Below, piece by piece: positions 1-64,000 of a stretch of 64,000 bases of DNA. The stretch is from an uncultured Gammaproteobacteria bacterium. GTDB lineage: Bacteria > Patescibacteriota > Patescibacteriia > UBA1558 > GWA2-36-10. The position numbers were made by a program, and so were the translations under genes. Location of the stretch: assembly GCA_964633905.1 (NCBI GenBank), contig CAZWIT010000003.1, positions 3,193 to 67,192 on the forward strand. Reading direction: 5' to 3'. The notes under the pieces were generated by a model. That model ran no database searches, had not been told where the DNA came from, and saw nothing but the letters and a program-made list of their open reading frames with translations. Position 1 is the first letter of the stretch, and each line of letters opens with the position of its first letter.

Positions 1-1902
1 AATGAAAATGAAACAAGCACTCTTAAGGTAAAAATAGAAAAAATAAGTAGCTACCGCTCTTGGCGAAAAAAGATATTAATTACAGAAGCTAAAATCAGCG
101 ATGAAACAGGAACAGCCCAGGTTCTTTGGTTTAACCAAAAATTTATTAGCCAAATATTAAAAGTTGGTGACGAAATATTTTTAAGTGGCAACTTTACTTT
201 AAATAAAAAGACTTGGACTAGTTTAAGTCCTACTTATGAAAAAATAAAAGAACACACTATCCACACTGCTCGCCTAGTCCCTTTATACCACTTAAGTGGA
301 AAAATAAGCCAAAAACAAATTCGGTTTTTAATAGACAGAGCCCTAAAAATCAGTAGCTCAATTGACGATCCTTTGCCCGTTGATATTTTAAATAAAGAAA
401 AATATCCTTGGTTATTTACAGCTTTACAAGAAATACACTTCCCTACTGCTAGTGAAAAATTAGACCAAGCTGTGGCTCGTTTAAAATTTCAAGAGCTATT
501 TTACCTACAATGCAAATATCAATTAGCAAAACTTGATTATCAAAACAAGACTAGCCAAAAAGTACTCATTCCTGCCAAAATCTTAAACGAACAAATAAAA
601 GAATTACCATTTAAATTAACAGTTGACCAAAAAACTGCTCTTGATGATATTTTGACTGACTTGAATAAAACTAAAGCTATGAATCGTCTTTTGGAGGGCG
701 ACGTTGGCTCTGGTAAAACAATTGTTGCAATTCTGGCAGCTCTGGCAGTTATTACTAGCGGACAGCAAGTAGCTTTTATGGCCCCGACTGAAATTTTGGC
801 TTACCAGCACTTTATTAATTGCAAAAAAATATTAGGTAAAAAATACCTAGATCAAATTGCCCTATTAACTAATAATTATAATCAAGTAGCTGATAATAAT
901 ATTCTAAAAACTGAATTGACTAAACAAATTAATAAAAATAAAATAAAACTAGTAATTGGCACTCATGCCTTGATACAAGATAAAATAAATTTTGCTAATT
1001 TAAATTTAGTAATAATCGATGAACAACATCGTTTTGGAGTAAGGCAACGCCAAACTTTAAAAGAAAAAAATCCAAATAAACCACCGCACTTACTATCAAT
1101 GACCGCTACGCCTATCCCTAGAACCCTCTCTTTGACTCTTTATGGCGATTTGGATATTTCTTTAATAAAAACAAAGCCCGCTGGTAGGCAAGAAATAAAA
1201 ACCTTTATTATTCCGGAAAGCAAAAGAGCCGACGCTTATAAATTTATTAGGGAAAAAGTTGCCTTAAAACAACAAGTATTTTTTATTTGCCCCTTAATTG
1301 ACGAAAGTGATATTCTAGCCGTAAAATCGGTCAGCCAAGAATACCAAAAATTAAACGAAGAAATATTTCCAGAATTAGAAATCCGATATCTGCATGGCAA
1401 AATGAAAAATAGCGAAAAAGAAAAAATCATGAATGATTTTAAGACTAACAAATTTCCTATCCTAGTTGCTACTTCGGTAATTGAGGTTGGCGTTGATATT
1501 CCTCAAGCCACTGTTATGGTTATTGAAAGCGCTGAAAGATTTGGTCTTTCCCAACTACACCAATTTAGGGGCCGAATTGGTCGTAATGCTTTAGAGAGTT
1601 TTTGTTTATTATTTACTACTGACAAAACCCATGACAATATTAAACGCCTTAAAGCCTTAACTAAAACTAACGACGGCTTCAAATTAGCAGAACTTGATCT
1701 AGAATTAAGAGGAGCTGGCGAAATGTTTGGCACTCGCCAAACTGGCTTAATGGAGTTAAAAATAGCTAAATTATCTGATGTCGAACTAATCAAAAAAGCC
1801 CATACTTGGGCTAAAGAAATTATCAACAATAAAAAATATTTATCTAATATTGAGCTGCAAGCCTTATTAAAAAAACTAAAAACTGAAATGCATTTAGAAT
1901 AA
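1..1902 (+). CDS. recG: ATP-dependent DNA helicase RecG (5' partial). The reading frame is open from nt 1; the annotated Met at 373 is internal.
   Basis: Frame-1 translation is open from position 1 (NENETSTLKVKIEK...), giving the wedge/OB region. Walker A GDVGSGKT, DEQHRFG box and the helicase C-terminal motif QFRGRIGR are present. Confidence 0.85.
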   Translation, partial: NENETSTLKVKIEKISSYRSWRKKILITEAKISDETGTAQVLWFNQKFISQILKVGDEIFLSGNFTLNKKTWTSLSPTYEKIKEHTIHTARLVPLYHLSGKISQKQIRFLIDRALKISSSIDDPLPVDILNKEKYPWLFTALQEIHFPTASEKLDQAVARLKFQELFYLQCKYQLAKLDYQNKTSQKVLIPAKILNEQIKELPFKLTVDQKTALDDILTDLNKTKAMNRLLEGDVGSGKTIVAILAALAVITSGQQVAFMAPTEILAYQHFINCKKILGKKYLDQIALLTNNYNQVADNNILKTELTKQINKNKIKLVIGTHALIQDKINFANLNLVIIDEQHRFGVRQRQTLKEKNPNKPPHLLSMTATPIPRTLSLTLYGDLDISLIKTKPAGRQEIKTFIIPESKRADAYKFIREKVALKQQVFFICPLIDESDILAVKSVSQEYQKLNEEIFPELEIRYLHGKMKNSEKEKIMNDFKTNKFPILVATSVIEVGVDIPQATVMVIESAERFGLSQLHQFRGRIGRNALESFCLLFTTDKTHDNIKRLKALTKTNDGFKLAELDLELRGAGEMFGTRQTGLMELKIAKLSDVELIKKAHTWAKEIINNKKYLSNIELQALLKKLKTEMHLE

Positions 1903-1904
1903 GT

Positions 1905-2981
1905 TTAGTTTGGTTTGCAAACAACACCTTCTTCATTACGAGGACGGCAATAATCATAACGACCATCTCTAATTGAGCAACAATAGAAATCTCCAATTGC
2001 ATTACCGGCTGCACAGTCTAAATTAGTAACACAAGGAACATCAGTTATTTTTTTACAATCTTTAGATTCATAAGGATTATTGATTTCTATTGATTTTAAA
2101 CTAATGCCACAAATAGCACTAAAAGTTTGTCCGCTTAAAGTTTGCCTACCATAACAAATATTAGAGCGACAAGAATCGGCCGTTGCATAAGAGGCACAAC
2201 CATCATTATCATGATTCATACTAACATAAACTGATTTACAATAATCTTCAAGATTTTGCAAAAACAAAGGTCGACATTGGGTATCTTGTCCTAATACCCT
2301 AGTTTCTCGGCAGCTACAACTAGGCTCGATCGAAGAAACACCGTCATAACTACTACCATTGTCAGAACAAGCTGCTACTAAATATTCAACCTGATTAGCT
2401 GGACAACGCTCATAACCTTCGCTAGTAAAATAAATTTCATGAGCACAACCATAACCACTACTACAATCGCTATCTACTCTGCAAACATTTAAATCTTTGA
2501 CATCTATTTTGTCCATAATTTCAGTCAATGGCTTGAAGGTTACTAAATTTACGGAAATTTGAGCTAAAAGTAAATAACCACCAAATAAAAAAGCTAAACC
2601 AATCAAGGTGGTACTAACCGTTTCTTTGGCCATAGCGATCTTTGAAGCATTACCAGCTGCCATCAACCATTGCCAAGCGCCATAAACCAACATAAACATT
2701 GCAAAAGCGCCGGCAATGACACCAGCATAACGATAAATAGCCTTAATATACAAAGCCAAAGAATCCGGCCTAATTTCTATGACCCCATTTTTCACAAACT
2801 GACTGCCAGGTATACTAATATTTGGTCTATACTTGATATAATCTATAGCTAAAGCCGAGCTAGCACTGAGCGTAAAAATACCTAAACATAATAAAAATAA
2901 GATTAGATATTTTTTAGATTTTAAAATATTTTTTATTTTCATAAAATTGATTATGGGCCAGTATAGTAAAAATGCCACCAT
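1905..2981 (-). CDS. Membrane protein with a VirB2/TrbC-like two-helix hydrophobic hairpin and a Cys-rich C-terminal ectodomain (paralog A)
   Basis: N-terminal signal/TM segment. Core AGVIAGAFAMFMLVYGAWQWLMAAGNASKIAMAKETVSTTLIGLAFLFGGYLLLAQI is two TM helices joined by a short polar loop, as in conjugative pilins. More than 25 Cys follow in the last ~200 aa. The core is identical to the neighbouring paralog. Confidence 0.45.
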   Translation of the reverse strand: MVAFLLYWPIINFMKIKNILKSKKYLILFLLCLGIFTLSASSALAIDYIKYRPNISIPGSQFVKNGVIEIRPDSLALYIKAIYRYAGVIAGAFAMFMLVYGAWQWLMAAGNASKIAMAKETVSTTLIGLAFLFGGYLLLAQISVNLVTFKPLTEIMDKIDVKDLNVCRVDSDCSSGYGCAHEIYFTSEGYERCPANQVEYLVAACSDNGSSYDGVSSIEPSCSCRETRVLGQDTQCRPLFLQNLEDYCKSVYVSMNHDNDGCASYATADSCRSNICYGRQTLSGQTFSAICGISLKSIEINNPYESKDCKKITDVPCVTNLDCAAGNAIGDFYCCSIRDGRYDYCRPRNEEGVVCKPN

Positions 2982-4171
2982 TCAGAGGGAATGGTGCCGC
3001 CAAAACCAGTATCAGCCATTTTTTGACGTAAAAGTTTTTCGCCTCTGATCAATTTAGCAGTACAAGGGGCAACGGGGCGGTTGACATCCTGATTAAGGCA
3101 ATTGTAAGACTTATCTAAACAAGATCCGCCGTTACAACTGCAAGTATCAATGCCCTCAACAGTATTAATATAACATACATCTACCGCCTTACCATCCATA
3201 TGCTTTGGAATAGGTGGCTCACAGCTAGGAGCAGCTGCTTCATTACATTCTCCATTACAACTAGCTGTACAATTCTTATAGCAATTGTATAACTGTTCTT
3301 GTTTGGCATAGCTACGAAAAGCGCTTTTGATAATTATACTTTCTCCTTGTCCTAATTGTATTCCCTGTAGAGCCTGCCAAGCTTTAGGCACTAAACGTGC
3401 ATCCGAAGTGGAAACACGATCAATAATAATATTACCTCCAATTACTACCATATTTACTAAACCATTACCATCTTCTAGAGCACAACGTTTACTACTAGTA
3501 GCACTTGGTAAAGGCACGCAAGAACCACTAGCTGGTTGGTCAGCACTTTCAGCAATTGCTAACCAAGTGCAATAATTGTCTTCACAAATTTCTTTACTAG
3601 TAAAAGCACTACAATCTTCAGCAATAGAAACATCTTTGACTTGCAAAGCCTTAAAATTTACTAAATTAGAAGAAATTTGAGCTAAGAGCAAATAACTGCC
3701 AAATAAAAAAGCTAAACCAATCAAGGTGGTACTAACCGTTTCTTTGGCCATAGCGATCTTTGAAGCATTACCAGCTGCCATCAACCATTGCCAAGCGCCA
3801 TAAACCAACATAAACATTGCAAAAGCGCCGGCAATGACACCAGCATAGTTATAAATCGCTCTTATGTATTTAGCCAAAGACTCACCATTAATTCTATACT
3901 CAATATGTTTTTCGCCTGTTTTTTTATTTTCTACTTCTACTTTTTCAGTAAAAATTTTATCCATGCCTGGGATAAAAATATTTGGCCAAAAATATAAAGA
4001 ATCTTTTTGCTTGGCCTGCAGTTCTTCGGCTGTCGGCGTGTCTACTAGCGTACTGCCAGGCTCAGCTGGAACAAATCCTTGCGCTAAAACTTTTGGTAAA
4101 GCAAAAATAAAATTAATACCTAATATTATTAGCACTAAAAAACTAAGTATTATTTTTTTAATAAAAAACAT
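2951..4171 (-). CDS. Membrane protein with a VirB2/TrbC-like helical hairpin and a divergent Cys-rich C-terminal ectodomain (paralog B)
   Basis: Same core helical hairpin as 1905-2981, with a perfectly identical 147-bp nt stretch. The N-terminal region and the Cys-rich C-terminus differ. Confidence 0.45.
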   Translation of the reverse strand: MFFIKKIILSFLVLIILGINFIFALPKVLAQGFVPAEPGSTLVDTPTAEELQAKQKDSLYFWPNIFIPGMDKIFTEKVEVENKKTGEKHIEYRINGESLAKYIRAIYNYAGVIAGAFAMFMLVYGAWQWLMAAGNASKIAMAKETVSTTLIGLAFLFGSYLLLAQISSNLVNFKALQVKDVSIAEDCSAFTSKEICEDNYCTWLAIAESADQPASGSCVPLPSATSSKRCALEDGNGLVNMVVIGGNIIIDRVSTSDARLVPKAWQALQGIQLGQGESIIIKSAFRSYAKQEQLYNCYKNCTASCNGECNEAAAPSCEPPIPKHMDGKAVDVCYINTVEGIDTCSCNGGSCLDKSYNCLNQDVNRPVAPCTAKLIRGEKLLRQKMADTGFGGTIPSEWWHFYYTGP

Positions 4172-4182
4172 TTATAAATATT

Positions 4183-5403
4183 TTATTTTAAACGGATGGT
4201 TTGTAAACGCCCCGTATTATTATCCACGAAATATAATAAAGAACCGTCTGTCGAAGTAAATAAATTACTAGCCGAATAGCTACCATCTGCTCCCACTGGG
4301 CTTGCTAACAATGTTTTGACACCGCTATTTAGATCTACCCGATAAAAATTATCTGGATATTGATAAGCAATTTCTGGATAAATTCCCGCTCCTCTTGGCA
4401 AGCCTTGCGGCACAGCACAATACAAAGTGCTCTCGTCTGCAAAAGTACATTTATCTGGCCAAGTAGGCACATTTAAAGAAACCTTAAGATCTCCCAATTC
4501 ACTAGTACGGCCCTTGGTAATCCATAAATTAGGATTATAATTAGTATTTTCACTATAAACACTATAAAGCAAACTATTGCCTTGAGGCGACCACTGGGCT
4601 GTGAAACCGCCACCAGCTACTTCAAATGATTTTAGATTTTCTCCTTTAAATCCAATCGGAAAAACCTCCTGCCTTTGAGCATCTACATATTTAGTATGTA
4701 GAGCTGCCACTTGATTATCTGGAGAAAAAACCATTTGGGTACTATATGACTTATCCCCCAATGGTTCAAGTAAAGATAATTGTGAGCCGTCATCGTTGGC
4801 TGCTACTAACCAATTATTATCCTCTGTATCACCCATCCATTTAGCAACGATTTGCGACCCTTGATTATTTAAAGAAAAATCTTCTAATTCAATAGGCAAG
4901 GTTACTTGCTCGTTAGTACGAAAATTATACAAAATATTATTGCCGTCTGGATATTCAATAATAGCTTTTTCACCGCTATTATTCCAATTTACATTTTCTA
5001 CTCCATAAAATTTCTTATCACTCAAAGCCACAATCTGACCTTGATCATTAATTCTAAAAAACTGCTGCTTCTCAGCATCATAAAATTGTACACCTTGATT
5101 ACCTTTGGTAGTGCCTTCTACTTTACCATCAATAACTTTAGTAACTTCTGTTAAGCCACCATTAGCTACTGGTGATATTTTACCGCCAACATACTGTTGC
5201 CAAGGCAAACTAGTATTAGTGTTGGCATTAGCATTAATAACTGTAACGTTGCTATTTGGTATGTTGGGAATATTACCAGGCGTAAAATTATCATTAGTAG
5301 TTGTAATAGGACTTGTTCTAAAAAATACCCAATACAAAGCAAAACCTAAAAATAAAATTGCTAGAAAAAATAAAATTACTACTAATATTTTTTTGATGTT
5401 CAT
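4183..5403 (-). CDS. N-terminally membrane-anchored beta-propeller protein (TolB/PD40-like repeats)
   Basis: N-terminal TM helix, then repeated PD40-like motifs (YPDGNNILY, FSPDNQVAAL, WSPQGNSLLY, TDGSLLYFV). Confidence 0.45.
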   Translation of the reverse strand: MNIKKILVVILFFLAILFLGFALYWVFFRTSPITTTNDNFTPGNIPNIPNSNVTVINANANTNTSLPWQQYVGGKISPVANGGLTEVTKVIDGKVEGTTKGNQGVQFYDAEKQQFFRINDQGQIVALSDKKFYGVENVNWNNSGEKAIIEYPDGNNILYNFRTNEQVTLPIELEDFSLNNQGSQIVAKWMGDTEDNNWLVAANDDGSQLSLLEPLGDKSYSTQMVFSPDNQVAALHTKYVDAQRQEVFPIGFKGENLKSFEVAGGGFTAQWSPQGNSLLYSVYSENTNYNPNLWITKGRTSELGDLKVSLNVPTWPDKCTFADESTLYCAVPQGLPRGAGIYPEIAYQYPDNFYRVDLNSGVKTLLASPVGADGSYSASNLFTSTDGSLLYFVDNNTGRLQTIRLK

Positions 5404-5450
5404 AAACCCATATTACTTAAAATTTGATAATAAATTCTGAAATCAATTTG

Positions 5451-5996
5451 TTAATCTGGCAATAAATTCTTAAACCAATTTGTGAAAGTATCCCATATCT
5501 CCTGAACCAGAAATGAAGGGTCGGTTAACATTCTTATGCCCAATCCTAAAATAGCAATAATGATAATAATCAAAGCAAAAAGTAGAAGACTAACAATAGC
5601 CCAAAGTCCCATTTCTAAACCACTCAATTTTGGTATCAAAGGATTGCCTAATAAATTACCAACTATTATTTGAATAGTCCAAGTAATATAAGTAACTATT
5701 AATAATACCAAAGTGGCACTACAAGCTATATTAAAAATACGCAAAGAGCTTTTAGCAGCAAACTCCCTAACCCTTTTCTCCACCTCCTCTTTTACTTGCT
5801 TCTTCATCTTTTCCTGCAACATATCTGAACTATCACTTTGACGGAAGCGATCTAACAAACGCTTGCGATACTGTTCGTTCTGATTTTGCTTATCTAACTC
5901 AACTGGATCAAAAGATTCTGCTGGCGCTTGATAATTAGCCCCTGTTCTATCAGCAAATAACTCTCTACGATATTGATTTGGTAAGGTTTGTGCCAT
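5451..5996 (-). CDS. Small membrane protein: charged N-terminus and two or three C-terminal TM helices (T4SS-locus component)
   Basis: Hydrophobic helices LVLLIVTYITWTIQIIVGNL and LWAIVSLLLFALIIIIIAILGLGI. Located inside the T4SS-like gene block. Confidence 0.3.
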   Translation of the reverse strand: MAQTLPNQYRRELFADRTGANYQAPAESFDPVELDKQNQNEQYRKRLLDRFRQSDSSDMLQEKMKKQVKEEVEKRVREFAAKSSLRIFNIACSATLVLLIVTYITWTIQIIVGNLLGNPLIPKLSGLEMGLWAIVSLLLFALIIIIIAILGLGIRMLTDPSFLVQEIWDTFTNWFKNLLPD

Positions 5997-5998
5997 GT

Positions 5999-6559
5999 TT
6001 ATTTTTTATCCTGCCACCAAGCAGCATCAACTAGCCACTTGCCATTTGACTTTATTAAATCAAACTTAATATCTTGATAATATACTACTTGGGATAAATC
6101 AGTTTTAGTTTCAATTCTCTGAGTTTTGACAGTAATCACAGCACTATCTTCTGACCACTCATCAATAACACTAGAAATACTTTTCGTGCTAATACCATTA
6201 TAATTAGGCTGTTTTTCTCCTAGCTCAATACTACTCAAATATTTATTCATACTTTTAGTGCCCAAAGGAGCTAGTTCCTTCAAATTAACGCCTAGCTGAT
6301 CAGTGGACCAACTGCCAAATCTTTCTGCATAATTTTTGGCTAAATTAACGGCTGATAATTCATCGCTATTTAGAGCAGCCGGTAAATTTGGATCAAAATC
6401 AGCGTTGGCGCTAGGCGGAATAAATTTTGGCACTTCATTAGTATTGGTATTATTGATAGGTCTAAAAACATCCATTGAACGCCAAGCCCAAAATAGAAGT
6501 GCTAAAACCACTATAATGATAACTGCGATAATAATTTTCTTTCTTTTTTGTTGATCCAT
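5999..6559 (-). CDS. N-terminally anchored extracytoplasmic protein, possibly a VirB8-like (NTF2-fold) component
   Basis: A single N-terminal TM helix (IIIAVIIIVVLALLFWAW) and a ~150-aa soluble domain. The position just downstream of VirB4 matches where VirB8-like genes sit. The fold assignment is a guess. Confidence 0.25.
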   Translation of the reverse strand: MDQQKRKKIIIAVIIIVVLALLFWAWRSMDVFRPINNTNTNEVPKFIPPSANADFDPNLPAALNSDELSAVNLAKNYAERFGSWSTDQLGVNLKELAPLGTKSMNKYLSSIELGEKQPNYNGISTKSISSVIDEWSEDSAVITVKTQRIETKTDLSQVVYYQDIKFDLIKSNGKWLVDAAWWQDKK

Positions 6560-6581
6560 ATATTTTTATTATTTCCTTATT

Positions 6582-8501
6582 TTAAGCATGTTCGGCTTCA
6601 GCCATCATAGTTTCTTCAAATTCTTTTTTAGCCTCTTCAATCTCAAGCAACTGTCTCGGATCAGAAGTAATTACCTGATGTTCTGTATAAGAAGCTTGAA
6701 TTTTTATAGCCGCATGTTTAGCCCCAGCAAAAAAGATACCCTCACCCACACCAGATTCTAACAATAAATATTTTTCACCTTCGGTTAACATGAAGGTTTT
6801 TTGAATCAAATTAATAGCTGCTGGCGACTGTTTGAGTAACAATTGCATTGAAGAATTGGTAACAATAGCATTACCAAAAGGCGAAGTTAAAAAGTCATTA
6901 ACATCCTGAGTAATAGTCGTTACTCCTAAATAATATTTACGGCAACGTTTAACTAGTGCAAACATGAATTTAGCACTATCTTCATGACGCATCATAATCC
7001 AAGCCTCATCTACTACCAACATTCTCTTCTTCATTTCGCTACGAATAATATTCCAGATATAATTCATAATGACATACATAGCAATTGGACGTAATTCATC
7101 TTCTAAATCGCGAATACAAAATACTATCAACTGATTATTAACCTTAACGTTGGTGGGACTGTTAAACAAACCTGAAAAAGTACCTTGCGTATATTTTTTA
7201 ATACGCAAAGCCATGTCCTCACCACCTTCCATACTAGATAATATTTCTTCTAAATCAGACATCAAGGGTGGCTGAATATTAGTCAAATCACTGGCTGGAG
7301 TAATATCTTTTTTAGCATAAGTTTCGAGTAGCGCTCGATCAAGCAATGAATCTTCAACATTAGTAATGTCTCCAATCATCAAACGAATCAAACCCTTTAA
7401 AGTAATCACGGCGCTACGCAAAATATCCTCTGCTTTTGTATCCCCTCCCACTCCCCTAGGCAAATCAAAAGGATTAAGTTTACTTTCCGAATTTAAAGAA
7501 ACATTAATATAAGCGCCATTTACTGCCTCTGACAAATGTTGATACTCATTTTCTGGGTCAACAATAATTACATCAGTACCCAACATCAGAGAGCGTAATA
7601 CTTCGAGTTTTATAGCATAACTTTTACCAGCGCCAGAAGTAGCAAATACTACCATATTGGCATTTTGCAAACTAAAACGATCAAACAAAATTAAACTATT
7701 ATTGTGGCGATTAATACCATACAAAATACCATCATCAGAAGTAAGTTCTGAAGATACAAAAGGAAAAGAAGAAGCAATCGGTGAGCTGTTCATGTTAGTG
7801 GTAATAGCCAGCTCATCATTACCTAATGGCAAAGTTGAATTAAAGCCTTGCTCCGACTGGAAAAAAGCTCTTCGTGTATAGATCAATTGTGTGCCTAAAA
7901 TATTTTCAATTCTATCAGATGCTAAGTCCAGCTCTTTTAAATCTTTGGCGTAAATAGAAACATACAAAGCAAATTGGAAAAATTTTTCCGTACCTTGACT
8001 CAAAGAGTCACGCAAAGCTTCAATATCCCTTAGGGCAGTTTCAGCAATTGGATCACGAGGAGCTCCTTTTTCATGATCAGCAATAATCTGAGCTTCCATG
8101 GTACCGACTTTATTACGCAACTGTTTTAAGACAATATTAATAGCTAAAGGATAAAAAAACATACTAATATCCAAAGTCAGACTCTCATTGATGATTGGAG
8201 CAAACCAGCCAATAGTAACATAACGTGGATAAGTCACCACAAAAATAGTACGAACATATAAATCGTTAAGTTGTAAACATTTACTTTCTACTTTAAAAGC
8301 AGCCGGAGCAATAATATCACGAACCGAAACTATGCCCTCTCGAAAAACTTTTTCAGCTTCCAATAATTCTTTTTCTTTTTCTAACTTTGCTTTTTGGTCT
8401 GGTTGACCCTTTAAAGCAGCCATCTGCTCTTCGACTTCAGCAGCTGATTTTTTTTCTAAGCTAGCCTGTTTTATTTTATTGGCTTCAAACATTGGTTTCA
8501 A
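6582..8501 (-). CDS. virB4: Type IV secretion ATPase VirB4/TrbE family (C-terminal 639-aa portion, ATPase core)
   Basis: Walker A in VVFATSGAGKSYAIK, Walker B in LVVDEAWIM, and the overall VirB4/CagE arrangement. Overlaps the upstream N-domain ORF by 17 nt. Confidence 0.75.
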   Translation of the reverse strand: MKPMFEANKIKQASLEKKSAAEVEEQMAALKGQPDQKAKLEKEKELLEAEKVFREGIVSVRDIIAPAAFKVESKCLQLNDLYVRTIFVVTYPRYVTIGWFAPIINESLTLDISMFFYPLAINIVLKQLRNKVGTMEAQIIADHEKGAPRDPIAETALRDIEALRDSLSQGTEKFFQFALYVSIYAKDLKELDLASDRIENILGTQLIYTRRAFFQSEQGFNSTLPLGNDELAITTNMNSSPIASSFPFVSSELTSDDGILYGINRHNNSLILFDRFSLQNANMVVFATSGAGKSYAIKLEVLRSLMLGTDVIIVDPENEYQHLSEAVNGAYINVSLNSESKLNPFDLPRGVGGDTKAEDILRSAVITLKGLIRLMIGDITNVEDSLLDRALLETYAKKDITPASDLTNIQPPLMSDLEEILSSMEGGEDMALRIKKYTQGTFSGLFNSPTNVKVNNQLIVFCIRDLEDELRPIAMYVIMNYIWNIIRSEMKKRMLVVDEAWIMMRHEDSAKFMFALVKRCRKYYLGVTTITQDVNDFLTSPFGNAIVTNSSMQLLLKQSPAAINLIQKTFMLTEGEKYLLLESGVGEGIFFAGAKHAAIKIQASYTEHQVITSDPRQLLEIEEAKKEFEETMMAEAEHA

Positions 8502-9171
8502 CGTTTAGTTTATTTATGTCCTCTAGCGGTTGTTTTTGAAACATACTAGGATTATAACTATTGTAATATAATTCGATTAGAGCTTGCGTATTCAAACGTT
8601 GGCTTCTTAAGCCCATTGAACTTAAGCCTGATTCAATAAAATCACAACGTTTATTCAACTGGGAGTTAAATTCTTCAAAACGTTTGCGGCTTAAACGCAC
8701 TACTTTAGCTGTAGAAAAAACAGCCCCAAAACGACTAGAAAATTTGCGGCCCTTATCAGCTATCGGGCTATAAGGAATAATAATATAAAACTTTTTACTC
8801 ATAATTTTTTCTAGAGTCAAAAGTTCTTCCACAAATTGCCTATAATCTGCCGTTTGCATGCGCAGCAACTCATTGGTTTGTTCTTTTTCCATCTTTCTGA
8901 GACGTTGAAAATAATCATCAATATTAAGAGGCCTAGACTGAATCATAATTTGCAAAGGATAGTCCAAGGTGTTTAAAAAACCTACATAACTACTAATGAT
9001 AGCCGCTTGTTCGTCTTCAGCTTTTAAATCAAAATTGATCGAAGAAACAAGTAGCACACCTCTGACTGAGCCATCATTTAAAACAACCATATCCTCTCTT
9101 ATTTCTGCGATATCCAAAAATCTCTGAGTAGAGGTATTGGGACGATTACCGGCTAATTTTTTATTACGCAT
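8485..9171 (-). CDS. VirB4 N-terminal domain as a separate ORF (or a frameshifted VirB4 5' part)
   Basis: FLDIAEIREDMVVLNDGSVRGVLLVSSINFDLKAEDEQAAIISSYVGFLNTLDYPLQIMIQS matches the conserved N-terminus of Gram-positive-type VirB4 proteins. The 17-nt out-of-frame overlap with the ATPase ORF is noted. Confidence 0.55.
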   Translation of the reverse strand: MRNKKLAGNRPNTSTQRFLDIAEIREDMVVLNDGSVRGVLLVSSINFDLKAEDEQAAIISSYVGFLNTLDYPLQIMIQSRPLNIDDYFQRLRKMEKEQTNELLRMQTADYRQFVEELLTLEKIMSKKFYIIIPYSPIADKGRKFSSRFGAVFSTAKVVRLSRKRFEEFNSQLNKRCDFIESGLSSMGLRSQRLNTQALIELYYNSYNPSMFQKQPLEDINKLNVETNV

Positions 9172-9173
9172 AT

Positions 9174-9641
9174 TTATTTTTTATTTATTGCAGAATTATT
9201 AATAATGTTGGCATCCATTTCACCCTTATAAACACCGCCGGTATCAATAATCAAAGACAACTCTGATAATTTTTTATTAGGCAATAAGCTTTTGTTTATA
9301 ATAGGCGCCTCCGCTACCACGCCTTCGCCTTTAATTTTAAATTCTTCTACTTTGATATATTCTTTACGCCAAATACGAATTTTAGGGCGCTTAATCGTTT
9401 GAATGACATTTAATAAAAATAAATGAAAATTCACTCCATTTATTTTCACAAAAGCAAAAACCACTACGAATAAAACAATTAAGCCTGTTTGCGTCAAAAA
9501 TAAAGCAAAATCAGAAAGCTTGTAACTTAGAGCAATGAGCAAACCACCTGATAAAACAATAATAAACTGTCGGACAGTAATTGGCCCCCAGATTTTATCT
9601 TCAGCATCAATAAATTGTGGTACGATAAATCTATTCTGCAT
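9174..9641 (-). CDS. VirB3/PrgI-like small membrane protein
   Basis: 155 aa with two N-terminal TM helices, immediately upstream of VirB4 as in Gram-positive conjugation loci. Confidence 0.45.
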   Translation of the reverse strand: MQNRFIVPQFIDAEDKIWGPITVRQFIIVLSGGLLIALSYKLSDFALFLTQTGLIVLFVVVFAFVKINGVNFHLFLLNVIQTIKRPKIRIWRKEYIKVEEFKIKGEGVVAEAPIINKSLLPNKKLSELSLIIDTGGVYKGEMDANIINNSAINKK

Positions 9642-9644
9642 TTT

Positions 9645-10985
9645 TTAAAATCGTAATAATTTATTTAAATCACCAATGGTATTAAACTCTTCTAAGGTCA
9701 AAACTTGTTCACCTGTCTGTGTGCGTTTGCCAATTAAATTGGAAATTTCTTGACCCTGCATCAAACTGTTAGCCCCTAATTCCAAATATTGTTGATAAAC
9801 AGGACTCTGGCGCCAGGCTGCAATACCAGCTGCCTTTTTGCTCACTGAATCTTTTTCTAAAATAGCAATCTTTTCGTAAATTCTTTGTGCTCTAGAACTA
9901 GCATCAATACCTAGACGACGAAAATTATCAATGCTCATATTAGCTAATTCATCAACCGGACCAACTAAAACGTGTTTTACTGGCACTTTAGCGGGAGCCG
10001 GCGCTTGAGTAATTACATCGTGCAATTTAGCTTTAGCTGTATTTACATTTTGTGGCCTAATTACCTTTGGTAAACTAGGCGAACTGGCTATAGTTGTCTC
10101 TTTTTCTACTTCTTTGACTGGCTCAATAAGCGGTGCTGCTTTTGGCTCTGAGGCCACAACTGGCTTAATGTCTTTGTTTTCAGGAATAGACTCTTGATTA
10201 ATAACAGGCGCTTCGCTTTTGATTATCGGATCTGCTGGCTTGACTGGCCTTGTTTCTGGCATAGCAATCACTGGTGCCAGCACTGGCACAAAATCTGTTT
10301 TTAAAATAGCAACATTCTTTGGTTTTATTTCCAGCTTGGCAAAAGACTCTTTAATGCTATTTTTATGATCTATTTCATTAGCCTTAATAACTAGGCCTCC
10401 CTCTTTTTCAATATTAGCTTTAATGGTTTTAACAAGTGATAAAATAATATCGATGATTTTAGCGTCTATTATTTTATTATTTACAGTAAGCTTACTTAAA
10501 TATTCTCTAACAATAATGCTGTTCTTACGATTACGAAAAAAATCATACAATAAATCAGAAAATAATTGCCGATTATATTGATCTAGATTCAAAGTTTGTT
10601 TTTCTAGGAGCTTGTTGACTATTTTTTCTAAACTATATTTTTTACTATCATCAACAGCTGTTTTTATTGCTGCCTCCTGCAAATGTCTCTCGTCATCTGG
10701 ATGAAAAGCATGCTTAGCCTTATCTCGTGGCTTACCACCTAAACTAAGTAGATAAAAACTATCGTCTTTAGGAGCTACATAAATAGTCGGCAAAATATTT
10801 TCCGCTATTTCAATATCGTCTGACGCAGAATTACTTACTGCCGAAGCATCAGGAACTGTCACCATTACGTCTTGAGCCTGGTGCCAAGACTGTAGTTTAC
10901 CAGTCTGATCCTTGACTAACAGATCATCAAGCCAAGAACTATTTCGAGCTGAAGCATTATTGTTATTATTCAATCCTGATGGCAT
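9645..10985 (-). CDS. Hypothetical protein with a Pro/Lys-rich central linker, first gene of the VirB3/VirB4 block
   Basis: No TM segment. Central low-complexity PxxP/KP-rich segment. No recognisable catalytic motif. Confidence 0.3.
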   Translation of the reverse strand: MPSGLNNNNNASARNSSWLDDLLVKDQTGKLQSWHQAQDVMVTVPDASAVSNSASDDIEIAENILPTIYVAPKDDSFYLLSLGGKPRDKAKHAFHPDDERHLQEAAIKTAVDDSKKYSLEKIVNKLLEKQTLNLDQYNRQLFSDLLYDFFRNRKNSIIVREYLSKLTVNNKIIDAKIIDIILSLVKTIKANIEKEGGLVIKANEIDHKNSIKESFAKLEIKPKNVAILKTDFVPVLAPVIAMPETRPVKPADPIIKSEAPVINQESIPENKDIKPVVASEPKAAPLIEPVKEVEKETTIASSPSLPKVIRPQNVNTAKAKLHDVITQAPAPAKVPVKHVLVGPVDELANMSIDNFRRLGIDASSRAQRIYEKIAILEKDSVSKKAAGIAAWRQSPVYQQYLELGANSLMQGQEISNLIGKRTQTGEQVLTLEEFNTIGDLNKLLRF

Positions 10986-11009
10986 TATATTTTAGCTATT
11001 ACGCTCTTC

Positions 11010-11141
11010 ACCCTGTTAAATAGTCCCTGCTTAAGCTGGGACTCCCGCTAATAAAACTTTGTGAGTTTGTTTTAAATTTAGGGTAATAATTTTATTAATT
11101 TTTTATGATGAAAGCAATAAGATGGCGGGATTTAACAGGGT
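11010..11141. repeat. MITE-like element, copy 1, bounded by 12-bp perfect inverted termini ACCCTGTTAAAT / ATTTAACAGGGT
   Basis: Termini read directly. Internal GC hairpins AGTCCCTGCTTAAGCTGGGACT and CCCGC...GCGGG. Three more copies with identical termini are elsewhere in the window. Confidence 0.6.
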
Positions 11142-11170
11142 TAATTATAACATATTTTAGCCTCCATCGC

Positions 11171-11205
11171 CAATAACAAAACCCAGCTGCTCGAGAGCAG
11201 CTGGG
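11171..11205 (-). terminator. Intrinsic terminator downstream of efp
   Basis: A 10-bp perfect stem CCCAGCTGCT/AGCAGCTGGG with a CGAG loop, followed on the minus strand by a U-rich tract (rc of caataacaaaa). Confidence 0.5.
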
Positions 11206-11238
11206 AGTGTCCAGTTTTTATATTGTATATATTAAATT

Positions 11239-11796
11239 TTAAGCTCTAGAGACGTATTCACCACTTTCAGTATTGATAATTATCTGATCGTTGGCTTTGA
11301 CAAACATCGGCGTTCTAATTTCTAAACCGTTTTCAAGGGTTACTACCTTAGTAACTGCCCCGGCACTATTACCTTTTACTCCTTCTGGAGCAGATACAAC
11401 TGTAAAAGTCATCTTAGTTGGTAATTCAATGCTGATTGGCTTATTATTAAAAATCAAAACATCTACTTCTTGGCCTTCTTTTAAATACTTTACAGCATCG
11501 CCAAGATTATCTTTATCAAATTGAAATTGTTCAAAATCTTCATTATTCATGAAAAAATAATCATCCCCTTGTTGATAAAGAAAATTAGCCTTAGAGTGAG
11601 CCATATCAGCTAATTCTACAGTGTCTGAACCAGAAAAAGTTTTTTCTAGAGTATTACCGCTAATCAAATTTTTCAACTTAGTCTTAACAACTGCCCCGCC
11701 TCTGGCTACTTTAATGTGTTGATTAAAGACAACCTGATAAGGCTCATCATTAACGACTAAGACTTTGTTTAATTTTAAATCACTTAATGATCCCAT
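11239..11796 (-). CDS. efp: Translation elongation factor P
   Basis: 185 aa. The N-terminal KOW-like region and OB domains look typical of EF-P. Adjacent to a ribosomal protein operon. Confidence 0.8.
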   Translation of the reverse strand: MGSLSDLKLNKVLVVNDEPYQVVFNQHIKVARGGAVVKTKLKNLISGNTLEKTFSGSDTVELADMAHSKANFLYQQGDDYFFMNNEDFEQFQFDKDNLGDAVKYLKEGQEVDVLIFNNKPISIELPTKMTFTVVSAPEGVKGNSAGAVTKVVTLENGLEIRTPMFVKANDQIIINTESGEYVSRA

Positions 11797-11800
11797 AACT

Positions 11801-12019
11801 TTATCTGGCTACATAAGGTAAAATGGCCATAAAACGAGCGCGTTTAATGGCTTGAGCTAATTTACGTTGATGTTTAGAACAAACACCATTACGTCTTTTG
11901 GGAGTAATCTTGCCATAAGAAGAAATAAATCTCTGCAAGGACTGCCAATCTTTATAATCAATTTCATCAACATTATTTACACAAAAGAAACAATGTTTTT
12001 TATCTAATTTAACATGCAT
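11801..12019 (-). CDS. rpsR: 30S ribosomal protein S18
   Basis: 72 aa. KITPKRRNGVCSKHQRKLAQAIKRARFMAILPY is characteristic of S18. Confidence 0.85.
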   Translation of the reverse strand: MHVKLDKKHCFFCVNNVDEIDYKDWQSLQRFISSYGKITPKRRNGVCSKHQRKLAQAIKRARFMAILPYVAR

Positions 12020-12039
12020 AAAATTAAAATAATAAATTT

Positions 12040-12510
12040 TTAAAAAGGAATATCTTCTAAACTAATTTCCTCTTCGCCAATATTTGATCCACCATCCATA
12101 GGCGGTACTTGGCTATAATCATTAGAGCGCTTTGGAGCACTGCTAGCATTATCACTAAAATTACTAGCCCCGTTACCAGTACCCATCTTATCTAACATAA
12201 TCATATTGTCAGCAATGATTTCAGTGCGATAACGTTTGATGCCATTAGGATCATCCCAAGAACGGGTTTGCAAACGACCTTCAATATAAATCTTGCTACC
12301 CTTTTTGACGTATTGATTGACAATTTCAGCAAGTCTACGCCAAGCTACAATATTATGAAATTCAGCTTTTTCTTGCTTTTGGCCAGCTGCATCCTTCCAA
12401 GTAAAATTAGTAGCAATCGCAAAAGAAGTAACATTTTGACCACTGGGAGTTGTGCGCATCTCTGGATCACGAACAACGTTACCAATAATCATAACCTTGT
12501 TTAAATTCAT
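12040..12510 (-). CDS. ssb: Single-stranded DNA-binding protein
   Basis: OB-fold N-terminus MNLNKVMIIGNVVRDPEMR, a Gly/Asn-rich tail and a C-terminal DIPF motif. Confidence 0.85.
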   Translation of the reverse strand: MNLNKVMIIGNVVRDPEMRTTPSGQNVTSFAIATNFTWKDAAGQKQEKAEFHNIVAWRRLAEIVNQYVKKGSKIYIEGRLQTRSWDDPNGIKRYRTEIIADNMIMLDKMGTGNGASNFSDNASSAPKRSNDYSQVPPMDGGSNIGEEEISLEDIPF

Positions 12511-12520
12511 ATATTTACTA

Positions 12521-13045
12521 TTAATCTAAATTAGGTTCCTTAGTTAAAATTTCATCCAATTTTTTATCAATATCGTCCAAACTTAAAGTTGGCTGACCTT
12601 TGGACTCTTCTACTTTCTTAGTAGCTGAAGCAGTACTTCTGTGACTAGTTGTTCTAGCAGTAGTAGTAGTGGAGGTTTTTTTAGGACGACGAGTTAAGAC
12701 CTCTGGCTTACTAGCGTTCATTAACTTAGCAATTAAATTAGCAGGAGTTGGTTTATCCTTTTTTAATACTAAGTGACGTAAAATTTCTGGATTATGTTTT
12801 AAACTTAAATCCAGTTGTTTTAAATTAGCCTTATCTTCAGTCTCTAGGCTAAAATCTAAAAAAACATAAAAACCATGTTTTTGTGTTTTAATGGGATAAC
12901 TTAGTTTGCGACGACCCAAAAGGTGCCAATCGCCTACTATTTTGGCGCCGATATTATTCAAATATTCGGCTACTGTAGTCTGAATGCGTGCCTGATCATT
13001 TTCTGGCACCACTGGACTAACAATAAAAGATAGTTCGTAGTACAT
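12521..13045 (-). CDS. rpsF: 30S ribosomal protein S6 with a long charged C-terminal extension
   Basis: MYYELSFIVSP... is typical S6 over the first ~100 aa, followed by a Thr/Ser/Lys-rich tail. The rpsF-ssb-rpsR order is conserved. Confidence 0.8.
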   Translation of the reverse strand: MYYELSFIVSPVVPENDQARIQTTVAEYLNNIGAKIVGDWHLLGRRKLSYPIKTQKHGFYVFLDFSLETEDKANLKQLDLSLKHNPEILRHLVLKKDKPTPANLIAKLMNASKPEVLTRRPKKTSTTTTARTTSHRSTASATKKVEESKGQPTLSLDDIDKKLDEILTKEPNLD

Positions 13046-13224
13046 TATTATGACTATTAATTACCCTAGTTTTTAATAATTAGGGATCCTTTAAAATTAA
13101 ATTTAAAGAATGTGGTTAATCAAATTGTCCAATAATTTGGACTTCGAAACTCTACCATAAAAATTATACTAAGTCAAGACTAGCTGTCATTGCTTAAAAA
13201 GCATTTTTTTACTATTATTTATAC

Positions 13225-14412
13225 ATGTCAAAATATATTTTCATCTTAGGCCAAGCCAGTGATTTAAGTAGAGCTGAAATTTTTAGTCTCTACAAAAATA
13301 TTACTAATATTAGCGAAAATATCCTAATGTTAGAGGCTAAACTAGACCCTAAAATAACTTTAAAAAAACTAGGTGGCACTATTAAAATTGCCGAGTATTT
13401 AAAAACTATTGACGATTTAGAAGAGCTGACAGCTACTTGGTGGTCTGAGCAGCTTAATATTTCTGAAGATAAAGGTAAAATCAACTTTGGCTTTAGTCTC
13501 TACAACGATCACCAAAAAAATTATCAAAAAATTACTAAAATTGCTCTAGCTACTAAAAAAAATTTAAAAATAAAAAACCTTAGTTGCCGCTTAGTAGTTG
13601 GACGCGAAGCTATTTTATCATCTGTCATTGTAGCTAAAAATAAATTAATCGACCGCGAATTACTAATTATCAAAGATAATGGTAAATATATTTTAGCCCA
13701 AACTAAGGCTGTGCAAGATTTTGAAGATTATAGCCAAAGAGATATCAATCGCCCCATCAGAGACGACCGCTCTGGCATGTTGCCAATCAAAGTTGCTCAA
13801 ATGATGTTAAATTTAGCTGGCACAAAACTAACTGAAAATATACTTGATCCTTTTTGTGGTTCAGGCACAATTTTACAGGAAGCAGCTTTAGCGGGTTACC
13901 CCACTATCTATGGCAGTGATATTAGTGCTGACACCACCCGCTCTGCGCAAGAAAATATTAACTGGCTACAAAAACAACTAAATAAAACTAGCCAAATTAT
14001 TCTAAAAACTACTAGCGTCGAAAATTTAAGCCAGCATTTCAAAAAACAATCAATCGACTTAATAGTTAGTGAGCCCTTTATGGGCGAGGCTCGCTTGATA
14101 AAACAAAATCACCGTCCCGAGACAATTTATGATATTGCTCAAGATCTAAGCCAATTGTATATTAAGGCTTTTCAACAATTTAAAATTGTTTTAAAACCAA
14201 ACGCTAAAATTATTTTTATATTTCCTATTTTTAAAATTGGTAAAGAATACATTTATACTTTACCACAAGCTCAAATCAAAAAAATTGGTTTTAAGCCAAT
14301 TTTTAGTGCTGCTACTTTAAATTATCCTTCCAAAAATGGCAACATTATCTATGCTCGACCTGAACAAATAGTTCAAAGAGAAATTGCTATTTATTCTATC
14401 CAAGCTAATTGA
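13225..14412 (+). CDS. THUMP-domain class I SAM-dependent RNA methyltransferase (Trm11/RlmL-like)
   Basis: SAM motif I DPFCGSGTILQEAALAG and an N-terminal THUMP-like region. Confidence 0.55.
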   Translation: MSKYIFILGQASDLSRAEIFSLYKNITNISENILMLEAKLDPKITLKKLGGTIKIAEYLKTIDDLEELTATWWSEQLNISEDKGKINFGFSLYNDHQKNYQKITKIALATKKNLKIKNLSCRLVVGREAILSSVIVAKNKLIDRELLIIKDNGKYILAQTKAVQDFEDYSQRDINRPIRDDRSGMLPIKVAQMMLNLAGTKLTENILDPFCGSGTILQEAALAGYPTIYGSDISADTTRSAQENINWLQKQLNKTSQIILKTTSVENLSQHFKKQSIDLIVSEPFMGEARLIKQNHRPETIYDIAQDLSQLYIKAFQQFKIVLKPNAKIIFIFPIFKIGKEYIYTLPQAQIKKIGFKPIFSAATLNYPSKNGNIIYARPEQIVQREIAIYSIQAN

Positions 14413-15626
14413 TTATTGATCAGGTGCAGACCGCGCCACTTTAAAACACCCTCTTTTTGGTCAAGATAAACAACTTGTCCAGATTTGGGCCAAATATTAG
14501 TTAGATAAAAAGCCGCTACAGTTGATTCATCTTCGGCGAGCTTCATTTTCTCTTCCAAAACCATTTCTAAAAATAAACGCCGACTAATCAGCTTATCCTG
14601 ATTATTGTCTAACCAAGCAGCTAAACTATTACCATAACGAACAGTAATAAATCTTTTTAAGATATTACGAAAACGATTATCCTCTATAAGCAGAGCATCT
14701 AACACTTTTTTTTCAGCTAAAACCTTTAGACAGGTTAAAATTTTAGTTCTATCTTGCACACCTAAAGCTTGCCACAAAACATCTCTTAATTTAAAAATAT
14801 CATTACCAGCCTCTGACATAATAAAATCGGTTGGCAAAACCACGCTTTCAATTTGTTTAAGATTTTTTTCTAGATTTTTAACAGCTGCTTCCAAGTCAAC
14901 TTCTTTGGATTTATTAACATTTTGATCTTCAATAACTTTAGCAGTCAAAAATCCGTTAAGCAATTGCCACCATAAAATAACATTATCATCATAAGAAAGT
15001 AAAACATTGCGCAGACTTTCTTTTTCTTCACTACTCAATTCTAAAGCATTGGGAGCTTTAGCTAAATATTGAGCCCTTTGTAAAGAATTATGATAGCCAG
15101 CTCCTAAAAAGTGAACGTAATCCTGCAGCCAATTATCAAGCGAAGGCAAAAGCATACGGCCATCTTGGCTGTATATTTTTTTACCGGATAAGCGTAAATC
15201 TTTAAAATCATCATACTGCAAAAGAAGCTGCCTAACCATGCCCTTGATCTCTCCTGGAAAAGACTTTGTTTGATTTACAGAGCCCTTTAAATGCTGCGGT
15301 AAGGGCACTTTGCCGCCTAAGCGCAAAATTAAACGGTCAACACTAAATAAATAATCTTGAATTGGCCATAATAATTTAGTGGCAATTTGCAAAGATAATA
15401 AACGTAAATCTAAAATTTCTGCCCTTGGTATTTTAGCTAAACGCTGAGGCAAATCTAAAACATCTATTTTTTTCAAAAATATTTGGTCCTCTAGCTCACT
15501 GATAAAATCTAGTTGATCAGCATCCAGACTAAACTGCGAAACTAATTCTTGATTAATATTATCTAATTTGTACCAGACAAAATCTTGAATTGCTTCTGGC
15601 AATGTTAACCATTGCTCTCTGTCCAT
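14391..15626 (-). CDS. Hypothetical cytoplasmic protein, last gene of the giant-protein/VirB6 operon
   Basis: 411 aa with no TM segment. It sits 24 bp downstream of the VirB6-like gene. Confidence 0.3.
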   Translation of the reverse strand: MDREQWLTLPEAIQDFVWYKLDNINQELVSQFSLDADQLDFISELEDQIFLKKIDVLDLPQRLAKIPRAEILDLRLLSLQIATKLLWPIQDYLFSVDRLILRLGGKVPLPQHLKGSVNQTKSFPGEIKGMVRQLLLQYDDFKDLRLSGKKIYSQDGRMLLPSLDNWLQDYVHFLGAGYHNSLQRAQYLAKAPNALELSSEEKESLRNVLLSYDDNVILWWQLLNGFLTAKVIEDQNVNKSKEVDLEAAVKNLEKNLKQIESVVLPTDFIMSEAGNDIFKLRDVLWQALGVQDRTKILTCLKVLAEKKVLDALLIEDNRFRNILKRFITVRYGNSLAAWLDNNQDKLISRRLFLEMVLEEKMKLAEDESTVAAFYLTNIWPKSGQVVYLDQKEGVLKWRGLHLINNQLAWIE

Positions 15627-15649
15627 TTTTTATTTTTAATTTTAATATT

Positions 15650-18220
15650 TTAAGCTTCTTCGTCTTCAGCGCTACTATCCTCAGCGCTACTTGTTGTAGA
15701 TTTTTTAGATGCAACTGTACCAGTTTCTTCAAACTCGGCAAAAGCAGCCTTTAAACCTTCATCACTAGGAGCACTCTTTTTCTTAGAGCCAGACTTGCTA
15801 GCATCTGGGCCAGTTTTTGGATAGGCTGTATTGCGCACAATACTGTTAACAGCTAAGCCTGATTTTTCAAGAATACCCACAAAAGTTTGCAACATTTTCT
15901 GGTCTTTATTGGCTAACATAAATTGCTTTTGTTGTTCGCTGCTAGCTCGTCTAGCATATTCAACCATTAATTTATAATCATCTGACCCCTCAACATTCAT
16001 CTCGGGCATATCAGCTAAATTTAAATTACCAAAATCAGCCTTAGCAACTACGGAATCCCACAGTTTCTTACGTAAACCATTATTAACATCTTCAATAGCT
16101 GTTTTTTCTTCATCTGTTCTAGCACTAGCTAAGGCCCTACTAACAACTTCCTCAATCCTATCTGTAACATCACCCGGATTAAAGACACCAGCCACGCTAG
16201 CCATCTTAACAGCTGCATTATCAGCATTAGCTTTGATATCTAAATTGCCAGCTGCATCCGTGGCGATATTGCCATCTTTGTCTCTTTTTATCACATCTGA
16301 ACTATCATCTTTAATTGCATCAATATCTACCTTCATTTCTTTCATGGCAGCTTTGGCCGCTTTTTGAGCAGCTTTGTCCATCTTTTTCAAAGCATCAACA
16401 ATTTCTGTATGCGCCACTTTACTAGCTGGATCTAACAAAGAACTTATCAAATGCTTAAAGCCTTCGGTGGTACTACCATCTTCATCAGTAATACTCTCGG
16501 ATCTTAAGTTTTCTAAAACTTTAGCACCTTTATCTTTGACTGCTTCATCAGCTTCAGCAGCATTATAAGCATTAGCATAGCGCGATTGTAAATTTTTAAT
16601 TGCTTCTTCATTGCCACCCTTACGCAAAGTTTCAACAATAGTAGTAACCTGCTGCGGATCCAACTTTCTACCTGGTTTACCCATTCTCTCTGCTAAAGCA
16701 TATTCATAATCAGTGGAGCCACCAGCTGTCATTATTCTTTCAGCCAAACGTCTTCTTTCATCAGCAGGAGTAAGCGCCATTGGCCGTCGGCGCGATCCAT
16801 AGCCACCAGCACCAGCCCGAGAACGCAAATATTCTTCGCGATACCTTTCTGGTATAGCTGCTAATTCTCTCTTTAATCTTTCATCCCTTCTACGCTCATC
16901 AGCACCACGTATCTGCATTGCCCCGCTTTGTAAAAATCTACCAGCGCCAGGCACTTTACCTAAGGCCCTTGCCTTACCTTTTTCATCAATAGCGAATCCA
17001 GCCAATTGACCACTCAATTTACCTTTAACAGCGCCTGCGCGAGCACTAATCTCACCACCCAACATCTTATAGCCACCAGAATAAGCTGATTCAAAACGGC
17101 CAATGGTTTGACGAGCAACCCCTTTATTAACATTACTAGCATAAGATTCCAGCTTACCTAAGCCTGATCGTGCTATACCAGCGCCAGCTGTGCCTGATTG
17201 TGAGGCAAATTTTAAACCAGAAACAAGTAAGGCTATTGCTACAATATAATTTAAAAAAGAATCAACGGTAGTGCCTTTGGTTGGGCCACCACCACCTAAA
17301 CCTTCTTCAATAGTAGAATTATTACTACCAGCTCTTACTTCTGTTTTTTTCAAATTAGCCCTCAAATCCTCCTTTACTATTTTTGTAGAAACATCGCCGT
17401 TGCCAGTAATAGTAAAAGTCAACCACAAGAAAAAAGCTAAAGCTGGACCAATTATCAAACTCTTAGTTAATTCTTGCTCCCATTCATTATAATATTTTTT
17501 AGTTTGCGGATAAGCATAAGCTAAAAATGCTAAAGGCGATAAAATAGTTAAAATCCAAAGAGTAACAATACGCAATACCAGCATCAATAAAAAGATGCCA
17601 ATCAAAACTACTGCTACGATCAACATAATACCGCCCAAAAATACGGCTGATATAAAAGAAGACCAAGTAACACCAGCGCCATCACGATTTAAAGAGTCTA
17701 AATTCAAGGTATTATGAAGACCTAAAGCTGATTGGAAACTACCAGCGGCCACATCTTTCCAAGCCGCCACAAAAGTCAACATAATAATCTGGACAAAATC
17801 AACTGCCAAACCAATAATAGTGCGACTAAAATTAATTAAAATTGCCATTATCAAAATACTGGAAAGCAAGTTTTTATAACCATAACCTTTAAGTTGTAAT
17901 ATTGTACCAAAAGACATAATAAGCAAAAGGACAATAAAAAACATATTGGCCAAATCACGTAAAATTTTCCAGGTTTCAACTACTTTTTCTTCACGGACAA
18001 AATCGCCATATTGAGCAACAATAGGTAATAAAACCATTTCTAGTTGCATAATCAAAACAAAAGGCCAAAATAAAGTCCAGTAAATAATACTGCCAACAAA
18101 CTCTGCCAATTTGTCAATCATACCAGCTGAAGCGCCTAATGGTAATAAAAGTAATATTAAAAATATTGCTATAATACCGACCTTTTTAGGTGAAGAAAGT
18201 GATAAAGATTTTATGGTCAT
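15650..18220 (-). CDS. VirB6/TrbL-like polytopic membrane protein with a long charged low-complexity C-terminal extension
   Basis: At least six TM helices in the first ~300 aa, then a Gly/Ala/Lys/Glu-rich ~550-aa tail. This is the typical arrangement of extended VirB6 homologs. Confidence 0.55.
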   Translation of the reverse strand: MTIKSLSLSSPKKVGIIAIFLILLLLPLGASAGMIDKLAEFVGSIIYWTLFWPFVLIMQLEMVLLPIVAQYGDFVREEKVVETWKILRDLANMFFIVLLLIMSFGTILQLKGYGYKNLLSSILIMAILINFSRTIIGLAVDFVQIIMLTFVAAWKDVAAGSFQSALGLHNTLNLDSLNRDGAGVTWSSFISAVFLGGIMLIVAVVLIGIFLLMLVLRIVTLWILTILSPLAFLAYAYPQTKKYYNEWEQELTKSLIIGPALAFFLWLTFTITGNGDVSTKIVKEDLRANLKKTEVRAGSNNSTIEEGLGGGGPTKGTTVDSFLNYIVAIALLVSGLKFASQSGTAGAGIARSGLGKLESYASNVNKGVARQTIGRFESAYSGGYKMLGGEISARAGAVKGKLSGQLAGFAIDEKGKARALGKVPGAGRFLQSGAMQIRGADERRRDERLKRELAAIPERYREEYLRSRAGAGGYGSRRRPMALTPADERRRLAERIMTAGGSTDYEYALAERMGKPGRKLDPQQVTTIVETLRKGGNEEAIKNLQSRYANAYNAAEADEAVKDKGAKVLENLRSESITDEDGSTTEGFKHLISSLLDPASKVAHTEIVDALKKMDKAAQKAAKAAMKEMKVDIDAIKDDSSDVIKRDKDGNIATDAAGNLDIKANADNAAVKMASVAGVFNPGDVTDRIEEVVSRALASARTDEEKTAIEDVNNGLRKKLWDSVVAKADFGNLNLADMPEMNVEGSDDYKLMVEYARRASSEQQKQFMLANKDQKMLQTFVGILEKSGLAVNSIVRNTAYPKTGPDASKSGSKKKSAPSDEGLKAAFAEFEETGTVASKKSTTSSAEDSSAEDEEA

Positions 18221-18239
18221 AATATAATAAAATTATAAG

Positions 18240-21200
18240 TTATGGATTAACTACTATCCAACCATCAAAAGCAATAGCATCTGCTCCTGTGTCGTCCCCT
18301 AAACCCCAACGATCAACTATATACATCTTAGGCTTAAAGCAGGCAGCATTTGGAGCTTGCCCAGTTACGCCCTTGGCTGCACAAGAGTGAGTTGGATCAT
18401 TAGTATATTGATAGTCATGATAAAAAATCTTATAACCCTGGCGACAAGCATTATCCAAACCACCAAAACCTGCAAGTCCAGCCGGCGTAGTGTCACAAGA
18501 ACCTACTGTGTCATCAGCGCATACATTAGGCATATTTTGATCAGATCTACAACTGAATAAAGCATTTTTATAGCGACCAGGAGCTGAAGAAAATCTACTA
18601 TCATCCCAATCCATCCTAATATTTACTACTGGCATATGATCTGGATGGGCATAAAAATATGATTTTACTGCTACGAACAAACTTTCTTTTGAGCTGATAA
18701 TACCATCTTGCTCTTCATTGATAGTAATACCACTTTGATAACCAACTATGCTTTGGTCAGCATTTCTAACAGCGCAAGCTGTTTCACCACAAACTTTCAA
18801 AGCGCGCGGCTTATAATCATCGCCAGCATAAGTATTTGGACTTAAGGTACTGTCATCAATAAATTCACTATCGTCACTGACTGCCACATAACTACCATTT
18901 ACTAAATTTAAATTATAAACATTAGCAAAAATTTTAGTCATACGGCTCCGAGCTTCAGGCCAGGCTGAAGCCAATGTAGATGAAGAAAAGAAAGTTACAG
19001 CCGAAGGTTGCTGTGGCCAAATTTGAGTTGGCGGAATTCTAGTAATAACTGCTTTATTAGGATTAAAGTAATCTAAGGCTGCGCCAAAATGAGTAAATAA
19101 ATTATCGCCCTGTCCAGATATACCAAAATAATAAACATCACGGCCGAGCTGATAAATAGCTCTATTATTAGATGAACGATAATAATAACTCAGCCAATCA
19201 TTTGGATCAGTGTCGTGTATTCTTAAAGTATCATTAGCTCTAGAATAGCGCCACCACATATCAGTACGCACCCAAGATTTATCACCAGCTGCGTCTAATT
19301 GCGTGATCAATCTACACTGCTGATAGCAATCACTGCCACAATCTATACCTTCTTTTTCTGGATCGTATGGCGTATCCGTGCGAATAATATTTCTTCTACT
19401 AGTAATTCTGCGATAAGAGGACAAATCCAAGAAGCCAACACTATCAGCTATTGTAATATCCTGACAAACTGCTCCAGCCTCATCGCCAATCGGAGTTGTA
19501 CAGCCCTCAACCTCTTCACCTAAACTAGAATTAACACCAGCGCCAACATCCAATACTATGCTACCATAAGTTTGATTTTGAGGACCAATAATGGTACAGG
19601 ATCCGGTACCGCCTGGCAAAGGATTAGGTATCGAATTAGGAATATTAGCTGTGACAATATTATAAATAATATCTAAACAACCAGATACACTAGCATAATT
19701 ATCATAAGACTCTTGATGAATGATGGCGCCTGGACATTCATAATCAACGCTTAATGTTCCTGTATTTTGAAATTCACCAAAATCACTACACCAATAAATC
19801 ATAGTACCGTTCTCATTATGGCTTTCACTACCAACTGCATTTACACAATTTTTAAAAGCACAATTCAAATCACCATTACAAGGCTGGGAAACATCAATAG
19901 CGCTATAATAAGGTTCATTACTCAAACAAATTGGTGTACTGTTATTAGTATTACTAGGAGGATTTCCTTCTGTGTGGCTACAATTTTCTTGCTGACAAAC
20001 TGTTACTACATTATTCACTCCTGCTGGAAAGGCTGGTTTTACATATATACCATGAGACATTGGACTACACCAACGATCTTGTTCTTTTTTATTATGACCA
20101 TTCCAACCACGCTGATCAAAACCACCAACATTAGTATTGTTAAAATCGCCATCCAAATATTGATTAAGCCAACTTTCATGCCAACCAGGCGCGCACTGCT
20201 CTAAATTATCAGCTACCCCATCTCCTGTTTCTTGTACGCCATAATTTTTATAAGTACCAATCGGGAAATACTCTTGACCAGGACGACTAGCAAAAGGCCA
20301 AACAATAGCACTTTCACCCCAATTACCATCCCTATTAATATAAGCATCATAAAAATATAGCTCTACTAACCCTGTACTCAAGGCATTGGCGTCAAAAATA
20401 TAATCAAAATTACTTAAAGGTAATACAGGTACCTTGCTACTAGCCGTTAAACCTAATGTCCTAGTGCTATCAAAATCTGAGGCTAAAAATAAACTACTAC
20501 CTTCACCAGTCCCGTATTCACCAAGGGAAGGACCCATGCCCAGCGGACTGCGCCAATTATCATTCCAATTAGTCTCAGTAAACAAAGCATTGGCTCCATT
20601 GCGATGCAACCAAGAAACACCTAAGCCAGTATAGGCTGATTGCACTTCATTTTGCCAGCCCATTTTTCTGACGCCATTAAATAACTGACCCGAAATGCCA
20701 TCAGTTACACTATCATCAGGACCATAAGCGCGTAATACTTCTGGATCAGTGTTTAAATAGCCAGCCACCAAAGTTGTCAAAGCTGGAGTATTATTAAAAG
20801 TACTATCCATATAGCGCAAATGGACTTTGGTGCCAGCTGGCACTTTAGCTAAAACTGAACAAAATTGCATATTGTATGGCGCCCCAGCAGTAAAAGTACT
20901 AACACAATAATATCTAGTTTCCGGCACTACATAATCTTCAGTAGCTGCACAGAATAAAGCATCTTGCCCAGTTGGATTATAGTAGCCAGCTTCTTGGTAA
21001 TTTTCATATAAACTATTTGTACCAGAAATTTGTTCAGCAGGATACCATTGGTTACAATAATAATCATTACCAGCATCTTTGACTAATTGATTATTATAAT
21101 CATAGCTTAGACAAATGCCTGACCAATTATTAATATTTTCTATTTTAGTATATTTTTCACAAAGACCATTTTGTTGCGAAACGCCATTATTGTCTACCGT

Positions 21201-24200
21201 GTCGCACTCGGCATTATTATTACAGGAGTAAACACTATTATTACCTGATACATCTGTCTTGCCAGCAGTACAAATTGCATTTGGTTGTGGCAATGACTTT
21301 GGATAATAACGCACTGTACTAGCACCATAAGTTACCTTACGATAAGACTGCTCACAACCATTAGGAGTCATAATCCGCGGATTATTTTGACTATTAGTAT
21401 CATTCTGACAATAATTAGCCGCACTATAAGACCTTAAAGCACCTTTATTTTCTTCGGCTGGAAAAATACTATGCGGGAAAGGCGCATCAATAGCAGCATA
21501 ACCTCTAGTACTTAAAGCCATGGTCGAAGTGCTAGTATCATTGATCTTAGGATTGAGCCAACAATAACCTGAATCACACTCACCTACATAAACACCTGCT
21601 ACAGCACCGACACTGCAAGCTAAACCATCATAAAGCACTGTGCCAGCTGCATTGCGACAAGCCGCAAAGAAATTACCATCATTAGTAACATTATCAAAAT
21701 AAGGGTAAGCAACTCTCACACTGCCATCATCAAAAGTATTAACCACTAAATCTTTTACTGGTAGCATATTAGGCAAAGAATAACCTAAATATTCTTCATC
21801 GCTCCACTGTAAATGCTCATTAGTACCTGTATCACGATTTTGATAATAAGCTGTACTCAAAACTGTCAAAGCAGGGTTTGGCTCTGCCCATTCGCTACAC
21901 TTAGTAACATTATTATTGCGGTCGTACTCAGTACAAGCTGATACGTCATCACAAACCGTTTTATAGCGATTGCTATCCCTATCCCAAACAGCTGTTGAAG
22001 AACGACAAGCTAACCATTCACTACATTGTCGATCTTTTTTAACTTTAACTAACATATTGGCATCTAGAGAACAAGAACCATCAATTTCTGGATCACAAAC
22101 AACTGGGCTGACTGCTTCTGCTCTAGCTAAATTTTCATCATAAGTTTTACCAGAATCATAGAGAGCTATAACTTCTTCATGCTTAGACTGCCAATAGTTG
22201 GCATCATAAAGTAAAATACAGCCTCCATTTTTATCAACACCGCCAGCGCAGGATTTTTGATCAATACTACTATTATTATAGTAATAATATTCCTGACAAG
22301 CTGGTGTCCAACGACCAGGTCCATCAAGGTCAGGATTTACATTATTAGTTGCCCCTTCACAGGCTAAACGACTATCAAAATCAAGGATATGACCATCATC
22401 AACATTACGACAAACACCATCTAAAGAGTTTGGATCAATACTAGGATCACAAGCTTCTGGATCTGAAGGGTCTCTTAAAGTGGTACACAAATTTTTATCT
22501 GCCGGACAATTAGCAACTAAATTATCAGTAGCTAAATCCCCAGCATCAAGACCAGGTGTAGCATTTGGCCAACAACCAACTGGATTAACAGTGAGTAAAG
22601 AATCTTTCCTAAAGAAGCCAGTCAAACCGTCAGCAGTTGCCCAAACACAATTATTAAATGCTAAATCATCCCCGTCTTCATCTACATCAGACGTATCAAA
22701 AACACCGTCACTATCACTACAGCCTAAAATATTATCTGTATTAAGCGAACTTGTTTTAAACCAACCAGAGTAGCTAATACCATTAACAATAATATTTGTT
22801 TGATAAGTACAAGTACCGCTACCTGGATCACGGAAATAGTAGATACCCTTGTCAGAAGAAAATTCCTCACAACCTAAGCCATCAGAATCACAAAGCGTAC
22901 TAGCGTATTGATCTGGATTATTAATTTTATAAACTGTATTCAAAAGATAGGGGTTGTTACGATCTGGCAAACCCAAAGCTTGACAACCTTTATAATCTTG
23001 GGAGCAATATTTAGTATTATCTGGCACTAAGTAAGCCAAATTATCAGCTGGCACAACTATTTGAGCTGCATTGCCAGCATTAAAAGTTTCTTCAAAAGGA
23101 TAAGTAGAATTTTGAGTATCAATCACTGCCGAACAACCAATAGCCTCCACTCGGCAGAGATTAGAAAATGATCTTAAATTAAATACTTTATTATTAGTAT
23201 CAGTATAACTCTGACAACCTAAATGGTAACCAACATAAGGGCTATCACAAGCAATTGGTGTTTCCCATGAGTTCCTTACCACTGAGATATTATCCCCTAC
23301 TTCTTTAAGTATAATATTATCGACATAAACACTAAAACCGGAACCAGCAACAATAACATTGAAATTCAAACGTAGATTATTTAAATCTAAACCAGTTGGA
23401 TCGGCTGTATAAATATAACTAAAGTAATGCCAATCGCCTGCTGAAATATTACGTAATTGACTATCATTAGGATCATAAAACACCTTAGGAGTAAGTATAC
23501 TAGGACTAGATAATAATACTTCTACACTATTTACTTGTATTTCACTCTTCATCCACCAACTTAACTTGTATTGCCGTGGACCTTCACCAATATTAGACAA
23601 AGGACGATAAAATGCCGCGCTATTGTCATTAGCATTTATTTTGATTGAATGACCATTATTTTCCAAAGCTTCTGAAGATAAGCTAACCACATCACTACTA
23701 CTAGCCCATGGGGCAAAAGTACCTTGCTCAAAATTATTAGAAAATATTTCGCGGACATTATTAGCAGTATTGCCAGTATAAAGATGACAACCATTAAATT
23801 CGGCACTACAAGCAATGCTTAAACTAGGAATTGTTTTATAAACTTCGCCAGAAGCTGTGCGTCGATATTCATGACAATCACTACTTGCATAAATTACCCG
23901 ATCTTGCAAACGATAAGATGGGCGACCATCAGTGTCAAAAAATTGACGACAATTTGGATTTACATCAGCATCACTACAAGTAGCAACTGGATATTGTGGC
24001 GCTGTATTATCCAAACAAGTTTCACCACCCGGAGCAATATTAGTACAAGGAGCTAAAGAGCCATTAGCCTCGGGAGCAGCATTAGTAACAAGTATCTGCC
24101 AAGTACGAATTTGATAACCAGCTGTATCTGACCCTTCCCAAGTGTAATAAGTAGTTCCTAAACTTTCAGCCACACATTGACGAATATAAGTAAAGTATTC

Positions 24201-27113
24201 TTTACCTTCACCGCCTTGAGCTACTTCGTCTAAATTTGTAAATTCTTCACAACCAATAGCAGATGCTGGACAAGCCTGGGCTGTGTTAGGTATAAAATTA
24301 TAATATTGAGTATCCGTATCACCCTCCATCACACTAAAAATACTAGGTGTTTCTGCAAAGCTAGCATAACCAACACATTCGGCTGGACATAAGTCACTAG
24401 GATTCACTACCGCCGGAATCATTGTTCCGCCCTCAGTTGGTGTATAGCCCTGACAACCTAATTCATCGGCAGTACACATAAATCGACTATCGTTCATGGT
24501 AATTTTACCGCCTGCGCCATAATCACTATAAGGAGAGGCAATTCTATCTACACTACTAACTATCTCTACCTTAATATCATCAAACCAAATTAAATCTGTA
24601 CCAGAACTAGCTAATAAATTTAATAAAGCTCCACTAGTATATTGGTTGGTAGTAAAAATACAACTTGATCTTTGAAATTCAACACCATTAGGAGTAAAAC
24701 GTAAATCAGCATCTTCATCGTGAGGAACATCACAAAATCTTGTGTCACCTAAAGGTGGAGGTACTGGACCAGCTGCGTTAGTATTACCAACAGCATCATC
24801 GCAATTACCAGTATTATCACACATAATCAAAGATATTCTAGCAGCGGGACTAGTAGCATTAGCCACATGTTGAGCAGCTGCAGCTGATATAGTATAGGTA
24901 GTATTTGGTAATAAATAAATTTTCTGTTGAAAACGCTGTGAATCTGGATGAGACGGATTGCCATATGTATAGCCATTAGCTACCTTGCCAGTAACGCTAT
25001 CATATTCAACACCATCACTAGGATTACCGCCATTATCAAGCCAACCGTCTGGCATGTTGTCTGCATTAGTATCAGCCAAGCTACCATTTGCAACTACATT
25101 AATACCTCTGTCAGCTGCCATCACTATATATTCATGACAACCAGCTTCTGACGAAGGACAATCTTGGGCCTGACGATTTAAAAATAAATCATTATCGTCT
25201 GTATTTATATCTTGCAAGACCCAATTATTTTCCTGGTTCATTTCTTGACTATAGCGCTTACAGCCAGCCTGATCAGCAGTACAATAACTTAAAGATTGCT
25301 CTAGATAGGATTCCTGACCAATTTCTGGATTATCAAAAGTCAAACAACCAGAATAAATATCACCTTGATTACATTGATCAGCTCCTAGGCGCCAGATATT
25401 TTCTGACTTAGTACAATAACCATATTGGTTATCTAGACAATTACCATTTTCATCTTCACGCAAACAAACTTGAGCATCAGCACAATATTGCTGACGAGTA
25501 TCAGTTTCTGGCGAATCAAGTAAAGGCGAATACACATAGGCCGAACAATAAGCAGCTGGTGCTTTTAATACCCAATTAGGATCAACTAAATGATAAAATG
25601 GATTATGTTGCTCACCATCAACAATAAAATCAGGACTTACTGGAAATGGACATTTTTCATCTTCAAAACAATCCATTGCCTGACGTAAAGTAACTGGGGT
25701 AATCAAATCACTACGCTGACTAGCCATTTCCCATCCGACTGGTATGATATTAGCCTTACGTAATTTTACTAAATTATTATAGCAGAACGCTCCCTTATAA
25801 CACTCCTGATTAGTGCGCAAGGTATCACTAGGATTAATAAACTGCCAAGCGCCATTTAAAATACCATTTTCTACTGCTTCTTTTACTGTTAATTTATTAC
25901 TAATTGCCTGCAAAAGATCAGTAGACATTACACAATTGTCTGGCTTACGAAACTGAGCTTCTTCTGGGCAAATTGAAAAATCATTAAGAAAACTATAAGA
26001 CTCAATCGGACTAATTTTTATATTTTTAAAATCTGTAAAAACATCAGCTCCGCGTGGATTCCTAATATCACCACCGCCTCGTAATTGATCCAATAAACTA
26101 TCCCTAAAATCATCATCTTTGCCAAAAATGTCAGCCATGGACCACATGCCGCCCTTAATCCATTTTTGTAATAATTTAGAGCTTAAAGTATTGGCAAAAT
26201 TACTAGCCGCATCTTTCATAATATCAGTTAATTTGCGATTAGTAGCCGCTTCTTTACGAGAAGCAATACGATTAGCTGAGTCTCGTACAGCCGCCGTCCA
26301 TTCCTCTTCAGTCATTTTTAAGATAACGGCACAATGTGTTTTAACTTCTAATGTAATAGCCGTTGCTTTATCTTTAAAACCCCTACATTCTTCTTCGCCC
26401 ATCTTAAAAACATCAACCGAAACCGCTTTACGATTATTAATCTCCCCTTGTAATTTAGCAAAAACACCTAGATCGCTTTGCTCTAAAGAGTAGGCTTTAA
26501 AATAATCCTCTATACCCTGCACTCCTTGCTGAGGGCTAAGTTGAAATTTAACTAACTCCGCAAAATTTTGATTGCCAAAACTTTCCCATCTTTTTTTAAC
26601 ATTAGTCCAATTACAACGACTAGCATAAGTTGTCTGAGGCGGCGCTTGTTCATTAATTAAAGAAAGGGTCAAGGTTAGTTTTACTTCTAAACTAGGTTCA
26701 CAAAGATCCAAGCCTAAATCAGCAAAATAAGTATTACTCAACTGACCAATAAATTCACCAACCGCTGCTTTTTGAGCACGATCCAAACTTTTAGTTATAC
26801 TTTCTGTTCTAAATAATGGCACATTGCCTGTACCGCCAGTAGCTATTTCAGTTGCAACATTATAAGCCAAATCATTCATGAACATTTCTACAGTACGATT
26901 AGCCAGATCTGCTCCTACCCAGCCCTGCACTTTACTCCAAGCATCATTAATCTTATCAGCAACATCACGCCTAGTCTGCGGTAGAGATTGTATAATATAA
27001 GCCATTAACGGACCGACCATTTGAGCATTTGCCGACCTTACCTGCGCTAATATAGCAGTGCCCATCAAAATCATCAATAAAGCAGCAATAATAATTTTTT
27101 TGTAGCGATACAT
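18240..27113 (-). CDS. Giant (2957 aa) secreted Cys-rich surface protein with jelly-roll/CBM-like modules; putative adhesin of the T4SS-like apparatus
   Basis: N-terminal signal peptide MYRYKKIIIAALLMILMGTAILAQVRSANA. Well over 100 Cys. Segments resemble CBM_4_9/laminin-G jelly rolls (...YKLSWWMKSE...VYVDNIILKEV). It sits 20 bp from both flanking genes in one operon. Confidence 0.6.
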   Translation of the reverse strand: MYRYKKIIIAALLMILMGTAILAQVRSANAQMVGPLMAYIIQSLPQTRRDVADKINDAWSKVQGWVGADLANRTVEMFMNDLAYNVATEIATGGTGNVPLFRTESITKSLDRAQKAAVGEFIGQLSNTYFADLGLDLCEPSLEVKLTLTLSLINEQAPPQTTYASRCNWTNVKKRWESFGNQNFAELVKFQLSPQQGVQGIEDYFKAYSLEQSDLGVFAKLQGEINNRKAVSVDVFKMGEEECRGFKDKATAITLEVKTHCAVILKMTEEEWTAAVRDSANRIASRKEAATNRKLTDIMKDAASNFANTLSSKLLQKWIKGGMWSMADIFGKDDDFRDSLLDQLRGGGDIRNPRGADVFTDFKNIKISPIESYSFLNDFSICPEEAQFRKPDNCVMSTDLLQAISNKLTVKEAVENGILNGAWQFINPSDTLRTNQECYKGAFCYNNLVKLRKANIIPVGWEMASQRSDLITPVTLRQAMDCFEDEKCPFPVSPDFIVDGEQHNPFYHLVDPNWVLKAPAAYCSAYVYSPLLDSPETDTRQQYCADAQVCLREDENGNCLDNQYGYCTKSENIWRLGADQCNQGDIYSGCLTFDNPEIGQESYLEQSLSYCTADQAGCKRYSQEMNQENNWVLQDINTDDNDLFLNRQAQDCPSSEAGCHEYIVMAADRGINVVANGSLADTNADNMPDGWLDNGGNPSDGVEYDSVTGKVANGYTYGNPSHPDSQRFQQKIYLLPNTTYTISAAAAQHVANATSPAARISLIMCDNTGNCDDAVGNTNAAGPVPPPLGDTRFCDVPHDEDADLRFTPNGVEFQRSSCIFTTNQYTSGALLNLLASSGTDLIWFDDIKVEIVSSVDRIASPYSDYGAGGKITMNDSRFMCTADELGCQGYTPTEGGTMIPAVVNPSDLCPAECVGYASFAETPSIFSVMEGDTDTQYYNFIPNTAQACPASAIGCEEFTNLDEVAQGGEGKEYFTYIRQCVAESLGTTYYTWEGSDTAGYQIRTWQILVTNAAPEANGSLAPCTNIAPGGETCLDNTAPQYPVATCSDADVNPNCRQFFDTDGRPSYRLQDRVIYASSDCHEYRRTASGEVYKTIPSLSIACSAEFNGCHLYTGNTANNVREIFSNNFEQGTFAPWASSSDVVSLSSEALENNGHSIKINANDNSAAFYRPLSNIGEGPRQYKLSWWMKSEIQVNSVEVLLSSPSILTPKVFYDPNDSQLRNISAGDWHYFSYIYTADPTGLDLNNLRLNFNVIVAGSGFSVYVDNIILKEVGDNISVVRNSWETPIACDSPYVGYHLGCQSYTDTNNKVFNLRSFSNLCRVEAIGCSAVIDTQNSTYPFEETFNAGNAAQIVVPADNLAYLVPDNTKYCSQDYKGCQALGLPDRNNPYLLNTVYKINNPDQYASTLCDSDGLGCEEFSSDKGIYYFRDPGSGTCTYQTNIIVNGISYSGWFKTSSLNTDNILGCSDSDGVFDTSDVDEDGDDLAFNNCVWATADGLTGFFRKDSLLTVNPVGCWPNATPGLDAGDLATDNLVANCPADKNLCTTLRDPSDPEACDPSIDPNSLDGVCRNVDDGHILDFDSRLACEGATNNVNPDLDGPGRWTPACQEYYYYNNSSIDQKSCAGGVDKNGGCILLYDANYWQSKHEEVIALYDSGKTYDENLARAEAVSPVVCDPEIDGSCSLDANMLVKVKKDRQCSEWLACRSSTAVWDRDSNRYKTVCDDVSACTEYDRNNNVTKCSEWAEPNPALTVLSTAYYQNRDTGTNEHLQWSDEEYLGYSLPNMLPVKDLVVNTFDDGSVRVAYPYFDNVTNDGNFFAACRNAAGTVLYDGLACSVGAVAGVYVGECDSGYCWLNPKINDTSTSTMALSTRGYAAIDAPFPHSIFPAEENKGALRSYSAANYCQNDTNSQNNPRIMTPNGCEQSYRKVTYGASTVRYYPKSLPQPNAICTAGKTDVSGNNSVYSCNNNAECDTVDNNGVSQQNGLCEKYTKIENINNWSGICLSYDYNNQLVKDAGNDYYCNQWYPAEQISGTNSLYENYQEAGYYNPTGQDALFCAATEDYVVPETRYYCVSTFTAGAPYNMQFCSVLAKVPAGTKVHLRYMDSTFNNTPALTTLVAGYLNTDPEVLRAYGPDDSVTDGISGQLFNGVRKMGWQNEVQSAYTGLGVSWLHRNGANALFTETNWNDNWRSPLGMGPSLGEYGTGEGSSLFLASDFDSTRTLGLTASSKVPVLPLSNFDYIFDANALSTGLVELYFYDAYINRDGNWGESAIVWPFASRPGQEYFPIGTYKNYGVQETGDGVADNLEQCAPGWHESWLNQYLDGDFNNTNVGGFDQRGWNGHNKKEQDRWCSPMSHGIYVKPAFPAGVNNVVTVCQQENCSHTEGNPPSNTNNSTPICLSNEPYYSAIDVSQPCNGDLNCAFKNCVNAVGSESHNENGTMIYWCSDFGEFQNTGTLSVDYECPGAIIHQESYDNYASVSGCLDIIYNIVTANIPNSIPNPLPGGTGSCTIIGPQNQTYGSIVLDVGAGVNSSLGEEVEGCTTPIGDEAGAVCQDITIADSVGFLDLSSYRRITSRRNIIRTDTPYDPEKEGIDCGSDCYQQCRLITQLDAAGDKSWVRTDMWWRYSRANDTLRIHDTDPNDWLSYYYRSSNNRAIYQLGRDVYYFGISGQGDNLFTHFGAALDYFNPNKAVITRIPPTQIWPQQPSAVTFFSSSTLASAWPEARSRMTKIFANVYNLNLVNGSYVAVSDDSEFIDDSTLSPNTYAGDDYKPRALKVCGETACAVRNADQSIVGYQSGITINEEQDGIISSKESLFVAVKSYFYAHPDHMPVVNIRMDWDDSRFSSAPGRYKNALFSCRSDQNMPNVCADDTVGSCDTTPAGLAGFGGLDNACRQGYKIFYHDYQYTNDPTHSCAAKGVTGQAPNAACFKPKMYIVDRWGLGDDTGADAIAFDGWIVVNP

Positions 27114-27133
27114 AAGAAATATTTTACTTTTTA

Positions 27134-27940
27134 TTACTTACCAATTAATTGGTCCCTAATAGTTATTAATTCTGTTTCCGATAAAGCTTTGATTTTATCT
27201 ATTTCCGCATCAGGCTGGCTTAATAAAAAAGTCCGCACTTGTTCTGGTGTGGTAGTAGCAGTCCAGGCATCACTAGGTACAATTTGGCTTTCTGCCACAA
27301 TGGATAAAATATTTAATAAATCTTCATCAGTTAAATTTGCTAACTCAGCTTCGGTCATACCTTGTGCTAATAAAAATTTACGAAATTCATTAGCTGTTGC
27401 CTGTTCTAAAGTCAAATCCTTATTAAGGGATAAATCATTTAAAATATTAGCTAGTTTTGTATCAGGAGTAATTAGTTTTAATAAACCGCACTCTTCTCCA
27501 AAAGGACAAAGCGGATCATCTCCTTTGACCACTTCATCACCGTCTTTAATACCATCGCTATCAGTATCATCCAAAAACATACTAGTATAATATTGATAAA
27601 GTTCAGCAAAATCAGTTAAACCATCCTGGTCTGTATCTTTATTTTTTAATTCAGCAATAGTTTGCTCTTGGCTATCTTGATTGTTTACTAATTGTTCCTT
27701 TAAAAAATCTGGCAAGTCATAGCTTACTGTTTTTTTGAGATTTCGATACCAATAATTAGTTACAAAAACTAAAATTAACAAACTAATTATTGCTAAAGGC
27801 CAAAAAAAGCGATGTCTGCTGGCAACATGGAATTGATTATTTGATAATTTAGTTGACCGTCTAGAGTTATCTTCAGTACCAAGTAAATCTCTAAGGTCTA
27901 GTTCCTCACCAGTATCTATCTGGTATAATTTTTTTGGCAT
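27134..27940 (-). CDS. Single-pass membrane protein with thrombospondin type-3-like Ca-binding repeats
   Basis: TM helix FFWPLAIISLLILVFV. DxDxDG repeats DTDQDGLTDFAE and DTDSDGIKDGDE. First gene of the operon containing the giant protein. Confidence 0.45.
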   Translation of the reverse strand: MPKKLYQIDTGEELDLRDLLGTEDNSRRSTKLSNNQFHVASRHRFFWPLAIISLLILVFVTNYWYRNLKKTVSYDLPDFLKEQLVNNQDSQEQTIAELKNKDTDQDGLTDFAELYQYYTSMFLDDTDSDGIKDGDEVVKGDDPLCPFGEECGLLKLITPDTKLANILNDLSLNKDLTLEQATANEFRKFLLAQGMTEAELANLTDEDLLNILSIVAESQIVPSDAWTATTTPEQVRTFLLSQPDAEIDKIKALSETELITIRDQLIGK

Positions 27941-28047
27941 TAGCTTAAAATAATCTGGCTTTATTATAACATAAATTTATAAAAACTCCAAAAAAAATAA
28001 ACAGTCTTCCTGCCTACTTATCCCCAATAAAAAATATTAGTTTTAAT

Positions 28048-28881
28048 CTAGAGTAAAGCAACTAAATCAAGCCAATTTTTAGTGCTTAAATTCTCGGCTC
28101 TAATATTTTTGTCTAAATTAAGTTTAGCAAAAGCCTGCTCTACCTTGGCTTTTTCTAAACGAGTATCAGTTAAAATATTATTAATTAACTTTTTCCTTTT
28201 TTGAGCAAACCCACGATGAATTAACTGCCAGGTAAATTTTTCATCAACCCGATAAGGCCAAGCTTTAATATTATTAATATTAATTACAGCTGAATCTACT
28301 TGTGGCTCAGGATAAAAACAAGTTTTAGGGACTATTGCAGCTAAGCTCGCCTGTCCATAAAAAGCAACTGCCAGAGAAAGTAAGCTCTGCTTTTGATCAC
28401 TAGCTACTAGGCGTTGAGCTACTTCCTTTTGTATCATCAAAGTCAGACTTTTAGGAGCTGGTTTAAAATTCATAAATTTCTGAATAAATTTACCAGTCAA
28501 ATAATAAGGAATATTAGCCACAATCTTATATTCTAGTACTCCATATTTAGATAATATTGCTTGCCATTGTTGTTCTTGTAAAGATAAAATGTCCTGCCAG
28601 ATTATTTCTAAATTAGGACTAACTTTAGCAATTTTAGCCAAAGCTTGCTCAAAATTTTTATCAAGCTCTAAGGCAAGCACCTGTTTAACTTGGCTGGTCA
28701 AACTAGCTGTTAAGGCTCCTAACCCTGGGCCAACTTCTAAAACTAAATCGCTTGGACTAAGATCAGCTGTATCAATGATTTCTTCTAAAACTGAATCATC
28801 AATTAAAAAATTTTGGCCCCTTAATTTATTTGGGGTCAAATTATATTTTTTTAATAAAAATTTTAATTCTTCAATATTCAT
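28048..28881 (-). CDS. rsmA: 16S rRNA (adenine1518/1519-N6) dimethyltransferase
   Basis: GQNFLIDDSVLEEII...VLEVGPGLGALT is the KsgA signature. Confidence 0.85.
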   Translation of the reverse strand: MNIEELKFLLKKYNLTPNKLRGQNFLIDDSVLEEIIDTADLSPSDLVLEVGPGLGALTASLTSQVKQVLALELDKNFEQALAKIAKVSPNLEIIWQDILSLQEQQWQAILSKYGVLEYKIVANIPYYLTGKFIQKFMNFKPAPKSLTLMIQKEVAQRLVASDQKQSLLSLAVAFYGQASLAAIVPKTCFYPEPQVDSAVININNIKAWPYRVDEKFTWQLIHRGFAQKRKKLINNILTDTRLEKAKVEQAFAKLNLDKNIRAENLSTKNWLDLVALL

Positions 28882-28883
28882 AT

Positions 28884-30065
28884 TTATAACAACATATATA
28901 ATAAGGTCATAGCACCAGCAATAACAAAAGTCATTTTAAAAGCTAAAATATCTTGACCAATATAAGATAACAAAATATAAATCAAGGCAATGGCGAGTAA
29001 CTTACCAATTACTAAACTCATCTCAAAAAAAACAACATTACTCATAATATGATGATGCTGGTCTGCTTTTAGGACTTTAGCACGTTCATAAGTAATAGTA
29101 GTTAAAGGCACTGCAATAGTATTTTTACCTAATCTAGAAAAAGTGTCTAAAAAGAAGATACCAGTAGCATTTACTACAAAAATCCTAATAAACCAAGCTA
29201 AAGAATAAAAAACACTGCCTAAAGCCAGCACCCGATGTTTAATACCTTTGTCTGATAATTTACCAATATAGAGAGTAATAATAGTGGTAACTAACGTAGC
29301 CAAAGCAACAATTAAGCCAGTATCTAAAACATTGCTAATAACAATAGAAATAAAAATTGGCCAAATTACTAAAACTACAAATTCCTCACCAAAACCTAGA
29401 TAAGCAATTAGTGATTTACGATTTTGTTTGCTAAACAAGTTTTTGAAAACATTAGTATAAGAAAAATCCCCTGCTTCAAAATTTTCTTTAGTTACTAAAG
29501 TAGGAATATTAGAAGCAAAAAATATCAAGGAAACAACTACAAATAAAGTTGCATAACCTAAAGTAGAAATAATCAAGCCCGCTAAAGCAGGTCCAACAAT
29601 ATAAACCAAAGAAGTGACAACAGTCATGGCACTAACTTCTCTGCCCTGCTCATTTTCATTAGAAAATCTAGCAAAGTTAGCATGATAAGCTGGCCAGTAG
29701 AAAGTCTTTTGCAGAGTATAAATCAAAGCAACTATATAAAATAGCGATGAGTAGTCTTTGATTAAATACAAGCCAATATAGAAAAAGGCATATAAACAAG
29801 TGCCTAATAAAAGACTAACTTCATAGCCATATTTTTTAGAAAATTTAGCGCCCAGTGGCATCATTAACACATAACCAATATAAGTCACTAAATAAAAAAG
29901 TAGTATCTTTTGTAGAGAATAACCAATTTGATATAAATAAATTGGCTCCCAAAACATCACCATAGCTAAAGCAAAATTAACCATAGTGGTAGAAATATAA
30001 AGCTCTTTTATTTGACGTTTGACTGATTGAGGTAGCCACGTCCTAAATAAGCCTAAATGCAACAT
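28884..30065 (-). CDS. MFS-type transporter
   Basis: 393 aa with 12 predicted TM helices and an MFS-like topology. Confidence 0.55.
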   Translation of the reverse strand: MLHLGLFRTWLPQSVKRQIKELYISTTMVNFALAMVMFWEPIYLYQIGYSLQKILLFYLVTYIGYVLMMPLGAKFSKKYGYEVSLLLGTCLYAFFYIGLYLIKDYSSLFYIVALIYTLQKTFYWPAYHANFARFSNENEQGREVSAMTVVTSLVYIVGPALAGLIISTLGYATLFVVVSLIFFASNIPTLVTKENFEAGDFSYTNVFKNLFSKQNRKSLIAYLGFGEEFVVLVIWPIFISIVISNVLDTGLIVALATLVTTIITLYIGKLSDKGIKHRVLALGSVFYSLAWFIRIFVVNATGIFFLDTFSRLGKNTIAVPLTTITYERAKVLKADQHHHIMSNVVFFEMSLVIGKLLAIALIYILLSYIGQDILAFKMTFVIAGAMTLLYMLL

Positions 30066-30069
30066 TTTT

Positions 30070-30204
30070 ACCCTGTTAAATAAATTTAATTAATAAAAAG
30101 TAAAAAAATATTTTATCAAATATACTTTAATTATAACACATAAACCTACACTTATTAAATTTAATTTTTTAAAGTCATACTTTAAAAAATTATTTAACAG
30201 GGTA
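30070..30204. repeat. MITE-like element, copy 2 (AT-rich interior), with the same 12-bp inverted termini
   Basis: ACCCTGTTAAAT at 30070-30081 and ATTTAACAGGGT at 30193-30204. The left terminus lies 5 bp from the MFS start codon. Confidence 0.6.
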
Positions 30205-30209
30205 AATTT

Positions 30210-30830
30210 TTATTTAAATAATTCTAAATTAATTGCCAAAGCACCCTGCCTTAAAATTTCTGCACCATCTTGAGAACATTTAATCATAGTGGTAGCTGGT
30301 TGATCTAAGAGATCACCAACATTAATAAATAAATCAGGCTGAAATTTACTAGTAGCAAATTGCTCTTTGACGCTAGCCACTGTAAAACTAGAAGATTTTC
30401 CCGAAATATTAGCAGAAGTAGCAGTTAGCGGACAAGCCAAAAGCGAAGCAATTGTCTGGGCTAAAGGATAACTAGAAACTCTTAAAGCTAAAAACCTATC
30501 AAAATGGGCTTGCCAATGATGATGTTTAAAAGGCAAAACCAAAGTCAATGGCCCTGGCCAATATTGACTAGCAAGTTGTCTAGCTAAAACACTAAAATCT
30601 ACCAAAGAGCTAGCATAAACAAAATCCGAAACGATTACTGGCAAATGCTTGCTGCTATCTCGTCCTTTAATTTGATAAATTTTTTGAACAGCCTTAGCAC
30701 TAAAAAAATCTGCTCCTAAGCCATAAGAAGTTTCCGTAGGATAAACTATAACGCCATCGTTTTGTAAAACTTCTAAAGCAGTCTGTAAAACTGCAATCCG
30801 ATTGCTTGAATTTAAAATGATCTCTTGCAT
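30210..30830 (-). CDS. tsaC: L-threonylcarbamoyladenylate synthase (YrdC/Sua5 family)
   Basis: GVIVYPTETSYGLGADFFSAKAVQKIYQIKGRD is the YrdC fold signature. Confidence 0.8.
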   Translation of the reverse strand: MQEIILNSSNRIAVLQTALEVLQNDGVIVYPTETSYGLGADFFSAKAVQKIYQIKGRDSSKHLPVIVSDFVYASSLVDFSVLARQLASQYWPGPLTLVLPFKHHHWQAHFDRFLALRVSSYPLAQTIASLLACPLTATSANISGKSSSFTVASVKEQFATSKFQPDLFINVGDLLDQPATTMIKCSQDGAEILRQGALAINLELFK

Positions 30831-30832
30831 AA

Positions 30833-33259
30833 TTAGTTAGCGACAATGCTAATAATCTTATTTTTGATATAGATAAATTTTTGAACACTCTTATTATCTA
30901 AAGATTTTAAGACCTTATCCCTTTGTAAAATAGTTTGTTTTAACTTTTCATCTATTTCTGTATCTATGGCTAGTTCAATAGTATCACGCAATTTACCGTT
31001 AATTTGAATTGCTACTGTTATTGTCTTATTTTTTAATAAGTCATTATTGTAAATCGGCCATTTGGCTAAACTAATACTACTCTCATGATCTAACTGCCAT
31101 AATTCCTCACTGATATGAGGAGCAAATGGCGACAATAAAATCAATATACTATGCCACGAAGATTCTGTTATTTTAGTTTGCTTATCAAAATGGTTTATTA
31201 AAATCATTAGCTGGGAAATAGCTGTATTAAACCGCATGTTCATAATATCCTCGCCAATTTTTTTAATACTTTGATGCAAAATACGTTCACTATCTTGATC
31301 TTGTTTAAATTGAAGATCTTTTTTAGTTTGCAATTCCCAAACTCTGTTTAAAAATCTGACCAAACCAGCTACACCCTTATCATCCCAAGCAATTGATTGA
31401 TCAAATGGTCCCATAAACATAATATACATGCGCAAAGCATCAGCTCCGTATTTGGCTATATATTCATCAGGATTTACCACATTGCCCTTAGATTTTGACA
31501 TTTTGACATTACCTTCACCCAAAATCATTCCTTGGGCAGTGCGCTTTTTATAAGGCTCATCACCCACTGCTTTTGGTATTACTCCAATATCATACAAAAA
31601 TTTAAAAATAAAGCGAGAATACAAAAGATGTAAAGTAGTGTGTTCATTACCGCCATTGTACCAATCTACTGGCAACCAATATTTAATTTTTTTTGGGTCA
31701 GCTAATTTTTTTTCATTTTTATTATCAACATATCTGACAAAATACCAATTAGAACCCGCCCAATTAGGCATAGTGTCCGTTTCACGCTTAGCTTTAGCGC
31801 CACATTTAGGACAAGTAGTGTTTACCCAATCATCAATAACAGCCAATGGCGACTGGCCTTCTGGACCAGGTTTAAAATCTTTGACTTCTGGTAATTTAAT
31901 CGGCAAATCGCTTTCTTTAACTGGCTGCCAGCTGCATTTTTCACAAAAAACCATCGGAATCGGCTCGCCCCAATAACGTTGTCTAGAAAAAATCCAATCA
32001 TGCAAACGATAATTAACCGTGGCCTTCCCGATTTTATTTTTCTTTAGCCAATTAACAATCTTTATTTTAAAATCATCAACTGTAAGTCCAGTAAATTGAC
32101 CGGAATTAATCATTACTCGACCATTAAGAGCTGGATAAGCTTCTACTTCCAAATCCCCACCTTCAATGACTGCTATCATTGGCAGCTGATATTTTTTAGC
32201 AAACTCCCAATCTCTTTGATCATGAGCTGGCACAGCCATAATAGCACCCGTGCCATAATTCATAGTTACGTAGTCAGCTACAAAAAGAGGTATCCGTTCT
32301 TTACTAGCTGGATTAATTACTTGAATGCCTTTTAACTGCACTCCAGTTTTAGCCTTGCTTAAACTTGCCCTTTCTAAATCAGATTTAAGAGTTGCTTGCT
32401 TAATATATTCTTGAACTTCTTTTAGATTTTCAATCTGTTTAGATAATTTATTAATAATCGGATGTTCAGGCGCCACCACCATAAAAGTCACGCCAAACAA
32501 AGTATCCGGTCTAGTGGTAAAAACTTTTAATTTTTCTGCTGTGTCAGCAATTTCAAAATCAATCTCTGCACCTTCTGACCTGCCAATCCAATTTTTTTGT
32601 TGAACCTTAATCTGCTCTAGAAAATCGACTTTATCTAAGTCATCAATCAAACGATCAGCATATTTGGTAATTCTTAGCAGCCATTGCTCTTTTTCTTTTT
32701 TAACAACTTCACTGCCACAACGCTCGCAAACACCATTAACCACCTCTTCGTTAGCCAAGCCAATCAAACAAGAAGTGCACCAATTAATATTTTCTTTAGC
32801 TTTATAGGCTAAACCCTGCTCCCATAATTTAATAAAAATCCATTGTGTAAAGCGATAATACTCGGGGTCAGTGGTTTCTAAAAACCGAGACCAATCAAAA
32901 CTATAGCCAGCTGCTTTTAGCTGACGAATAAAATTATCAATATTTTTTCTAGTTGTTTCCTGAGGAGGAATATTTTTTTTAATAGCGTAATTTTCAGCTG
33001 GCAAACCAAAAGCATCCATACCCATTGGATACAAAACACTTTTACCTAAAAAACGCTGATAACGACTAATAACATCCATAGCCGTATAAGAGCGCAAATG
33101 TCCGGCATGCAAACCTTCGCCAGAAGGATAAGGAAACTCAACTAGCGCATAAAACTTATTATCATTTTTCTCATTAGCCTGAAAAGTATTATTGTCAGCC
33201 CAGTATTTTTGCCACTTGGCTTCAATTTGATTAGCTTGATATTGATTAATTTTATCCAT
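30833..33259 (-). CDS. leuS: Leucyl-tRNA synthetase
   Basis: HAGHLRSY (HIGH-type motif) and KMSKSKGN. 808 aa. Confidence 0.9.
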   Translation of the reverse strand: MDKINQYQANQIEAKWQKYWADNNTFQANEKNDNKFYALVEFPYPSGEGLHAGHLRSYTAMDVISRYQRFLGKSVLYPMGMDAFGLPAENYAIKKNIPPQETTRKNIDNFIRQLKAAGYSFDWSRFLETTDPEYYRFTQWIFIKLWEQGLAYKAKENINWCTSCLIGLANEEVVNGVCERCGSEVVKKEKEQWLLRITKYADRLIDDLDKVDFLEQIKVQQKNWIGRSEGAEIDFEIADTAEKLKVFTTRPDTLFGVTFMVVAPEHPIINKLSKQIENLKEVQEYIKQATLKSDLERASLSKAKTGVQLKGIQVINPASKERIPLFVADYVTMNYGTGAIMAVPAHDQRDWEFAKKYQLPMIAVIEGGDLEVEAYPALNGRVMINSGQFTGLTVDDFKIKIVNWLKKNKIGKATVNYRLHDWIFSRQRYWGEPIPMVFCEKCSWQPVKESDLPIKLPEVKDFKPGPEGQSPLAVIDDWVNTTCPKCGAKAKRETDTMPNWAGSNWYFVRYVDNKNEKKLADPKKIKYWLPVDWYNGGNEHTTLHLLYSRFIFKFLYDIGVIPKAVGDEPYKKRTAQGMILGEGNVKMSKSKGNVVNPDEYIAKYGADALRMYIMFMGPFDQSIAWDDKGVAGLVRFLNRVWELQTKKDLQFKQDQDSERILHQSIKKIGEDIMNMRFNTAISQLMILINHFDKQTKITESSWHSILILLSPFAPHISEELWQLDHESSISLAKWPIYNNDLLKNKTITVAIQINGKLRDTIELAIDTEIDEKLKQTILQRDKVLKSLDNKSVQKFIYIKNKIISIVAN

Positions 33260-33332
33260 AAATTTTGCAAAATATAGAATTATTTTAACATTTTAAAGCT
33301 TAAAAATCAATGCGATAAGCATTAAGCAAATA

Positions 33333-34760
33333 TTGACTAAAATACTAATTTTTATTATGATATTAGTTAGTTTACTAATAGTATTTAAAATAGATTATAT
33401 TAGTATTTTTATTAAAAAAATTCTTACTAAATTAGCGATCCGCTTAGCCGATGGCTTTATTTGGGCAAAAAAAAGATCTCCCAAAGCTCTACGTCCTCTG
33501 AGTAAGGCTTTATTTGTAATTACTAAATTTACCCTACTGCCAATTATTTTATTGATTTACAAAAATATTGTCTTAATCAAAATTAAATTAAAAGGATTTA
33601 ATTTACGTAATGCTAATTATATAAAATTTTTTAAACGCATTTTCCCTGGCGTAGTGGTGGCTTTGATTTTTATTGGCACTACTACTCAAAATATTTTTGC
33701 TAAAGATTACAATACTGAAGAATATGCTAATCATACCTTATTATCATCTTTAATCAGAGCCGATGAAACCCAGTGGAGTGAAATTATTGAAGATTCAGAA
33801 CCCGCTAAAGCTAATAATGAAAGCAATAATTTTTTAGCTGAGCAAGGAAATTTACAAGAAATTGTTTACAATGATCCTAGTAACCCCAGCGAAACTAATA
33901 ATAATGATACAGGTGGTATTTCTGCTGATGCTACCAGCCTAGTAGTCGGTCCAGAAGAAAATGAACCTAGCGTTATTACTCGTACTACTAATATTCAATA
34001 TACAGTAGAAACAGGCGATGTCTTAAGTACTATCGCTGATAAATTTAATATTACGGTCAACACTATTCTCTGGTCTAATAATCTAACTTGGACTTCAGTT
34101 ATTAAGCCTGGACAAAAATTAACCATACCGCCAGGCTCTGGTATTAATCACGATGTAGTGCGTGGCGACACGATTGCTTCAATTGCCAAAAAATACCAAG
34201 CTGATGCCCAAAAAATTATTAGCGCTAATGGACTGGCTAGTGCCAGCGATATTCAAGTTGGCGATCTTATTTTTATACCAGAAGGTGTCAAGCCAACTCA
34301 GATTGTTTCTTCTTATAAACCACCTAAGAATAGCGAAAAACCACAAACTGGCAACGCCTATAGCGATGAATATGTTCCTCCAGCTACGACTGCCGCTACT
34401 GGCACTAAATTATTGTGGCCCGTCTTAAGTCATCGTATTACTCAATATTATAGTTGGCGTCATACTGGCTTAGACGTTGGCGATAAGGTTGGTAATCCTA
34501 TTTATGCTGCTGAAGACGGCAAGGTAGAAAGATCAGGCTGGTCCAATGGCTACGGCTACAACGTAATTATTAATCATGGCAATGGCGTACAAACACTCTA
34601 TGGTCATGCTAGCAAACTATTGGTTAAAGCTGGCGACACTGTTTCCCGAGGACAAACCATAGCTTTGATAGGATCAACTGGCTGGTCAACTGGACCCCAT
34701 CTACACCTAGAAGTAAGGGAAAGTGGTGTTAGGAAAAACCCATTAAACTATATTAAATAA
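33333..34760 (+). CDS. M23 family peptidoglycan peptidase with two LysM domains
   Basis: LysM motifs YTVETGDVLSTIADKFNITVNTILWSNNL and HDVVRGDTIASIAKKYQADAQKII. C-terminal M23 motifs HTGLDVG...YGHASKL...GSTGWSTGPHLHLEV. Confidence 0.8.
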   Translation: MTKILIFIMILVSLLIVFKIDYISIFIKKILTKLAIRLADGFIWAKKRSPKALRPLSKALFVITKFTLLPIILLIYKNIVLIKIKLKGFNLRNANYIKFFKRIFPGVVVALIFIGTTTQNIFAKDYNTEEYANHTLLSSLIRADETQWSEIIEDSEPAKANNESNNFLAEQGNLQEIVYNDPSNPSETNNNDTGGISADATSLVVGPEENEPSVITRTTNIQYTVETGDVLSTIADKFNITVNTILWSNNLTWTSVIKPGQKLTIPPGSGINHDVVRGDTIASIAKKYQADAQKIISANGLASASDIQVGDLIFIPEGVKPTQIVSSYKPPKNSEKPQTGNAYSDEYVPPATTAATGTKLLWPVLSHRITQYYSWRHTGLDVGDKVGNPIYAAEDGKVERSGWSNGYGYNVIINHGNGVQTLYGHASKLLVKAGDTVSRGQTIALIGSTGWSTGPHLHLEVRESGVRKNPLNYIK

Positions 34761-34829
34761 AATATCTTCAAAATATAAAACCAGCCCTGCGCCATACGGT
34801 GCAGGGCTGGTTTTTAAATACCCTTTAAT

Positions 34830-36191
34830 TTACATGGGCAAGCTTTCCAAAAGTCCCGACCCTAATGGATTGTAACCATTTTCTATTTCTTCTGCATCCG
34901 AATAGCCGTCGCCATCTGTATCTACCTTATCAACATCGGTACCATAGAGATCTTCTTCAAAATCTAAAAGGCCGTCGCCATCTGTATCTACTGACATGTC
35001 TAAATTAGTTTCATCAAATTGTAAATAATTTTCTGGTGAAAAAAATTGTGACATTATTTTATTAGAAAAATCTAAAAATTTAATCGTGGGTTCTGGCTTA
35101 GTTACCGTTTGAGCATTAGCTTCACTAACTTCATAATTTAAAACAATGTCAAATTGACGACTACCAAAATCATCTTTAAAAGTAATATCCAAAGCCTCAA
35201 CGTTAATTTCTTGAATAAATCTAGTCTTAGTATTTATCCAAACCGAAACTTTAGCTACTTCCAAAAACTTAGCAAAAAAACTTTTTTCATCATCTGTCAT
35301 CTTGTTATCATACATCAACTCATCGATAGTCTTGACAAGATCATTCAATTTGCCTGGTGCTACACTATAATCAAATTTTCTAATCTGCCCAGAAGGTGTT
35401 GGTTTATTTTCGCGAGTATCTTTGTAAGTAAAAAAATTTTGTTCTGTAACTCGTTTAAAAAACTCTTCTTCTTTTTTCTGGCTATCTTGCAAATATTCCT
35501 CTACTGATTTATTAGCGTCAGCCGCATTACTCTCGCTAATCCATTTATCAATATCATTGATACTTATCTCTACCCACTCCTCTCCTAAATCAAGTGGATT
35601 TTGTAATGAAGGAATTTCTAATTTATTTAGCTCCGGCTTTACATAAATATCCTGATCAATTTTTTTAAAAAAAGTATTAAAATCAAAGCTAATATCTTTA
35701 GTATTTAAAGTTAATTTAACTTGCCCGCTAGCTTGATTGCCTGACTGGTGATTATTATAAATAACACCCAAACCAGCCCCCTCTAAAGAAACACCATCGC
35801 CTAAACCTAAAAAATCTTGATTACTACTCAGGCCTTTTTCATCCAAAATATCATGCAATTTTAAGCTAAAACTAACATTTTCCTTATAATTTTCCCAGGT
35901 AGGCAAATTTGCACCTTTATTTAGCCACAAACCCTGACCATAAGCCACATAAAACCAAGCCCCACCTCCTAAAAATAATAAAATCAGGACAATAATAATG
36001 ATTGATTTAATACTAAAACTTCTTTTAATCTTAGTAGCTTGATTAACACGCTTGGCTAGCCCTGGGTCCAAAGAAACACCGGGCATGCCTAATGGCTTAC
36101 CAGATATAGGCATCGTACTAACTGGTATTAATTCTGGACTACTCTCAGTCGGCGGATTTGGTATTTGCGTTGATTGATTTAAAGTTTCCAT
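34830..36191 (-). CDS. Membrane-anchored extracytoplasmic protein with C-terminal thrombospondin type-3-like Ca-binding repeats
   Basis: TM helix IIIIVLILLFLGGGAWFYVAY. C-terminus DTDGDGLLDFEEDLYGTDVDKVDTDGDGYSDAEE. Confidence 0.45.
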   Translation of the reverse strand: METLNQSTQIPNPPTESSPELIPVSTMPISGKPLGMPGVSLDPGLAKRVNQATKIKRSFSIKSIIIIVLILLFLGGGAWFYVAYGQGLWLNKGANLPTWENYKENVSFSLKLHDILDEKGLSSNQDFLGLGDGVSLEGAGLGVIYNNHQSGNQASGQVKLTLNTKDISFDFNTFFKKIDQDIYVKPELNKLEIPSLQNPLDLGEEWVEISINDIDKWISESNAADANKSVEEYLQDSQKKEEEFFKRVTEQNFFTYKDTRENKPTPSGQIRKFDYSVAPGKLNDLVKTIDELMYDNKMTDDEKSFFAKFLEVAKVSVWINTKTRFIQEINVEALDITFKDDFGSRQFDIVLNYEVSEANAQTVTKPEPTIKFLDFSNKIMSQFFSPENYLQFDETNLDMSVDTDGDGLLDFEEDLYGTDVDKVDTDGDGYSDAEEIENGYNPLGSGLLESLPM

Positions 36192-36198
36192 AAATAAA

Positions 36199-36684
36199 TT
36201 AATTATTTTTTAAACGTACATAAAAAAAGAAAGTAACTAAAGCCCACATATAAAGTGCTGGTAGCCAAGACCACATCCACCAAATAGTAAAACCGGATAA
36301 ACAAGCTATTAGCACTATCATTTGAAATTTTTCCGTAGAAGTAAACTTTTCATTAATACTAATAATTGATAAACACCAAGCTAGCGACATAAATAAAATT
36401 ACCAAAGTATCTACTCGATAATTTTTAATAATATACTCGCCCCAATATTTAATAATTATTAAATACACCAAAGCCACAAAAGAATTTAGAAAAAGTCCAT
36501 AAATATCAGTTGCTTCTGCATTACGTTTGACCAAGGAATCATAAATAAGCTCAAGCAAAGAGCCTATCAAAAAATAAAAAACAAGTGCCACTAATATTGC
36601 CACTAAAATAAAAAATAAATACGGCCAGTATTGCTGCAATAAATTTAAAAAATATTCCTGATTAATCATTAATTTAATCTCCAA
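36199..36684 (-). CDS. Integral membrane protein of unknown function
   Basis: 161 aa with 4-5 TM helices. Overlaps tspO by 16 nt. Confidence 0.35.
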   Translation of the reverse strand: MEIKLMINQEYFLNLLQQYWPYLFFILVAILVALVFYFLIGSLLELIYDSLVKRNAEATDIYGLFLNSFVALVYLIIIKYWGEYIIKNYRVDTLVILFMSLAWCLSIISINEKFTSTEKFQMIVLIACLSGFTIWWMWSWLPALYMWALVTFFFYVRLKNN

Positions 36685-37139
36685 ATAGTAAAATTTAAGA
36701 AACTGGCAAAACTAACCCACAGTAGATATGGAATTAATAAACTAGCTGCCAATTTATTAATTGGCCAAAATTTAACTATAATAATTAAAATAAAAAACCA
36801 CAAGAAAACAATCTCTGCTAGCGCCAATCCTGGATTCTGTAGACCAAAAAATAGAACTGACCATAAAACATTAGCCAAAAGATGCACATAAAAAAACCAC
36901 AAAGCTGATTTCTTTAGTTTAGATTTGCTCTGTCTAATATAATAAACTGATATTCCCATTAAAATAAAAAGTAAGGTCCAAACTGGTCCAAACCAACTAC
37001 TAGGTGGATTCCAACTAGGTTTGTTTAAAAACTGGTACCAACTAGCGATATTGGGTGTAGTAAAAATTGAGCCAATAGCTCCAGCCGCTAAACAAAGACC
37101 AATGCTCAAAATTAAACTTAAGGCTGATTTTTTATCCAT
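36669..37139 (-). CDS. tspO: TspO/MBR family tryptophan-rich sensory protein
   Basis: WYQFLNKPSWNPPSSWFGPVWTLLFILMGIS, five TM helices, ~155 aa. Confidence 0.75.
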   Translation of the reverse strand: MDKKSALSLILSIGLCLAAGAIGSIFTTPNIASWYQFLNKPSWNPPSSWFGPVWTLLFILMGISVYYIRQSKSKLKKSALWFFYVHLLANVLWSVLFFGLQNPGLALAEIVFLWFFILIIIVKFWPINKLAASLLIPYLLWVSFASFLNFTIWRLN

Positions 37140-37236
37140 ATAATAAATAATTACTCTAATATTATAACATTTTTTAAAATAAAATAAAAACGACCCAATT
37201 TCTTAACTTAAAGACTGGATCGTTTTAAAATAATAA

Positions 37237-37713
37237 CTAAGGTCGAGCTATGTACCATAATTTATTAATGCCTTGTCCTAAGACATCGCCCATTTTTTTA
37301 TCTTTGCTATAATAATACAAGGGCTGACCATTATAAGTTATCTGAACTTGACCATCATTACGTTCAATAGCACCTAAAACACCACTCAAGCCAAGCCCTA
37401 AAGCCATATCAGCTTCATTTAAAAGTGGCGGCCAATCTTTACTACAAGTGTCCAAACACTTACTTTGACCAGCACCATCATCTTTGAAGGTATATAAAGT
37501 CAGACCTGATTTATCTACTAAATAATTTCCTAGAATTTCATCACTATTTACTAATATTACTATATTGCTAGCAGCTGGCTCTGTTTGGTATAAACTGGTA
37601 ATAATTGATTTATTTAACTTAGCTGAGAATAATAATAAGGCTGAGCCAATGACTAAAAAATATAAAGCCATAATTGGCCAAAAGTGAGCTTGTTTCTTTT
37701 TATTATTTTGCAT
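37237..37713 (-). CDS. Secreted or lipoprotein-like protein with the COG4315 'secreted repeat' (YxxD/ tandem G-x-x-L) motif
   Basis: N-terminal TM/signal segment, then LVDKSGLTLYTFKDDGAGQSKCLDTCSKDWPPL...YNGQPLYYYSKD. Confidence 0.45.
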   Translation of the reverse strand: MQNNKKKQAHFWPIMALYFLVIGSALLLFSAKLNKSIITSLYQTEPAASNIVILVNSDEILGNYLVDKSGLTLYTFKDDGAGQSKCLDTCSKDWPPLLNEADMALGLGLSGVLGAIERNDGQVQITYNGQPLYYYSKDKKMGDVLGQGINKLWYIARP

Positions 37714-37805
37714 AAATATTTATTAATATTCTAATTATACCACTTTTTGCCTAATAAAAAAATACCGCTTTAGCGGTATTTTTATTTTATTTTTTATCTA
37801 GTAAT

Positions 37806-38186
37806 TTAACCTTCAACCTCCACTTTAAAGCCGCCGACAGCCATACGCTTCATATCAAATGGCATTTGAATATCGGTATTGTCTTTATACTTTTCGCTCA
37901 TTTCGTCCATTACTTTTTTAGTTACCTCGTCCCGATGTTCTTTGGATTTATAAACAATAAATGAAAACCAAACGGTCTCGTCTGAATTTGCTTTTGCTAA
38001 TTCAGTAAAGGCAAGCGACTTTATCCCACCCATCTCTTTTGCTCCTAAATCATCACCTATACACTCATAGTACTCGAGGGCACCATGTTTCATCCACATA
38101 TCTCTTCCCTCGCTTGCCATTTTTTTATATTCTTCGGTTTTGTCTCTTGGAACTACCAATACAAAACCATCTATATATTTTGTCAT
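37806..38186 (-). CDS. DUF1428-family small protein
   Basis: MTKYIDGFVLVVPRDKTEEYKKMA...HGALEYYECIGDD resembles DUF1428 family members. Confidence 0.4.
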   Translation of the reverse strand: MTKYIDGFVLVVPRDKTEEYKKMASEGRDMWMKHGALEYYECIGDDLGAKEMGGIKSLAFTELAKANSDETVWFSFIVYKSKEHRDEVTKKVMDEMSEKYKDNTDIQMPFDMKRMAVGGFKVEVEG

Positions 38187-38222
38187 AATGTTTAATTTAT
38201 TACCTGTTAATAAAATTTATCT

Positions 38223-38311
38223 TGGCGGAGGCGGAAGGATTCGAACCTTCGATCCCTTTGGGGGATAACACTTTTCGAGAGTGCCCCATTCAACCACTCT
38301 GGCACGCCTCC
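38223..38311 (-). tRNA. tRNA-Ser (anticodon CGA)
   Basis: RC reads GGAGGCGTGCCAGAGTGGTTGAATGGGGCACTCTCGAAAAGTGTTATCCCCCAAAGGGATCGAAGGTTCGAATCCTTCCGCCTCCGCCA. 7-bp acceptor stem, anticodon loop CTCGAAA, long variable arm, CCA encoded. Confidence 0.85.
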
Positions 38312-38441
38312 TAGTAATCCTAAGAATATTTAATTTTACTTGTAAAGTCAAATACTATGATTTATACTTAATAAGAAGAGGCTAGCTAAATTTACTTTAA
38401 TAAACATAGTCTCCGCACCAGCACAACCTTAAGGAGAAGGC

Positions 38442-38933
38442 ATGCTACTGCTTGTCACTCTAGCTCACCCTCGGATCTTTTACAAAGTCGTAAACGCTAA
38501 AATCTATCAAATCACATTGCCCAGCGGCCAATATATTTTCCGCAAAATTATTAACCCTATTAACCCAGAACTCAAGGATTGGCTTATCCTAGACGAGCCT
38601 CAACTTATCAACACTGATTTTTCAGCCAATGATATTATTGGCGCATGTTATGAATATATGATGTTTTGGTGCCAGACACCAAGTTTGTTTGCCTTTAACG
38701 ATATGATAATCGCCATGGAAGAACTTGCTACTGTAGCTGTAGCCAATGATCAATCAGAAGGTATAATCCTACAGCCAGCTAAATTAGCTAAAATCATACA
38801 CCTACCACCAAATTACCCTCCCTTTGCCCGAGTACCCAAGAGACATCAATTTAAAACTTACGTTACGACTCCGATAATCATCGGAAGGAGAAAATGGAAC
38901 CCGGCCGCGCGCCGAATCATGAGTTGCTCTTAA
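38442..38933 (+). CDS. Hypothetical protein (163 aa) lying between two tRNA genes
   Basis: Strong RBS AAGGAGAAGG 6 nt before the ATG. A strong intrinsic terminator follows. No recognisable domain. GC content looks higher than the flanking DNA. Confidence 0.4.
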   Translation: MLLLVTLAHPRIFYKVVNAKIYQITLPSGQYIFRKIINPINPELKDWLILDEPQLINTDFSANDIIGACYEYMMFWCQTPSLFAFNDMIIAMEELATVAVANDQSEGIILQPAKLAKIIHLPPNYPPFARVPKRHQFKTYVTTPIIIGRRKWNPAARRIMSCS

Positions 38934-38950
38934 GCAATATATCCTTCCCT

Positions 38951-38980
38951 GCCGCCGGACTAGGCTTCGGCGGCTTTTTT
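38951..38980 (+). terminator. Intrinsic terminator after the 163-aa ORF
   Basis: Stem GCCGCCG/CGGCGGC with a 10-nt loop, followed by TTTTTT. Confidence 0.7.
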
Positions 38981-39159
38981 ATAAAAAAATAGCCGGGTCG
39001 GCTATCATAAAATCTTTATTAATTATTTAATGACTTTCTCAAAACTCGTGCCTCTCGACTCGCTATGCTCGCTCGAGACATTCGACTACTAATAATAAAT
39101 AATTTTATTAGCTGGCCGAAGGCCATGAGCGAAGTTTTACGAAGTAAAACGGAGTCGAA

Positions 39160-39247
39160 TGGTGCCGAAGGGGAGATTTGAACTCCCACGACCTTTCGAT
39201 CACACGGCTCTGAACCGTGCGTGTCTACCAAATTCCACCACTTCGGC
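39160..39247 (-). tRNA. tRNA-Leu (anticodon CAG)
   Basis: RC reads GCCGAAGTGGTGGAATTTGGTAGACACGCACGGTTCAGAGCCGTGTGATCGAAAGGTCGTGGGAGTTCAAATCTCCCCTTCGGCACCA. Anticodon loop TTCAGAG, long variable arm. Confidence 0.85.
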
Positions 39248-39354
39248 ATATCAATAATTTAACCAGCAAAATTATACTACTATAAAACTCGCTAGTAAAG
39301 ACCGCAGACCCAATTAGCTTGCCTAAAAATATAAATAACAAAAAACCTCCTGGC

Positions 39355-39894
39355 TTAGGAAGTTTTTTGATTAAGATCAATTTCTAAATAATCAAATGGT
39401 TCTCCAAAATTATACCAATTATCCAAACGACGAATAAATGCCACTGCTGGCAACTTTTGCAAACGCTGGCTAAGGCCAGTCGAAACTCGAACATGCATAC
39501 TAATCTTATCAAAACCTTTTTGTTTAGCAATTTTTATCAGTTCATGAAAAACTAAGTTGGCCAAACCTAAGCCCCGATGCCCAATTTTAATAGCTATTGA
39601 ATCTATATATAGAGCCTTATCGTCTAAAACAAAATCCTTATCGTACTTTATTAAATCTGGGTACTCATCATTATGTGGCACAGACGCAAGGTAGCCAACA
39701 ATTTGCTCATTATTAAAAATTAATAAATGGATACCTTTTTTATTTGAAATAATTGTTTTTATTTCCTCTGGACTAGACTGCATCAGCGGCGGAAAAACTT
39801 CCCTTTCTACAGCCAATATTTGCTCTAGGCTAATTTCACTAAAATCATGCAATTGTTTAATACTGTCAATAGTATTTATCTTTTTTTTAATCAT
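39355..39894 (-). CDS. GNAT family N-acetyltransferase
   Basis: IGHRGLGLANLVFHELIKIAKQKGFDKISMHV is the acetyl-CoA binding motif R-x-x-G-x-G/A. Confidence 0.65.
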   Translation of the reverse strand: MIKKKINTIDSIKQLHDFSEISLEQILAVEREVFPPLMQSSPEEIKTIISNKKGIHLLIFNNEQIVGYLASVPHNDEYPDLIKYDKDFVLDDKALYIDSIAIKIGHRGLGLANLVFHELIKIAKQKGFDKISMHVRVSTGLSQRLQKLPAVAFIRRLDNWYNFGEPFDYLEIDLNQKTS

Positions 39895-41543
39895 ATATTA
39901 TCGTTAAGTATCTGCAGACTACCTTGATTATAATACAAAAAATAAACTGATTTATCTTTTGATTGTTCTAATAATTTATCTTTAAACTCTAAAAAAATAC
40001 GATCGCTTACAAAGGTATCATAATTATAACCCCATAATTCAAAAACTAAATCCTCGCCATAATAAGCAGCTTGCGGACCAGTAATTAATTTTTCTTTATT
40101 AAAAGTATGCCCTAAAAATTGATTAAGCTTATCTCTTTTTTCCCAAACAAATAAATCAGCTTCTTTGTTGTTTTTATTTAAAAGTAGATGAATAGGTAAA
40201 GATTTAATTTTTAATTTATGACCTGGATAGTACAAATCGATAGCTGGAGCCACCGCATTACGCAAGATTTGTGCTCCTTCTAAATTATCCGGCAGATAAA
40301 CAAAATAAATTTCACTTTCTTTTTGTGTATCAATTTTTTGTCCAAATTCTAAAATTATATTTTTGGAAATTTGAGACGCGGCTAGCCAAGTTTTATTCTT
40401 TTGATAAAGTAAAGCAGCAGAGCCAGCTACTACTAAAACTAATAAAAATACCACCGACTTGTGATAAATTAGCTGCCATTTGGCCAAAAAGTAAGCTAAA
40501 ATTGCTATTAAAAATAATATCGGTAAATAAACGTATCTTTCCCCTTCATTATTCATTGGGTTAGGAGCTAGAGATAAATAAGGTATTAAAATTACTAAAA
40601 ATAATAAAATATAAGGCAAAATATTTTTAATTTTTTGCCGCAAAATATAAATTAAACCAGTGGCGATAATTAAACTTAGGGGCAATATTATTTTTAAATG
40701 ATTCTTAGCTAAAGAAAATAAAAATACTCTAAAATCCCCCGAGCTAAAAAAGGTAAATAATAAATAATAAAAATTTTCTAAATATATTTTAAAGTTAAAG
40801 TCCAGCTGACTACGTCCATAATAGCCAAATAAAATGCCCGTAGTCTGGTAACGCCAATATAAATAAAAGAATGATATTATAAAATAACCAAAAATTAAAT
40901 AAAAAAACTTAGTCTTACTAAACCAAGTCTTATTTTTCTTAAGTTCAATAAAAAACCAAATCAAAATAAATAATGGTAAACTAATGGCAATTTCTTTAGC
41001 GCCCAAGGCTAAGACAAAGGATAACAAAGATAAAAAATAAATAAACCATTTTTTATTTTCTCTAAATCTTAACCACAAATAAAAAGTTAACAGAAAAAAG
41101 AAAGTAGCTAGTATATGTGGAATAGCCGCAATCCAAGCAACTGCTTCGGCATTATTAAAATAAACAGTAAATAACAAGGCGCTAATAATAGCTATTTTAT
41201 TTGCAAATAATTTTTTAATAACTAAATAAAATAAAAATATATTAGCAAAATGAAAAAATAAACTAAATAAATGGTAAGGTAAAGGATTTAAGTGTCCCCA
41301 TTGATAGCTCAAATAATAAACTAAGTTAACCAAAGGTCCAAAGCTACCACCCTGATGAGAGCCTGCGTAGTTAGTAACAAAAAAATTTAGCGGATTACGA
41401 TGAACACTTACAGCCAACCACTCAAAATCATCTGATACAAAAAAAGCTTGCAAAATCGGATAATACAAGGCAAGGGTCAATAAAAAAAAGGCGCTAAAAA
41501 ATAGAACTGTTTGATAACGATAAATTAAATTCTTTAATTGCAT
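39891..41543 (-). CDS. GT-C fold membrane glycosyltransferase (PMT/ArnT-like, family 39/83-like)
   Basis: 550 aa with more than 10 TM helices. An acidic DDFEW-type motif sits in the first extracytoplasmic loop. C-terminal soluble domain. Confidence 0.5.
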   Translation of the reverse strand: MQLKNLIYRYQTVLFFSAFFLLTLALYYPILQAFFVSDDFEWLAVSVHRNPLNFFVTNYAGSHQGGSFGPLVNLVYYLSYQWGHLNPLPYHLFSLFFHFANIFLFYLVIKKLFANKIAIISALLFTVYFNNAEAVAWIAAIPHILATFFFLLTFYLWLRFRENKKWFIYFLSLLSFVLALGAKEIAISLPLFILIWFFIELKKNKTWFSKTKFFYLIFGYFIISFFYLYWRYQTTGILFGYYGRSQLDFNFKIYLENFYYLLFTFFSSGDFRVFLFSLAKNHLKIILPLSLIIATGLIYILRQKIKNILPYILLFLVILIPYLSLAPNPMNNEGERYVYLPILFLIAILAYFLAKWQLIYHKSVVFLLVLVVAGSAALLYQKNKTWLAASQISKNIILEFGQKIDTQKESEIYFVYLPDNLEGAQILRNAVAPAIDLYYPGHKLKIKSLPIHLLLNKNNKEADLFVWEKRDKLNQFLGHTFNKEKLITGPQAAYYGEDLVFELWGYNYDTFVSDRIFLEFKDKLLEQSKDKSVYFLYYNQGSLQILNDNI

Positions 41544-41613
41544 CTATATAAAATAATTTGGTGGACCGTACCCCGTCTTTGGCGGGGCGACCTGTTCTAT
41601 TTTTTATTTCATT

Positions 41614-41690
41614 TGGTGGACCGTGGGAGAGTCGAACTCCCGACCTCTGCAATGCGAATGCAGCGCTCTAGCCAACTGAGCTAACGGCCC
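41614..41690 (-). tRNA. tRNA-Ala (anticodon CGC)
   Basis: RC reads GGGCCGTTAGCTCAGTTGGCTAGAGCGCTGCATTCGCATTGCAGAGGTCGGGAGTTCGACTCTCCCACGGTCCACCA. The G3:U70 Ala identity pair is present. Confidence 0.9.
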
Positions 41691-41695
41691 TAAAA

Positions 41696-41772
41696 TGGTC
41701 GGGGTGAGAGGACTTGAACCTCCGACCTCGTCGTCCCGAACGACGCGCGCTAGCCAACTGCGCCACACCCCG
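41696..41772 (-). tRNA. tRNA-Pro (anticodon CGG)
   Basis: RC reads CGGGGTGTGGCGCAGTTGGCTAGCGCGCGTCGTTCGGGACGACGAGGTCGGAGGTTCAAGTCCTCTCACCCCGACCA. Anticodon loop TTCGGGA. Confidence 0.85.
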
Positions 41773-41921
41773 CCTAAAACTATCTAATTCTAGCAAAAAT
41801 AATAGTTTAACTCAATAAAAAAACCACCCTTTTAGTGATTCACTATAATATAATAAACAAACAATTTTGTAAATAAATATCTTAGTCGATAGCACAAAGA
41901 ATTGTGCTACCTAAAAAACAT

Positions 41922-42128
41922 TTATTTCTTAGCTAATTTGCCAAGACTGGCCAAAACATAAATAGCAGATAAGCCAACTAAACCGTAGACAATACGAGCT
42001 AGTAATGACATTTCTCCTAAAAGAGTAGCCACTAAATCAAAATTAAAAGCCGCTACTAGGCCCCAATTTAATCCGCCGACAATAAGCAGGATAAAAAATA
42101 GCCAGTCTAAACCACTTAAATTTTTCAT
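41922..42128 (-). CDS. DUF378-family small membrane protein
   Basis: 68 aa. GLNWGLVAAFNFDLVATLLGE...RIVYGLVGLSAIY matches the DUF378 pattern. Confidence 0.5.
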   Translation of the reverse strand: MKNLSGLDWLFFILLIVGGLNWGLVAAFNFDLVATLLGEMSLLARIVYGLVGLSAIYVLASLGKLAKK

Positions 42129-42208
42129 AGTTTTTTTCTTTATGTTAATTAATAAAGAGCTTTAATATTTATATTATAACACAAAATAGCTCTAATGAAA
42201 ATTAAGCT

Positions 42209-42664
42209 TTATTTTACAAATAAACCAATAACTTTATCCCAAACGCTTTTTACCATTAAAATTGCTCCCAATACCATCAAGATTGAGCCAACAGCCAAAC
42301 GCAAATCAATTTTTTCACTTAAAAAAATGCCTGCCAAAATAACAACAAAAACTAAACTTAAACGATCCAAGGCTTGCACTTGACCAGCGTCAGCCTTAGA
42401 TAAGGCATAAAAATAAAACAGCCATGATATCACGCCAGCTAAAGCTCCTAATACAATAAATAACAAAGCATTACCATTAATAGTGTTTAATTTAGCAAAC
42501 TTGCCTGTTAAAGCCGAAAAAACTATCAGGAATAAAGACATGACTATAACTCTAACTGTAGTAGCTAAATTAGAATCAATGTTAGCTAAACCCTTTTTAC
42601 TAAAAATAGTAACTAAAGCGGCAAAAAAGGCTGATAAAATACCAAAGATGATCCAAGTAGGCAT
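42209..42664 (-). CDS. Small DMT/EamA-like transporter (4-5 TM)
   Basis: 151 aa. The hydrophobic helix pattern resembles a single EamA domain. Confidence 0.45.
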   Translation of the reverse strand: MPTWIIFGILSAFFAALVTIFSKKGLANIDSNLATTVRVIVMSLFLIVFSALTGKFAKLNTINGNALLFIVLGALAGVISWLFYFYALSKADAGQVQALDRLSLVFVVILAGIFLSEKIDLRLAVGSILMVLGAILMVKSVWDKVIGLFVK

Positions 42665-42683
42665 AAATTTATAATAAGTTTTA

Positions 42684-44210
42684 TTAAAAAATATTTTTTA
42701 AGACTCTAGCTGTCAAATACTCCACGGGCGCATGATTGTCAGTAAAAACCATGGCCTTAGAAAAATCAAATTTATTTAAGTCAATTTCTTTAGTAAGTAG
42801 CGGCAAAATAATATCTTTATCTTCTTTACTAAGATCTAAATTTTGCCAATCAATTTTTTTATCACTATTATATCCCAAAAAAACTATATTTTGTGTACCG
42901 GTATTTTCTGGAGATTCAGCTGCAAAAAAATAACTATTAGGAAAAACTGACTGGAAAGTTTTTATTTCTGACAAAATAAATTTCGATTCCTCGCCTGCTA
43001 AATCACCGATTAAATTAGCCATAAAAATACCATCGCTACTCATCTTATTTTTTGCAATTTCAAAAAACTCCTTAGTGGTAAAATGAGCCGGCACTGATAA
43101 ACCATTATAAACATCACTAAATATAAAATCATATTCTTTATCAGCATCATATAAAAACCTACGACCATCATCAGTAAAATTATGTAATCGATCAGATTTA
43201 ACTAGGCCAAAATATTTTTGAGCCAGTTCAAATAAAGACGCCTCTACTTCTGAAACATCCACTTCTGCCTTAGGTAAATCGCGCAACATTATTTTTGGTA
43301 TCGAATAAGCCCCGCCGCCTATCACTAAAGTATTTATAATATCTGTTTTTAAAAATTTATGCAAAAGATAATATTTTGAATAATCAAAAACCAAATCATC
43401 AGAGTCTAAAAAAGTAGCACTAGAACTTGCTCTATCCTGCATCAAAACCCTAACTTTCTTTCCCTGGTATTCCCTATCAAAAACGGAATATTTGGCATAT
43501 AAGCCATCATAACTATAAATAATATTATTATTCTCTACGCCTACTAACATTATAACTGAGGCAATCAACAAAAGATTCAAAATAAATATTTTAAAAAGCG
43601 TTTTTTTGGCTAAGCCTAATTTAATGAGCGGTAATAAACCTAATAATATCAATGCTATAGCTACTCCTAATATTATTTGATTAATACCAAAATGAGGAAT
43701 TAAGAAAAAACCAGTAAATAAACTACCAAAGATACTACCTAAGGTAGACCAAAAAAATATTTCTCCGCTAATGCTACCTATGCCCTTGTCCGGAAAATAT
43801 TTTTCCTGCAGCTTGATAGTAAAGGGCGACAAAGTACCTAATATCAGGCTAGGTATAAAAAATAAAATTACTGAAAAAATCAAAGGACCCGAGATCATTG
43901 GTAGTTTGTAGCCGATGTAGGGTAAGAGAAATAATGTTAATAAGTGCAAAACAATCACGCTAAAACCACTAAGCAAAATAATCGAATAAAAAAACTTTTC
44001 TGTCGGATATTTATCGGCTAATTTTCCACCAAAAAAATAACCTAAACTCAAAGCCGCTAAAACTACTCCAATCACACTAGACACTGTATAAATCGTACTG
44101 CCATAATATGGAGACAAGATACGAGTCGCAACCACTTCAATAACCAAGACGCAAGCTCCAGTTAAAAATACTACAAAAGGCAAAACGTATTTTTTTAAAT
44201 TAATCATCAA
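42684..44210 (-). CDS. Fused polytopic membrane domain plus spermidine/spermine synthase-like domain
   Basis: About 7 N-terminal TM helices, then LVIGGGAYSIPKIM...DFIFSDVY, an aminopropyltransferase-like Rossmann fold. Confidence 0.55.
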   Translation of the reverse strand: MMINLKKYVLPFVVFLTGACVLVIEVVATRILSPYYGSTIYTVSSVIGVVLAALSLGYFFGGKLADKYPTEKFFYSIILLSGFSVIVLHLLTLFLLPYIGYKLPMISGPLIFSVILFFIPSLILGTLSPFTIKLQEKYFPDKGIGSISGEIFFWSTLGSIFGSLFTGFFLIPHFGINQIILGVAIALILLGLLPLIKLGLAKKTLFKIFILNLLLIASVIMLVGVENNNIIYSYDGLYAKYSVFDREYQGKKVRVLMQDRASSSATFLDSDDLVFDYSKYYLLHKFLKTDIINTLVIGGGAYSIPKIMLRDLPKAEVDVSEVEASLFELAQKYFGLVKSDRLHNFTDDGRRFLYDADKEYDFIFSDVYNGLSVPAHFTTKEFFEIAKNKMSSDGIFMANLIGDLAGEESKFILSEIKTFQSVFPNSYFFAAESPENTGTQNIVFLGYNSDKKIDWQNLDLSKEDKDIILPLLTKEIDLNKFDFSKAMVFTDNHAPVEYLTARVLKNIF

Positions 44211-44235
44211 CTATTTTATTTAATATTAATAAATC

Positions 44236-44311
44236 TGGAGCAGGTAACGGGACTCGAACCCGTGACCTCTTCCTTGGGAAGGAAGCATTCTACCAACTAA
44301 ACTATACCTGC
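44236..44311 (-). tRNA. tRNA-Gly (anticodon CCC)
   Basis: RC reads GCAGGTATAGTTTAGTTGGTAGAATGCTTCCTTCCCAAGGAAGAGGTCACGGGTTCGAGTCCCGTTACCTGCTCCA. Confidence 0.85.
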
Positions 44312-44366
44312 TGAATTAACTCCGTATATAAATAAACTTTTCTGTAATAAAAAATTAGCATAAGTA

Positions 44367-44443
44367 TGGTGGGTATAGATGGACTTGAACCATCGACCCC
44401 GACTTTATAAGAGTCGTGCTCTAACCGACTGAGCTATATACCC
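44367..44443 (-). tRNA. tRNA with anticodon UAU (Ile, AUA-decoding type)
   Basis: RC reads GGGTATATAGCTCAGTCGGTTAGAGCACGACTCTTATAAAGTCGGGGTCGATGGTTCAAGTCCATCTATACCCACCA. Clean cloverleaf with anticodon loop CTTATAA. Confidence 0.75.
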
Positions 44444-44495
44444 TCGATAATTACTATGCTAATTATAATTAAACTATGATGTTTTGTGAAGATGT

Positions 44496-45605
44496 TTAAA
44501 ACGTGTGCAATAATTTCAATTTTTCCTGCAAACCATTTATTACTAATTGACGAGTATTGTCTAGATCTTTTTCTACTATAAAACGGACAAAACGTCGATT
44601 ACCAGTAGCTACCAAATCTTTACTTAAATCCAAAGCATTAACATTACTAGCTGTATACAACCAAACTTCAGTTTTACTAAAATCTAATTGATAAAAAATT
44701 GTAGCTACCAAAACATTCGGCGTAGACAAAATCAAATCTCTGACTAACTCTTGCAAATCCATAGGCAAAGCCTCAACTTCATTGTGCTGCAAATAAGAAC
44801 TAATAATAGCATCTTGTTTTTGCAAACGTGATAATACTTTGCCCCAATTTTTTAAAGTTTTTATATCTTTAGTCCGATATAAAGCTTCTATTATCTGCTG
44901 ACGCTCCGCCCCTTTAATAAGCAATAAACTGGCTAACTCTAATACTTGCGGCGTCACTTGCATTGATTGAAAACTATTGGTAGCTGCTATCATGCCTCCT
45001 AAAATACAAGTAGCTAAATCCTTAGTAAGATGTTTTTGTAAAGCATAATAACTAATTTCAGCAATGGAAGTAGCTTTTGGATCTATAATATTAAGTTGTC
45101 CAAAATTTTCATTTAATATCTGCCGATCAATATTTATTATAGGCACCTGCTCAAAAAAATGACGATTATCTTGATAGACAGAGCCTAATGATTCTAAATC
45201 AACTGCCCCTAAAGCTAAAATTAAATTATATTTATAGTCGCCTATTTCTGCTTTTAAATCATTGCTACTAAATACTCCCCCCTCGGGCACAATATCAATG
45301 ATTAACTCGCTGTCATTAATATCATAACTCAATTGTTTAACTTTAGTTTTAGTTACATCTAATTTAATCTTAAATTTATTAAGATCACTAATTGTGTCTG
45401 TAAGTGTGAAAGTGCTTGGTAAAAATTTCAAATCTGATTTACCACCAATCAAAACTACATCCGCTTGCTTTTTTTGATTTATCAAAAAAGTCTGCCAAGC
45501 TGCTGCACTACAGGTTACATCAATATTAGGGTCAGTGGGGCCAACAATCAAGATGTGCTGACCATTATTTAATAATCCACTTAATTCTTTGAGTGGTAAT
45601 TCCAT
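44496..45605 (-). CDS. DHH/DHHA1-fold protein: a degenerate, probably non-catalytic paralog of NrnA
   Basis: Collinear with the bona fide NrnA at 48349-49314, but every catalytic motif is replaced: HxxPDGD becomes GPTDPNID, D becomes G in motif II, DHH becomes IDRQ, TDTGGF becomes IAATNSF, GGGH becomes TGNRR. Confidence 0.5.
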   Translation of the reverse strand: MELPLKELSGLLNNGQHILIVGPTDPNIDVTCSAAAWQTFLINQKKQADVVLIGGKSDLKFLPSTFTLTDTISDLNKFKIKLDVTKTKVKQLSYDINDSELIIDIVPEGGVFSSNDLKAEIGDYKYNLILALGAVDLESLGSVYQDNRHFFEQVPIINIDRQILNENFGQLNIIDPKATSIAEISYYALQKHLTKDLATCILGGMIAATNSFQSMQVTPQVLELASLLLIKGAERQQIIEALYRTKDIKTLKNWGKVLSRLQKQDAIISSYLQHNEVEALPMDLQELVRDLILSTPNVLVATIFYQLDFSKTEVWLYTASNVNALDLSKDLVATGNRRFVRFIVEKDLDNTRQLVINGLQEKLKLLHTF

Positions 45606-45708
45606 AAATTATTGCCAAAATGACATTTAAATTTATAATAAAACATTAGCTTTGTCAAGAATTTTAAGATCTATAAACAAACACAAAGAGCCTGCTAGAT
45701 TAGCATTG

Positions 45709-45840
45709 ACCCTGTTAAATCCCATACTAGATTTATTAAGAAATAAATAAATTAAAATAAACACAAATATTACTTTTAAAATAAAGGAAAGTCTTTCTTA
45801 TGGGAAGCTAAACGCCAAGCGTTTAGCTATTTAACAGGGT
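45709..45840. repeat. MITE-like element, copy 3, in the divergent promoter region between the DHH paralog and infB
   Basis: ACCCTGTTAAAT at 45709-45720 and ATTTAACAGGGT at 45829-45840. An internal perfect hairpin AGCTAAACGCCAAGCGTTTAGCT abuts the right terminus. Confidence 0.6.
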
Positions 45841-45947
45841 TGACTTTTTTGCCTAAATTTAGTAGAGTTAGAGCAAATTTAAAGCTAATTAGGCAGAAAT
45901 CAAGCTTTAATTAAGCTCAAAAAGCTAATTCTTAACCTAAACAAATA

Positions 45948-47921
45948 ATGAATACTTCAGTACTAGCTCGACAACTTAAAGTAACTACAGCTGAACTCTT
46001 GGAAAAATTACCAAGTTTAGGTTTTGATATTGGTGCCAAGGCTATTAAAATTGATGATCGCTTGGCTCCAAAAATTATCGACGCTTGGAAAAGAGCTGAA
46101 AAAAAAGAAGCTTTTAAAAAAGAGCTTTCTAAAGTAACTGAAATTAGGGATAAAGGAAAAAATGATACCAGCGCTATTCAAAAAGAAGTAGCTATTGCCG
46201 ATACTATCATTGTCAAAGATATGGCTCAAGCTATGAATTTACCAGTCGCTAGATTAATGGCCGAATTAATGAAAAATGGCGTCATGGTATCTTTAAATGA
46301 AAAGATAGATTTTGACACTGCTACTATTATCGCTGAAGATTTAGGCTTTAAAGTAACTAGAAAAAACACTAATGAAAACGAGCAAGAAATCAGCTCTAAA
46401 GAAAAATTAAGCGAATTACTATCACACCGACAATCGGCAGATGCCAAACCTCCAGTGGTAGTTGTCATGGGACACGTTGATCATGGAAAAACTAAATTAC
46501 TTGATGCCATTAGACAAACTAACGTTGTTGCCTCTGAAGCTGGTGGCATTACCCAGCATATTGGCGCTTATCAAGTAACAACTCACAATAGGCTTATTAC
46601 TTTTTTAGATACTCCTGGGCACGAAGCTTTTAAAGCTATGCGTTCTCGTGGTGGCCAAATAGCTGATATTGCTATTTTAGTTATTGCTGCTGATGATGGT
46701 CTGCAACCACAAACCTTGGAAAGCTTAAGCGTTATCCAAAAAGAAAAATTACCATTTATTATTGCTATTAACAAAATAGATAAAGCTGGCGCTAATTTAG
46801 ACCGCGTTAAACAAGAATTAAGCGAGCTAAACCTAACACCTGAAGACTGGGGCGGTAGCACTATTTGTCAGCCTATTTCCGCTCTTAAAAAAGAGGGTAT
46901 TAATGAATTATTAGACTTGATTCTACTAGTAGCTGATATGGAAAATCTCAAGTCTGGTAGTGATGGCGCTGCTATTGGTACCATTATTGAATCAAATATC
47001 AATAAAAATGAAGGTCCAGTAGCCACTATCTTGGTTCAGGCTGGCACCCTAAGAATTGGCGACATATTTATAGTTGGCAACATTCCTGGCAAAATCAAAA
47101 CCCTAAAAGATTGGACCGGTAAAAACGTAACGTCTGCCACGCCCGCTATGCCTGTTAAAATTTTGGGGCTCAAACAATTGCCTCAGGTTGGAGAAATTTT
47201 AGAAGTAGTTAATGATAAAAAACTTTATCGTGAAAAAATAAAAAATTTATCTAGCTCCCAACTCCATCGTCCTGCTGGTCTTACTAAAATTAATAGCAAC
47301 GAAGACAATGATACTGATGTTAATTCTTTAAATATTATTATTAAATCTGACGTTTTGGGCTCAGCTGAAGCTATCGAAGAATCTCTAAATAAAATCGATA
47401 TACCTGGCGCTCGTGTCAAAATCTTAAAAAAAGGATTAGGCCTAATTAATGAATCTGATATCTTAAATGCCAGTGCTACTAATGCCTTAGTAATTGGTTT
47501 TCATATTAAAGAAAATAAAAATATTCAAAGTCTAGCTATTGAAAAAAAAGTTACCGTCCTCTACTTTGATATTATTTATAAATTACTCGAAGACTTAGAA
47601 AGTCGCCTTAAAACTTTGAAAATTAAAAAAACTATCCACAAAATTACCGGCAAGCTGCAAGTACTAGCTATTTTTAAAGCTGGTAAAAATAATATGATAT
47701 TTGGCGGTAAGGTTGTTGAGGGCAAAATCAATAAAAAATGTAAAATTAAAGTTTTAAAAAATGGTGAAGTAGAAGCTATTGGCGAAATTGTTAATTTACA
47801 AGCCGCTAAAGAAAATGTTAATGAAGTAGTAGCTGGCTCTGAGACTGGTATCGAATATAAAGGCGAGCCAATAATTGCCGTAGGTGACATCTTAGAATTT
47901 TTTGAAGAAAGTTATGAGTAA
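45948..47921 (+). CDS. infB: Translation initiation factor IF-2
   Basis: G-domain motifs GHVDHGKT, DTPGH and NKID. 657 aa. Confidence 0.9.
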   Translation: MNTSVLARQLKVTTAELLEKLPSLGFDIGAKAIKIDDRLAPKIIDAWKRAEKKEAFKKELSKVTEIRDKGKNDTSAIQKEVAIADTIIVKDMAQAMNLPVARLMAELMKNGVMVSLNEKIDFDTATIIAEDLGFKVTRKNTNENEQEISSKEKLSELLSHRQSADAKPPVVVVMGHVDHGKTKLLDAIRQTNVVASEAGGITQHIGAYQVTTHNRLITFLDTPGHEAFKAMRSRGGQIADIAILVIAADDGLQPQTLESLSVIQKEKLPFIIAINKIDKAGANLDRVKQELSELNLTPEDWGGSTICQPISALKKEGINELLDLILLVADMENLKSGSDGAAIGTIIESNINKNEGPVATILVQAGTLRIGDIFIVGNIPGKIKTLKDWTGKNVTSATPAMPVKILGLKQLPQVGEILEVVNDKKLYREKIKNLSSSQLHRPAGLTKINSNEDNDTDVNSLNIIIKSDVLGSAEAIEESLNKIDIPGARVKILKKGLGLINESDILNASATNALVIGFHIKENKNIQSLAIEKKVTVLYFDIIYKLLEDLESRLKTLKIKKTIHKITGKLQVLAIFKAGKNNMIFGGKVVEGKINKKCKIKVLKNGEVEAIGEIVNLQAAKENVNEVVAGSETGIEYKGEPIIAVGDILEFFEESYE

Positions 47922-48237
47922 GCGCACCGAACAAGTATCTGCTCTACTACAAAAAGATATTAACGAAATTATTATCCGCGACTTTGAACCGCCCTTAGGC
48001 ACATTAGTTAGCGTTTCTTTAGTAACTGTTTCTCCTGATTTAAAAAATGCCACGGTATATGTGAGCGTTTTACCTGACAATCGCATTGGCACTGGTCTGA
48101 CTGCTATTAAGAAATTTTCTGGGCACGTCCAAAAAGCTATTAATAAAAAATTGACCCTACATAATGTACCTAAACTACACTGGGAACTAGACGAAAGAGC
48201 TATTAGATACGATGAATTTGATAAAGCTTTAGAATAA
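47902..48237 (+). CDS. rbfA: Ribosome-binding factor A
   Basis: 111 aa. MSKRTEQVSALLQKDINEII is typical of RbfA. Conserved position after infB. Confidence 0.75.
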   Translation: MKKVMSKRTEQVSALLQKDINEIIIRDFEPPLGTLVSVSLVTVSPDLKNATVYVSVLPDNRIGTGLTAIKKFSGHVQKAINKKLTLHNVPKLHWELDERAIRYDEFDKALE

Positions 48238-48348
48238 TTACCATAAATAAAATAAACAAATAAAAAGCTAAATATAATTTAGCTTTTTATAATAACTAGC
48301 ATTTAAAACAATTGACTAATAAAAAAAACTAGCCTATAATACCAAGTT

Positions 48349-49314
48349 ATGAAAAATCACCAACATATTAGTCAAGCTATTTGGCAAAAAATCCAAGCTG
48401 CTGAAAATATTTTATTATTCTCCCACCAAAGTCCAGATGGCGATACCTTGGGCTCTAATTTAGCTCTAGCTAAATATTTAAAAAATATTGGCAAACAAGT
48501 TACCAGCTTTTGCATAGACCCTGTGCCTGATAATTTAAAATTTTTGCCAAACTACCATTGGTTAGATTCTGACCATATTATTTTTACTAAAAAATACGAA
48601 GTAGTAATTGCTTTAGATTCTGGCAGCCTTGATTATGCTGGTGTTGAAAGTTTACTCACTGCTCTAAACGGCAATTTTAGTTTTATCAATATTGATCATC
48701 ACGCTTCTAATACGCATTATGGCCAAATAAATTTAGTAATACCCGACGCCTCTTCTACTGCTGAGGTTGTTTATCGCCTGCTTAAAGACTGGAATATAGA
48801 TTGGGATAGCGATATTGCCAATTGCCTAGCCTGCGGCCTAATCACCGATACTGGTGGCTTTAAAAACGCTGCTACTAGCTACTTATCTTTAAGCGCGGCC
48901 GCTGATTTACATCGTCAAGGCGCGAAGTTACAACACATTATCAATAAGACTATTAATAATACTGAATTCCAACATCTAAAATTATGGGGTAGAGCCTTAG
49001 CTAGATTGCAATCAAGTAAGCAATATCAACTGGTCTATACTTTTTTAACTCAGGCCGATTTTCAAGAATGTGGCGTAGATGGTAATAAAATAGAAGGCTT
49101 AAGTAACTTTCTGCATATCCTTAATGAAGGAAAAATTGTCTTAATACTTAAAGAGGATAATAATAATGCCATTCGTGGTTCATTGCGTACTAATACTAAT
49201 ATTGACTTAGCCAAACTTGCTAAAGCTTTTGGTGGTGGTGGCCACAAAAAAGCCTCCGGCTTTATCTTGCCAGGACGACTTGAGTATGTTAATAATAAAT
49301 TGAAAGTTGTGTAA
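48349..49314 (+). CDS. nrnA: Bifunctional oligoribonuclease/pAp phosphatase NrnA (DHH family)
   Basis: Motifs HQSPDGD, DSG, NIDHH, GLITDTGGF and the DHHA1 motif GGGGHKKASGF. Confidence 0.8.
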   Translation: MKNHQHISQAIWQKIQAAENILLFSHQSPDGDTLGSNLALAKYLKNIGKQVTSFCIDPVPDNLKFLPNYHWLDSDHIIFTKKYEVVIALDSGSLDYAGVESLLTALNGNFSFINIDHHASNTHYGQINLVIPDASSTAEVVYRLLKDWNIDWDSDIANCLACGLITDTGGFKNAATSYLSLSAAADLHRQGAKLQHIINKTINNTEFQHLKLWGRALARLQSSKQYQLVYTFLTQADFQECGVDGNKIEGLSNFLHILNEGKIVLILKEDNNNAIRGSLRTNTNIDLAKLAKAFGGGGHKKASGFILPGRLEYVNNKLKVV

Positions 49315-49332
49315 ACAACTTTCATCCCGCAC

Positions 49333-49953
49333 TTGTTGCGGGATCCCAACTTAAAAATACCTTTAATAAAATATAAACATATGTTAATACCAACCGTTAT
49401 CGAAAAAGTTCCTGGCGGCGAAAGAGCCTACGATATCTACTCTCGCCTTTTAAAGGATAGGATTATTTTTTTAGGAGACGCTATTGATGATCGCGTAGCA
49501 AATATTATAATTGCTCAACTACTCTTTTTAGATGCCCAAGATAATACCAAGGCTATCAAAATGTATATCAACTGTCCCGGAGGCTCGGTTACTGATGGTT
49601 TAGCTATTTATGACACTATGCAGCATATCAAAAGCCCAGTCAGTACCATTGCCGTAGGGCTAGCTGCTTCTATGGCCGCTATACTATTAGCGGCTGGGTC
49701 AAAGGGTCAACGCTTTGCTTTACCAAACTCAGAAATACTCTTACACCAGATTATGGGTGGGGCTCAAGGTCAAGCCAGTGATATTAAAATCAAAGCTGAA
49801 CAAATATTAAAATTAAAAGACCGCTTAAATAAAATTATCCAACAACATACTGGGCAAGTTCTCAAAAAAATTGAAGGCGACACTGACCGCGATTATTATT
49901 TAACCCCCGAAGAAGCCAAAAATTATGGCTTGATAGACAAAATCATCAAATAA
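49333..49953 (+). CDS. clpP: ATP-dependent Clp protease proteolytic subunit
   Basis: [19 protein letters not shown], active-site region GLAASMAA, and a conserved His/Asp. Confidence 0.9.
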
Positions 49954-50053
49954 ATTTTGTCTAGATATTTACCACAAACGAAAAATGTGCTAATATATTT
50001 TCCAAGGTGAGTTTTGAGGATGCAAAACACCCTCAACACAAAAATCTCATCTA

Positions 50054-50132
50054 GAGATCATCGGTGCAGAACATCACTCATAGCCGAAAGACTTTGGTTG
50101 ATGTTATGCAATAGCCGATGATCTTTATTTTT
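50054..50132 (+). terminator. Long stem-loop plus T-tract downstream of clpP; probable terminator or structured RNA
   Basis: The 10-bp arms AGATCATCGG and CCGATGATCT enclose ~50 nt and are followed by TTTATTTTT. Confidence 0.45.
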
Positions 50133-50200
50133 GCAAAAAAAAGATTCTAGTTTTTACGTACAAAGCGCATAATATCGATTTAATTAAAAAATAAGCAATA

Positions 50201-50229
50201 TTGACTTTTTAGCCAATACTAAGTATAAT
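50201..50229 (+). promoter_or_regulatory. Consensus sigma70-type promoter upstream of rny (TTGACT-17-TATAAT)
   Basis: TTGACT at 50201-50206, a 17-bp spacer, TATAAT at 50224-50229. A 9-bp perfect hairpin TTTGAGAAT/ATTCTCAAA follows, then a ~250-nt leader before rny. Confidence 0.55.
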
Positions 50230-50484
50230 GCTATTTGAGAATAATTATATTCTCAAACATCATTTTATTAAATAATTTACTGTTTTGGTTGCTTGACTAT
50301 TGTATATTTTTAGAAAATCATAAAATGGTTCAAGATTATACTTAAAGATAAGAATCAGTCCTAAATTCTCCAATGATTTATAAATTTTTTTCTCTAAAAA
50401 AATCTCTATTTACCTTTATATCAGGACGATTTTTGGTTTAAACTAAAAATTTTTTCCAAGCAGTAAACTGGAAAGCATCTAAAT

Positions 50485-51999
50485 ATGAATCCAATTTGGT
50501 TATTAGCCAGCTTAGCACTGGGCATGTTTTTGGGTTATGTAATTAAAAAATTCTTTATCCAACAAAACATAGACTCTGCTTCTAGAAAAGCTGAGCAATT
50601 CTTAGCCGAAGCTAGACAAAAACAAAAAGACATCCTACTTGAAGCCAAAGATAAATCTTTAGCCTTAATTGAGGAAGCAAAAAACGAAGAACGAGAAAGA
50701 CGTCATCAATTACAAGAAATGGAAAACCGTCTTAGTAAAAGAGAGGCCTTGTTTGATAAAAAATTACTCGACCTTGAAAATAACAAACAGGCACTAGAAC
50801 AATCTCAAAAACATTTAGAAAAAAATAAAGAAGAAATAAAGCAAATTAAAGAAGAACAGCTTCTTAAGCTTGAAAAAATTGCTGCCTTAAGTCAAGCTGA
50901 AGCTAAAGAGGTATTGCTAAATAATACCGAGACCCGAATGAAAGATGAGCTCTTACACCGTATTCGTAAACTCGAAAATGAAGCTAGCGAAGAATTAGAG
51001 AGCAAGGCAAAATCAATACTAACCTCCGTAATTGAAAGGTGTGCTGCTCCTCATACAGTTGAGATAACTACTACTGCCGTTGATTTGCCCAATGAAGAAA
51101 TGAAGGGTCGTATTATCGGACGCGAAGGTAGAAATATAAAAACTATTGAACAATTAACTGGTGTTGAAATTATTATTGATGACACTCCTCAATCAATTCT
51201 CATTTCTGCTTTTAATCCTATCCGTCGACAACTCGCTAAAAGATCATTAGAAAAATTAATGGTCGATGGCCGCATTCACCCTGGTCGCATTGAAGAAGCA
51301 ATTACGCAAGCTAAAAAAGATTTGGCTTTAGATATTAAAAAAGCTGGCGAAGAAGCTGCCTACCAAGCAGGCATTGTTGGTTTGGATAGTAAACTATTAC
51401 AAATTTTAGGTCGTTTAAAATACCGTACTAGCTATGGCCAAAATCAATTACAACATGCTTTAGAAGTTTCCCACTTAGCCGGCTTACTAGCAGCTGAACT
51501 TAAAGCTGATATTTCTATCTGTAAAAAAGGTGGCCTACTACATGATATTGGTAAGGCTTTAGACCATGAAATTCAAGGTTCACACCCAGAAATTGGCTAT
51601 GATTTATTGAAAAAATTTGGTTTACCCGAAGAAGTAGCCTACATGTCCACTGCTCATCATGAAGACAAACCTAGAACCTTAGAAGGGATTATTGTTAAAA
51701 TTGCTGATGCAATTTCAGGATCCAGACCTGGTGCTCGTAGAGACTCTTTTGAAGACTATATCCAACGTTTAACTGAACTAGAAGATACTGCCAAATCTTT
51801 TGCTGGCGTTGAAAAAGCCTATGCCATTCAAGCTGGCCGCGAAATCCGTGTCTTTGTCTCACCTGAAGAAATTGATGACTACAAAGCCACAATTCTAGCC
51901 CGTGATATTGCTAATAAAATTGAAGCTGAACTTAAATATCCTGGGGAAATCAAAGTAACTATTATCAGAGAGAAAAGAGTAACTGAATATGCCCGTTAA
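50485..51999 (+). CDS. rny: Ribonuclease Y
   Basis: N-terminal TM helix, coiled-coil, KH domain (GRIIGREGRNIKTIE) and HD domain (HSHPEIG...LLHDIGKA). Confidence 0.9.
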   Translation: MNPIWLLASLALGMFLGYVIKKFFIQQNIDSASRKAEQFLAEARQKQKDILLEAKDKSLALIEEAKNEERERRHQLQEMENRLSKREALFDKKLLDLENNKQALEQSQKHLEKNKEEIKQIKEEQLLKLEKIAALSQAEAKEVLLNNTETRMKDELLHRIRKLENEASEELESKAKSILTSVIERCAAPHTVEITTTAVDLPNEEMKGRIIGREGRNIKTIEQLTGVEIIIDDTPQSILISAFNPIRRQLAKRSLEKLMVDGRIHPGRIEEAITQAKKDLALDIKKAGEEAAYQAGIVGLDSKLLQILGRLKYRTSYGQNQLQHALEVSHLAGLLAAELKADISICKKGGLLHDIGKALDHEIQGSHPEIGYDLLKKFGLPEEVAYMSTAHHEDKPRTLEGIIVKIADAISGSRPGARRDSFEDYIQRLTELEDTAKSFAGVEKAYAIQAGREIRVFVSPEEIDDYKATILARDIANKIEAELKYPGEIKVTIIREKRVTEYAR

Positions 52000-52783
52000 A
52001 AATATAAAAATATTATTTTTTGGCGATGTGGTTGGCTCCATTGGTCGTCAAGGAATAAAAAATATTTTACCCCAATGGCTAAAGAAATATAGGCCAGATT
52101 TAGTTATTGCCAATATTGAAAATTTAGCGCACGGTTCAGGCCTTACTGAAAAAACCGTTGCTGATATTCAAACGACTGGCGTCCAAATTTATACTGGCGG
52201 TAACCATACTTGGCGCAAAGAAAGTTTAGATAAATTCTTAGATCTAAAAATCGCCACTGCTCTCAATGACTCTCGCACTATAGCTGAACACCGCTATCAA
52301 AAAATAATAATTAATGATACCAAAATTGTAGTTATAAACTTATTAGGTGAAAGCTTAAATAATAAAGACAATACTATCACTAACCCATTTCTAAGTATCA
52401 AAGAAATATTGCCAGAGTTTGCTGACAGCATAATAATCGTCGATATGCACGCTGAGCTAACCAGTGAAAAAAGAGGGATGGGATTTTTACTTGATGGTAA
52501 GGCTAGTGCTGTCATTGGTACCCATACCCACGTGCCAACTGCTGATGCTCAAATTTTAACAAAAGGCACTGGCTACATCACTGATGTTGGTATGGTAGGA
52601 GCTTTTAATTCTAGTCTAGGTATTGATAAAGACCTAATGCTAGAAAGATTTTTAACTGGCGCGGCAGTTCGTCATGAATTACCTGAGTCTAGCCAAATTG
52701 AAATAAATGCAGTATTATTAGAAATAGATAAAATGAGTAAAAAATGTATTTCAATTACTCATTTAAGAGAAATAATAAATTAA
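51989..52783 (+). CDS. ymdB: YmdB-like metallophosphoesterase (TIGR00282 family)
   Basis: ILFFGDVVGSIGR and GNHTW are calcineurin-like motifs. Conserved position after rny. Confidence 0.75.
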   Translation: MPVKNIKILFFGDVVGSIGRQGIKNILPQWLKKYRPDLVIANIENLAHGSGLTEKTVADIQTTGVQIYTGGNHTWRKESLDKFLDLKIATALNDSRTIAEHRYQKIIINDTKIVVINLLGESLNNKDNTITNPFLSIKEILPEFADSIIIVDMHAELTSEKRGMGFLLDGKASAVIGTHTHVPTADAQILTKGTGYITDVGMVGAFNSSLGIDKDLMLERFLTGAAVRHELPESSQIEINAVLLEIDKMSKKCISITHLREIIN

Positions 52784-52792
52784 GTTAAACAT

Positions 52793-53077
52793 ATGCATAA
52801 AGCTCAGCTAATAGAAAGCCTAAGCATTAAAGCTGGCGTCAGTAAAAAACAAGTTGAAGATGTTTTACAGGCACTAGAAGACCTAACTATTGAGACTTTA
52901 CGGACTGGTGGAGAAATCACTTTAACTGGCTTTGGCACATTTTCAGCGCGTCGTCGCACTAGTAGGCGTGGCGTTAATCCACAAAATCCTACTGAGACTA
53001 TTACTATACCAGAAGTAGTAGTTCCTAAATTTAAAGCTGGTAAAACTCTCAAAGACGCTTTGAAAAAAACTGCTTAA
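52793..53077 (+). CDS. hup: HU-family DNA-binding protein
   Basis: 94 aa. GFGTFSARRRTSRRGVNPQNPTETITIPEVVVPKFKAGK is the HU beta-arm signature. Confidence 0.85.
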   Translation: MHKAQLIESLSIKAGVSKKQVEDVLQALEDLTIETLRTGGEITLTGFGTFSARRRTSRRGVNPQNPTETITIPEVVVPKFKAGKTLKDALKKTA

Positions 53078-53116
53078 AAATAAAAAATTGCCCCACTAAA
53101 GCTGGGGTAATTTTAT

Positions 53117-53797
53117 TTGAAAAAAAATATGAAACTACAATTAAAAAATATCAAACAAGATGCCCGCATCAACTCTTTTATTGACCACACCGATAAATAT
53201 TTAAGAGCTTTGGGCTATACTGACCATGGCCGACGCCACTTAACAATTGTTAGTGACCGCTCCCGAGAATTAGCTAAAAAAATTGGTCTAAATAATATTG
53301 AACAAGAATCAGCTGCTATTGCTGGCTGGTGCCATGATATGGGCAATTTTTTAGGTCGAACACAACACCATTATTGGGCAGCCATGTTATTTTCACAATG
53401 CTACATCAATCAAAGTAACGACTCTAATCAAATTGCTACAATTATCCAGGCCATCACCTCCCATGACAAAGATGATTTGAAAATAGTTGATAAAATAACA
53501 GCCTGCTTGATTATCGCTGATAAATCAGACGTTCATCGCTCAAGGGTAATTAATAAAAAAATACATAATATCAAATCTGATATCCACGACCGAGTTAACT
53601 ATGCCGTTACTGACAATAAATTATTAGTTAATAATAAAAATAAGACTATCACTTTAGTCTTAAAACTAGACACCAAATTTACCGATATGATGGATTACTT
53701 CACTATTTTTATTGAGCGCATGACCTATTGTGAAAAGGCTGCCCAATTTTTAAAATATGAATTTAAATTAAAGATAAATAATACTACTCTAGCTTAA
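53117..53797 (+). CDS. HD-domain phosphohydrolase
   Basis: The HGRRHL...CHDMGN arrangement is the His...HD metal-binding pattern. Confidence 0.5.
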   Translation: MKKNMKLQLKNIKQDARINSFIDHTDKYLRALGYTDHGRRHLTIVSDRSRELAKKIGLNNIEQESAAIAGWCHDMGNFLGRTQHHYWAAMLFSQCYINQSNDSNQIATIIQAITSHDKDDLKIVDKITACLIIADKSDVHRSRVINKKIHNIKSDIHDRVNYAVTDNKLLVNNKNKTITLVLKLDTKFTDMMDYFTIFIERMTYCEKAAQFLKYEFKLKINNTTLA

Positions 53798-54599
53798 ATA
53801 CTAAGCCTACTTTAGAGCCGACAGCAGCATGCTTGGCTTCATCCCAATCAGCAATAGAATACATTAAATTATCTTGAGTATAGATAAAGTCTGCTCCCAA
53901 TCTAGTGCCTGGGTCATTGGTAATAAATTTATCACCCGTATAACCCTTAATGACTAAAACATGATAAGCTGGTCCGCCATTTCTAAAATTTGGATTATTT
54001 AATTTTTTACCATCAGCAGGCACAATCACTGGCTTGCCCTGATCTAAAAGAGATTTTATCTTAGCAACTGTCAAATCGCTAACTATTTCCGTTTTTTGAT
54101 TATACATAGCCAAGGCTAAATCTGCTTCTTTGCTAATTGGCAATTCTGGGTGGCTGCCCCAATTATTAATTTGCCAATCTACCATATCAATAATTATTTT
54201 TTCGACTGCCGATTTATCTGGCATTTTTTTATTTTGATAATAATAATATACCATCATTAAACTAGCCTCTTCGCAGGCATTTTGAAATGGTTCAGCCCAA
54301 TTGGCAGTTGGCGCTTGCGAAGTAAATGGTACATTTAAATTAATTTGATCTCTAGTTACAACTAAAGGCTCAATATTTTCATTTACAACCGGCCTAGAAT
54401 TTGTACTTGTATTAGCTATTGATGGTTTGATAGTAGAAGTAGCAATAATTAGATCTAAATTCTGATTCACAAAATCCTGATAATCTTGAGCTGGCGGCAA
54501 AACAAGTGATGCTTTAGTATTAAAAAATTTCTGATAAATAAAAAAGGACGCTAAAATAAGCACCGCTAATAATATTATATACTTTATATTTTTCATCAT
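53784..54599 (-). CDS. Secreted papain-like peptidase C39-like domain protein
   Basis: N-terminal TM/signal segment. Cys in NACEEASLMMVYYYY and downstream HVLVIKGYTGDKFITNDP resemble the Peptidase_C39_2 Cys/His arrangement. Confidence 0.45.
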   Translation of the reverse strand: MMKNIKYIILLAVLILASFFIYQKFFNTKASLVLPPAQDYQDFVNQNLDLIIATSTIKPSIANTSTNSRPVVNENIEPLVVTRDQINLNVPFTSQAPTANWAEPFQNACEEASLMMVYYYYQNKKMPDKSAVEKIIIDMVDWQINNWGSHPELPISKEADLALAMYNQKTEIVSDLTVAKIKSLLDQGKPVIVPADGKKLNNPNFRNGGPAYHVLVIKGYTGDKFITNDPGTRLGADFIYTQDNLMYSIADWDEAKHAAVGSKVGLVFKLE

Positions 54600-54650
54600 A
54601 TGACTATTATAAACTGTTTTCTAATTATTGACAAAAGTTTAGGCTAAGAT

Positions 54651-55004
54651 ATGATTAATATAGTTGTATGTACCTCAATCAAACAGTCAGAAAGGATAAA
54701 AATGGAACAGCTACTAATTGCCTTGGTTCTACTGATAATCATCAATGTTTCTAGTCTTATTTATATGTTGCACTTTCACCAACAAATCAAAGCTATGCCG
54801 GTACCATTTATACTGCTCGGTATTTTTGGAGCTGATCTTGGTCTAATGATCATTTTAATTGCTATCATTGTTTTGATTTTTAATGGTTTTGATATTCATA
54901 ATAGCAAAATTATTAAAACCTTAGTACAGCTAGCCATTATCCTACTTAGTATCAGCATCATTAGTTGTTGTATTAATATCAAACGTGCTAAAAAAAATAT
55001 ATAA
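54651..55004 (+). CDS. Small membrane protein (three TM helices)
   Basis: 117 aa and highly hydrophobic. Followed by a hairpin plus T-run. Confidence 0.3.
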   Translation: MINIVVCTSIKQSERIKMEQLLIALVLLIIINVSSLIYMLHFHQQIKAMPVPFILLGIFGADLGLMIILIAIIVLIFNGFDIHNSKIIKTLVQLAIILLSISIISCCINIKRAKKNI

Positions 55005-55023
55005 CCTGACTGTCCCCTAGTGA

Positions 55024-55047
55024 AGCTCAACCTTGGTTGAGCTTTTT
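55024..55047 (+). terminator. Intrinsic terminator
   Basis: Stem GCTCAA/TTGAGC with a CCTTGG loop, followed by TTTTT. A second hairpin AGATCAGCGCATGCTGATCT lies ~20 bp downstream. Confidence 0.5.
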
Positions 55048-55573
55048 ATTAATACAAAAAAAGATCAGCGCATGCTGATCTTAAATCTAGTTTTTTAGGC
55101 TTGTGCCTAAAAGGTGGAAGGAACATTGCTTGCCATATTACTGACTACAGTATCGACTATAGTAAGAATATTAGTCAGAATCTGCAAGAGCTGCTGAGCT
55201 AAATTGGGGGCGAACATTTTGAACAAAATCACTAAAAATATTAGTTGGAAAAATCCATATAAAGCACGAAACATATGCTTGTGATTTAAGGCTAAGCCTT
55301 AGGAGAATATTTACCGGATGATTCGACTTCATCCTAGGGCTTAGTTGTCCAAGATATTCTCTTCAGGTAAAATACCCTCAAAAAAACCTTATTTTAAAGG
55401 CACTTGCCTGAAGAGAATTGTCCGCTAATTTAATGTACAAATATACCTTCTATATAATAAGACGGCCAAATATGCCAATATATTACAGTTATTTTAACGT
55501 GCTAAGCTAATAAATAAGCTAACTTCAAGCTTCTTGAGTATAATTTACTAAACTAAAATCAATACCCCACCAA

Positions 55574-57085
55574 CTACTGTCCCCAAAGCTTATTACGATA
55601 TTGCAAAGCTTCCAAAACATGCTTAAGCATAATATCATTACCACTCTCTAAATCCGCAATCGTACGAGCTACTTTTAAGACCTTAAAATAACCACGAGCA
55701 GTCAAAGCCATTTTATCAACTGCTTGATTTAAAATTTTTTGTGAATCAAGATCTAGTTTACAATAACTCCGACAAGCACTGACAGACATATCCGCGTTTA
55801 AAATATTTTGCCCCAATCTTTTATATTGTTTTAGTCTAGCACTCAACACTCTTTGTTTGATGAAACTAGATTTTTCCTGCTTTTCATCTTTATTTGTTAA
55901 ATCTAAACTTTTTACTTTACTTAAACCTAAATGCAAATCAATACGATCAAGTAATGGACCTGATAATCTTTTCTGATAACGCTTAATGTCATTGTGTCCA
56001 CAAATACACGCCTGTTCTAAATCGCCTGCATAGCCACAAGGGCAAGGATTAGCAGTCGCTAACATTATAAAATTAGCTGGAAAATCCAATGAGCCCTTAA
56101 CTCGTGAAACTGTAATTACTTTATCTTCCAAAGGTTGCCGCAGAGCTTCTAAAACTGCCCGCGGAAATTCTAAAATCTCATCTAAAAACAAAACACTACG
56201 GTGCGCCAAAGAAATTTCTCCTGGTCTGGGCCAAGAACCACCGCCAATCATAGCAGCCACCGAAGCAGAATGATGGGGCGAACGTAATATTCTCTGTTGG
56301 ATTAAATATTGCTCTTGAGAAAGCAAACCGGCTAAACTATATATCTTACTTATTTCTAAACTTTCAGAAAAATTTAAAGGTGGCAGAATAGATAAAAAAC
56401 TTTTAGCAAGCATTGTCTTGCCTGCTCCTGGTGGACCAACTAATAAAACATTATGACCACCAGCAGCGCTAATTTCTAAAGCTCTTTTAGCTTCTCTTTG
56501 ACCTTTAATATCAAAAAAATCATAGGTATTATTTTCGATTTGCTCTTGCCAGTTAGCTGCTAACACTTTATCTAATTTTAATTTTCCAGAAAAATGATCA
56601 ATTAACTGACGCAAGTTATCTAAAGGATAAATATCAATATCTTTTATTAGACTCGCCTCTCTAGAATTAGCAGCTGGTAAAAAAACTTGCTGAAAACCTC
56701 TTTCCTTAAGACTAGAAACCATTACTAATATACCAGGCACTGCTTTCAATTCCCCACTTAAAGATAATTCACCAATAAAAGCAATTTTGGCTGTTGGTAA
56801 AAATAAATCACCATTTGCTACTAACACAGCCACGGCCATAGGCAGGTCATAAGAACTCCCTTCTTTACGAATTTGGGCTGGCGCTAAATTAATTACTACT
56901 TTTTGCCGCGGAAATTTTAAATCGCTATTATCAATAGCTGCCCAAACACGCTCTTTTGCTTCTTGCACTGTCATATCTGGTAAACCAACCACAATTATCC
57001 TGGGCAAATGCCGTGATAAATTAGCTTCTACCTCCACTAAAACTCCTTTTAAGCCAAAAGTAGCAATAGTATAAATTTTTTTCAT
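55574..57085 (-). CDS. comM: YifB/ComM family Mg-chelatase-like AAA+ ATPase
   Basis: N-terminal Lon-like domain, Walker A GPPGAGKT, and a C-terminal Zn-ribbon-like Cys cluster. Confidence 0.8.
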   Translation of the reverse strand: MKKIYTIATFGLKGVLVEVEANLSRHLPRIIVVGLPDMTVQEAKERVWAAIDNSDLKFPRQKVVINLAPAQIRKEGSSYDLPMAVAVLVANGDLFLPTAKIAFIGELSLSGELKAVPGILVMVSSLKERGFQQVFLPAANSREASLIKDIDIYPLDNLRQLIDHFSGKLKLDKVLAANWQEQIENNTYDFFDIKGQREAKRALEISAAGGHNVLLVGPPGAGKTMLAKSFLSILPPLNFSESLEISKIYSLAGLLSQEQYLIQQRILRSPHHSASVAAMIGGGSWPRPGEISLAHRSVLFLDEILEFPRAVLEALRQPLEDKVITVSRVKGSLDFPANFIMLATANPCPCGYAGDLEQACICGHNDIKRYQKRLSGPLLDRIDLHLGLSKVKSLDLTNKDEKQEKSSFIKQRVLSARLKQYKRLGQNILNADMSVSACRSYCKLDLDSQKILNQAVDKMALTARGYFKVLKVARTIADLESGNDIMLKHVLEALQYRNKLWGQ

Positions 57086-57254
57086 AAAAAAATCGCCTTA
57101 TTTCAAGAAAAGCGATCAGCTCATTGGCCCTACCCATGCCTGGCGGCCTAAAAATAAATTGTCTTGGCTTAACTTTCTTAAGGCTAAACCTCTAATCGCT
57201 TTTCTTGTTGTTTGTATCTTAAATAATATGAAAAAAAATGTCAAGAAAATTAAG

Positions 57255-57683
57255 TTAAACTTTATTTTTTTTAGTTTTCTTAAGCTCATCAACTAAGAGC
57301 CAAATAACTCCTAATGATATATAAACATCGCTCAAATTAATCACAGTTAAACCGAAAAAATTTATAAAATCAATCACCCCGCCCTGATATATTCTATCTA
57401 ATAAATTACTAATAGCCCCAATAATAATTAAGGCCCAGGGCCAGATTAAAATACTAACTTTTTTAAGAGCTTGTAAATAAAAATAAAACAAAGTAACTAT
57501 AATCACTACTAAAAAAATATACAAATATGCACTAGGCAGGACCCAAAACCAAGCAATATTCTGATTTAATTCAAAAACCAAAAAGCCACCTGACTGTAGA
57601 GTTGTGGCTTTAATTAAAATATAATATTTAGATAAACGATCTAAGACAAATAGTAACAATAAGACTAAATAATGCTTTAGCAT
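57255..57683 (-). CDS. lspA: Lipoprotein signal peptidase II
   Basis: 142 aa with four TM helices and conserved Asn/Asp-containing segments (NLSDVYISLG, FINFFG). Confidence 0.6.
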   Translation of the reverse strand: MLKHYLVLLLLFVLDRLSKYYILIKATTLQSGGFLVFELNQNIAWFWVLPSAYLYIFLVVIIVTLFYFYLQALKKVSILIWPWALIIIGAISNLLDRIYQGGVIDFINFFGLTVINLSDVYISLGVIWLLVDELKKTKKNKV

Positions 57684-57690
57684 TCTAATA

Positions 57691-58053
57691 TTAGAGAGAC
57701 TTTTGTTTACAACTCATGCAAGCCATAGCTGAAGGAAAGGCCTCTAGACGCTTAGGATCAATCGGCTTATTACATTTCTCGCAAAGACCGTAATTGCCAT
57801 TATCAATTTTTTCAATAGCCTTATTAACGTTATATAAAGAAATCTCTAAAGTTTTTTCCATTGATAGATTTTTCTCAAAATCAGCTACCTCGGCTGCATT
57901 TTCGTCTTCTTTTTCACCATAGTCAACGAATTTGGCACTATAGTCATTATCAGTCACCTGTACAGTATCAACATTAAGCTCTTTAATAAGCTCAGATCGA
58001 CGACTTTCTAGATCTGCCCGACGGGCAGCAATAAATTTTGCATCAAATTTCAT
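57691..58053 (-). CDS. DksA/TraR family C4-type zinc-finger protein
   Basis: A coiled-coil N-terminus and CEKCNKPIDPKRLEAFPSAMACMSCK, a four-Cys finger. Confidence 0.65.
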   Translation of the reverse strand: MKFDAKFIAARRADLESRRSELIKELNVDTVQVTDNDYSAKFVDYGEKEDENAAEVADFEKNLSMEKTLEISLYNVNKAIEKIDNGNYGLCEKCNKPIDPKRLEAFPSAMACMSCKQKSL

Positions 58054-58710
58054 ATCTTTTTAAATACCCTGATATAATAACAGCTTTTAATCAAAAAATC
58101 AAGGTTTTTTGGGCAAATTGAAAAGGCGCATCCAGAGACACCCCAACATAAATTTTGTTTGTGGGCCGTAATGCGCCTCTGATGTATTCACTAATACTTC
58201 TGCTCGAGTATATGTTACTCGAAAAATTTTGTAAGTTTAAAATTGGCTAGAAGATATTATGTTGTAAACACATCACGTTTCCTTTTCTGACTCAAGGAAT
58301 TTTGTCCATTTTACCATTCTATGGTATCGGCTTCTAGTCTAGGACTAAGAGCGAACCTTTTTATATTTTTGTTTTTGTTTTTTTTGACAAAGCGGTCAGG
58401 GCGCTTCAAATTTGTAGAATAGTACAATGGAAAGATTTAGATATAAATAAATTTATATGCAAATCCTTAAATTTTTTAAAGATCTTACTTATCAACATTC
58501 TAATTATATCATATAATAGATAAAGTGTCAACGATAAATTAACGCTAATGTTAGATAAAATTTGATATATTTTTCATAACTGTTGACAAATTAAAATAAA
58601 AACACCAAAAGATATTAACAAGTTATCCACACCGTATAGTCGCTTTGCTCTTTACAGTGCCAGCACACTTCAAAAAAGATATAAAGTTATAAATATTGAT
58701 TATATTAAAG

Positions 58711-58733
58711 AAAAAACCAGCTCGTAGAGCTGG
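58711..58733 (-). terminator. Intrinsic terminator ending the pnp-downstream operon
   Basis: Stem CCAGCTC/GAGCTGG with a GTA loop; on the minus strand it is followed by UUUUUU. Confidence 0.65.
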
Positions 58734-58863
58734 GGGGCGGCAAGTCTCTTGATAGCAGAGCTATCATTGTAGGCGTCCCACTAACGCCTCGTTGTTCGGT
58801 GTAGTTTACCTACTCTTACCGTAATAAGAGTTTATAAAATACACCTTAAAATGTCAATATAAT

Positions 58864-60225
58864 CTAAAAACAAGCTTGCCAACCTATTTTTTCTTCATCC
58901 TGATAAGAGAATATAGTTAAATTAGTTACTCCCTTTGCTTCTAAAAGTCCTTTTAAGCTAGATTCTTCTAAACTATCGGCATTTAATAACAGTAAATCAT
59001 TAATTTGTAGCTTGCTGCTTGAGCAAGATTTCAGCAAATCAATTAATTTTACCTGACTAGCAATACTTTTCTCAATTATACTGGCTTGATTACTCAAATA
59101 ATAAGCCTCATTATTACCCCAGCCATACAAATTACCTATTTGCCAGTACTCTTGATCTCGATAATTATGAATTTGATTAGTGGGGGCATCTTCCATTTCA
59201 TAAGCAGTATAAGAAGTTTTATCAGGTAATAGTTTTTTTACCTCTTTTAGTTTAAAATCGGGTACGAGCTTAGCAGCCACTGCTTGCCAATCACTTAAAG
59301 ATAATAATAACCAGCCATCTTTATTCTTGATAATAAAACTACCCCTAAAAATAAGCTTACCTAGCTCCTCTTGCGAAATATTATAATATGGCAAATCTGG
59401 AAATAAATTGCTCAAAAAATATTGATTAATTAAATTTTGTTCTTCTTCATTTAAAGCACTAGAAAAACCAACGGCCAGATTACTATCATAAGGCACTAAC
59501 ACTTGATTAGGCCAGCTATAAGTAGAACTGGCATTTATTAAACGCCTTAACTTGTTCTGCCAAACATTAAAACTAAGTTTATTATTTTTAAGAACCTTCA
59601 AATTAGCATAAACGCTAGGATTTTCCGGGGCGATTTGCAACCACTTTGATAGTTCTGACAAGAATTCCGGAGCTGAATTTGTTTGCCAATAAATATTAAT
59701 GCCCGCATTAATACTAGTTTCTGCTAATAATGGCTCTGCGGCTGGCACTACCGCCTCTTTATCCTTAGCATAAACAAGTAAAACATCTTTTGCTAAAAGC
59801 TGATAATTAAACTCCGGTTTAATAGTAACTAAATTCTTGAGTACAGCCTTAGCATTATCAAGTCTTAACAGATAATAATCTGCTTTATTATCTTTAAGTT
59901 TAAACCAAATAACTTCTTCTGCCTGTGGCCAAGCATCTCCTAGTAAATTACTCAAAAATTGCTGCTGTTTGTTTGGCTCTTCTGATTTAATAATAGGCAA
60001 AGACTCTAAAATTTTATTATCTAAAAGATCGCGACTAGACCATTGCCAATAAAAACTAGTATTAGCTGGTAAATATTTTAAAGTAAAGCTAGCGCCACTT
60101 GGTGTCCAACGCATTAATAAAAATAAAAGCAATAAAAAAACCGGCAAAGCTAAAAAATATTTAACTTTAGAAAAATGCCGGTAATTTTTTACTTTTTCTT
60201 GCCAAGACACTTTTAATTTAAACAA
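58864..60225 (-). CDS. Hypothetical N-terminally anchored protein downstream of pnp
   Basis: 453 aa with a single N-terminal TM helix. No recognisable motif. Confidence 0.3.
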   Translation of the reverse strand: MFKLKVSWQEKVKNYRHFSKVKYFLALPVFLLLLFLLMRWTPSGASFTLKYLPANTSFYWQWSSRDLLDNKILESLPIIKSEEPNKQQQFLSNLLGDAWPQAEEVIWFKLKDNKADYYLLRLDNAKAVLKNLVTIKPEFNYQLLAKDVLLVYAKDKEAVVPAAEPLLAETSINAGINIYWQTNSAPEFLSELSKWLQIAPENPSVYANLKVLKNNKLSFNVWQNKLRRLINASSTYSWPNQVLVPYDSNLAVGFSSALNEEEQNLINQYFLSNLFPDLPYYNISQEELGKLIFRGSFIIKNKDGWLLLSLSDWQAVAAKLVPDFKLKEVKKLLPDKTSYTAYEMEDAPTNQIHNYRDQEYWQIGNLYGWGNNEAYYLSNQASIIEKSIASQVKLIDLLKSCSSSKLQINDLLLLNADSLEESSLKGLLEAKGVTNLTIFSYQDEEKIGWQACF

Positions 60226-62448
60226 TTAACGTTTAAAAAATGGTTTACGACCAGAGCCGCTAGCTGCTGGACGTCTCATCGGACGGCTATCTTGCTCTGT
60301 CCAACCTTCTGGCTTAGGTAATAAATCCTTAATAGATAAACTGACGCGATTATTTGCCTTATCAACGTCTACTACTTTTACTTTAACGGTGTCACCGATA
60401 TTAATTTGGTCAGTAATTTTAGCAATGCGTGTATAAGATACTTGAGAAATATGAACCATGCCATCTTTACCAGGCACAAGCTCTACAATTGCGCCAATTT
60501 CACTACCACTATTTCTATCTTTGATAATCTGAGTGACCTTGCCTTCATAAATTTCTCCCACTTCAATCTCTTTAACAATATTTTCAATCCAAGTTTTAGC
60601 TTTTTGTGCCCCTTCGCTATTAACAGAAGTGATTAACACTAAACCATCTTGTTCAATGTCAATTTGTACGCCACATTTATCAATAATCTCATTAATAATC
60701 TTACCGCCAGTGCCAATAACTTCTCTGATTTTTTCTGGATCAATCCGTAAAGTAATAATTCGAGGAGCATATTGAGAAAGTTCACTACGAGGAGCAGTGA
60801 TTGCTTTAGCCATGACTTCCAAAACTTTCATCCGAGCAACTCTGGCTTTGGTAATTGTCTCTTTAACAACATTATAAGAAATGCCGCCAAGCTTAATATC
60901 AAGTTGAATAGCAGTAATACCAGCTTCGGTGCCGGCTACTTTAAAATCCATATGACCAGAGTGGTCTTCGATGCCTTGAATGTCAGTCAAAATTTGATAT
61001 TTATTTGGGTCTTTGTCATCTACTACTAAACCCATGGCAATACCGGCAACTGGTGCTTTGATTGGCACACCAGCGTCCATTAAAGACAAAGTAGAACCAC
61101 AGATAGAGGCCTGTGAAGAAGAGCCATTGGAACCCAAAACTTCAGACACAACTCTAATAGTATAAGGAAAGTCCGCTCCGTCTGGTAAAACTGCTACTAA
61201 GGCTTTTTCAGCTAGAGCACCATGACCAATTTCTCTACGTCCTGGACCACGCAAAGGTTTAACTTCACCAGTAGAATAACCGGGGAAGTTGTAGTGGTGC
61301 ATATATTTTTTAGTACCCGACTCTTCCATACTGTCTAAAGTCTGCTCGTCTCCAGGTGCACCTAAGGTTACTACTGAAAGCACCTGGGTTTCACCACGAG
61401 AAAACAAAGCGCTGCCATGAGTACGTGGCAAAATAGCTACTTCAGCTGACAAGGGACGAATTTCATCAAAAGCTCTATTGTCTGGTCTTTTATTTTTTTC
61501 TAAAACCAAAGTTTTAAAAGTTTTTTCTAAGACCTGATCAAGCATAGCAATGCCCATGGCCCTAGCATCTTTAGAAACTTCATTATCAACTTTTAAAACC
61601 TGATCTAATTCTGTTTTTACTTCTTCAATAGCCGCTTTCATCTTAGACTTATCGGCTTGAAAACAATTATCTAAATTTTTAGTAGCCAAAAAAGTTTGGA
61701 CTTTATCCGTAACCAACTTGCGAATGGCAGCTTTTTCTGGATCAATGCTCGCTTCTTGTTTAGGAAGGCCAACTTCTTTGATAATTTTTTCAATAAAAGG
61801 CAAAATCTTTTGGATATGTTTACCAGCAAACTCAATGGCTTCAATCATCACTGCTTCTGGCACTTGTTTAGCACCAGCTTCAATCATAACTACTTGATCT
61901 TTGACACCAGCTACTAATAAATCAAAGTCGCTTTTTTGTCTAGCTTCAACACTAGGATTGATTACCCATTCCGAACCAATTCTACCAATCTTAATACCAG
62001 CCAAAGGCCCACCCCAAGTAATAGGAGAAATGCCCAAAGCTATTGAGGCGGCAATTAAACTAGGAAAATCAGGCTCATTAATACCATCATAAGACAAAAC
62101 CGTAACCACAACCTGCACGTCATTACGTTGACTCTCCTTAAATAAGGGACGGATGGAACGATCAATCAAACGAGCGGTCAAAATTGCATCATCTGTAGCC
62201 CTGCCTTCGCGTTTAATAAAACGGGAACCCTTAATCTTACCAGCCGCATACAATCTCTCCTCATAATCAACCATGAGTGGGAAATAATCTATACCCTCGC
62301 GTGGCGAGGAAGAAGAAACTGCTGTAGCTAAAACTACGGTTTCACCATAAGTGACCGTACAAGAACCTTGAGCCTGCTGAGCTAATTTGCCAACTTCAAC
62401 ACTTAACTCAATTCCGGCAACTTCGGTACTAAATTTTTTTACCGACAT
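60226..62448 (-). CDS. pnp: Polyribonucleotide nucleotidyltransferase (PNPase)
   Basis: Two RNase PH domains, a KH domain and an S1 domain. 740 aa. Confidence 0.9.
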   Translation of the reverse strand: MSVKKFSTEVAGIELSVEVGKLAQQAQGSCTVTYGETVVLATAVSSSSPREGIDYFPLMVDYEERLYAAGKIKGSRFIKREGRATDDAILTARLIDRSIRPLFKESQRNDVQVVVTVLSYDGINEPDFPSLIAASIALGISPITWGGPLAGIKIGRIGSEWVINPSVEARQKSDFDLLVAGVKDQVVMIEAGAKQVPEAVMIEAIEFAGKHIQKILPFIEKIIKEVGLPKQEASIDPEKAAIRKLVTDKVQTFLATKNLDNCFQADKSKMKAAIEEVKTELDQVLKVDNEVSKDARAMGIAMLDQVLEKTFKTLVLEKNKRPDNRAFDEIRPLSAEVAILPRTHGSALFSRGETQVLSVVTLGAPGDEQTLDSMEESGTKKYMHHYNFPGYSTGEVKPLRGPGRREIGHGALAEKALVAVLPDGADFPYTIRVVSEVLGSNGSSSQASICGSTLSLMDAGVPIKAPVAGIAMGLVVDDKDPNKYQILTDIQGIEDHSGHMDFKVAGTEAGITAIQLDIKLGGISYNVVKETITKARVARMKVLEVMAKAITAPRSELSQYAPRIITLRIDPEKIREVIGTGGKIINEIIDKCGVQIDIEQDGLVLITSVNSEGAQKAKTWIENIVKEIEVGEIYEGKVTQIIKDRNSGSEIGAIVELVPGKDGMVHISQVSYTRIAKITDQINIGDTVKVKVVDVDKANNRVSLSIKDLLPKPEGWTEQDSRPMRRPAASGSGRKPFFKR

Positions 62449-62639
62449 ATTTTTACCTTTCTGATGGTAAAAGACAGGCTAATTTTAAGTTGATTTGACA
62501 AATTTCAGCCTAAAAATATTTTAAGCTCAAATCTGCCAACCAACCTGACGACAAAACTGCTTTTACCCTAATTAAAATTTTATAAATATTATTTTTAAAG
62601 ACCCTGGGCCTAATATAAAGCTACAGGGTCTTATCAAAA

Positions 62640-62996
62640 TTATTCTTTAGTATCAACTTCCTCAATCGGATCTTTATCGATTTGAGCTTCTAGAATCAAA
62701 ACTTCTTCTAGATCTTTTCTTTCTTTTTTAGCAAACTTCAAACCCAAAGTTTTGATTAATTTACTAAAACGTTTTTCATCTTCTCTTTCTAAATAACGTA
62801 AGAGATGGTGACGTAAAGATACTTTAGCCAGTAAACCCCTGCGAGAAGAAAAATCCTTTTTATTCTCTTTTAAATGCTTGGTCAAATCCTTGATTTCTTC
62901 GGTTAGAATGGCTACCTGCACTTCTGGAGAACCAGTGTCATTTTTATGAGTTTTGAATTTCTCAATAATCCTCTGTTTCTTTTTTTTATCTAACAT
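62640..62996 (-). CDS. rpsO: 30S ribosomal protein S15 with a ~30-aa acidic C-terminal extension
   Basis: DTGSPEVQVAILTEEI...SRRGLLAKVSLRHHLLRYL is the S15 core. The rpsO-pnp order is conserved. Confidence 0.8.
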   Translation of the reverse strand: MLDKKKKQRIIEKFKTHKNDTGSPEVQVAILTEEIKDLTKHLKENKKDFSSRRGLLAKVSLRHHLLRYLEREDEKRFSKLIKTLGLKFAKKERKDLEEVLILEAQIDKDPIEEVDTKE

Positions 62997-63148
62997 TTTA
63001 CTTTTCCTTTCCCCTAAATCCTAGCCTAGGCTCTAAGTTAGTTAGTCAGCCTAAACCAAGTGTTTGGGATAAAAATAATTATTAAAGTAATAACAGACTA
63101 ACATTTTTAAAGAAAAAAGTCAATTCTAGAGCTTAAAATACTATAATA

Positions 63149-63177
63149 TTGACAAAATAAGGTAAATATGATATAAT
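63149..63177 (+). promoter_or_regulatory. Perfect consensus sigma70 promoter TTGACA-17-TATAAT driving the high-GC minigene
   Basis: TTGACA at 63149-63154, a 17-bp spacer, TATAAT at 63172-63177. A 7-bp hairpin TTAGGAG-CTCT-CTCCTAA lies at 63192-63209. Confidence 0.6.
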
Positions 63178-63241
63178 ATAAATATTAACTATTAGGAGCT
63201 CTCTCCTAATAAATTATTCACCCCGTCGAAAGCGAGTTGTC

Positions 63242-63415
63242 ATGTTCGATCGTTTCGCCAACAACTACGGCTACGGCGCGCAGCACGACATGGAGCGGGG
63301 AATGCTGGACTCCTGGTCCAGGATGCCCTTGCCCATCTTGATCGCCGTGACTGTCGCCTTCGTCGCTGGCCTGGGCCTGTGGCTCTGCCACGAGCTCCAT
63401 CTCTTCGGGATGTGA
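63242..63415 (+). CDS. Small (57 aa) hydrophobic peptide encoded in a high-GC patch; a foreign-looking minigene
   Basis: MFDRFANNYGYGAQHDMERGMLDSWSRMPLPILIAVTVAFVAGLGLWLCHELHLFGM. One predicted TM helix. Codons are GC3-rich (GCC, GTC, CTG, GGC), unlike the rest of the window. Flanked by a consensus promoter and an intrinsic terminator. The RBS is weak. Confidence 0.4.
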   Translation: MFDRFANNYGYGAQHDMERGMLDSWSRMPLPILIAVTVAFVAGLGLWLCHELHLFGM

Positions 63416-63447
63416 GCGTCTCCGGTCGTAAAACTCCACTGCGGTGG

Positions 63448-63476
63448 AGAGAGAGCCTGACCAGCTCTCTCTTTTT
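63448..63476 (+). terminator. Intrinsic terminator of the minigene
   Basis: Stem GAGAGAGC/GCTCTCTC with a CTGACCA loop, followed by TTTTTT. Confidence 0.75.
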
Positions 63477-63655
63477 TATTTAAAAACACTACTCCTACAG
63501 TCATCCTGAATTTATTTCCCACGGCCCGCCAAAGGCGGAGCCTCGCAGAATGCGGGGCGAGCAGGATCTCCAAATATAAATATAGCTATTTGGAGATGCC
63601 GAATCCGCCAGCCGGCGGATCGGCATGACGGTAGTGTCGTTTTATGATAAAATTA

Positions 63656-63710
63656 ACCCTGTTAAATAGTCCCGCCTTGCGGGACTGCCGCGAGCGGCAT
63701 TTAACAGGGT
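63656..63710. repeat. MITE-like element, copy 4 (minimal 55-bp form), directly abutting the recombinase start codon
   Basis: ACCCTGTTAAAT at 63656-63667 and ATTTAACAGGGT at 63699-63710. Internal hairpins AGTCCCGCCTTGCGGGACT and GCCGCGAGCGGC. Confidence 0.6.
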
Positions 63711-63716
63711 AAAAAC

Positions 63717-64000
63717 ATGAATAAACTTGATTTAAAAAAATACCAAGCTTATCTAAAGCTCCGTGGCCTAAAAAGCATTACTATTAAAAACTACCTTTGG
63801 CATGTTTCTAAATTTTTGCTGTGGCAACAAAATCAAGACCCTAAAAAAATTAATATTAGCAAATACCAAAGCCTGCAACTCAAAACTAAAAAAAATATTG
63901 GCAGTTTAAACTTGCATTTTACTATTTTAAATGATTATTTAAAATTTATTAAAAATAAAAACCAATTTAAACTACTATCCAAACCCTTTATTCCTAAAAA
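63717..64000 (+). CDS. Tyrosine recombinase/integrase (XerC/XerD-like), N-terminal SAM-like core-binding domain; 3' partial, runs off the window
   Basis: MNKLDLKKYQAYLKLRGLKSITIKNYLWHVSKFLLWQQ... matches the phage-integrase N-terminal SAM-like domain pattern (YxxYLxxxGxSxxTIxxYxxxLxxF). Confidence 0.55.
   Translation, partial: MNKLDLKKYQAYLKLRGLKSITIKNYLWHVSKFLLWQQNQDPKKINISKYQSLQLKTKKNIGSLNLHFTILNDYLKFIKNKNQFKLLSKPFIPK

Follow-up and report, generated by a model that had tools for sequence, protein, structure and literature searches.

Results

Gene layout of the locus

The window (the whole stretch of DNA that was analysed, 64,000 nt from Patescibacteria, called W when it is compared with the loci of relatives such as L001 and L003) carries two adjacent genes, A and B, on the minus strand, with which a Patescibacteria type IV secretion system (T4SS) cluster ends. 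The features of the locus are the following:

373..1902, plus strand: RecG helicase gene, convergent, truncated by the window start (ORF, Pfam and relatives)
1905..2942, minus strand: gene A, 345 aa (ORF; P0001 also has 345 aa)
1908..2525, minus strand: Cys-rich outer domain of A, residues ~140-345, with the conserved C-terminal motif N-x-DC...YCC...DYCRP...G-x-x-C
2526..2765, minus strand: wider region of similarity in gene A (90% identity with 3644-3883), edges with paralogue-specific substitutions
2581..2729, minus strand: exact 149-bp repeat, gene A copy, encoding TM1, loop and TM2 of the pilin hairpin; conversion tract
2951..4171, minus strand: gene B, 406 aa (ORF, Pfam; identical to the database protein P0008)
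2966..3385, minus strand: M15/VanY-type peptidase domain of B, residues ~263-402, with SAFRS, HxxGxAxD and EWWH motifs
3644..3883, minus strand: extended similar segment in gene B, 240 nt, ~90% identical to that of gene A
3699..3847, minus strand: exact 149-bp repeat, gene B copy, in the same reading frame as the A copy
4183..10985, minus strand: upstream T4SS-like cluster (Pfam; gene order common to L001, L003 and L074), with the members below
4183-5403, 5451-5996 and 5999-6559, minus strand: three conserved genes with Pfam matches below the curated cut-offs
6582-8501, minus strand: VirB4-type ATPase gene (P-loop_TraG; Pfam)
8485-9171, minus strand: TraC-like N-domain gene (Pfam)
9174-9641, minus strand: PrgI/VirB3-like gene (Pfam)
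9645-10985, minus strand: 446-aa gene without annotation

The PrgI, TraC-like and P-loop_TraG genes lie upstream of A and B on the same strand, an arrangement that is repeated in L001, L003 and L074, and the RecG gene forms the conserved 3′ boundary of the pair in W and the relatives compared.

Domain organization of A and B

Gene A starts at the ATG at 2942, as in its orthologues and in P0001 (the mechanical ORF reaches 2981), and encodes a signal peptide, a short N-terminal segment, a VirB2-like pilin hairpin and a C-terminal domain with 20 Cys. Gene B encodes a signal peptide, an N-terminal extracellular segment, a VirB2-like pilin hairpin, a Cys-containing linker and an M15 (VanX/VanY-type) metallopeptidase, with 16 Cys in its C-terminal part. 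Both Cys counts fall short of the more than 25 that a preliminary description of this DNA had assigned to each ectodomain. The outer parts, which it had treated as diverged copies, turned out to be different domains, and its statement that everything around the hairpin had diverged completely does not hold for the N-terminal parts, which keep a weak homology (PNIxIPG motif; BLASTP alignment over A47-204).

The Pfam T4SS_pilin (PF18895) cutoff of 26.6 bits was passed narrowly by both A (27.0 bits) and B (31.5 bits), and 8146 cluster representatives match the pilin module at E≤1e-3. Hydropathy and AF2 models indicated in both proteins a signal peptide, two hydrophobic helices and a short basic loop, the hairpin loop sequence being NASKIAMAKE. 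The helices span residues 59-94 and 99-134 in the model of A (pLDDT 67) and 96-131 and 136-173 in that of B, whose pLDDT of 51 is too poor for use. A small mature pilin that polymerises has ~70-120 aa; since A and B have 345 and 406 aa with C-terminal domains of 206-230 aa, they are filed here as pilin-module fusions and not as classical pilins.

On sequence grounds, gene B is predicted to encode a member of the M15/VanX-VanY (LAS) metallopeptidases, a membership that we defined by a family match together with the Zn ligands (H-x6-D, H), the catalytic Glu and the substrate Arg. It matches VanY in Pfam (28.2 bits, cutoff 25), its profile matches VanX (1r44, E=7.8e-6) with the HxxGxAxD and EWWH motifs aligned, and R286, H324, D331, E397 and H400 are invariant across 7 orthologues. 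Outside the hairpin, the model of A gave no significant fold match in a Foldseek search of the PDB (none at E<1); the highest fold probability for the model was obtained with the archaeal conjugation pilus 8dfu, a match that is not significant. Searched alone against a set of 5.8 billion proteins, the Cys-rich domain retrieved its three closest orthologues only and no other contexts; this domain probably has a binding role. Between W and L003 the dN/dS of the outer domains (0.19 for A, 0.08 for B) was higher than that of VirB4 (0.01) and well below 1, which speaks against positive selection on these domains.

A perfect repeat encodes the hairpin

The identity over 147 bp that had been reported between 2583-2729 and 3701-3847 was confirmed, the maximal exact match being 149 bp long (2581-2729 and 3699-3847), and the similarity described beyond it extends over 240 nt at 90% identity (2526-2765 and 3644-3883). 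The repeat encodes the hairpin sequence AGVIAGAFAMFMLVYGAWQWLMAAGNASKIAMAKETVSTTLIGLAFLFG in gene A and gene B alike, again in agreement with the preliminary description, and the antisense ORFs noted there at 2670 and 3788 are present in the ORF list as by-products of the repeat. Under random placement of the 25 differences in the 240 aligned positions, a difference-free run of 149 nt has a probability of ~8e-10. The window contains a 44-mer of the core two times and no more, where shuffles gave an expectation of 0, and in a tblastn search the hairpin sequence was found in these two copies alone over the 64 kb. The direct repeats lie 1118 bp apart and are in frame with each other, so that a deletion between the copies leaves an intact chimera.

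If a regulatory element or a structured RNA in the core forced the identity, selection at the nucleotide level would explain the repeat; the RNA fold z-score of a 206-nt segment (-1.9) goes in this direction. This score is marginal and no Rfam match was found in the region, and on these grounds the RNA element was rejected. Synonymous sites of the core are, moreover, free between genomes (dS ~1) and identical within a genome, the opposite of the pattern of a conserved element, and such a constraint is extremely improbable. GC3 was higher in the core (0.376) than in the outer domain (0.260; n=45, p=5e-11); for GC-biased gene conversion this is a hint only, the per-codon-box comparison and a small single-copy control having been mixed.

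The pair is old and its hairpins evolve in concert

Orthologues of A and B occupy the same position in distant genomes, with synteny of the pair in L001, L003 and 21 genome loci, and the L001 orthologue of A is 39% identical. The pair is therefore old and does not stem from a recent duplication. In the preliminary description a recent simple duplication had been offered as the alternative, the identity of A and B then reflecting merely the youth of a duplicated pilin module, with which the tandem direct orientation and the perfect identity agree. This is contradicted by the positional orthologues, down to 39% identity, which A and B have with their respective N-termini and outer domains, and by the paralogue-specific substitutions, common to L003, that flank the tract on both sides; we assign virtually no probability to it.

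The relatives carry the same signature with different cores. The L001 pair shares exactly 172 nt in a core unlike that of W, the L003 pair shares exactly 86 nt with 8 differences between its copies, and at the nucleotide level the paralogues are mutual nearest neighbours in W, L001, L013, L015, L016, L019, L021 and L022. In the quartet formed by the pairs of W and L003, 13 synonymous sites inside the tract group by genome and 0 by paralogue, versus 2 by genome and 12 by paralogue in the flanks. Other quartets gave, by genome and by paralogue respectively, 58 and 0 (W-L001), 44 and 2 (L001-L008) and 43 and 0 (L013-L019). The core dS between W and L003 (0.86-1.18) is similar to the background (0.74-0.77), and within W it is 0. 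Paralogues within a genome are thus closer to each other than orthologues between genomes, though the duplication predates the split, and the homogenization at synonymous sites is confined in W and L003 to a tract with paralogue-specific flanks.

The core nucleotide identity of the two-gene loci, whose W-type pairs have long C-terminal domains, had a median of 0.87 (22 comparable pairs), with exact runs of up to 340 nt, whereas in the short-pilin arrays L023 and L024 the cores are divergent (median 0.57). Segmental gene conversion has occurred in about 20 genomes, and the suggestion of ongoing conversion made in the preliminary description is supported, as orthologous positions are kept yet the cores are near-identical at synonymous sites in each genome. 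The process is episodic and not universal, because in L005, L007 and L009 the cores are drifting apart (4 sites by genome and 17 by paralogue for L005-L009).

A metagenome assembler could also have collapsed or cross-polished similar repeats, and chimeras such as L025 would then be mis-joins through the repeat. The 100-N gaps in the upstream pilin gene of L075 and L076, the many contigs that begin exactly at the next gene and the length of L025, which comes from assembly GCA_964591505.1 and has just 2.4 kb, fit with this. The pattern is found again, however, in assemblies that different studies made independently, among them contigs 192 kb and 812 kb long; L003 retains 8 differences between its copies, from which it follows that assemblers can separate them; and the 13 synonymous differences that are fixed by genome within the tract are beyond what collapsing can produce. 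An assembly artefact is accordingly a highly improbable source of the pattern; had the assembler merged near-identical copies, the A and B cores would be slightly less alike than the perfect match suggests.

Outer domains turn over between lineages and strains

The outer domains are stable orthologues among close relatives: W, L003 and L001 have the same pair of M15 and Cys-rich domains in unchanged order, across a dS of ~0.8 and far beyond. They turn over from one lineage to another and, in one related population, also from strain to strain. In L026 gene 2 has a different outer domain and its homology to W ends exactly at the end of the core; in one related population two alternative neighbour alleles lie beside an identical M15 gene; and L025 and P0019 combine N-termini and outer domains as chimeras, which may be assembly artefacts. 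In a neighbour-joining tree of the M15 domain the type A and type C partners are interleaved, on deep branches so short and unsupported that the number of swaps is not countable from it.

The L026 domain, the two neighbour alleles and the chimeras, together with the in-frame repeats whose deletion gives intact chimeras, are what would be expected if the constant core were a high-frequency hotspot by which outer-domain cassettes are swapped within a clone, as in Neisseria pilE/pilS. In that system a RecA-type non-reciprocal transfer takes place between pilin gene copies, with homology provided by conserved segments; many promoterless silent donors and a G4-forming initiator serve to move the variable part into one expression locus, and the type IV pilins concerned belong to a different pilin superfamily. 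Non-reciprocal transfer between pilin copies with conserved segments as homology is common to both cases. Unlike pilE/pilS, W has no third copy of the core and no silent cassette in its 64 kb; there is no G4 motif in window positions 1-8000, the window ORFs that were compared with Pfam include neither a recombinase nor a reverse transcriptase, and the part that is converted is the constant hairpin and not the variable outer part. Among database matches from NCBI assemblies, the W-type core was found only in the L003 genome. The strain-level alleles also differ more in their cores (92% identical) than in their flanks (95-99%), which indicates that the replaced unit takes in the core and that replacement does not pivot on it. 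The long conservation of the outer domains and their order in W, L003 and L001 points the same way, and programmed variation is very unlikely; in these searches there is no sign of a switching system. The shuffling of outer domains proposed in the preliminary description stands as an exchange on evolutionary and population scales, and not as an active mechanism of antigenic or receptor variation.

Two further candidates were rejected. For an invertase, no recombinase was present among the ORFs scanned. For a diversity-generating retroelement with a TR/VR pair, no reverse transcriptase was present in the Pfam-scanned ORFs, the L003 copies differ from each other mostly by C/T and show no A-specific pattern, and the repeat codes for TM helices and not for a ligand-binding tip.

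Discussion

In our judgement A and B are, very probably, ancient tandem fusions to a VirB2-like pilin module whose 149-bp identity comes from recent gene conversion. Direct observations are the 149-bp repeat, the domains found in both genes, the synteny conserved among relatives and, at synonymous sites, a homogenization specific to each genome; around them the following mechanism is proposed. A and B close a chromosomal Patescibacteria T4SS gene cluster, and both proteins are predicted to be exported by their signal peptide and to span the membrane by the two-helix pilin hairpin, with a short Lys-containing loop on the cytoplasmic side and a disulfide-rich C-terminal domain outside the cell, namely the M15 cell-wall peptidase in B and the Cys-rich module in A. 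In this reading, homologous recombination between the direct repeats, recent and non-reciprocal, left the 149-bp identity behind. Events of this kind recur in the gene family and make the hairpin module evolve in concert within each genome, and the unrelated flanks evolve independently because homology ends there. Homogenization may be tolerated or favoured because both proteins putatively have to be compatible with one T4SS assembly machinery or pilus lattice. The same repeats may occasionally mediate deletions or exchanges that give new combinations of N-terminus and outer domain, and the M15 fusion may be a candidate for the cell-wall hydrolase that is otherwise absent from these loci.

The closest precedent is given by the pilin paralogues of the Bartonella Trw T4SS, in which trwL (the VirB2 pilin) and trwJ-H are tandemly amplified and reported to evolve under "diversifying selection and concerted evolution" (Nystedt et al., 2008, Mol Biol Evol 25:287; via PMC3483213 and PMC12102498). 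Both cases have tandem T4SS VirB2-type pilin paralogues with parts homogenized by recombination and different surface-exposed parts, in bacteria whose way of life is attachment to host cells; Bartonella differs in being diderm, with an MPF-T-type system and 5-8 copies of small classical pilins. W, in turn, has two genes and a monoderm-type Patescibacteria T4SS, conversion is limited to the membrane hairpin of multidomain fusions, and the outer domains are unrelated (an enzyme and a Cys-rich module).

With the VirB2-like pilin arrays of Patescibacteria, A and B have in common the family PF18895, a chromosomal T4SS cluster with PrgI/VirB3 and VirB4, and the tandem arrangement of the genes (PMC12102498; PMC10633639). 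Tandem pilin genes are essential in Southlakia (Quinonero-Coronel et al., 2025, PMC12102498; Wang et al., 2023, PMC10633639). The published arrays comprise 2-11 sequence-divergent pilins (mean identity 25%, maximum 54%), and their descriptions mention neither concerted evolution nor enzyme fusions (PMC12102498; PMC10633639). The known cell-wall hydrolases of T4SSs, such as VirB1, PrgK and TcpG (PMC12102498, refs 73-76), are lytic transglycosylases, CHAP/NlpC-P60 enzymes or muramidases and are not known to be fused to a pilin hairpin. Like these, gene B would provide a membrane-anchored, peptidoglycan-active enzyme (predicted) within a T4SS cluster, a plausible role for the M15 domain, and it differs from them as a LAS-type Zn peptidase (VanX/VanY-like) carried on a pilin hairpin.

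A broader reading, which we put forward tentatively and consider rather unlikely to hold in all its parts, is that the hairpin is a standard "handle" by which Patescibacteria would equip the T4SS pilus, or the base of it, with exchangeable extracellular modules, namely a cell-wall peptidase and Cys-rich binding domains. Through gene conversion, all handles of a genome would stay compatible with a single assembly apparatus. New pairings of N-terminus and outer domain, and outer-domain alleles peculiar to a strain, would arise by recombination within the handles or next to them. Such alleles would determine the host bacterium that the epibiont can attach to or breach, and the pilin-M15 fusion would be the long-missing VirB1-type hydrolase of these systems.

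In the single species of Patescibacteria tested, the T4SS is indispensable to life as an epibiont (PMC10633639); for a monoderm, nothing about this system is as unusual as its pilin genes (PMC12857230). A practical warning for metagenomics is that the hairpin repeats break or mis-join assemblies. Our analysis suggests that one widespread subclass of these "pilins" consists of hairpin-anchored multidomain surface proteins, in which the anchor is kept uniform via gene conversion and the outer domains differ and turn over. This yields a concrete hypothesis on the display of enzymes and adhesins by the T4SS machine, a protein that may be the missing cell-wall hydrolase, and a natural set of alleles with which the determinants of host specificity may be tested.

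A shared exact repeat in two adjoining pilin-fusion genes

We found an exact direct repeat of 149 bp in the window (2581-2729 and 3699-3847), nested in a longer similar segment (2526-2765 and 3644-3883; 240 nt, 90% identical) with a spacing of 1118 bp. A 44-mer from the repeat occurs twice in the window and not once in 100 shuffles and, given 25 differences over 240 aligned positions, a difference-free gap of 149 nt would arise with a probability of about 8e-10. The two copies share strand (minus) and codon phase and fall within two adjoining ORFs, genes A and B, of the following neighborhood:

1905-2942, minus strand: gene A, 345 aa, start ATG at 2942
2951-4171, minus strand: gene B, 406 aa
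6582-8501, minus strand: VirB4-type P-loop ATPase gene, 639 aa, upstream of the pair
8485-9171, minus strand: TraC-like N-domain gene, 228 aa, upstream of the pair
upstream of the pair, minus strand: PrgI/VirB3-like gene (Pfam)
upstream of the pair, minus strand: three conserved genes without significant Pfam match
downstream of the pair, convergent: recG

The mechanical ORF of gene A extends to 2981; its database protein, P0001, and all orthologues begin at the listed ATG. The preliminary description had reported the identity and correctly quoted the encoded core peptide, which has two copies only in the 64-kb window (tblastn); the antisense ORFs that it noted at 2670 and 3788 exist but are trivial. 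Its count of more than 25 Cys in each C-terminal part was wrong, the actual numbers being 20 and 16, as was the statement that the flanks had diverged completely, since weak homology persists in the N-terminal parts and the C-terminal parts consist of different domains.

A and B both score narrowly above the cutoff of 26.6 bits for Pfam T4SS_pilin (PF18895), at 27.0 and 31.5 bits, and the gene B protein also matches VanY/Peptidase_M15. The VanX structure 1r44 was matched by a profile of seven B orthologues (E=7.8e-6) with the HxxGxAxD and EWWH motifs aligned, and R286, H324, D331, E397 and H400 are invariant in the gene B orthologues. Hydropathy and AF2 models give A and B a signal peptide followed by a two-helix hairpin with a short Lys-containing loop (helices 59-94 and 99-134 in the A model), so that the Cys-rich remainder of both proteins is predicted to lie outside the cell. 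For the A model, the archaeal conjugation pilin 8dfu had the top fold probability, via the hairpin and not significant, and a structure search gave no significant match for the Cys-rich domain.

The cluster is the known chromosomal T4SS of Patescibacteria, which includes VirB2-like pilin arrays (PMC12102498, PMC10633639, PMC12857230), and the related contigs are labeled Patescibacteria, Parcubacteria, Nomurabacteria or Komeilibacteria. Two genes with a 17-nt overlap (6582-9171, minus strand), one for the TraC-like N-domain and one for the P-loop ATPase, divide the VirB4 function between them, and this split (228 aa and 616-636 aa) is kept in the related loci L001, L003, L074 and L078. Directly upstream of the pilin pair, a 406-aa gene without Pfam match (4183-5403, minus strand) is conserved at this place in all the related T4SS loci examined (with 405-407 aa in L001, L003 and L074), with a dN/dS of 0.03 between W, the locus of the window, and L003. 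Elsewhere in the window lie a giant ORF of 2957 aa (18240-27113, minus strand), with a CBM_4_9 carbohydrate-binding domain as its sole Pfam match and probably encoding a large surface protein, a LysM-LysM-M23 peptidase gene (33333-34760, plus strand), which is the second cell-wall peptidase in the window, and five tRNA genes in three clusters (38226-44443, minus strand).

Concerted evolution of the core in an old gene pair

The order of ~406-aa gene, pilin-M15, pilin-Cys-rich and convergent recG recurs in L001, a Patescibacteria contig of 192 kb with an A orthologue of 39% identity, and in L003 (GCA_964533435.1), with orthologues of 79% identity for A and 89% for B. Across genome and metagenome collections, scans recovered 58 non-redundant loci, 24 of them with exactly two adjoining pilin-fusion genes. 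A recent duplication is thereby excluded. The order varies by lineage: the M15 gene precedes the other outer domain in W, L001, L003 and L005-L011, and follows it in L033 and in the lineage of the M15-type protein P0018.

The L001 pair shares 172 nt exactly, with a core (GGILAGAVALFMLVYAGWQWLFAAGNSGKINQAQETIRMTLIGLAFLFGGYLLLSLI) unlike that of W, and the L003 pair 86 nt. In an 82-codon profile alignment, paralogues are mutual nearest neighbors at the nucleotide level within W, L001, L013, L015, L016, L019, L021 and L022. We regard the comparison of the four W and L003 genes as the decisive test of conversion. Inside the 149-nt tract, at 13 sites, all synonymous, the two W copies have one base and the two L003 copies another, and at none does the base follow the A or B type; in the flanks of the tract (~90 nt), 12 sites go by paralogue vs two by genome. 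The W-L003 dS of the core is 0.86-1.18, similar to that of the neighbors (0.74-0.77), and the core dS within W is 0, explicable by gene conversion after the W/L003 split, and purifying selection on the protein cannot explain a dS of 0 within W vs about 1 between genomes. These results support the gene conversion put forward in the preliminary description, which very probably explains the 149-bp identity. The core dN between W and L003 is 0, which shows a strong constraint on the pilin hairpin module.

Counts of by-genome and by-paralogue sites were 58/0 for W-L001, 44/2 for L001-L008, 43/0 for L013-L019 and 27/2 for L019-L021; the L005-L009 quartet gave 4/17, indicating little recent conversion in some close pairs such as this one. 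The longest exact run per genome goes from 340 nt (L037) through 172, 149, 143, 107, 98, 89, 89 and 86 down to 10, and codon-identical runs cluster on the loop and the helix ends next to it (end of TM1, start of TM2). The L037 tract, the longest seen (pair at 5968-7859 of an 812-kb contig), extends from the signal peptide through the N-terminal segment and the entire hairpin, divergence beginning only at the outer domain.

Median nucleotide identity of the core is 0.87 in fusion pairs vs 0.57 in the short-pilin arrays L023 (5075-9838, 6 genes) and L024 (6990-13338, 11-12 genes), in which the pilins are mostly short (121-359 aa; ~150 aa in L024). These are "classical" Patescibacteria pilin arrays without homogenized cores, unlike the two-gene fusion loci, and their low core identity agrees with the high divergence published for the known tandem VirB2-like arrays of Patescibacteria (PMC12102498).

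GC3 in W is 0.39 in the core vs 0.20-0.24 in the rest of the genes, and across loci 0.376 vs 0.260 elsewhere (Wilcoxon p=5e-11; 45 genes of two-gene loci). This excess could reflect GC-biased gene conversion, for which controls by fourfold codon box and on a small set of 7 single-copy genes gave a mixed picture.

The best-supported cause of the identity is homologous, non-reciprocal recombination between the two direct repeats ~1.1 kb apart on one chromosome, with tract limits set by the loss of homology at the N-terminal segments and at the unrelated outer domains. Recombination of this kind is shown to recur over deep time. Homogenization may be neutral or favored; we infer, as our preferred reading, that it is favored, both proteins having to be recognized at the same T4SS assembly site or to pack in one lattice, so that matched hairpins would be advantageous.

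Outer domains, stable at this locus and modular in the family

A shuffling of the outer domains, in the manner of antigenic variation, had also been proposed. Silent cassettes sharing the core were not found in the 64-kb window (tblastn), the window ORFs that were scanned against Pfam include neither a recombinase nor an RT, window 1-8000 has no G4 motif, and W, L003 and L001 retain stable, orthologous outer domains (dN/dS between W and L003 of 0.19 for A and 0.08 for B). These results lend no support to a programmed exchange at this locus; what holds of the proposal is an evolutionary and strain-level turnover around a conserved anchor in the family.

On longer scales, the outer domains are modular. 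In L026 and L027, the core resembles that of W and the N-terminus of gene 2 is homologous to that of A, joined to an outer domain of another kind, type C (...CC...YAI...CGSGW...LGY); their nucleotide homology to W reaches window position 2554, just past TM2, and is lost from there to the 3' end of recG at 1901. In a weakly supported tree of M15 domains, type A partners are interleaved with type C partners. The identical protein P0018 is found on 13 contigs of one related population, next to either a 307-aa allele (L074, L078, L086) or a 369-aa allele (L077, L075), which have flanks 95-99.4% identical and a core region 92% identical, whereas neither their N-terminal variable segments nor their outer domains are homologous.

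In L025 one gene only lies between the usual neighbors, with an N-terminus 68% identical to that of L001_B (31% to L001_A) and an outer domain 45% identical to that of L001_A (22% to L001_B), and this gene is exactly what an in-frame deletion between the two repeats is predicted to yield. P0019 joins an M15-gene N-terminus to a P0021-type outer domain. Either chimera may be a true recombinant or a mis-join by the assembler. Assemblies fail at this locus, with N-gaps and contigs starting exactly at the next gene, consistent with graph breaks induced by repeats or strain polymorphism. Scaffold gaps of 100 N fall within the upstream pilin-fusion gene in L075 (5154-5335) and L076 (5832-6001), and in five contigs (L083-L085, L087, L088) position 1 falls exactly on the M15-type gene's start codon.

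Spread of the module and relation to known systems

The hairpin module is widespread, matching 8146 cluster representatives at E<=1e-3 and 525 at 1e-10, with lengths of 200-900 aa in nearly all of the best 150 matches. Polypeptides of 450-900 aa with 2-6 separate matches each, carried by some relatives (P0023, P0026, P0033, P0045, P0063, P0069, P0072, P0085 and P0095, the last with 6 stretches in 555 aa), are apparently proteins with several hairpins, or arrays that have fused.

In bacteria, interlocus gene conversion between tandem paralogues is a familiar phenomenon. For the T4SS pilins of the Bartonella Trw locus, concerted evolution together with diversifying selection has been described (Nystedt 2008, as cited in PMC3483213 and PMC12102498). 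Homogenization or enzyme fusions are not mentioned for Patescibacteria pilin arrays in PMC12102498, and neither pilin-M15 nor pilin-Cys-rich fusions turned up in our literature search. The underlying mechanism, gene conversion, is not new; what is new is a concerted evolution confined to one module, in hairpin-anchored multidomain proteins of a monoderm-type T4SS.

Follow-up and report, generated by a model that had tools for sequence, protein, structure and literature searches.

Four short elements in a 64-kb stretch of DNA (the window, 64,000 nt at its full length) are part of a very widespread superfamily of small, non-coding, non-autonomous mobile elements, which was not found in the searched databases and papers. 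The elements are bounded by identical 12-bp inverted termini and, when folded as a single strand (DNA or RNA), are predicted to form nearly always a perfect Y-shaped three-way junction.

Results

Four copies in the window

A preliminary description of the window had proposed four elements with identical 12-bp inverted termini, and the counts agree with this: the 12-mer ACCCTGTTAAAT has eight exact occurrences, arranged as four inverted pairs, compared to 0.04 expected by chance, and none of 100 shuffles of the window sequence reached eight. Three pairs of termini with a gap of 85-115 nt were observed versus zero expected, and no further copies were found in the window at one or two mismatches. 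The copies are 15-19 kb apart, amid housekeeping genes (Table 1). The coordinates and sizes proposed earlier hold for copies 1, 3 and 4; copy 2, however, is 134 bp long and ends at 30203, instead of being 135 bp. Similarly, the proposed distances to gene starts are right for copy 1 (24 nt) and copy 4 (6 nt), whereas copy 2 is 4 nt, not 5 nt, from the MFS ATG. It should be noted that in relatives the co-directional neighbour genes of copy 2 are only 7 nt apart, and that the right flank of copy 3 contains a promoter-like sequence, TTGACT-17 nt-TAGAGT, which points at infB.

Table 1. Elements and associated features in the window.
Feature	Position	Strand	Description and context
Copy 1	11010..11141	-	132 bp; 12-bp terminal stem, short hairpin AGTCCC..GGGACT, long-loop hairpin CCCGC..GCGGG; 24 nt upstream of first ORF, T4SS-like block (9645-10985, minus strand); directly after TGTTATAAT, extended -10-like
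Copy 2	30070..30203	-	134 bp; interior AT-rich; between Sua5/YrdC gene stop (30210) and MFS gene ATG (30065); 4 nt from ATG (AGGGT AAAA ATG)
Copy 3	45709..45840		132 bp; divergent region, DHH-family gene / infB; 103 nt to DHH gene, 107 nt to infB; flanks TG..TG
Upstream motif GTGTCGTTTTATGATAAAAT of recombinase-like gene	63634..63653	+	TGnTAAAAT extended -10; conserved; unique in window; recurrent insertion point
Copy 4	63656..63710	+	55-bp minimal form; GC-rich hairpins AGTCCCGC-CTT-GCGGGACT and GCCGC-GA-GCGGC; between -10 element and ATG (63717) of recombinase-like gene; 6 nt before ATG
XerA/XerD-like tyrosine-recombinase-family gene, 5' part	63717..64000	+	cut by window end; full 262 aa taken from L004

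Copies 1 and 4 belong to a common subfamily, in which AGTCCC..GGGACT is followed by CCGC..GCGG. The earlier idea that copy 1 is copy 4 with an insertion, and that the minimal core is ~55 bp, is borne out, in that the loop of the second hairpin is ~77 nt longer in copy 1, and a minimal core of 55-60 bp recurs in other genomes.

Spread of the family

In other genomes, at least 112 loci have elements with the same termini, mostly in Patescibacteria (CPR) of many classes, together with Bacteroidetes and Deltaproteobacteria MAGs. The Patescibacteria have tiny, compact genomes, and these hosts live attached to other cells. The loci, 0.88 Mb in total, contain 161 pairs of termini, and unpaired termini were almost absent. 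The non-coding elements vary in size from ~46 to 222 bp across the family; the termini are invariant (ACCCTGTTAAAT / ATTTAACAGGGT), and sister families retain ACCC...GGGT. No kb-sized parent element with these termini was found in 118 loci (~0.88 Mb), a pattern search limited to gaps below kb size, and neither 2.9 million viral contigs nor 72,556 plasmids contained a match to the elements. The Rfam 15 covariance models, applied at the gathering score to the window and 16 loci, detected only tRNAs and one tmRNA, and E-value scans of two elements gave chance-level matches only. The literature and databases searched gave no match to the family, and the searched papers described no comparable repeat family for Patescibacteria.

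A Y-shaped three-way junction

The internal GC hairpins of the preliminary description are real: all four window copies fold, equally well on both strands, as a three-way junction composed of the 12-bp stem and two hairpins of varying sequence, with z-scores of -4.3 to -7.1. A perfect Y junction was predicted for 78 of the 131 unique elements, compared to 0 of 393 with shuffled interiors. The interiors differ in sequence between elements, yet the two hairpins are nearly always formed; GC-rich hairpins are retained although the genomes are AT-rich, and in the sister terminus families both arms are altered together. A strand test of G-U pairs for selection at the RNA level, which is a weak test, showed a slight sense-strand excess (163 versus 106, p=0.014). 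The otherwise variable loop of the largest subfamily retains a conserved CAGGG box, an ATAAG motif and a small hairpin; pairing between this box and the left terminus could give an alternative fold.

Mobility and insertion sites

The elements are mobile, because we observed empty and filled alleles, independent insertion, and nested and tandem copies. The earlier view of these repeats as mobilisable units thus agrees with presence/absence polymorphism at three of the four window loci, and the comparison with relatives that had been proposed yielded empty sites for copies 1, 2 and 4; the search for the copy 3 locus recovered the same strain only. The copy 1 site is filled in L001 and empty in the close relative L002. 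The copy 2 site is empty, with a 7-nt spacer, in L119 and L120 (MFS 96% identical) and in L122 (72%); in L121, an element has inserted independently at a distance of 16 nt from this site. The copy 4 site is empty in L202, L203, L204 and L147. Nested copies are inserted in hairpin loops of other copies, and in tandem copies exactly 2 nt separate the ends, so that the joined ends make a 26-bp palindrome (12+2+12).

The elements have the terminal inverted repeats, small size, multiple copies and lack of coding capacity of DDE-type MITEs, but not the target-site duplication: flanking direct repeats were not in excess over shuffled pairs, and none were found in five empty/filled comparisons. This fits the earlier suggestion that they could be something other than conventional MITEs. 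The exceptions, contrary to the no-duplication rule, are two deltaproteobacterial copies with flanking direct repeats of 7-8 bp; identical 2-nt flanks are confined to a sub-class of elements. Insertion occurs at an A/T-rich point, ...A(A/T)AAT|A..., and adds T-N together with the element itself, with exact boundaries that vary by 1-3 nt across the five comparisons. An A[AT]AAT motif whose end is exactly 2 nt ahead of the terminus is present in 28 of 295 flanks, compared to ~5 at other offsets.

Position relative to gene starts

All four copies had been described as promoter-proximal. Proximity to gene starts stands, and is better worded as insertion at A/T-rich ...AAT|A in very short intergenic spacers. 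Of 140 elements, 36 have the ATG at exactly 2 nt from the terminus and 12 have it at 4 nt. The CAAATCTT hairpin was found toward the start codon in 39 cases and on the opposite side in none, i.e., the elements have a single orientation with respect to the start of the downstream gene. Through the terminus, AACAGGGT comes to lie 2-6 nt upstream of the ATG, and, as had been noticed, AGGG is brought to just upstream of it. The downstream genes are diverse housekeeping genes, including ribosomal, tRNA-synthetase, chaperone and secretion genes, and close relatives manage without the element at the same genes. Surviving insertions are found within a few nt of start codons because the intergenic spacers of these genomes are tiny.

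The Xer-like recombinase gene

The preliminary description had linked the elements to the adjacent Xer-like gene. The physical linkage is confirmed, and the promoter of this gene is a recurrent insertion point in independent lineages, with at least three independent insertions at the same nucleotide; two of the loci, L123 and L127, have elements of the same subfamily as copy 4 at the same nucleotide. In relatives, the GTGTCGTTTTATGATAAAAT motif is followed by 6 nt and the ATG, and this short distance suggests a leaderless mRNA. In 330 kb of recombinase-centred loci we found only two elements, both 6 nt upstream of the recombinase ATG, in separate lineages whose sister lineages are empty. A related terminus is present at 6 of 32 recombinase-like gene starts, compared to 3 of 118 other gene starts (p=0.003). 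In L075, a canonical xer gene has three elements in the 800 bp upstream of it. A recombinase homologue occurs in only 2 of 113 element-centred loci; most copies are thus located far away from this gene. A variable high-GC cargo region adjoins the recombinase gene.

Catalytic residues were judged from a family alignment and from comparison with the canonical L075 and L063 proteins. The window family has Lys for Arg-I (GLKVS) and Gln for His-II (QxLRH) and lacks the KGxK beta-hairpin segment, whereas Arg-II and Tyr are retained; the NCBIfam XerA/XerD scores are far below the cut-off. The neighbour gene thus does not encode a canonical active tyrosine recombinase, the catalytic residues of which are Arg-I, the beta-hairpin Lys, His-II, Arg-II, His/Trp-III and Tyr, and a catalytic role of its product appears doubtful because Arg-I, the beta-hairpin Lys and His-II are changed or missing. 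In Cre and XerD, such changes abolish cleavage. Instead of an effect of the protein, the promoter hotspot could reflect preferred insertion into the TGnTAAAAT|A sequence or into the melted bubble of a promoter.

Discussion

Possible origin of the elements

We lean toward the view that the elements are a non-autonomous foldback family mobilised in trans, possibly by a Xer-like protein as the candidate enzyme. Under this model, a host-encoded protein would recognise the conserved terminus or the stem, and a member of the Xer-like tyrosine-recombinase family would be the best candidate, because the promoter of its gene is a recurrent insertion hotspot. The candidate protein may use single-stranded DNA, folded or melted, as its substrate, in analogy to integron attC and REP/RAYT. 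The element would be co-transcribed and its terminus would act as a replacement ribosome-binding region, which would explain why insertions are tolerated.

A distinctly less likely, though serious, alternative is that the elements are non-autonomous derivatives of an unseen insertion sequence with a transposase elsewhere or in some genomes only (DDE, or single-strand HUH/Y1 as in IS200/IS605 and REP/RAYT), the hotspot being a target-sequence preference only. MITE superfamilies typically combine conserved termini with diverse interiors, the spread across phyla fits a travelling transposase, and the adjoining recombinase appears catalytically degenerate; moreover, the lack of duplication and the sites in hairpin loops, beside stems and just after -10 elements fit a single-strand mechanism. 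However, the pattern search, which covered gaps below kb size, recovered no long element with these termini and almost no unpaired termini from the ~0.88 Mb of loci, the viral contigs and plasmids gave no matches, the internal hairpins vary in sequence, unlike the end hairpins of IS200/IS605, and the GTAG motif of REPs is missing. It is quite unlikely that the elements are primarily functional cis-acting RNA or protein-binding modules of 5' UTRs (a stem that hides or exposes AGGG or the start, a processing site making short leaders, or an operator of a global regulator), with spread as a secondary feature. The strict orientation (39:0), the fixed distance of 2-4 nt to the ATG, the CAGGG box, ATAAG motif and small hairpin kept in the variable loop of the largest subfamily, the slight G-U excess of the sense strand and the GC-rich hairpins retained in AT-rich genomes are all in favour of such a function. 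Yet Rfam families do not match, the minimal form has no unpaired conserved nucleotides for ligand binding, the downstream housekeeping genes are unrelated, the same genes lack the element in close relatives, copy 3 is located between divergent promoters and may not be transcribed, and both strands fold equally well.

Highly improbable, and already contradicted by the anatomy of the element, is an identity with dif-like Xer sites or integron-type attC sites that serve chromosome dimer resolution or gene-cassette capture. The end of the terminus, TGTTAAAT, is identical to the outermost 8 nt of the XerD arm in E. coli (an 8/11 match), GTTAAAT/ATTTAAC fits the attC core consensus GTTRRRY/RYYYAAC, the lengths of 55-140 bp match attC sites, joined tandem ends form the 26-bp palindrome, and the cargo region adjoins the recombinase gene. 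The likeness to dif that was noticed earlier does not amount to a dif-type site, however: a single element has no 28-bp site with two 11-bp arms around a centre of 6-8 bp, its arms being back to back, 31-111 bp apart and facing away, so that the XerD-arm match is only a resemblance. In addition, there are four copies in 64 kb versus one site per replicon, insertion is at many A/T-rich sites and not at dif, and a dimer-resolution site in many copies per genome would be harmful. As for attC, the order of the core motifs is reversed: the element reads 5'-..GTTAAAT ... ATTTAAC..-3', opposite to 5'-RYYYAAC ... GTTRRRY-3'. Its 12-bp stem is perfect, with one box only, no R/L box pair or extrahelical bases, and flanks that do not fit an R box; neither a cassette array nor attI is present, and the copies are single and dispersed, 15-19 kb apart, among housekeeping genes.

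Comparison with known repeat systems

The Correia/NEMIS repeats of Neisseria, ERIC and RUP are likewise short, non-coding, multi-copy, intergenic and strain-polymorphic, have terminal inverted repeats, fold into a long hairpin, exist as length variants due to internal insertions and deletions, and are found near gene starts, where they are able to supply expression signals. Those repeats, however, are flanked by a duplicated target (usually TA), are limited to one genus or family, and have an interior sequence common to the copies. In contrast, the Y elements show no duplication, share identical termini among many lineages of Patescibacteria and a few further phyla, have interiors unrelated in sequence that nevertheless form the two-hairpin Y fold, and keep a fixed orientation to the gene. 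REP/REPIN sequences with RAYT (Y1 HUH) are also dispersed, multi-copy extragenic hairpin repeats without target duplication, and are presumably mobilised in trans by an enzyme that resides in the host and is encoded by a single-copy gene flanked by the repeats. For the Y elements, no RAYT gene was seen; they also differ in their ACCCTG.. termini, without GTAG next to a GC-rich hairpin, in the linked gene, which is of the tyrosine-recombinase (Xer) family and has the element on its 5' side only, and in being three-way junctions, compared to the simple hairpin or hairpin doublet of REP/REPIN.

Integron attC sites, the substrates of IntI, are likewise imperfect palindromes of 55-140 bp, free in sequence except at their short conserved termini, which resemble GTTRRRY/RYYYAAC; a tyrosine recombinase recognises them in the form of folded single strands, and branching can occur in the centre of the site. 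The likeness to Xer/dif, Xer-integrating elements and pdif modules is in the XerD-arm match and the association with a Xer-family gene. Two adjacent small hairpins are also present in fungal mitochondrial double-hairpin elements and in the T-shaped terminal repeats of parvoviruses; in the latter, a stem closes the two hairpins into a T or Y shape, with the hairpins in either order. The likeness to the Y elements is structural only, since the hosts and replication contexts are unrelated and the sequences are not similar.

Implications

A bolder version of the trans-mobilisation model, which we consider doubtful, is that the elements and the Xer-like protein constitute an unrecognised mobile system of Patescibacteria, in which a host-resident protein of the tyrosine-recombinase family with an altered active site would recognise the 12-bp stem of single-stranded DNA folded into a Y, and would insert the element where A/T-rich DNA is melted, for example in promoter bubbles or the loops of hairpins. 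If true, this would be the third system of a domesticated enzyme with dispersed hairpins, beside REP/RAYT and integron attC/IntI, and the 5' leaders of many housekeeping genes would be rewritten as a by-product.

The same 12-base ends across many classes and other phyla imply either that the recognising protein is very conserved or that horizontal spread is frequent among these organisms, which live attached to other cells. Given the lack of target duplication, the Y fold and the insertion hotspot near the Xer-like gene, the transposition mechanism is directly testable, and it may show that the tyrosine-recombinase fold has a new use. Insertions 2-6 nt from start codons that differ between near-identical strains are a likely source of strain-level expression variation, and the elements are a useful marker for population genomics.

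Elements in the window and their fold

The 12-bp terminus (ACCCTGTTAAAT, inverted as ATTTAACAGGGT) occurs eight times in the window, where 0.04 occurrences are expected by chance, and every occurrence lies in an inverted pair; the four inverted-terminus elements of the preliminary description are therefore borne out, as four pairs of exact 12-mers. Copy 2 is present as claimed there, but its length and its distance from the MFS start had to be corrected (134 bp, ending at 30203; 4 nt, not 5). No additional copies of the 12-mer were found in the window when one or two mismatches were allowed, and a search for paired termini separated by 85-115 nt found three cases in the window versus zero expected.

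Positions of the elements and of associated features
Feature	Sequence	Position	Strand	Length
Copy 1	window	11010-11141		132 bp
ORF of 2957 aa	window	18240-27113	minus	2957 aa
Copy 2	window	30070-30203		134 bp
Six tRNA genes	window	38223-44443		
Copy 3	window	45709-45840		
Right flank of copy 3	window	45841-45875		
GC-rich island	window	63200-63650		
Small ORF within the island	window	63242-63415		57 aa
Conserved motif TGTGTCGTTTTATGnTAAAAT	window	63634-63653		
Copy 4	window	63656-63710		55 bp
Recombinase-like gene, 5' part	window	63717-64000		
Full-length recombinase homologue	locus L004	5173-5961	minus	262 aa
Tandem array, Bacteroidetes MAG	locus L011	1843-2396		
Deltaproteobacterial copy	locus L008	7378-7513		
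Deltaproteobacterial copy	locus L056	2835-2965		

The window is chromosomal DNA (G+C about 34%) that encodes EF-P, S6-SSB-S18, infB, S15, six tRNAs and a T4SS-like block, and homologues carry Patescibacteria or Parcubacteria labels. In each of the six tRNA genes (Ser-CGA, Leu-CAG, Ala-CGC, Pro-CGG, Gly-CCC, Ile-UAU) the anticodon begins with C or U. After the ORF of 2957 aa come two ORFs, of 856 and 411 aa, for which no Pfam hit was recorded in locus L001.

Every window copy folds, on either strand, into the 12-bp terminus stem with two internal hairpins (z-scores -4.3 to -7.1). Copy 4 represents the minimal form, consisting of the stem, AGTCCCGC-CTT-GCGGGACT, GCCGC-GA-GCGGC and the stem again, with zero unpaired junction bases. 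Copies 1 and 4 form one subfamily, the loop of the second hairpin being about 77 nt larger in copy 1; the interiors of copies 2 and 3 are unrelated in sequence and have the same architecture. Among 131 unique elements pooled from all sources, 78 have a perfect two-branch junction without an unpaired base, compared to 0 of 393 with shuffled interiors. An alignment of 41 sequences of the largest subfamily showed conserved blocks (a CAGGG box, ATAAG and a small hairpin) within the otherwise free loop. It should be noted that in one lineage, with Nomurabacteria-type loci (including L009, L012, L020, L023, L024, L026, L077, L092 and L093), additional hairpins about 39 nt long, with the conserved loop TAGTCGCTTCACTCC, lie to either side of the elements, the start codon directly following the outer one; these hairpins may be a second repeat layer or an extended terminus.

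Mobility and target site

The preliminary description proposed comparing empty and filled sites in relatives, and presence/absence differences were found at copies 1, 2 and 4; the only record recovered for the copy 3 locus is from the same strain, and the comparisons rest on the other three copies. A strain with identical EF-P has an empty copy 1 site, ...TATGTTATAAT AA AGAGCG, versus ...TATGTTATAAT TA(132 bp)GA AGAGCG in the filled allele. In relatives with 96% and 72% identical MFS the Sua5-MFS spacer is merely 7 nt long (TAAAAATAAAATG), and the filled allele in the window reads AAAAAT TT(134 bp)A AAAATG. An independent insertion, 16 nt upstream, is present in a relative at 86% identity, where the Sua5 reading frame runs into the element. 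Elements are also nested within hairpin loops of other copies (three loci: L046, L098 and L112), and tandem copies are invariably spaced by 2 nt (L011, L032, L040, L047 and L108). In the L011 array AA separates the 3.5 tandem copies, and one copy has about 200 bp inserted in its long hairpin.

The target site is ...A(A/T)AAT^A..., with ^ marking the insertion point: of 295 flanks, 28 have A[AT]AAT ending precisely 2 nt short of the terminus, compared to about 5 at other offsets. The inserted DNA consists of T-N and the element, with 0-1 nt on the opposite side; such a target together with the inserted T-N accounts for the outward flanks R-A-A-T on both sides. The commonest flank pairing is TTC-element-AAA, with a systematic C·A mismatch at position 13. 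Target-site duplication was rejected because flanking direct repeats were not commoner than in shuffled pairs. Insertion beside a terminus-like pseudo-site was likewise rejected as a general rule, being unsupported beyond the tandem copies. Two deltaproteobacterial copies (in L008 and L056) do not fit the absence of duplication seen in the other copies: direct repeats of 7-8 bp (ACAGGAT; ACACAGAT/ACACGGAT) flank them at a distance of 2 nt from each terminus, and the two copies share an upstream GAAAACACGAAAAAG stretch.

Distribution

Scanning one genome per species for both termini 85-115 nt apart, we found at least 112 stretches. The matches listed are nearly all from Patescibacteria of many classes, including Paceibacterota, Nomura-, Moran-, Kaiser-, Buchanan-, Doudna- and Saccharibacteria. 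Element lengths range over 46-222 bp, with modes at 55-60 and 125-139. Some matches lie in genuine non-CPR contexts: a Bacteroidetes MAG (28-31% G+C; the neighbouring ORFs resemble, by eye, an outer-membrane barrel protein and peptidase T), a Desulfobacteraceae contig (49% G+C; the neighbour a 1044-aa ORF resembling an RND pump) and two further deltaproteobacterial contigs. Loci totalling 0.88 Mb contain 161 terminus pairs, with unpaired termini almost absent, and a systematic search of these loci found nothing resembling a kb-sized parent element. Locus L030, considered as a 3-kb autonomous unit, proved to contain two ordinary elements with one-base mismatches on either side of lepA. In sister families both arms are changed together, with the outer ACCC...GGGT kept (ACCCCGTTAGAA, ACCCTATGGAGTAAAA, ACCCCGCACTAA and ACCCCGTAGTGA).

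A phage or plasmid origin was rejected, as no matches were found among the 2.9 million viral contigs of IMG/VR (two gap ranges) or in 72,556 plasmids. A known RNA family was rejected on Rfam scans, which gave nothing relevant at the gathering score for the window and 16 loci or by E-value for two elements. In literature full text the only match to the 12-mer, in DNA or RNA letters, was an unrelated primer, and no description of the family was found in the papers searched on CPR repeats, MITEs, hairpins and tyrosine recombinases.

Position relative to genes

Neighbours could be called on both sides of 101 elements (73 co-directional, 16 divergent and 12 convergent), and two further elements lie within ORFs. 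Of 140 elements, 36 have a start codon exactly 2 nt away from the terminus and 12 have one at 4 nt. The downstream genes, named by eye from N-terminal sequences, are unrelated housekeeping genes (ribosomal proteins, tRNA synthetases, DnaK, SecA, ParB, UvrA and others). Orientation is fixed in the largest subfamily, the hairpin with the stem AAGATTTG/CAAATCTT facing the start codon 39 times and the opposite side never. We infer that two factors explain this placement: with very short spacers, every tolerated insertion would adjoin a start codon, and the only orientation to survive would be the one placing AACAGGGT before the ATG. The sense strand has just a slight excess of G-U pairs (163 vs. 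106, p = 0.014); RNA-level selection on the elements is therefore possible. An outward sigma-70 promoter in the long loop was dropped, as by eye the -35/-10 spacing is variable (12-17 nt) and the -10 poor. At copy 3, the right terminus (GGGT) is followed by TGACTTTTTTGCCTAAATTTAGTAGAGT, the two making a TTGACT -35-like hexamer that faces infB; the GGGGT-TGAC junction is found again in sister-family copies (L016, L071 and L105).

The recombinase-like gene

The gene following copy 4 belongs to the Xer/integrase family. A set of 79 metagenomic loci (330 kb), each centred on a homologue of this gene, contained only two elements of the window terminus type, in L123 and L127. Each precedes the recombinase ATG by 6 nt and belongs to the GC-rich minimal subfamily of copy 4, one with reversed hairpin order. 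In a tree, the window, L123 and L127 recombinases fall in separate lineages, and the insertion point is empty in nearer relatives (L202, L203 and L204, at 82%, 63% and 57% identity, and L147), so this one nucleotide was hit by at least three independent insertions. The empty sequence is GTGTCGTTTTATGATAAAAT^ATAGCC ATG versus ...TAAAAT^TA(55 bp)AAAAAC ATG in the window.

On one side of this nucleotide is the -10 element of a conserved promoter, on the other the ATG. The motif TGTGTCGTTTTATGnTAAAAT, unique to this gene within the window, also precedes the homologues in L124-L147 and L202-L204, where it is followed by 6 nt and the ATG. This arrangement suggests a leaderless transcript and perhaps an operator; the TTATGTTAAAAT part of the motif exceeds the E. 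coli XerD arm by one base. Including sister types, a terminus lies within -130 to +30 of 6 of 32 starts of recombinase-like genes versus 3 of 118 others (p = 0.003), and some elements now provide the start codon or extend the N-terminus. In L075 the rpsO-xer arrangement is the same and the xer gene canonical; three elements occur in the 800 bp upstream of this gene, one of them 6 nt from its ATG.

Between rpsO and the recombinase-like gene is an island of 50-58% G+C in a genome of about 30%, containing a 57-aa ORF whose C-terminal half is hydrophobic, together with several GC-rich hairpins and one that resembles a terminator. The same slot in L202 (82% identical) holds a different GC-rich ORF of 161 aa between shared flanking hairpins; the slot looks like a variable site for foreign DNA beside the recombinase gene.

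Relative to canonical recombinases, the family of the window's protein (22 homologues) has Lys for Arg-I (GLKVS vs. GLRVSE) and Gln for His-II (QxLRH vs. HxLRH) and is missing the KGxK beta-hairpin segment, with Arg-II and the tyrosine retained. The protein may be an inactive or altered recombinase. Because the change of Arg-I to Lys abolishes cleavage in Cre and XerD, it may bind rather than cut.

Discussion

The family works like MITE or REP-type dispersed hairpin repeats. Unlike DDE-type MITEs, it shows no target-site duplication, and it differs from REPs in that the GTAG motif is absent and no RAYT gene was seen. The termini match the attC core consensus, but their order is inverted and there is no cassette array. 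The preliminary description noted a match to the XerD-arm end of the E. coli dif site; one element alone does not make a dif site. DNA uptake sequences, parS, CodY boxes, IHF sites, LexA boxes and gix/hix similarity were rejected because the 12-mers occur in pairs only or the spacing or orientation is unsuitable.

The nearest description is a new variety within small non-autonomous foldback repeats, set apart by the Y fold, the missing duplication, the constancy of the ends in many Patescibacteria lineages as well as some other phyla, the fixed orientation at start codons and the hotspot at an Xer-like gene. The best overall explanation, to which we give somewhat better than even chances, is a foldback family mobilised in trans, for which the Xer-like protein would be the candidate. 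Its least secure part is the proposal that the recombinase does the mobilising. The hotspot could be due to the sequence TGnTAAAAT^A or to an open promoter bubble instead of the protein. We are highly confident that the element family is real, mobile and very widespread.

Follow-up and report, generated by a model that had tools for sequence, protein, structure and literature searches.

Chromosomal integration hot spots combine conserved core flanks with a fast turnover of accessory genes among near relatives. Phage morons, described by Hendrix and colleagues, are reportedly autonomous promoter-ORF-terminator units lying between phage genes. In integrons, a tyrosine-recombinase gene accompanies a variable array whose small ORFs are unrelated to one another and mostly orphan, with a resident promoter ahead of the first position, a content that varies among close relatives and a cassette composition unlike that of the host. 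Type I toxins, exemplified by hok, tisB, fst and aapA1, are peptides of less than 60 residues with one transmembrane (TM) helix, produced from a structured mRNA whose initiation region is occluded. Our search of the literature for integron-like or hypervariable loci in Patescibacteria returned nothing relevant.

The locus described here lies near the end of a 64-kb window, by which we mean the whole stretch of DNA analyzed (64,000 nucleotides). Like a hot spot of horizontal transfer, it is a slot with conserved core flanks, whose content shows presence/absence and replacement among 17 lineages. It departs from the usual hot spot by its unusually small scale (single units of 0.3-1 kb), by breakpoints located at the transcription start site (TSS) and at the terminator, and by a cargo that is uniformly GC-enriched. 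A parallel can also be drawn with morons: the units have their own promoter, ORF and terminator, a base composition unlike that of their neighbours, and accessory products that are often membrane or secreted proteins. Unlike morons, however, the slot is found outside any phage or prophage, between pnp, rpsO, a resident recombinase gene and a cytochrome b5 (cyt b5) gene, and its promoter belongs to the conserved flank. All the traits listed above for integrons are seen here too, but the recombinase is not an IntI, its active site is non-canonical and its gene points in the same direction as the cassettes; moreover, the cassettes possess terminators and, inside arrays, promoters of their own, the slot is empty in many lineages, and no attC-type site was found. 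Finally, the ORF carried by the window (ORF57) recalls type I toxins by its 57 codons, its single TM helix, and a predicted mRNA structure with occluded initiation and possible 5'/3' pairing, whereas no antisense RNA gene was identified at its locus, its sequence is unrelated to known toxins and what relatives carry in the slot does not resemble toxins. On the whole, a moron-like or integron-like cassette hot spot is the best label for this locus.

The slot, its borders and its occupants

We consider it rather probable that the segment 63149-63480 is a self-contained and probably constitutive unit, which would be the present occupant of an exchangeable slot in a clade of the ultra-small Patescibacteria (CPR). 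The conserved left neighbour of this slot is rpsO (62640..62996, minus strand), encoding the 118-residue ribosomal protein S15, as indicated by a Pfam Ribosomal_S15 match of the identical protein from contigs L001 and L002 and by tblastn synteny. An rpsO promoter-like site (TTGACT..., 63095..63123, minus strand) was located by alignment. In all lineages, the variable slot is bounded on its left by the corresponding conserved block, '...aaaagtcaa', and the flank homology among L009, L010 and L034 stops directly after it. The right edge, equally conserved in all lineages, is the promoter block of the recombinase gene, GTGTCGTTTTATGATAAAAT, with an extended -10 (63634..63653, plus strand). The slot would lie in the gap separating two divergent promoters, one for rpsO and the other for a resident gene encoding an Xer-like tyrosine recombinase. 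Gene order, pnp-rpsO-[slot]-recombinase(-cyt b5), is kept down to 43% recombinase identity, empty slots included. From this synteny, it can be concluded that the recombinase gene is resident and that the flanks are vertically inherited, rather than belonging to an integrative element. A first inspection of the DNA, hereafter the sequence-only reading, had proposed a recently acquired cassette carried by such an element; the foreign-looking, self-contained cassette and the acquisition site are retained, while the carrier finds no support.

The unit begins with a consensus sigma-70 promoter, TTGACA-17-TATAAT (63149..63177, plus strand), which matches the consensus at 12/12 positions and is preceded at its -10 by a TG, i.e. 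an extended -10. It is the sole 12/12 site in the 1.6 kb scanned, and the exact TTGACAAAAT occurs nowhere else in the window. An alignment of 8 cassette-bearing loci shows T.TTGACAAA and the extended -10 to be invariant. This promoter is part of the conserved flank, outside the swapped segment, since the homology to L003, L007 and L004 covers it and ends at 63175-63182. It is followed by a 5'-terminal stem-loop (TTAGGAG-CTCT-CTCCTAA, extended to 9 bp; 63190..63211, plus strand; -9.9 kcal/mol), and hairpins at this place, each of a different sequence, are also present in other cassettes (L003, L007, L013 and L032). At the other end, an intrinsic terminator (63446..63480, plus strand) consists of an 11-bp stem with a 7-nt loop (stem 63446-63474, -15.8 kcal/mol) and a T-run; a small 3'-UTR hairpin, CTCCAC-TGCG-GTGGAG (63434..63449, plus strand), overlaps its stem. 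The promoter, the 5' hairpin, the 57-aa ORF and the terminator had all been announced by the sequence-only reading, and each was found in its place. On this basis, the promoter would fire at about 63184, giving an mRNA of about 295 nt that opens with a stem-loop, possibly protecting its 5' end, and stops at the strong terminator.

A 9-bp direct repeat, AGCTCTCTC (at 63197 and 63463; 20 nt at 75%), surrounds the GC-rich island and was considered as a target-site duplication. We rejected it as fortuitous, or as the consequence of two hairpins resembling each other, because nine such repeat families exist in 1.1 kb and the pattern is absent from the other cassettes.

The borders of the exchange could be placed by comparison with L003. 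In blastn alignments, the window and L003 share 90.7% identity up to 63179 and then again from 63474, L003 having a different 606-bp unit in place of 63180-63473. The homology thus stops 2 nt past the -10 and restarts at the terminator T-run, which means that exactly the transcribed segment has been exchanged, i.e. the 5' hairpin, UTRs, ORF and terminator stem (63180..63473, plus strand). Between close relatives, the part replaced is precisely that from TSS to terminator, the promoter and the downstream flank being inherited.

Our census of the slot covers 17 related lineages only. The slot is empty, or holds small hairpins only, in 8 of them (L010, L011, L012, L018, L022, L023, L033 and L038); in the 9 others, it contains between one and three orphan ORFs, unrelated and GC-enriched, every one of which has a terminator of its own. 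Besides ORF57, these occupants encode proteins of 161 aa (L003/L008), 156 aa (L004), 29 aa with a TM segment (L007), 66 aa with a zinc ribbon (L013), 66 aa with two TM segments (L034) and 311 aa (L037), and arrays are found in L005 (at least 3 cassettes) and L009 (3 cassettes, 1.9 kb). Across the clade, the types encountered are small membrane or secreted proteins, a zinc ribbon and a beta-propeller. The cassette ORFs of relatives display dN/dS values of 0.44-0.48 and one in-frame indel and, as judged from their sequences, are demonstrably protein-coding genes. Their terminators are ordinary GC-rich stems followed by T-runs, one of them being common to unrelated cassettes of L004, L005, L009 and L034, and the inner cassettes of arrays have TTGCCT-17-TACAAT promoters. 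Promoters of the type found in the window (TTGACA-17-TATAAT) also stand ahead of GC-rich ORFs elsewhere, in L028 and L032, and the cassettes of L028, of the same style, have no recombinase nearby.

The variation can be followed in L009, L034 and L010, with three, one and no cassette, respectively: their flanks are 88-95% identical and their slots contain 1944, 612 and about 130 bp. On the other hand, the arrays of L005 and L009 are 83.7% identical over 926 bp and end exactly at the recombinase promoter block, while the adjacent recombinases share 44% protein identity and no DNA match. Cassettes therefore move independently of the recombinase. Taken at the sequence level, these comparisons establish a polymorphism of presence/absence and replacement with its breakpoints, as well as a mobility independent of the recombinase.

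The content of the slot also differs from the genome in composition. The sequence-only reading had opposed a GC-rich minigene to its AT-rich surroundings and, indeed, the window has 34.7% GC, whereas the island 63184-63514, of 61-65% GC, peaks at 65%. Across lineages, all the cassette ORFs are GC-enriched, with a GC3 of 0.47-0.91 versus 0.19-0.42 in the recombinase genes. One cassette family even holds a GC3 of 0.84-0.94 although its synonymous sites are saturated, and no homologue of this family was found in high-GC genomes.

The resident recombinase and the comparison with integrons

Between the unit and the recombinase gene lies a multi-hairpin element closed by GTCAT...ATGAC (63501..63630, plus strand), whose arms are conserved and covary in L003, L009 and L007, with patches of homology to L003. 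In the copy of the window, two of the loops contain inserted short hairpins that are rich in GC. The region 63480-63720 has a fold z-score of -8.15. The 5' leader of the recombinase gene contains a Y-shaped element bounded by the inverted repeats CCCTGTTAAAT/ATTTAACAGGG (63653..63713, plus strand), and the window harbours three other such pairs, i.e. four in total. The cassette had been described as bracketed by a terminal inverted repeat element and a tyrosine recombinase. The recombinase does adjoin it, but the inverted repeats are downstream, in the leader, and do not bracket it.

The recombinase gene itself (63718..64000, plus strand) is cut by the end of the window, and its product has 262 residues in L001. 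Alignment with XerA and XerD reveals that GLR is changed to GLK (His in one orthologue), HxLRH to QILRH and LGHS to NLNLS, Arg-II and the Tyr being kept. Three of the six canonical catalytic residues are thus replaced (Lys or His for Arg-I, Gln for His-II and Leu for His-III). The best profile is XerA_Arch, with 107.6 bits for a cut-off of 220; XerD gives 66 bits (cut-off 330). A dif/IMEX site was also envisaged and rejected, the recombinase being below the Xer cut-offs and the GC skew showing no switch: it has one sign over the whole window and beyond the recombinase gene in L001.

Could this locus nevertheless be an integron-like platform, in which the Xer-like recombinase inserts and excises transcript-shaped cassettes near a resident promoter, in the manner of attI/Pc, with ORF57 as a captured cassette? 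Supporting this idea, cassettes and arrays always lie between the promoters of rpsO and of the recombinase gene; the L005 and L009 arrays end at the latter promoter although their recombinases have diverged so far; the swapped part begins at the TSS, behind a promoter belonging to the conserved flank; and structured, covarying hairpin elements stand between cassette and recombinase gene. The recombinase, however, reaches only 34.4 bits against the integron-integrase profile TIGR02249 (cut-off 265), residues 7-153 alone matching, in addition to its low XerA score and altered active site. Its gene lies downstream of the cassettes and is co-directional with them, whereas divergence would be expected from integrons. 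In addition, inner cassettes are provided with promoters of their own, cassette ends revealed neither an attC-like conserved core nor any other shared core beyond T-runs, the recombinase is kept beside an empty slot in 8 lineages, and the L028 cassettes have the same promoter in the absence of any recombinase. Altogether, this explanation appears unlikely, while being the best of those competing with the reading preferred here.

Coding potential and possible role of ORF57

ORF57 (63242..63415, plus strand) would encode the 57-residue peptide MFDRFANNYGYGAQHDMERGMLDSWSRMPLPILIAVTVAFVAGLGLWLCHELHLFGM, and we regard it as a probable CDS with a weak Shine-Dalgarno (SD) sequence, GAAAGCGAG. Its GC content at the three codon positions is 0.57/0.40/0.88, compared with a GC3 of 0.24-0.27 in the neighbouring genes (permutation p < 5e-5), in agreement with the GC-ending codons noticed earlier (host GC3 about 0.25). 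The 3-base periodicity is confined to the ORF and absent outside. The single C-terminal TM helix foreseen by the sequence-only reading is recovered as well: codons 63329..63385 (plus strand) encode the hydrophobic stretch LPILIAVTVAFVAGLGLWL, residues 30-48, and the maximal Kyte-Doolittle mean over 19 residues, 2.36, indicates one TM helix. The N-terminal half of the peptide is polar, and the helix is predicted to be C-terminal. The weak and structurally occluded SD would thus give rise to a peptide with these two parts. Transcription, translation and membrane insertion of ORF57 are what we infer from these features, and its product would most likely be an accessory factor acting at the envelope.

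No relative of this peptide was found by a word-indexed search of 5.8 billion proteins, by back-translated scans of genome, viral and metagenome contigs, or by comparison with the families of Pfam, NCBIfam, PHROGs and PADLOC, toxin families included. An exhaustive HMMER search returned three matches (P0027, P0028 and P0029), none significant per stretch. P0027, which ends in a TM anchor, and P0029, from an Actinomycetota MAG, are related repeat proteins, both repeating 'DKFANNYGYG', and were examined as homologues from a high-GC donor. We rejected them because their score sums 3-4 near-identical 10-residue repeats; the best single stretch, in the near-identical cluster member P0030, has 14.4 bits, with an i-Evalue of about 4e3 when scaled to the library. 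P0028, also a repeat protein, looks unrelated. As regards mobile elements, the cassette had no blastn match among phage and plasmid records, neither ORF57 nor the locus had any phage, viral or PHROG match, and the promoter pattern and the recombinase were without match in viral contigs. The terminator motif was present in two viral contigs of 69% GC, which we take as chance matches.

A toxin-like role for the peptide is possible. In its full form, this hypothesis implies a type I toxin-antitoxin-like system, where ORF57 would be a small membrane-damaging peptide whose translation is checked by the mRNA structure and an antisense RNA. The size of the peptide and its one hydrophobic helix would suit such a function, as would the weak SD and the predicted pairing of the initiation region, the unpaired probability being 0.02-0.2 over most of the SD/AUG region. 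The 5' hairpin and the terminator stem had also been proposed to pair and occlude the start. Their complementarity is real, with 11/13 pairs between 63194-63206 and 63446-63458, but the fold enforcing it (-107.7) is 7.4 kcal/mol worse than that with local hairpins (-115.1 kcal/mol). On the minus strand, an antisense RNA could extend from a promoter-like site (63602-63573) to a terminator-like hairpin (63212-63189); the promoter-like site is weak, however, with 9/12 matches, and lies inside a hairpin. Besides the missing match to toxin families, the same slot holds in relatives secreted proteins of 150-310 aa and a zinc ribbon, hardly toxin-like, and a perfect constitutive promoter would be an odd arrangement before an unguarded toxin. 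We therefore judge a genuine type I system improbable.

Still less probable is that the island is a structured non-coding RNA, its ORF having arisen by chance in GC-rich DNA. When an AT-rich genome contains a GC-rich island equipped with promoter and terminator, this is usually an RNA gene; in the window, the only comparable GC island is a tRNA cluster (41553-41814). The island has a fold z-score of -3.5 on the plus strand, but the minus strand folds equally well (-3.9), so that this score can be regarded as compositional. The length of ORF57 is by itself uninformative: by our arithmetic, the chance of meeting no stop over 57 codons at 61% GC comes to about 0.17, and the antisense strand also has ORFs of 73 and 100 aa. 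One of them (63271-63573) shares the third codon positions of ORF57, and periodicity alone therefore leaves the coding strand unfixed. We prefer the plus strand on account of the orientation of the promoter and terminator, of a GC1 exceeding GC2 on that strand only, and of the loss of periodicity outside ORF57. Neither Rfam (E<=1 for 60000-64000, and the gathering threshold for the window in its entirety) nor an ARAGORN search for tRNA and tmRNA identified anything at the island. Given the periodicity of ORF57 (GC3 0.88 versus GC2 0.40), the hydrophobic helix and the missing Rfam match, and considering that the analogous units of relatives are protein-coding, the unit is probably coding, in preference to a structured RNA.

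Lastly, an assembly chimera or contaminating high-GC DNA, also envisaged by the sequence-only reading and suggested solely by the sharp GC boundaries, can be dismissed at the level of assembled sequences, because L001 (Logan DRR784968, another sequencing run) has the same sequence with both AT/GC junctions and L002 (SRR13355620, a further run) shows the left junction followed by the cassette until the contig stops, both matching the window save one SNP over the parts covered; a third contig (ERZ1426840) encodes an identical S15, the boundaries fall at the TSS and the terminator instead of arbitrary positions, and comparable GC-rich units occupy the same position in relatives. In the contig ERZ1426840, a gene of 79 aa is called at the position of the slot and may be an alternative occupant.

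How cassettes may enter the slot

One would also wonder how these units reach the slot. The route that we put first, with somewhat less than even confidence, is recombination through the short conserved sequences of the promoter and terminator flanks, or illegitimate insertion in a permissive gap between divergent promoters. Catalysis by the neighbouring recombinase is a more tentative proposal; lacking three canonical catalytic residues, this protein is only a candidate in the capture, and we identified no core site for recombination.

A bolder and rather doubtful hypothesis would be that the clade possesses an undescribed platform of gene capture and expression, in which TATTGACAAAAT...TATGATATAAT promoters dock transcript-shaped units drawn from a GC-rich pool. 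The neighbouring Xer-like recombinase, whose active site is a variant one, could then carry out the exchange, which might alternatively proceed through an RNA or cDNA intermediate. The high GC3 of the pool would represent an equilibrium, maintained by an unsampled reservoir, by selection or by GC-biased conversion, and not the fading trace of a single transfer.

Whatever the route, the genomes of CPR/Patescibacteria are tiny, and the gain and expression of genes in these bacteria are poorly understood. The locus provides a compact, sharply bounded site where single transcription units are swapped among close relatives, and its cargo consists of orphan proteins that are membrane-bound or secreted, the kind through which contact with host cells would be expected to occur. 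Should no dedicated mechanism exist, the locus would still offer a clean, natural means of tracing recent horizontal gene flow in this uncultivated lineage. If, on the other hand, a dedicated mechanism is at work, it would constitute a new route of gene capture.

Anatomy and probable coding nature of the minigene

The elements of the minigene described in a sequence-only reading were all recovered by the promoter scan, the ORF list and folding. On the + strand, a promoter made of TTGACA, a 17-nt spacer with TG and TATAAT (63149-63177), the sole perfect site of the promoter scan, is followed by a 9-bp stem-loop (63190-63211, folding), by the 57-codon ORF57 (63242-63415, ORF list) and by a terminator with an 11-bp stem and a T-run (63446-63480, terminator scan and folding). 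The low-GC surroundings were likewise confirmed, the window having 34.7% GC and the island at 63184-63514 up to 65%; a tRNA cluster is the only other island of comparable GC in the window. The block 3' of the island (63480-63720) is also GC-rich and folds very strongly (z = -8.15). Concerning the pairing suggested between the 5' hairpin and the terminator, the complementarity exists but a fold with this pairing is 7.4 kcal/mol less stable than one with the local hairpins.

The suspicion of an assembly chimera could be dismissed. Three further contigs encode an identical S15 protein, and two of them carry the locus: in L001 (Logan DRR784968) the entire unit is present, including the AT/GC junctions on both sides, with a single SNP relative to the window, and L002 (SRR13355620) contains the left junction and the cassette up to the contig end. 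An ENA contig of ERZ1426840, with the identical S15 protein, has a 79-aa gene call where ORF57 lies, on the same strand but with a different start and end, which may be another slot allele in the same species. S15 itself (62640-62996, - strand) is 118 aa long and has an acidic tail at its C-terminus; bacterial S15 usually has about 89 aa.

GC islands that have a promoter and a terminator normally turn out to be structural RNAs when the genome is AT-rich, and this reading was thus tested first. Rfam gave no match at E<=1 for the island and ARAGORN found no tRNA or tmRNA there. The island folds equally on its two strands (z = -3.5 and -3.9), so its stability is compositional. As for the GC-ending codons reported earlier, ORF57 indeed has GC1/2/3 of 0.57/0.40/0.88, whereas the genes around it (pnp, rpsO and the next one) have a GC3 of 0.24-0.27. 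This spread was matched by none of 20,000 shuffles, and the 3-base periodicity, which is that of coding sequence from a GC-rich regime, is gone 3' of the stop codon. The length of ORF57 is no evidence of coding, because about 17% of 57-codon frames are expected to be open at this composition (arithmetic estimate) and antisense ORFs of 73 and 100 aa are present as well. The 100-aa one has third codon positions in common with ORF57; the + strand is favoured by the orientation of promoter and terminator and by GC1 exceeding GC2 solely in the ORF57 frame. The N-terminal half of the peptide is polar, and a single hydrophobic helix spans residues 30-48 (KD 2.36). Its Shine-Dalgarno sequence is weak (GAAAGCGAG) and its initiation region is mostly paired in the predicted fold. 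Altogether, the minigene is a real accessory unit, probably protein-coding and predicted to be autonomously expressed. The peptide could be a type I toxin, but this reading is unsupported.

For this peptide, no match was obtained in a word-indexed protein search, in family libraries or in back-translated scans of genome, viral and metagenome contigs, nor did the cassette DNA give a blastn match among phages and plasmids. An exhaustive HMMER search returned three matches, of which two are related proteins with 'DKFANNYGYG' repeats, one from an Actinomycetota MAG. These were rejected as homologues: their score sums near-identical repeats, the best single stretch reaching 14.4 bits (i-Evalue ~4e3). 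Thus no donor of ORF57 emerged from these searches.

A variable slot beside rpsO

The comparative evidence is the decisive line for this locus. Homologues of the recombinase encoded 3' of the minigene come from Patescibacteria, some labelled Komeilibacteria, and their loci keep the order pnp-rpsO-gap-recombinase, in many cases with cyt b5 next, down to 43% recombinase identity. The gap, or slot, is hypervariable among the loci fetched from related lineages. It is empty or holds only a small hairpin in L010, L011, L012, L018, L022, L023, L033 and L038. Elsewhere it is occupied by a 161-aa secreted ORF (L003 and L008), a 156-aa ORF (L004), a 29-aa TM peptide (L007), a 66-aa zinc ribbon (L013), a 66-aa 2-TM protein (L034), a 311-aa beta-propeller-like protein (L037) or three-cassette arrays (L005 and L009). 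Every occupant has its own terminator and is enriched in GC3 (0.47-0.91 vs 0.19-0.42 in the adjoining recombinase genes), and none could be assigned to a family except for a weak phage-family match of the zinc ribbon. The ORF57 minigene thus sits in a hot spot for cassettes that belongs to a clade of Patescibacteria.

The left flanks of the window and L003 are 90.7% identical over 3.1 kb, up to 63179, 2 nt past the -10, and homology restarts at 63474 in the terminator T-run. Homology to L007 and L004 likewise ends at 63175-63182, so the promoter belongs to the inherited flank. By these alignments, the exchanged segment coincides exactly with the transcribed unit, 63180-63473. In L009, L010 and L034, slot contents of 1944, ~130 and 612 bp, respectively, sit between flanks that are 88-95% identical; the left edge lies past the promoter of rpsO and the right one at the promoter block of the recombinase, GTGTCGTTTTATG.

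A parallel can be drawn with phage morons, which the minigene resembles in its promoter, ORF, terminator and foreign composition, although it lacks a phage context. The locus is also a miniature likeness of an integron, in that a recombinase lies beside it, its promoter is resident and its arrays of orphans vary, but it has neither IntI nor attC and its gene orientation is wrong. It fails the defining tests of both.

The recombinase and the neighbouring hairpin elements

The gene 3' of the slot encodes a 262-aa tyrosine recombinase; among proteins of solved structure, its nearest relatives are archaeal XerA. A part in cassette turnover is suggested by adjacency alone, because the protein scores below the curated cut-offs of XerA, XerC/D and integron integrase alike, three of its catalytic residues are replaced, it is retained beside empty slots, and the locus has no GC-skew switch, which also makes a dif-type terminus site unlikely. 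In all orthologues that were aligned or inspected by eye, Arg-I is changed to Lys (His in one orthologue), His-II to Gln and His-III to Leu (window 63718-64000, L001 5173-5961), and Arg-II and Tyr are kept in the alignments. The protein diverges far more rapidly than PNPase, encoded nearby (82% vs 97% and 54% vs 81% identity).

Between the recombinase -10 and ATG lies a Y-shaped element (window 63653-63713; L004 4936-5000; L010 3935-3997; L034 ~3935-4000), made of a stem of 12-nt inverted repeats and a pair of GC hairpins. It shows compensatory changes between species, and the hairpins are in swapped order in L004. In L003, L006, L007, L009, L013 and L021, without this element, the ATG lies 6-7 nt past TAAAAT, a spacing that suggests recombinase mRNAs without leaders. 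The inverted repeat of 12 nt (ACCCTGTTAAAT / ATTTAACAGGGT) forms four pairs in the window, at 11010-11146, 30070-30203, 45709-45840 and 63656-63710, of which the first, second and fourth lie in intergenic DNA, with inner parts of 30-120 nt; one pair spans an entire gap between two genes. Also found elsewhere in L012 and L013, it looks like a MITE-like or protein-binding-site family.

A multi-hairpin element closed by GTCAT...ATGAC (window 63501-63630; L003 ~3770-3848; L009 2102-2206; L007 578-662) has covarying arms and, in L009, a four-way-junction shape. It lies 3' of the cassette in the window and L003, and 5' of the cassettes in L009. Two of its loops, AT-rich in L003, carry in the window inserted short GC hairpins with a CCGCC/GGCGG core, resembling mobile GC clusters.

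A second mini transcription unit in the style of the minigene (58725-58857, - strand) has a TATTGACA-17-TATAAA promoter, an initial 5' hairpin, two hairpins and a terminator (CCAGCTCTACGAGCTGG and a T-run), over ~110-130 nt. Its sole ORF has 20 codons and it gave no significant Rfam match; it is a candidate small RNA. A further strong promoter, TTGACAC...TATGATATAAT, is present at 58531 (- strand), and a 2957-aa ORF at 18240-27113 (- strand).

Mobility and composition of the cassettes

The L005 and L009 arrays are 83.7% identical over 926 bp, and the adjacent recombinases have only 44% protein identity and no DNA match. The two ORFs common to both arrays show dN/dS of 0.44-0.48 and an in-frame indel. 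Such sequence comparisons show that the cassettes move and are genes. A terminator, CCACCATCAGGTGGA..., is common to unrelated cassettes of L004, L005, L009 and L034.

The 161-aa protein of L003 has only three relatives, and two of them are placed elsewhere: in L032, where three promoter-ORF-terminator units form an array, and in L028, between an HD-domain gene and bipA, without a recombinase. Both cassettes follow the same promoter type as that of the window. L028 (1-8462) is a compositional mosaic of genes with either 0.35-0.42 or 0.50-0.60 GC, several of the GC-rich ones following TTGACAA-type promoters, and it has GC-rich hairpin repeats (CCTCCCCTTAGTAAGGGGAGG...) in common with L034 (3390-3500).

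The three homologues of the 161-aa cassette are 53-63% identical in protein. Their four-fold sites are saturated between L003 and each of the others (identity 0.45-0.52 vs 0.41-0.49 expected) and less diverged between L032 and L028 (0.65 vs 0.48 expected). These sites are 84-97% G+C in all three, in AT-rich surroundings, and the search for protein relatives found no homologue in any high-GC genome. The high GC resembles an equilibrium state of the cassette pool more than what is left of a single recent transfer, and it may stem from a reservoir outside the sampled genomes, from selection acting on the mRNA or from gene conversion with a bias.
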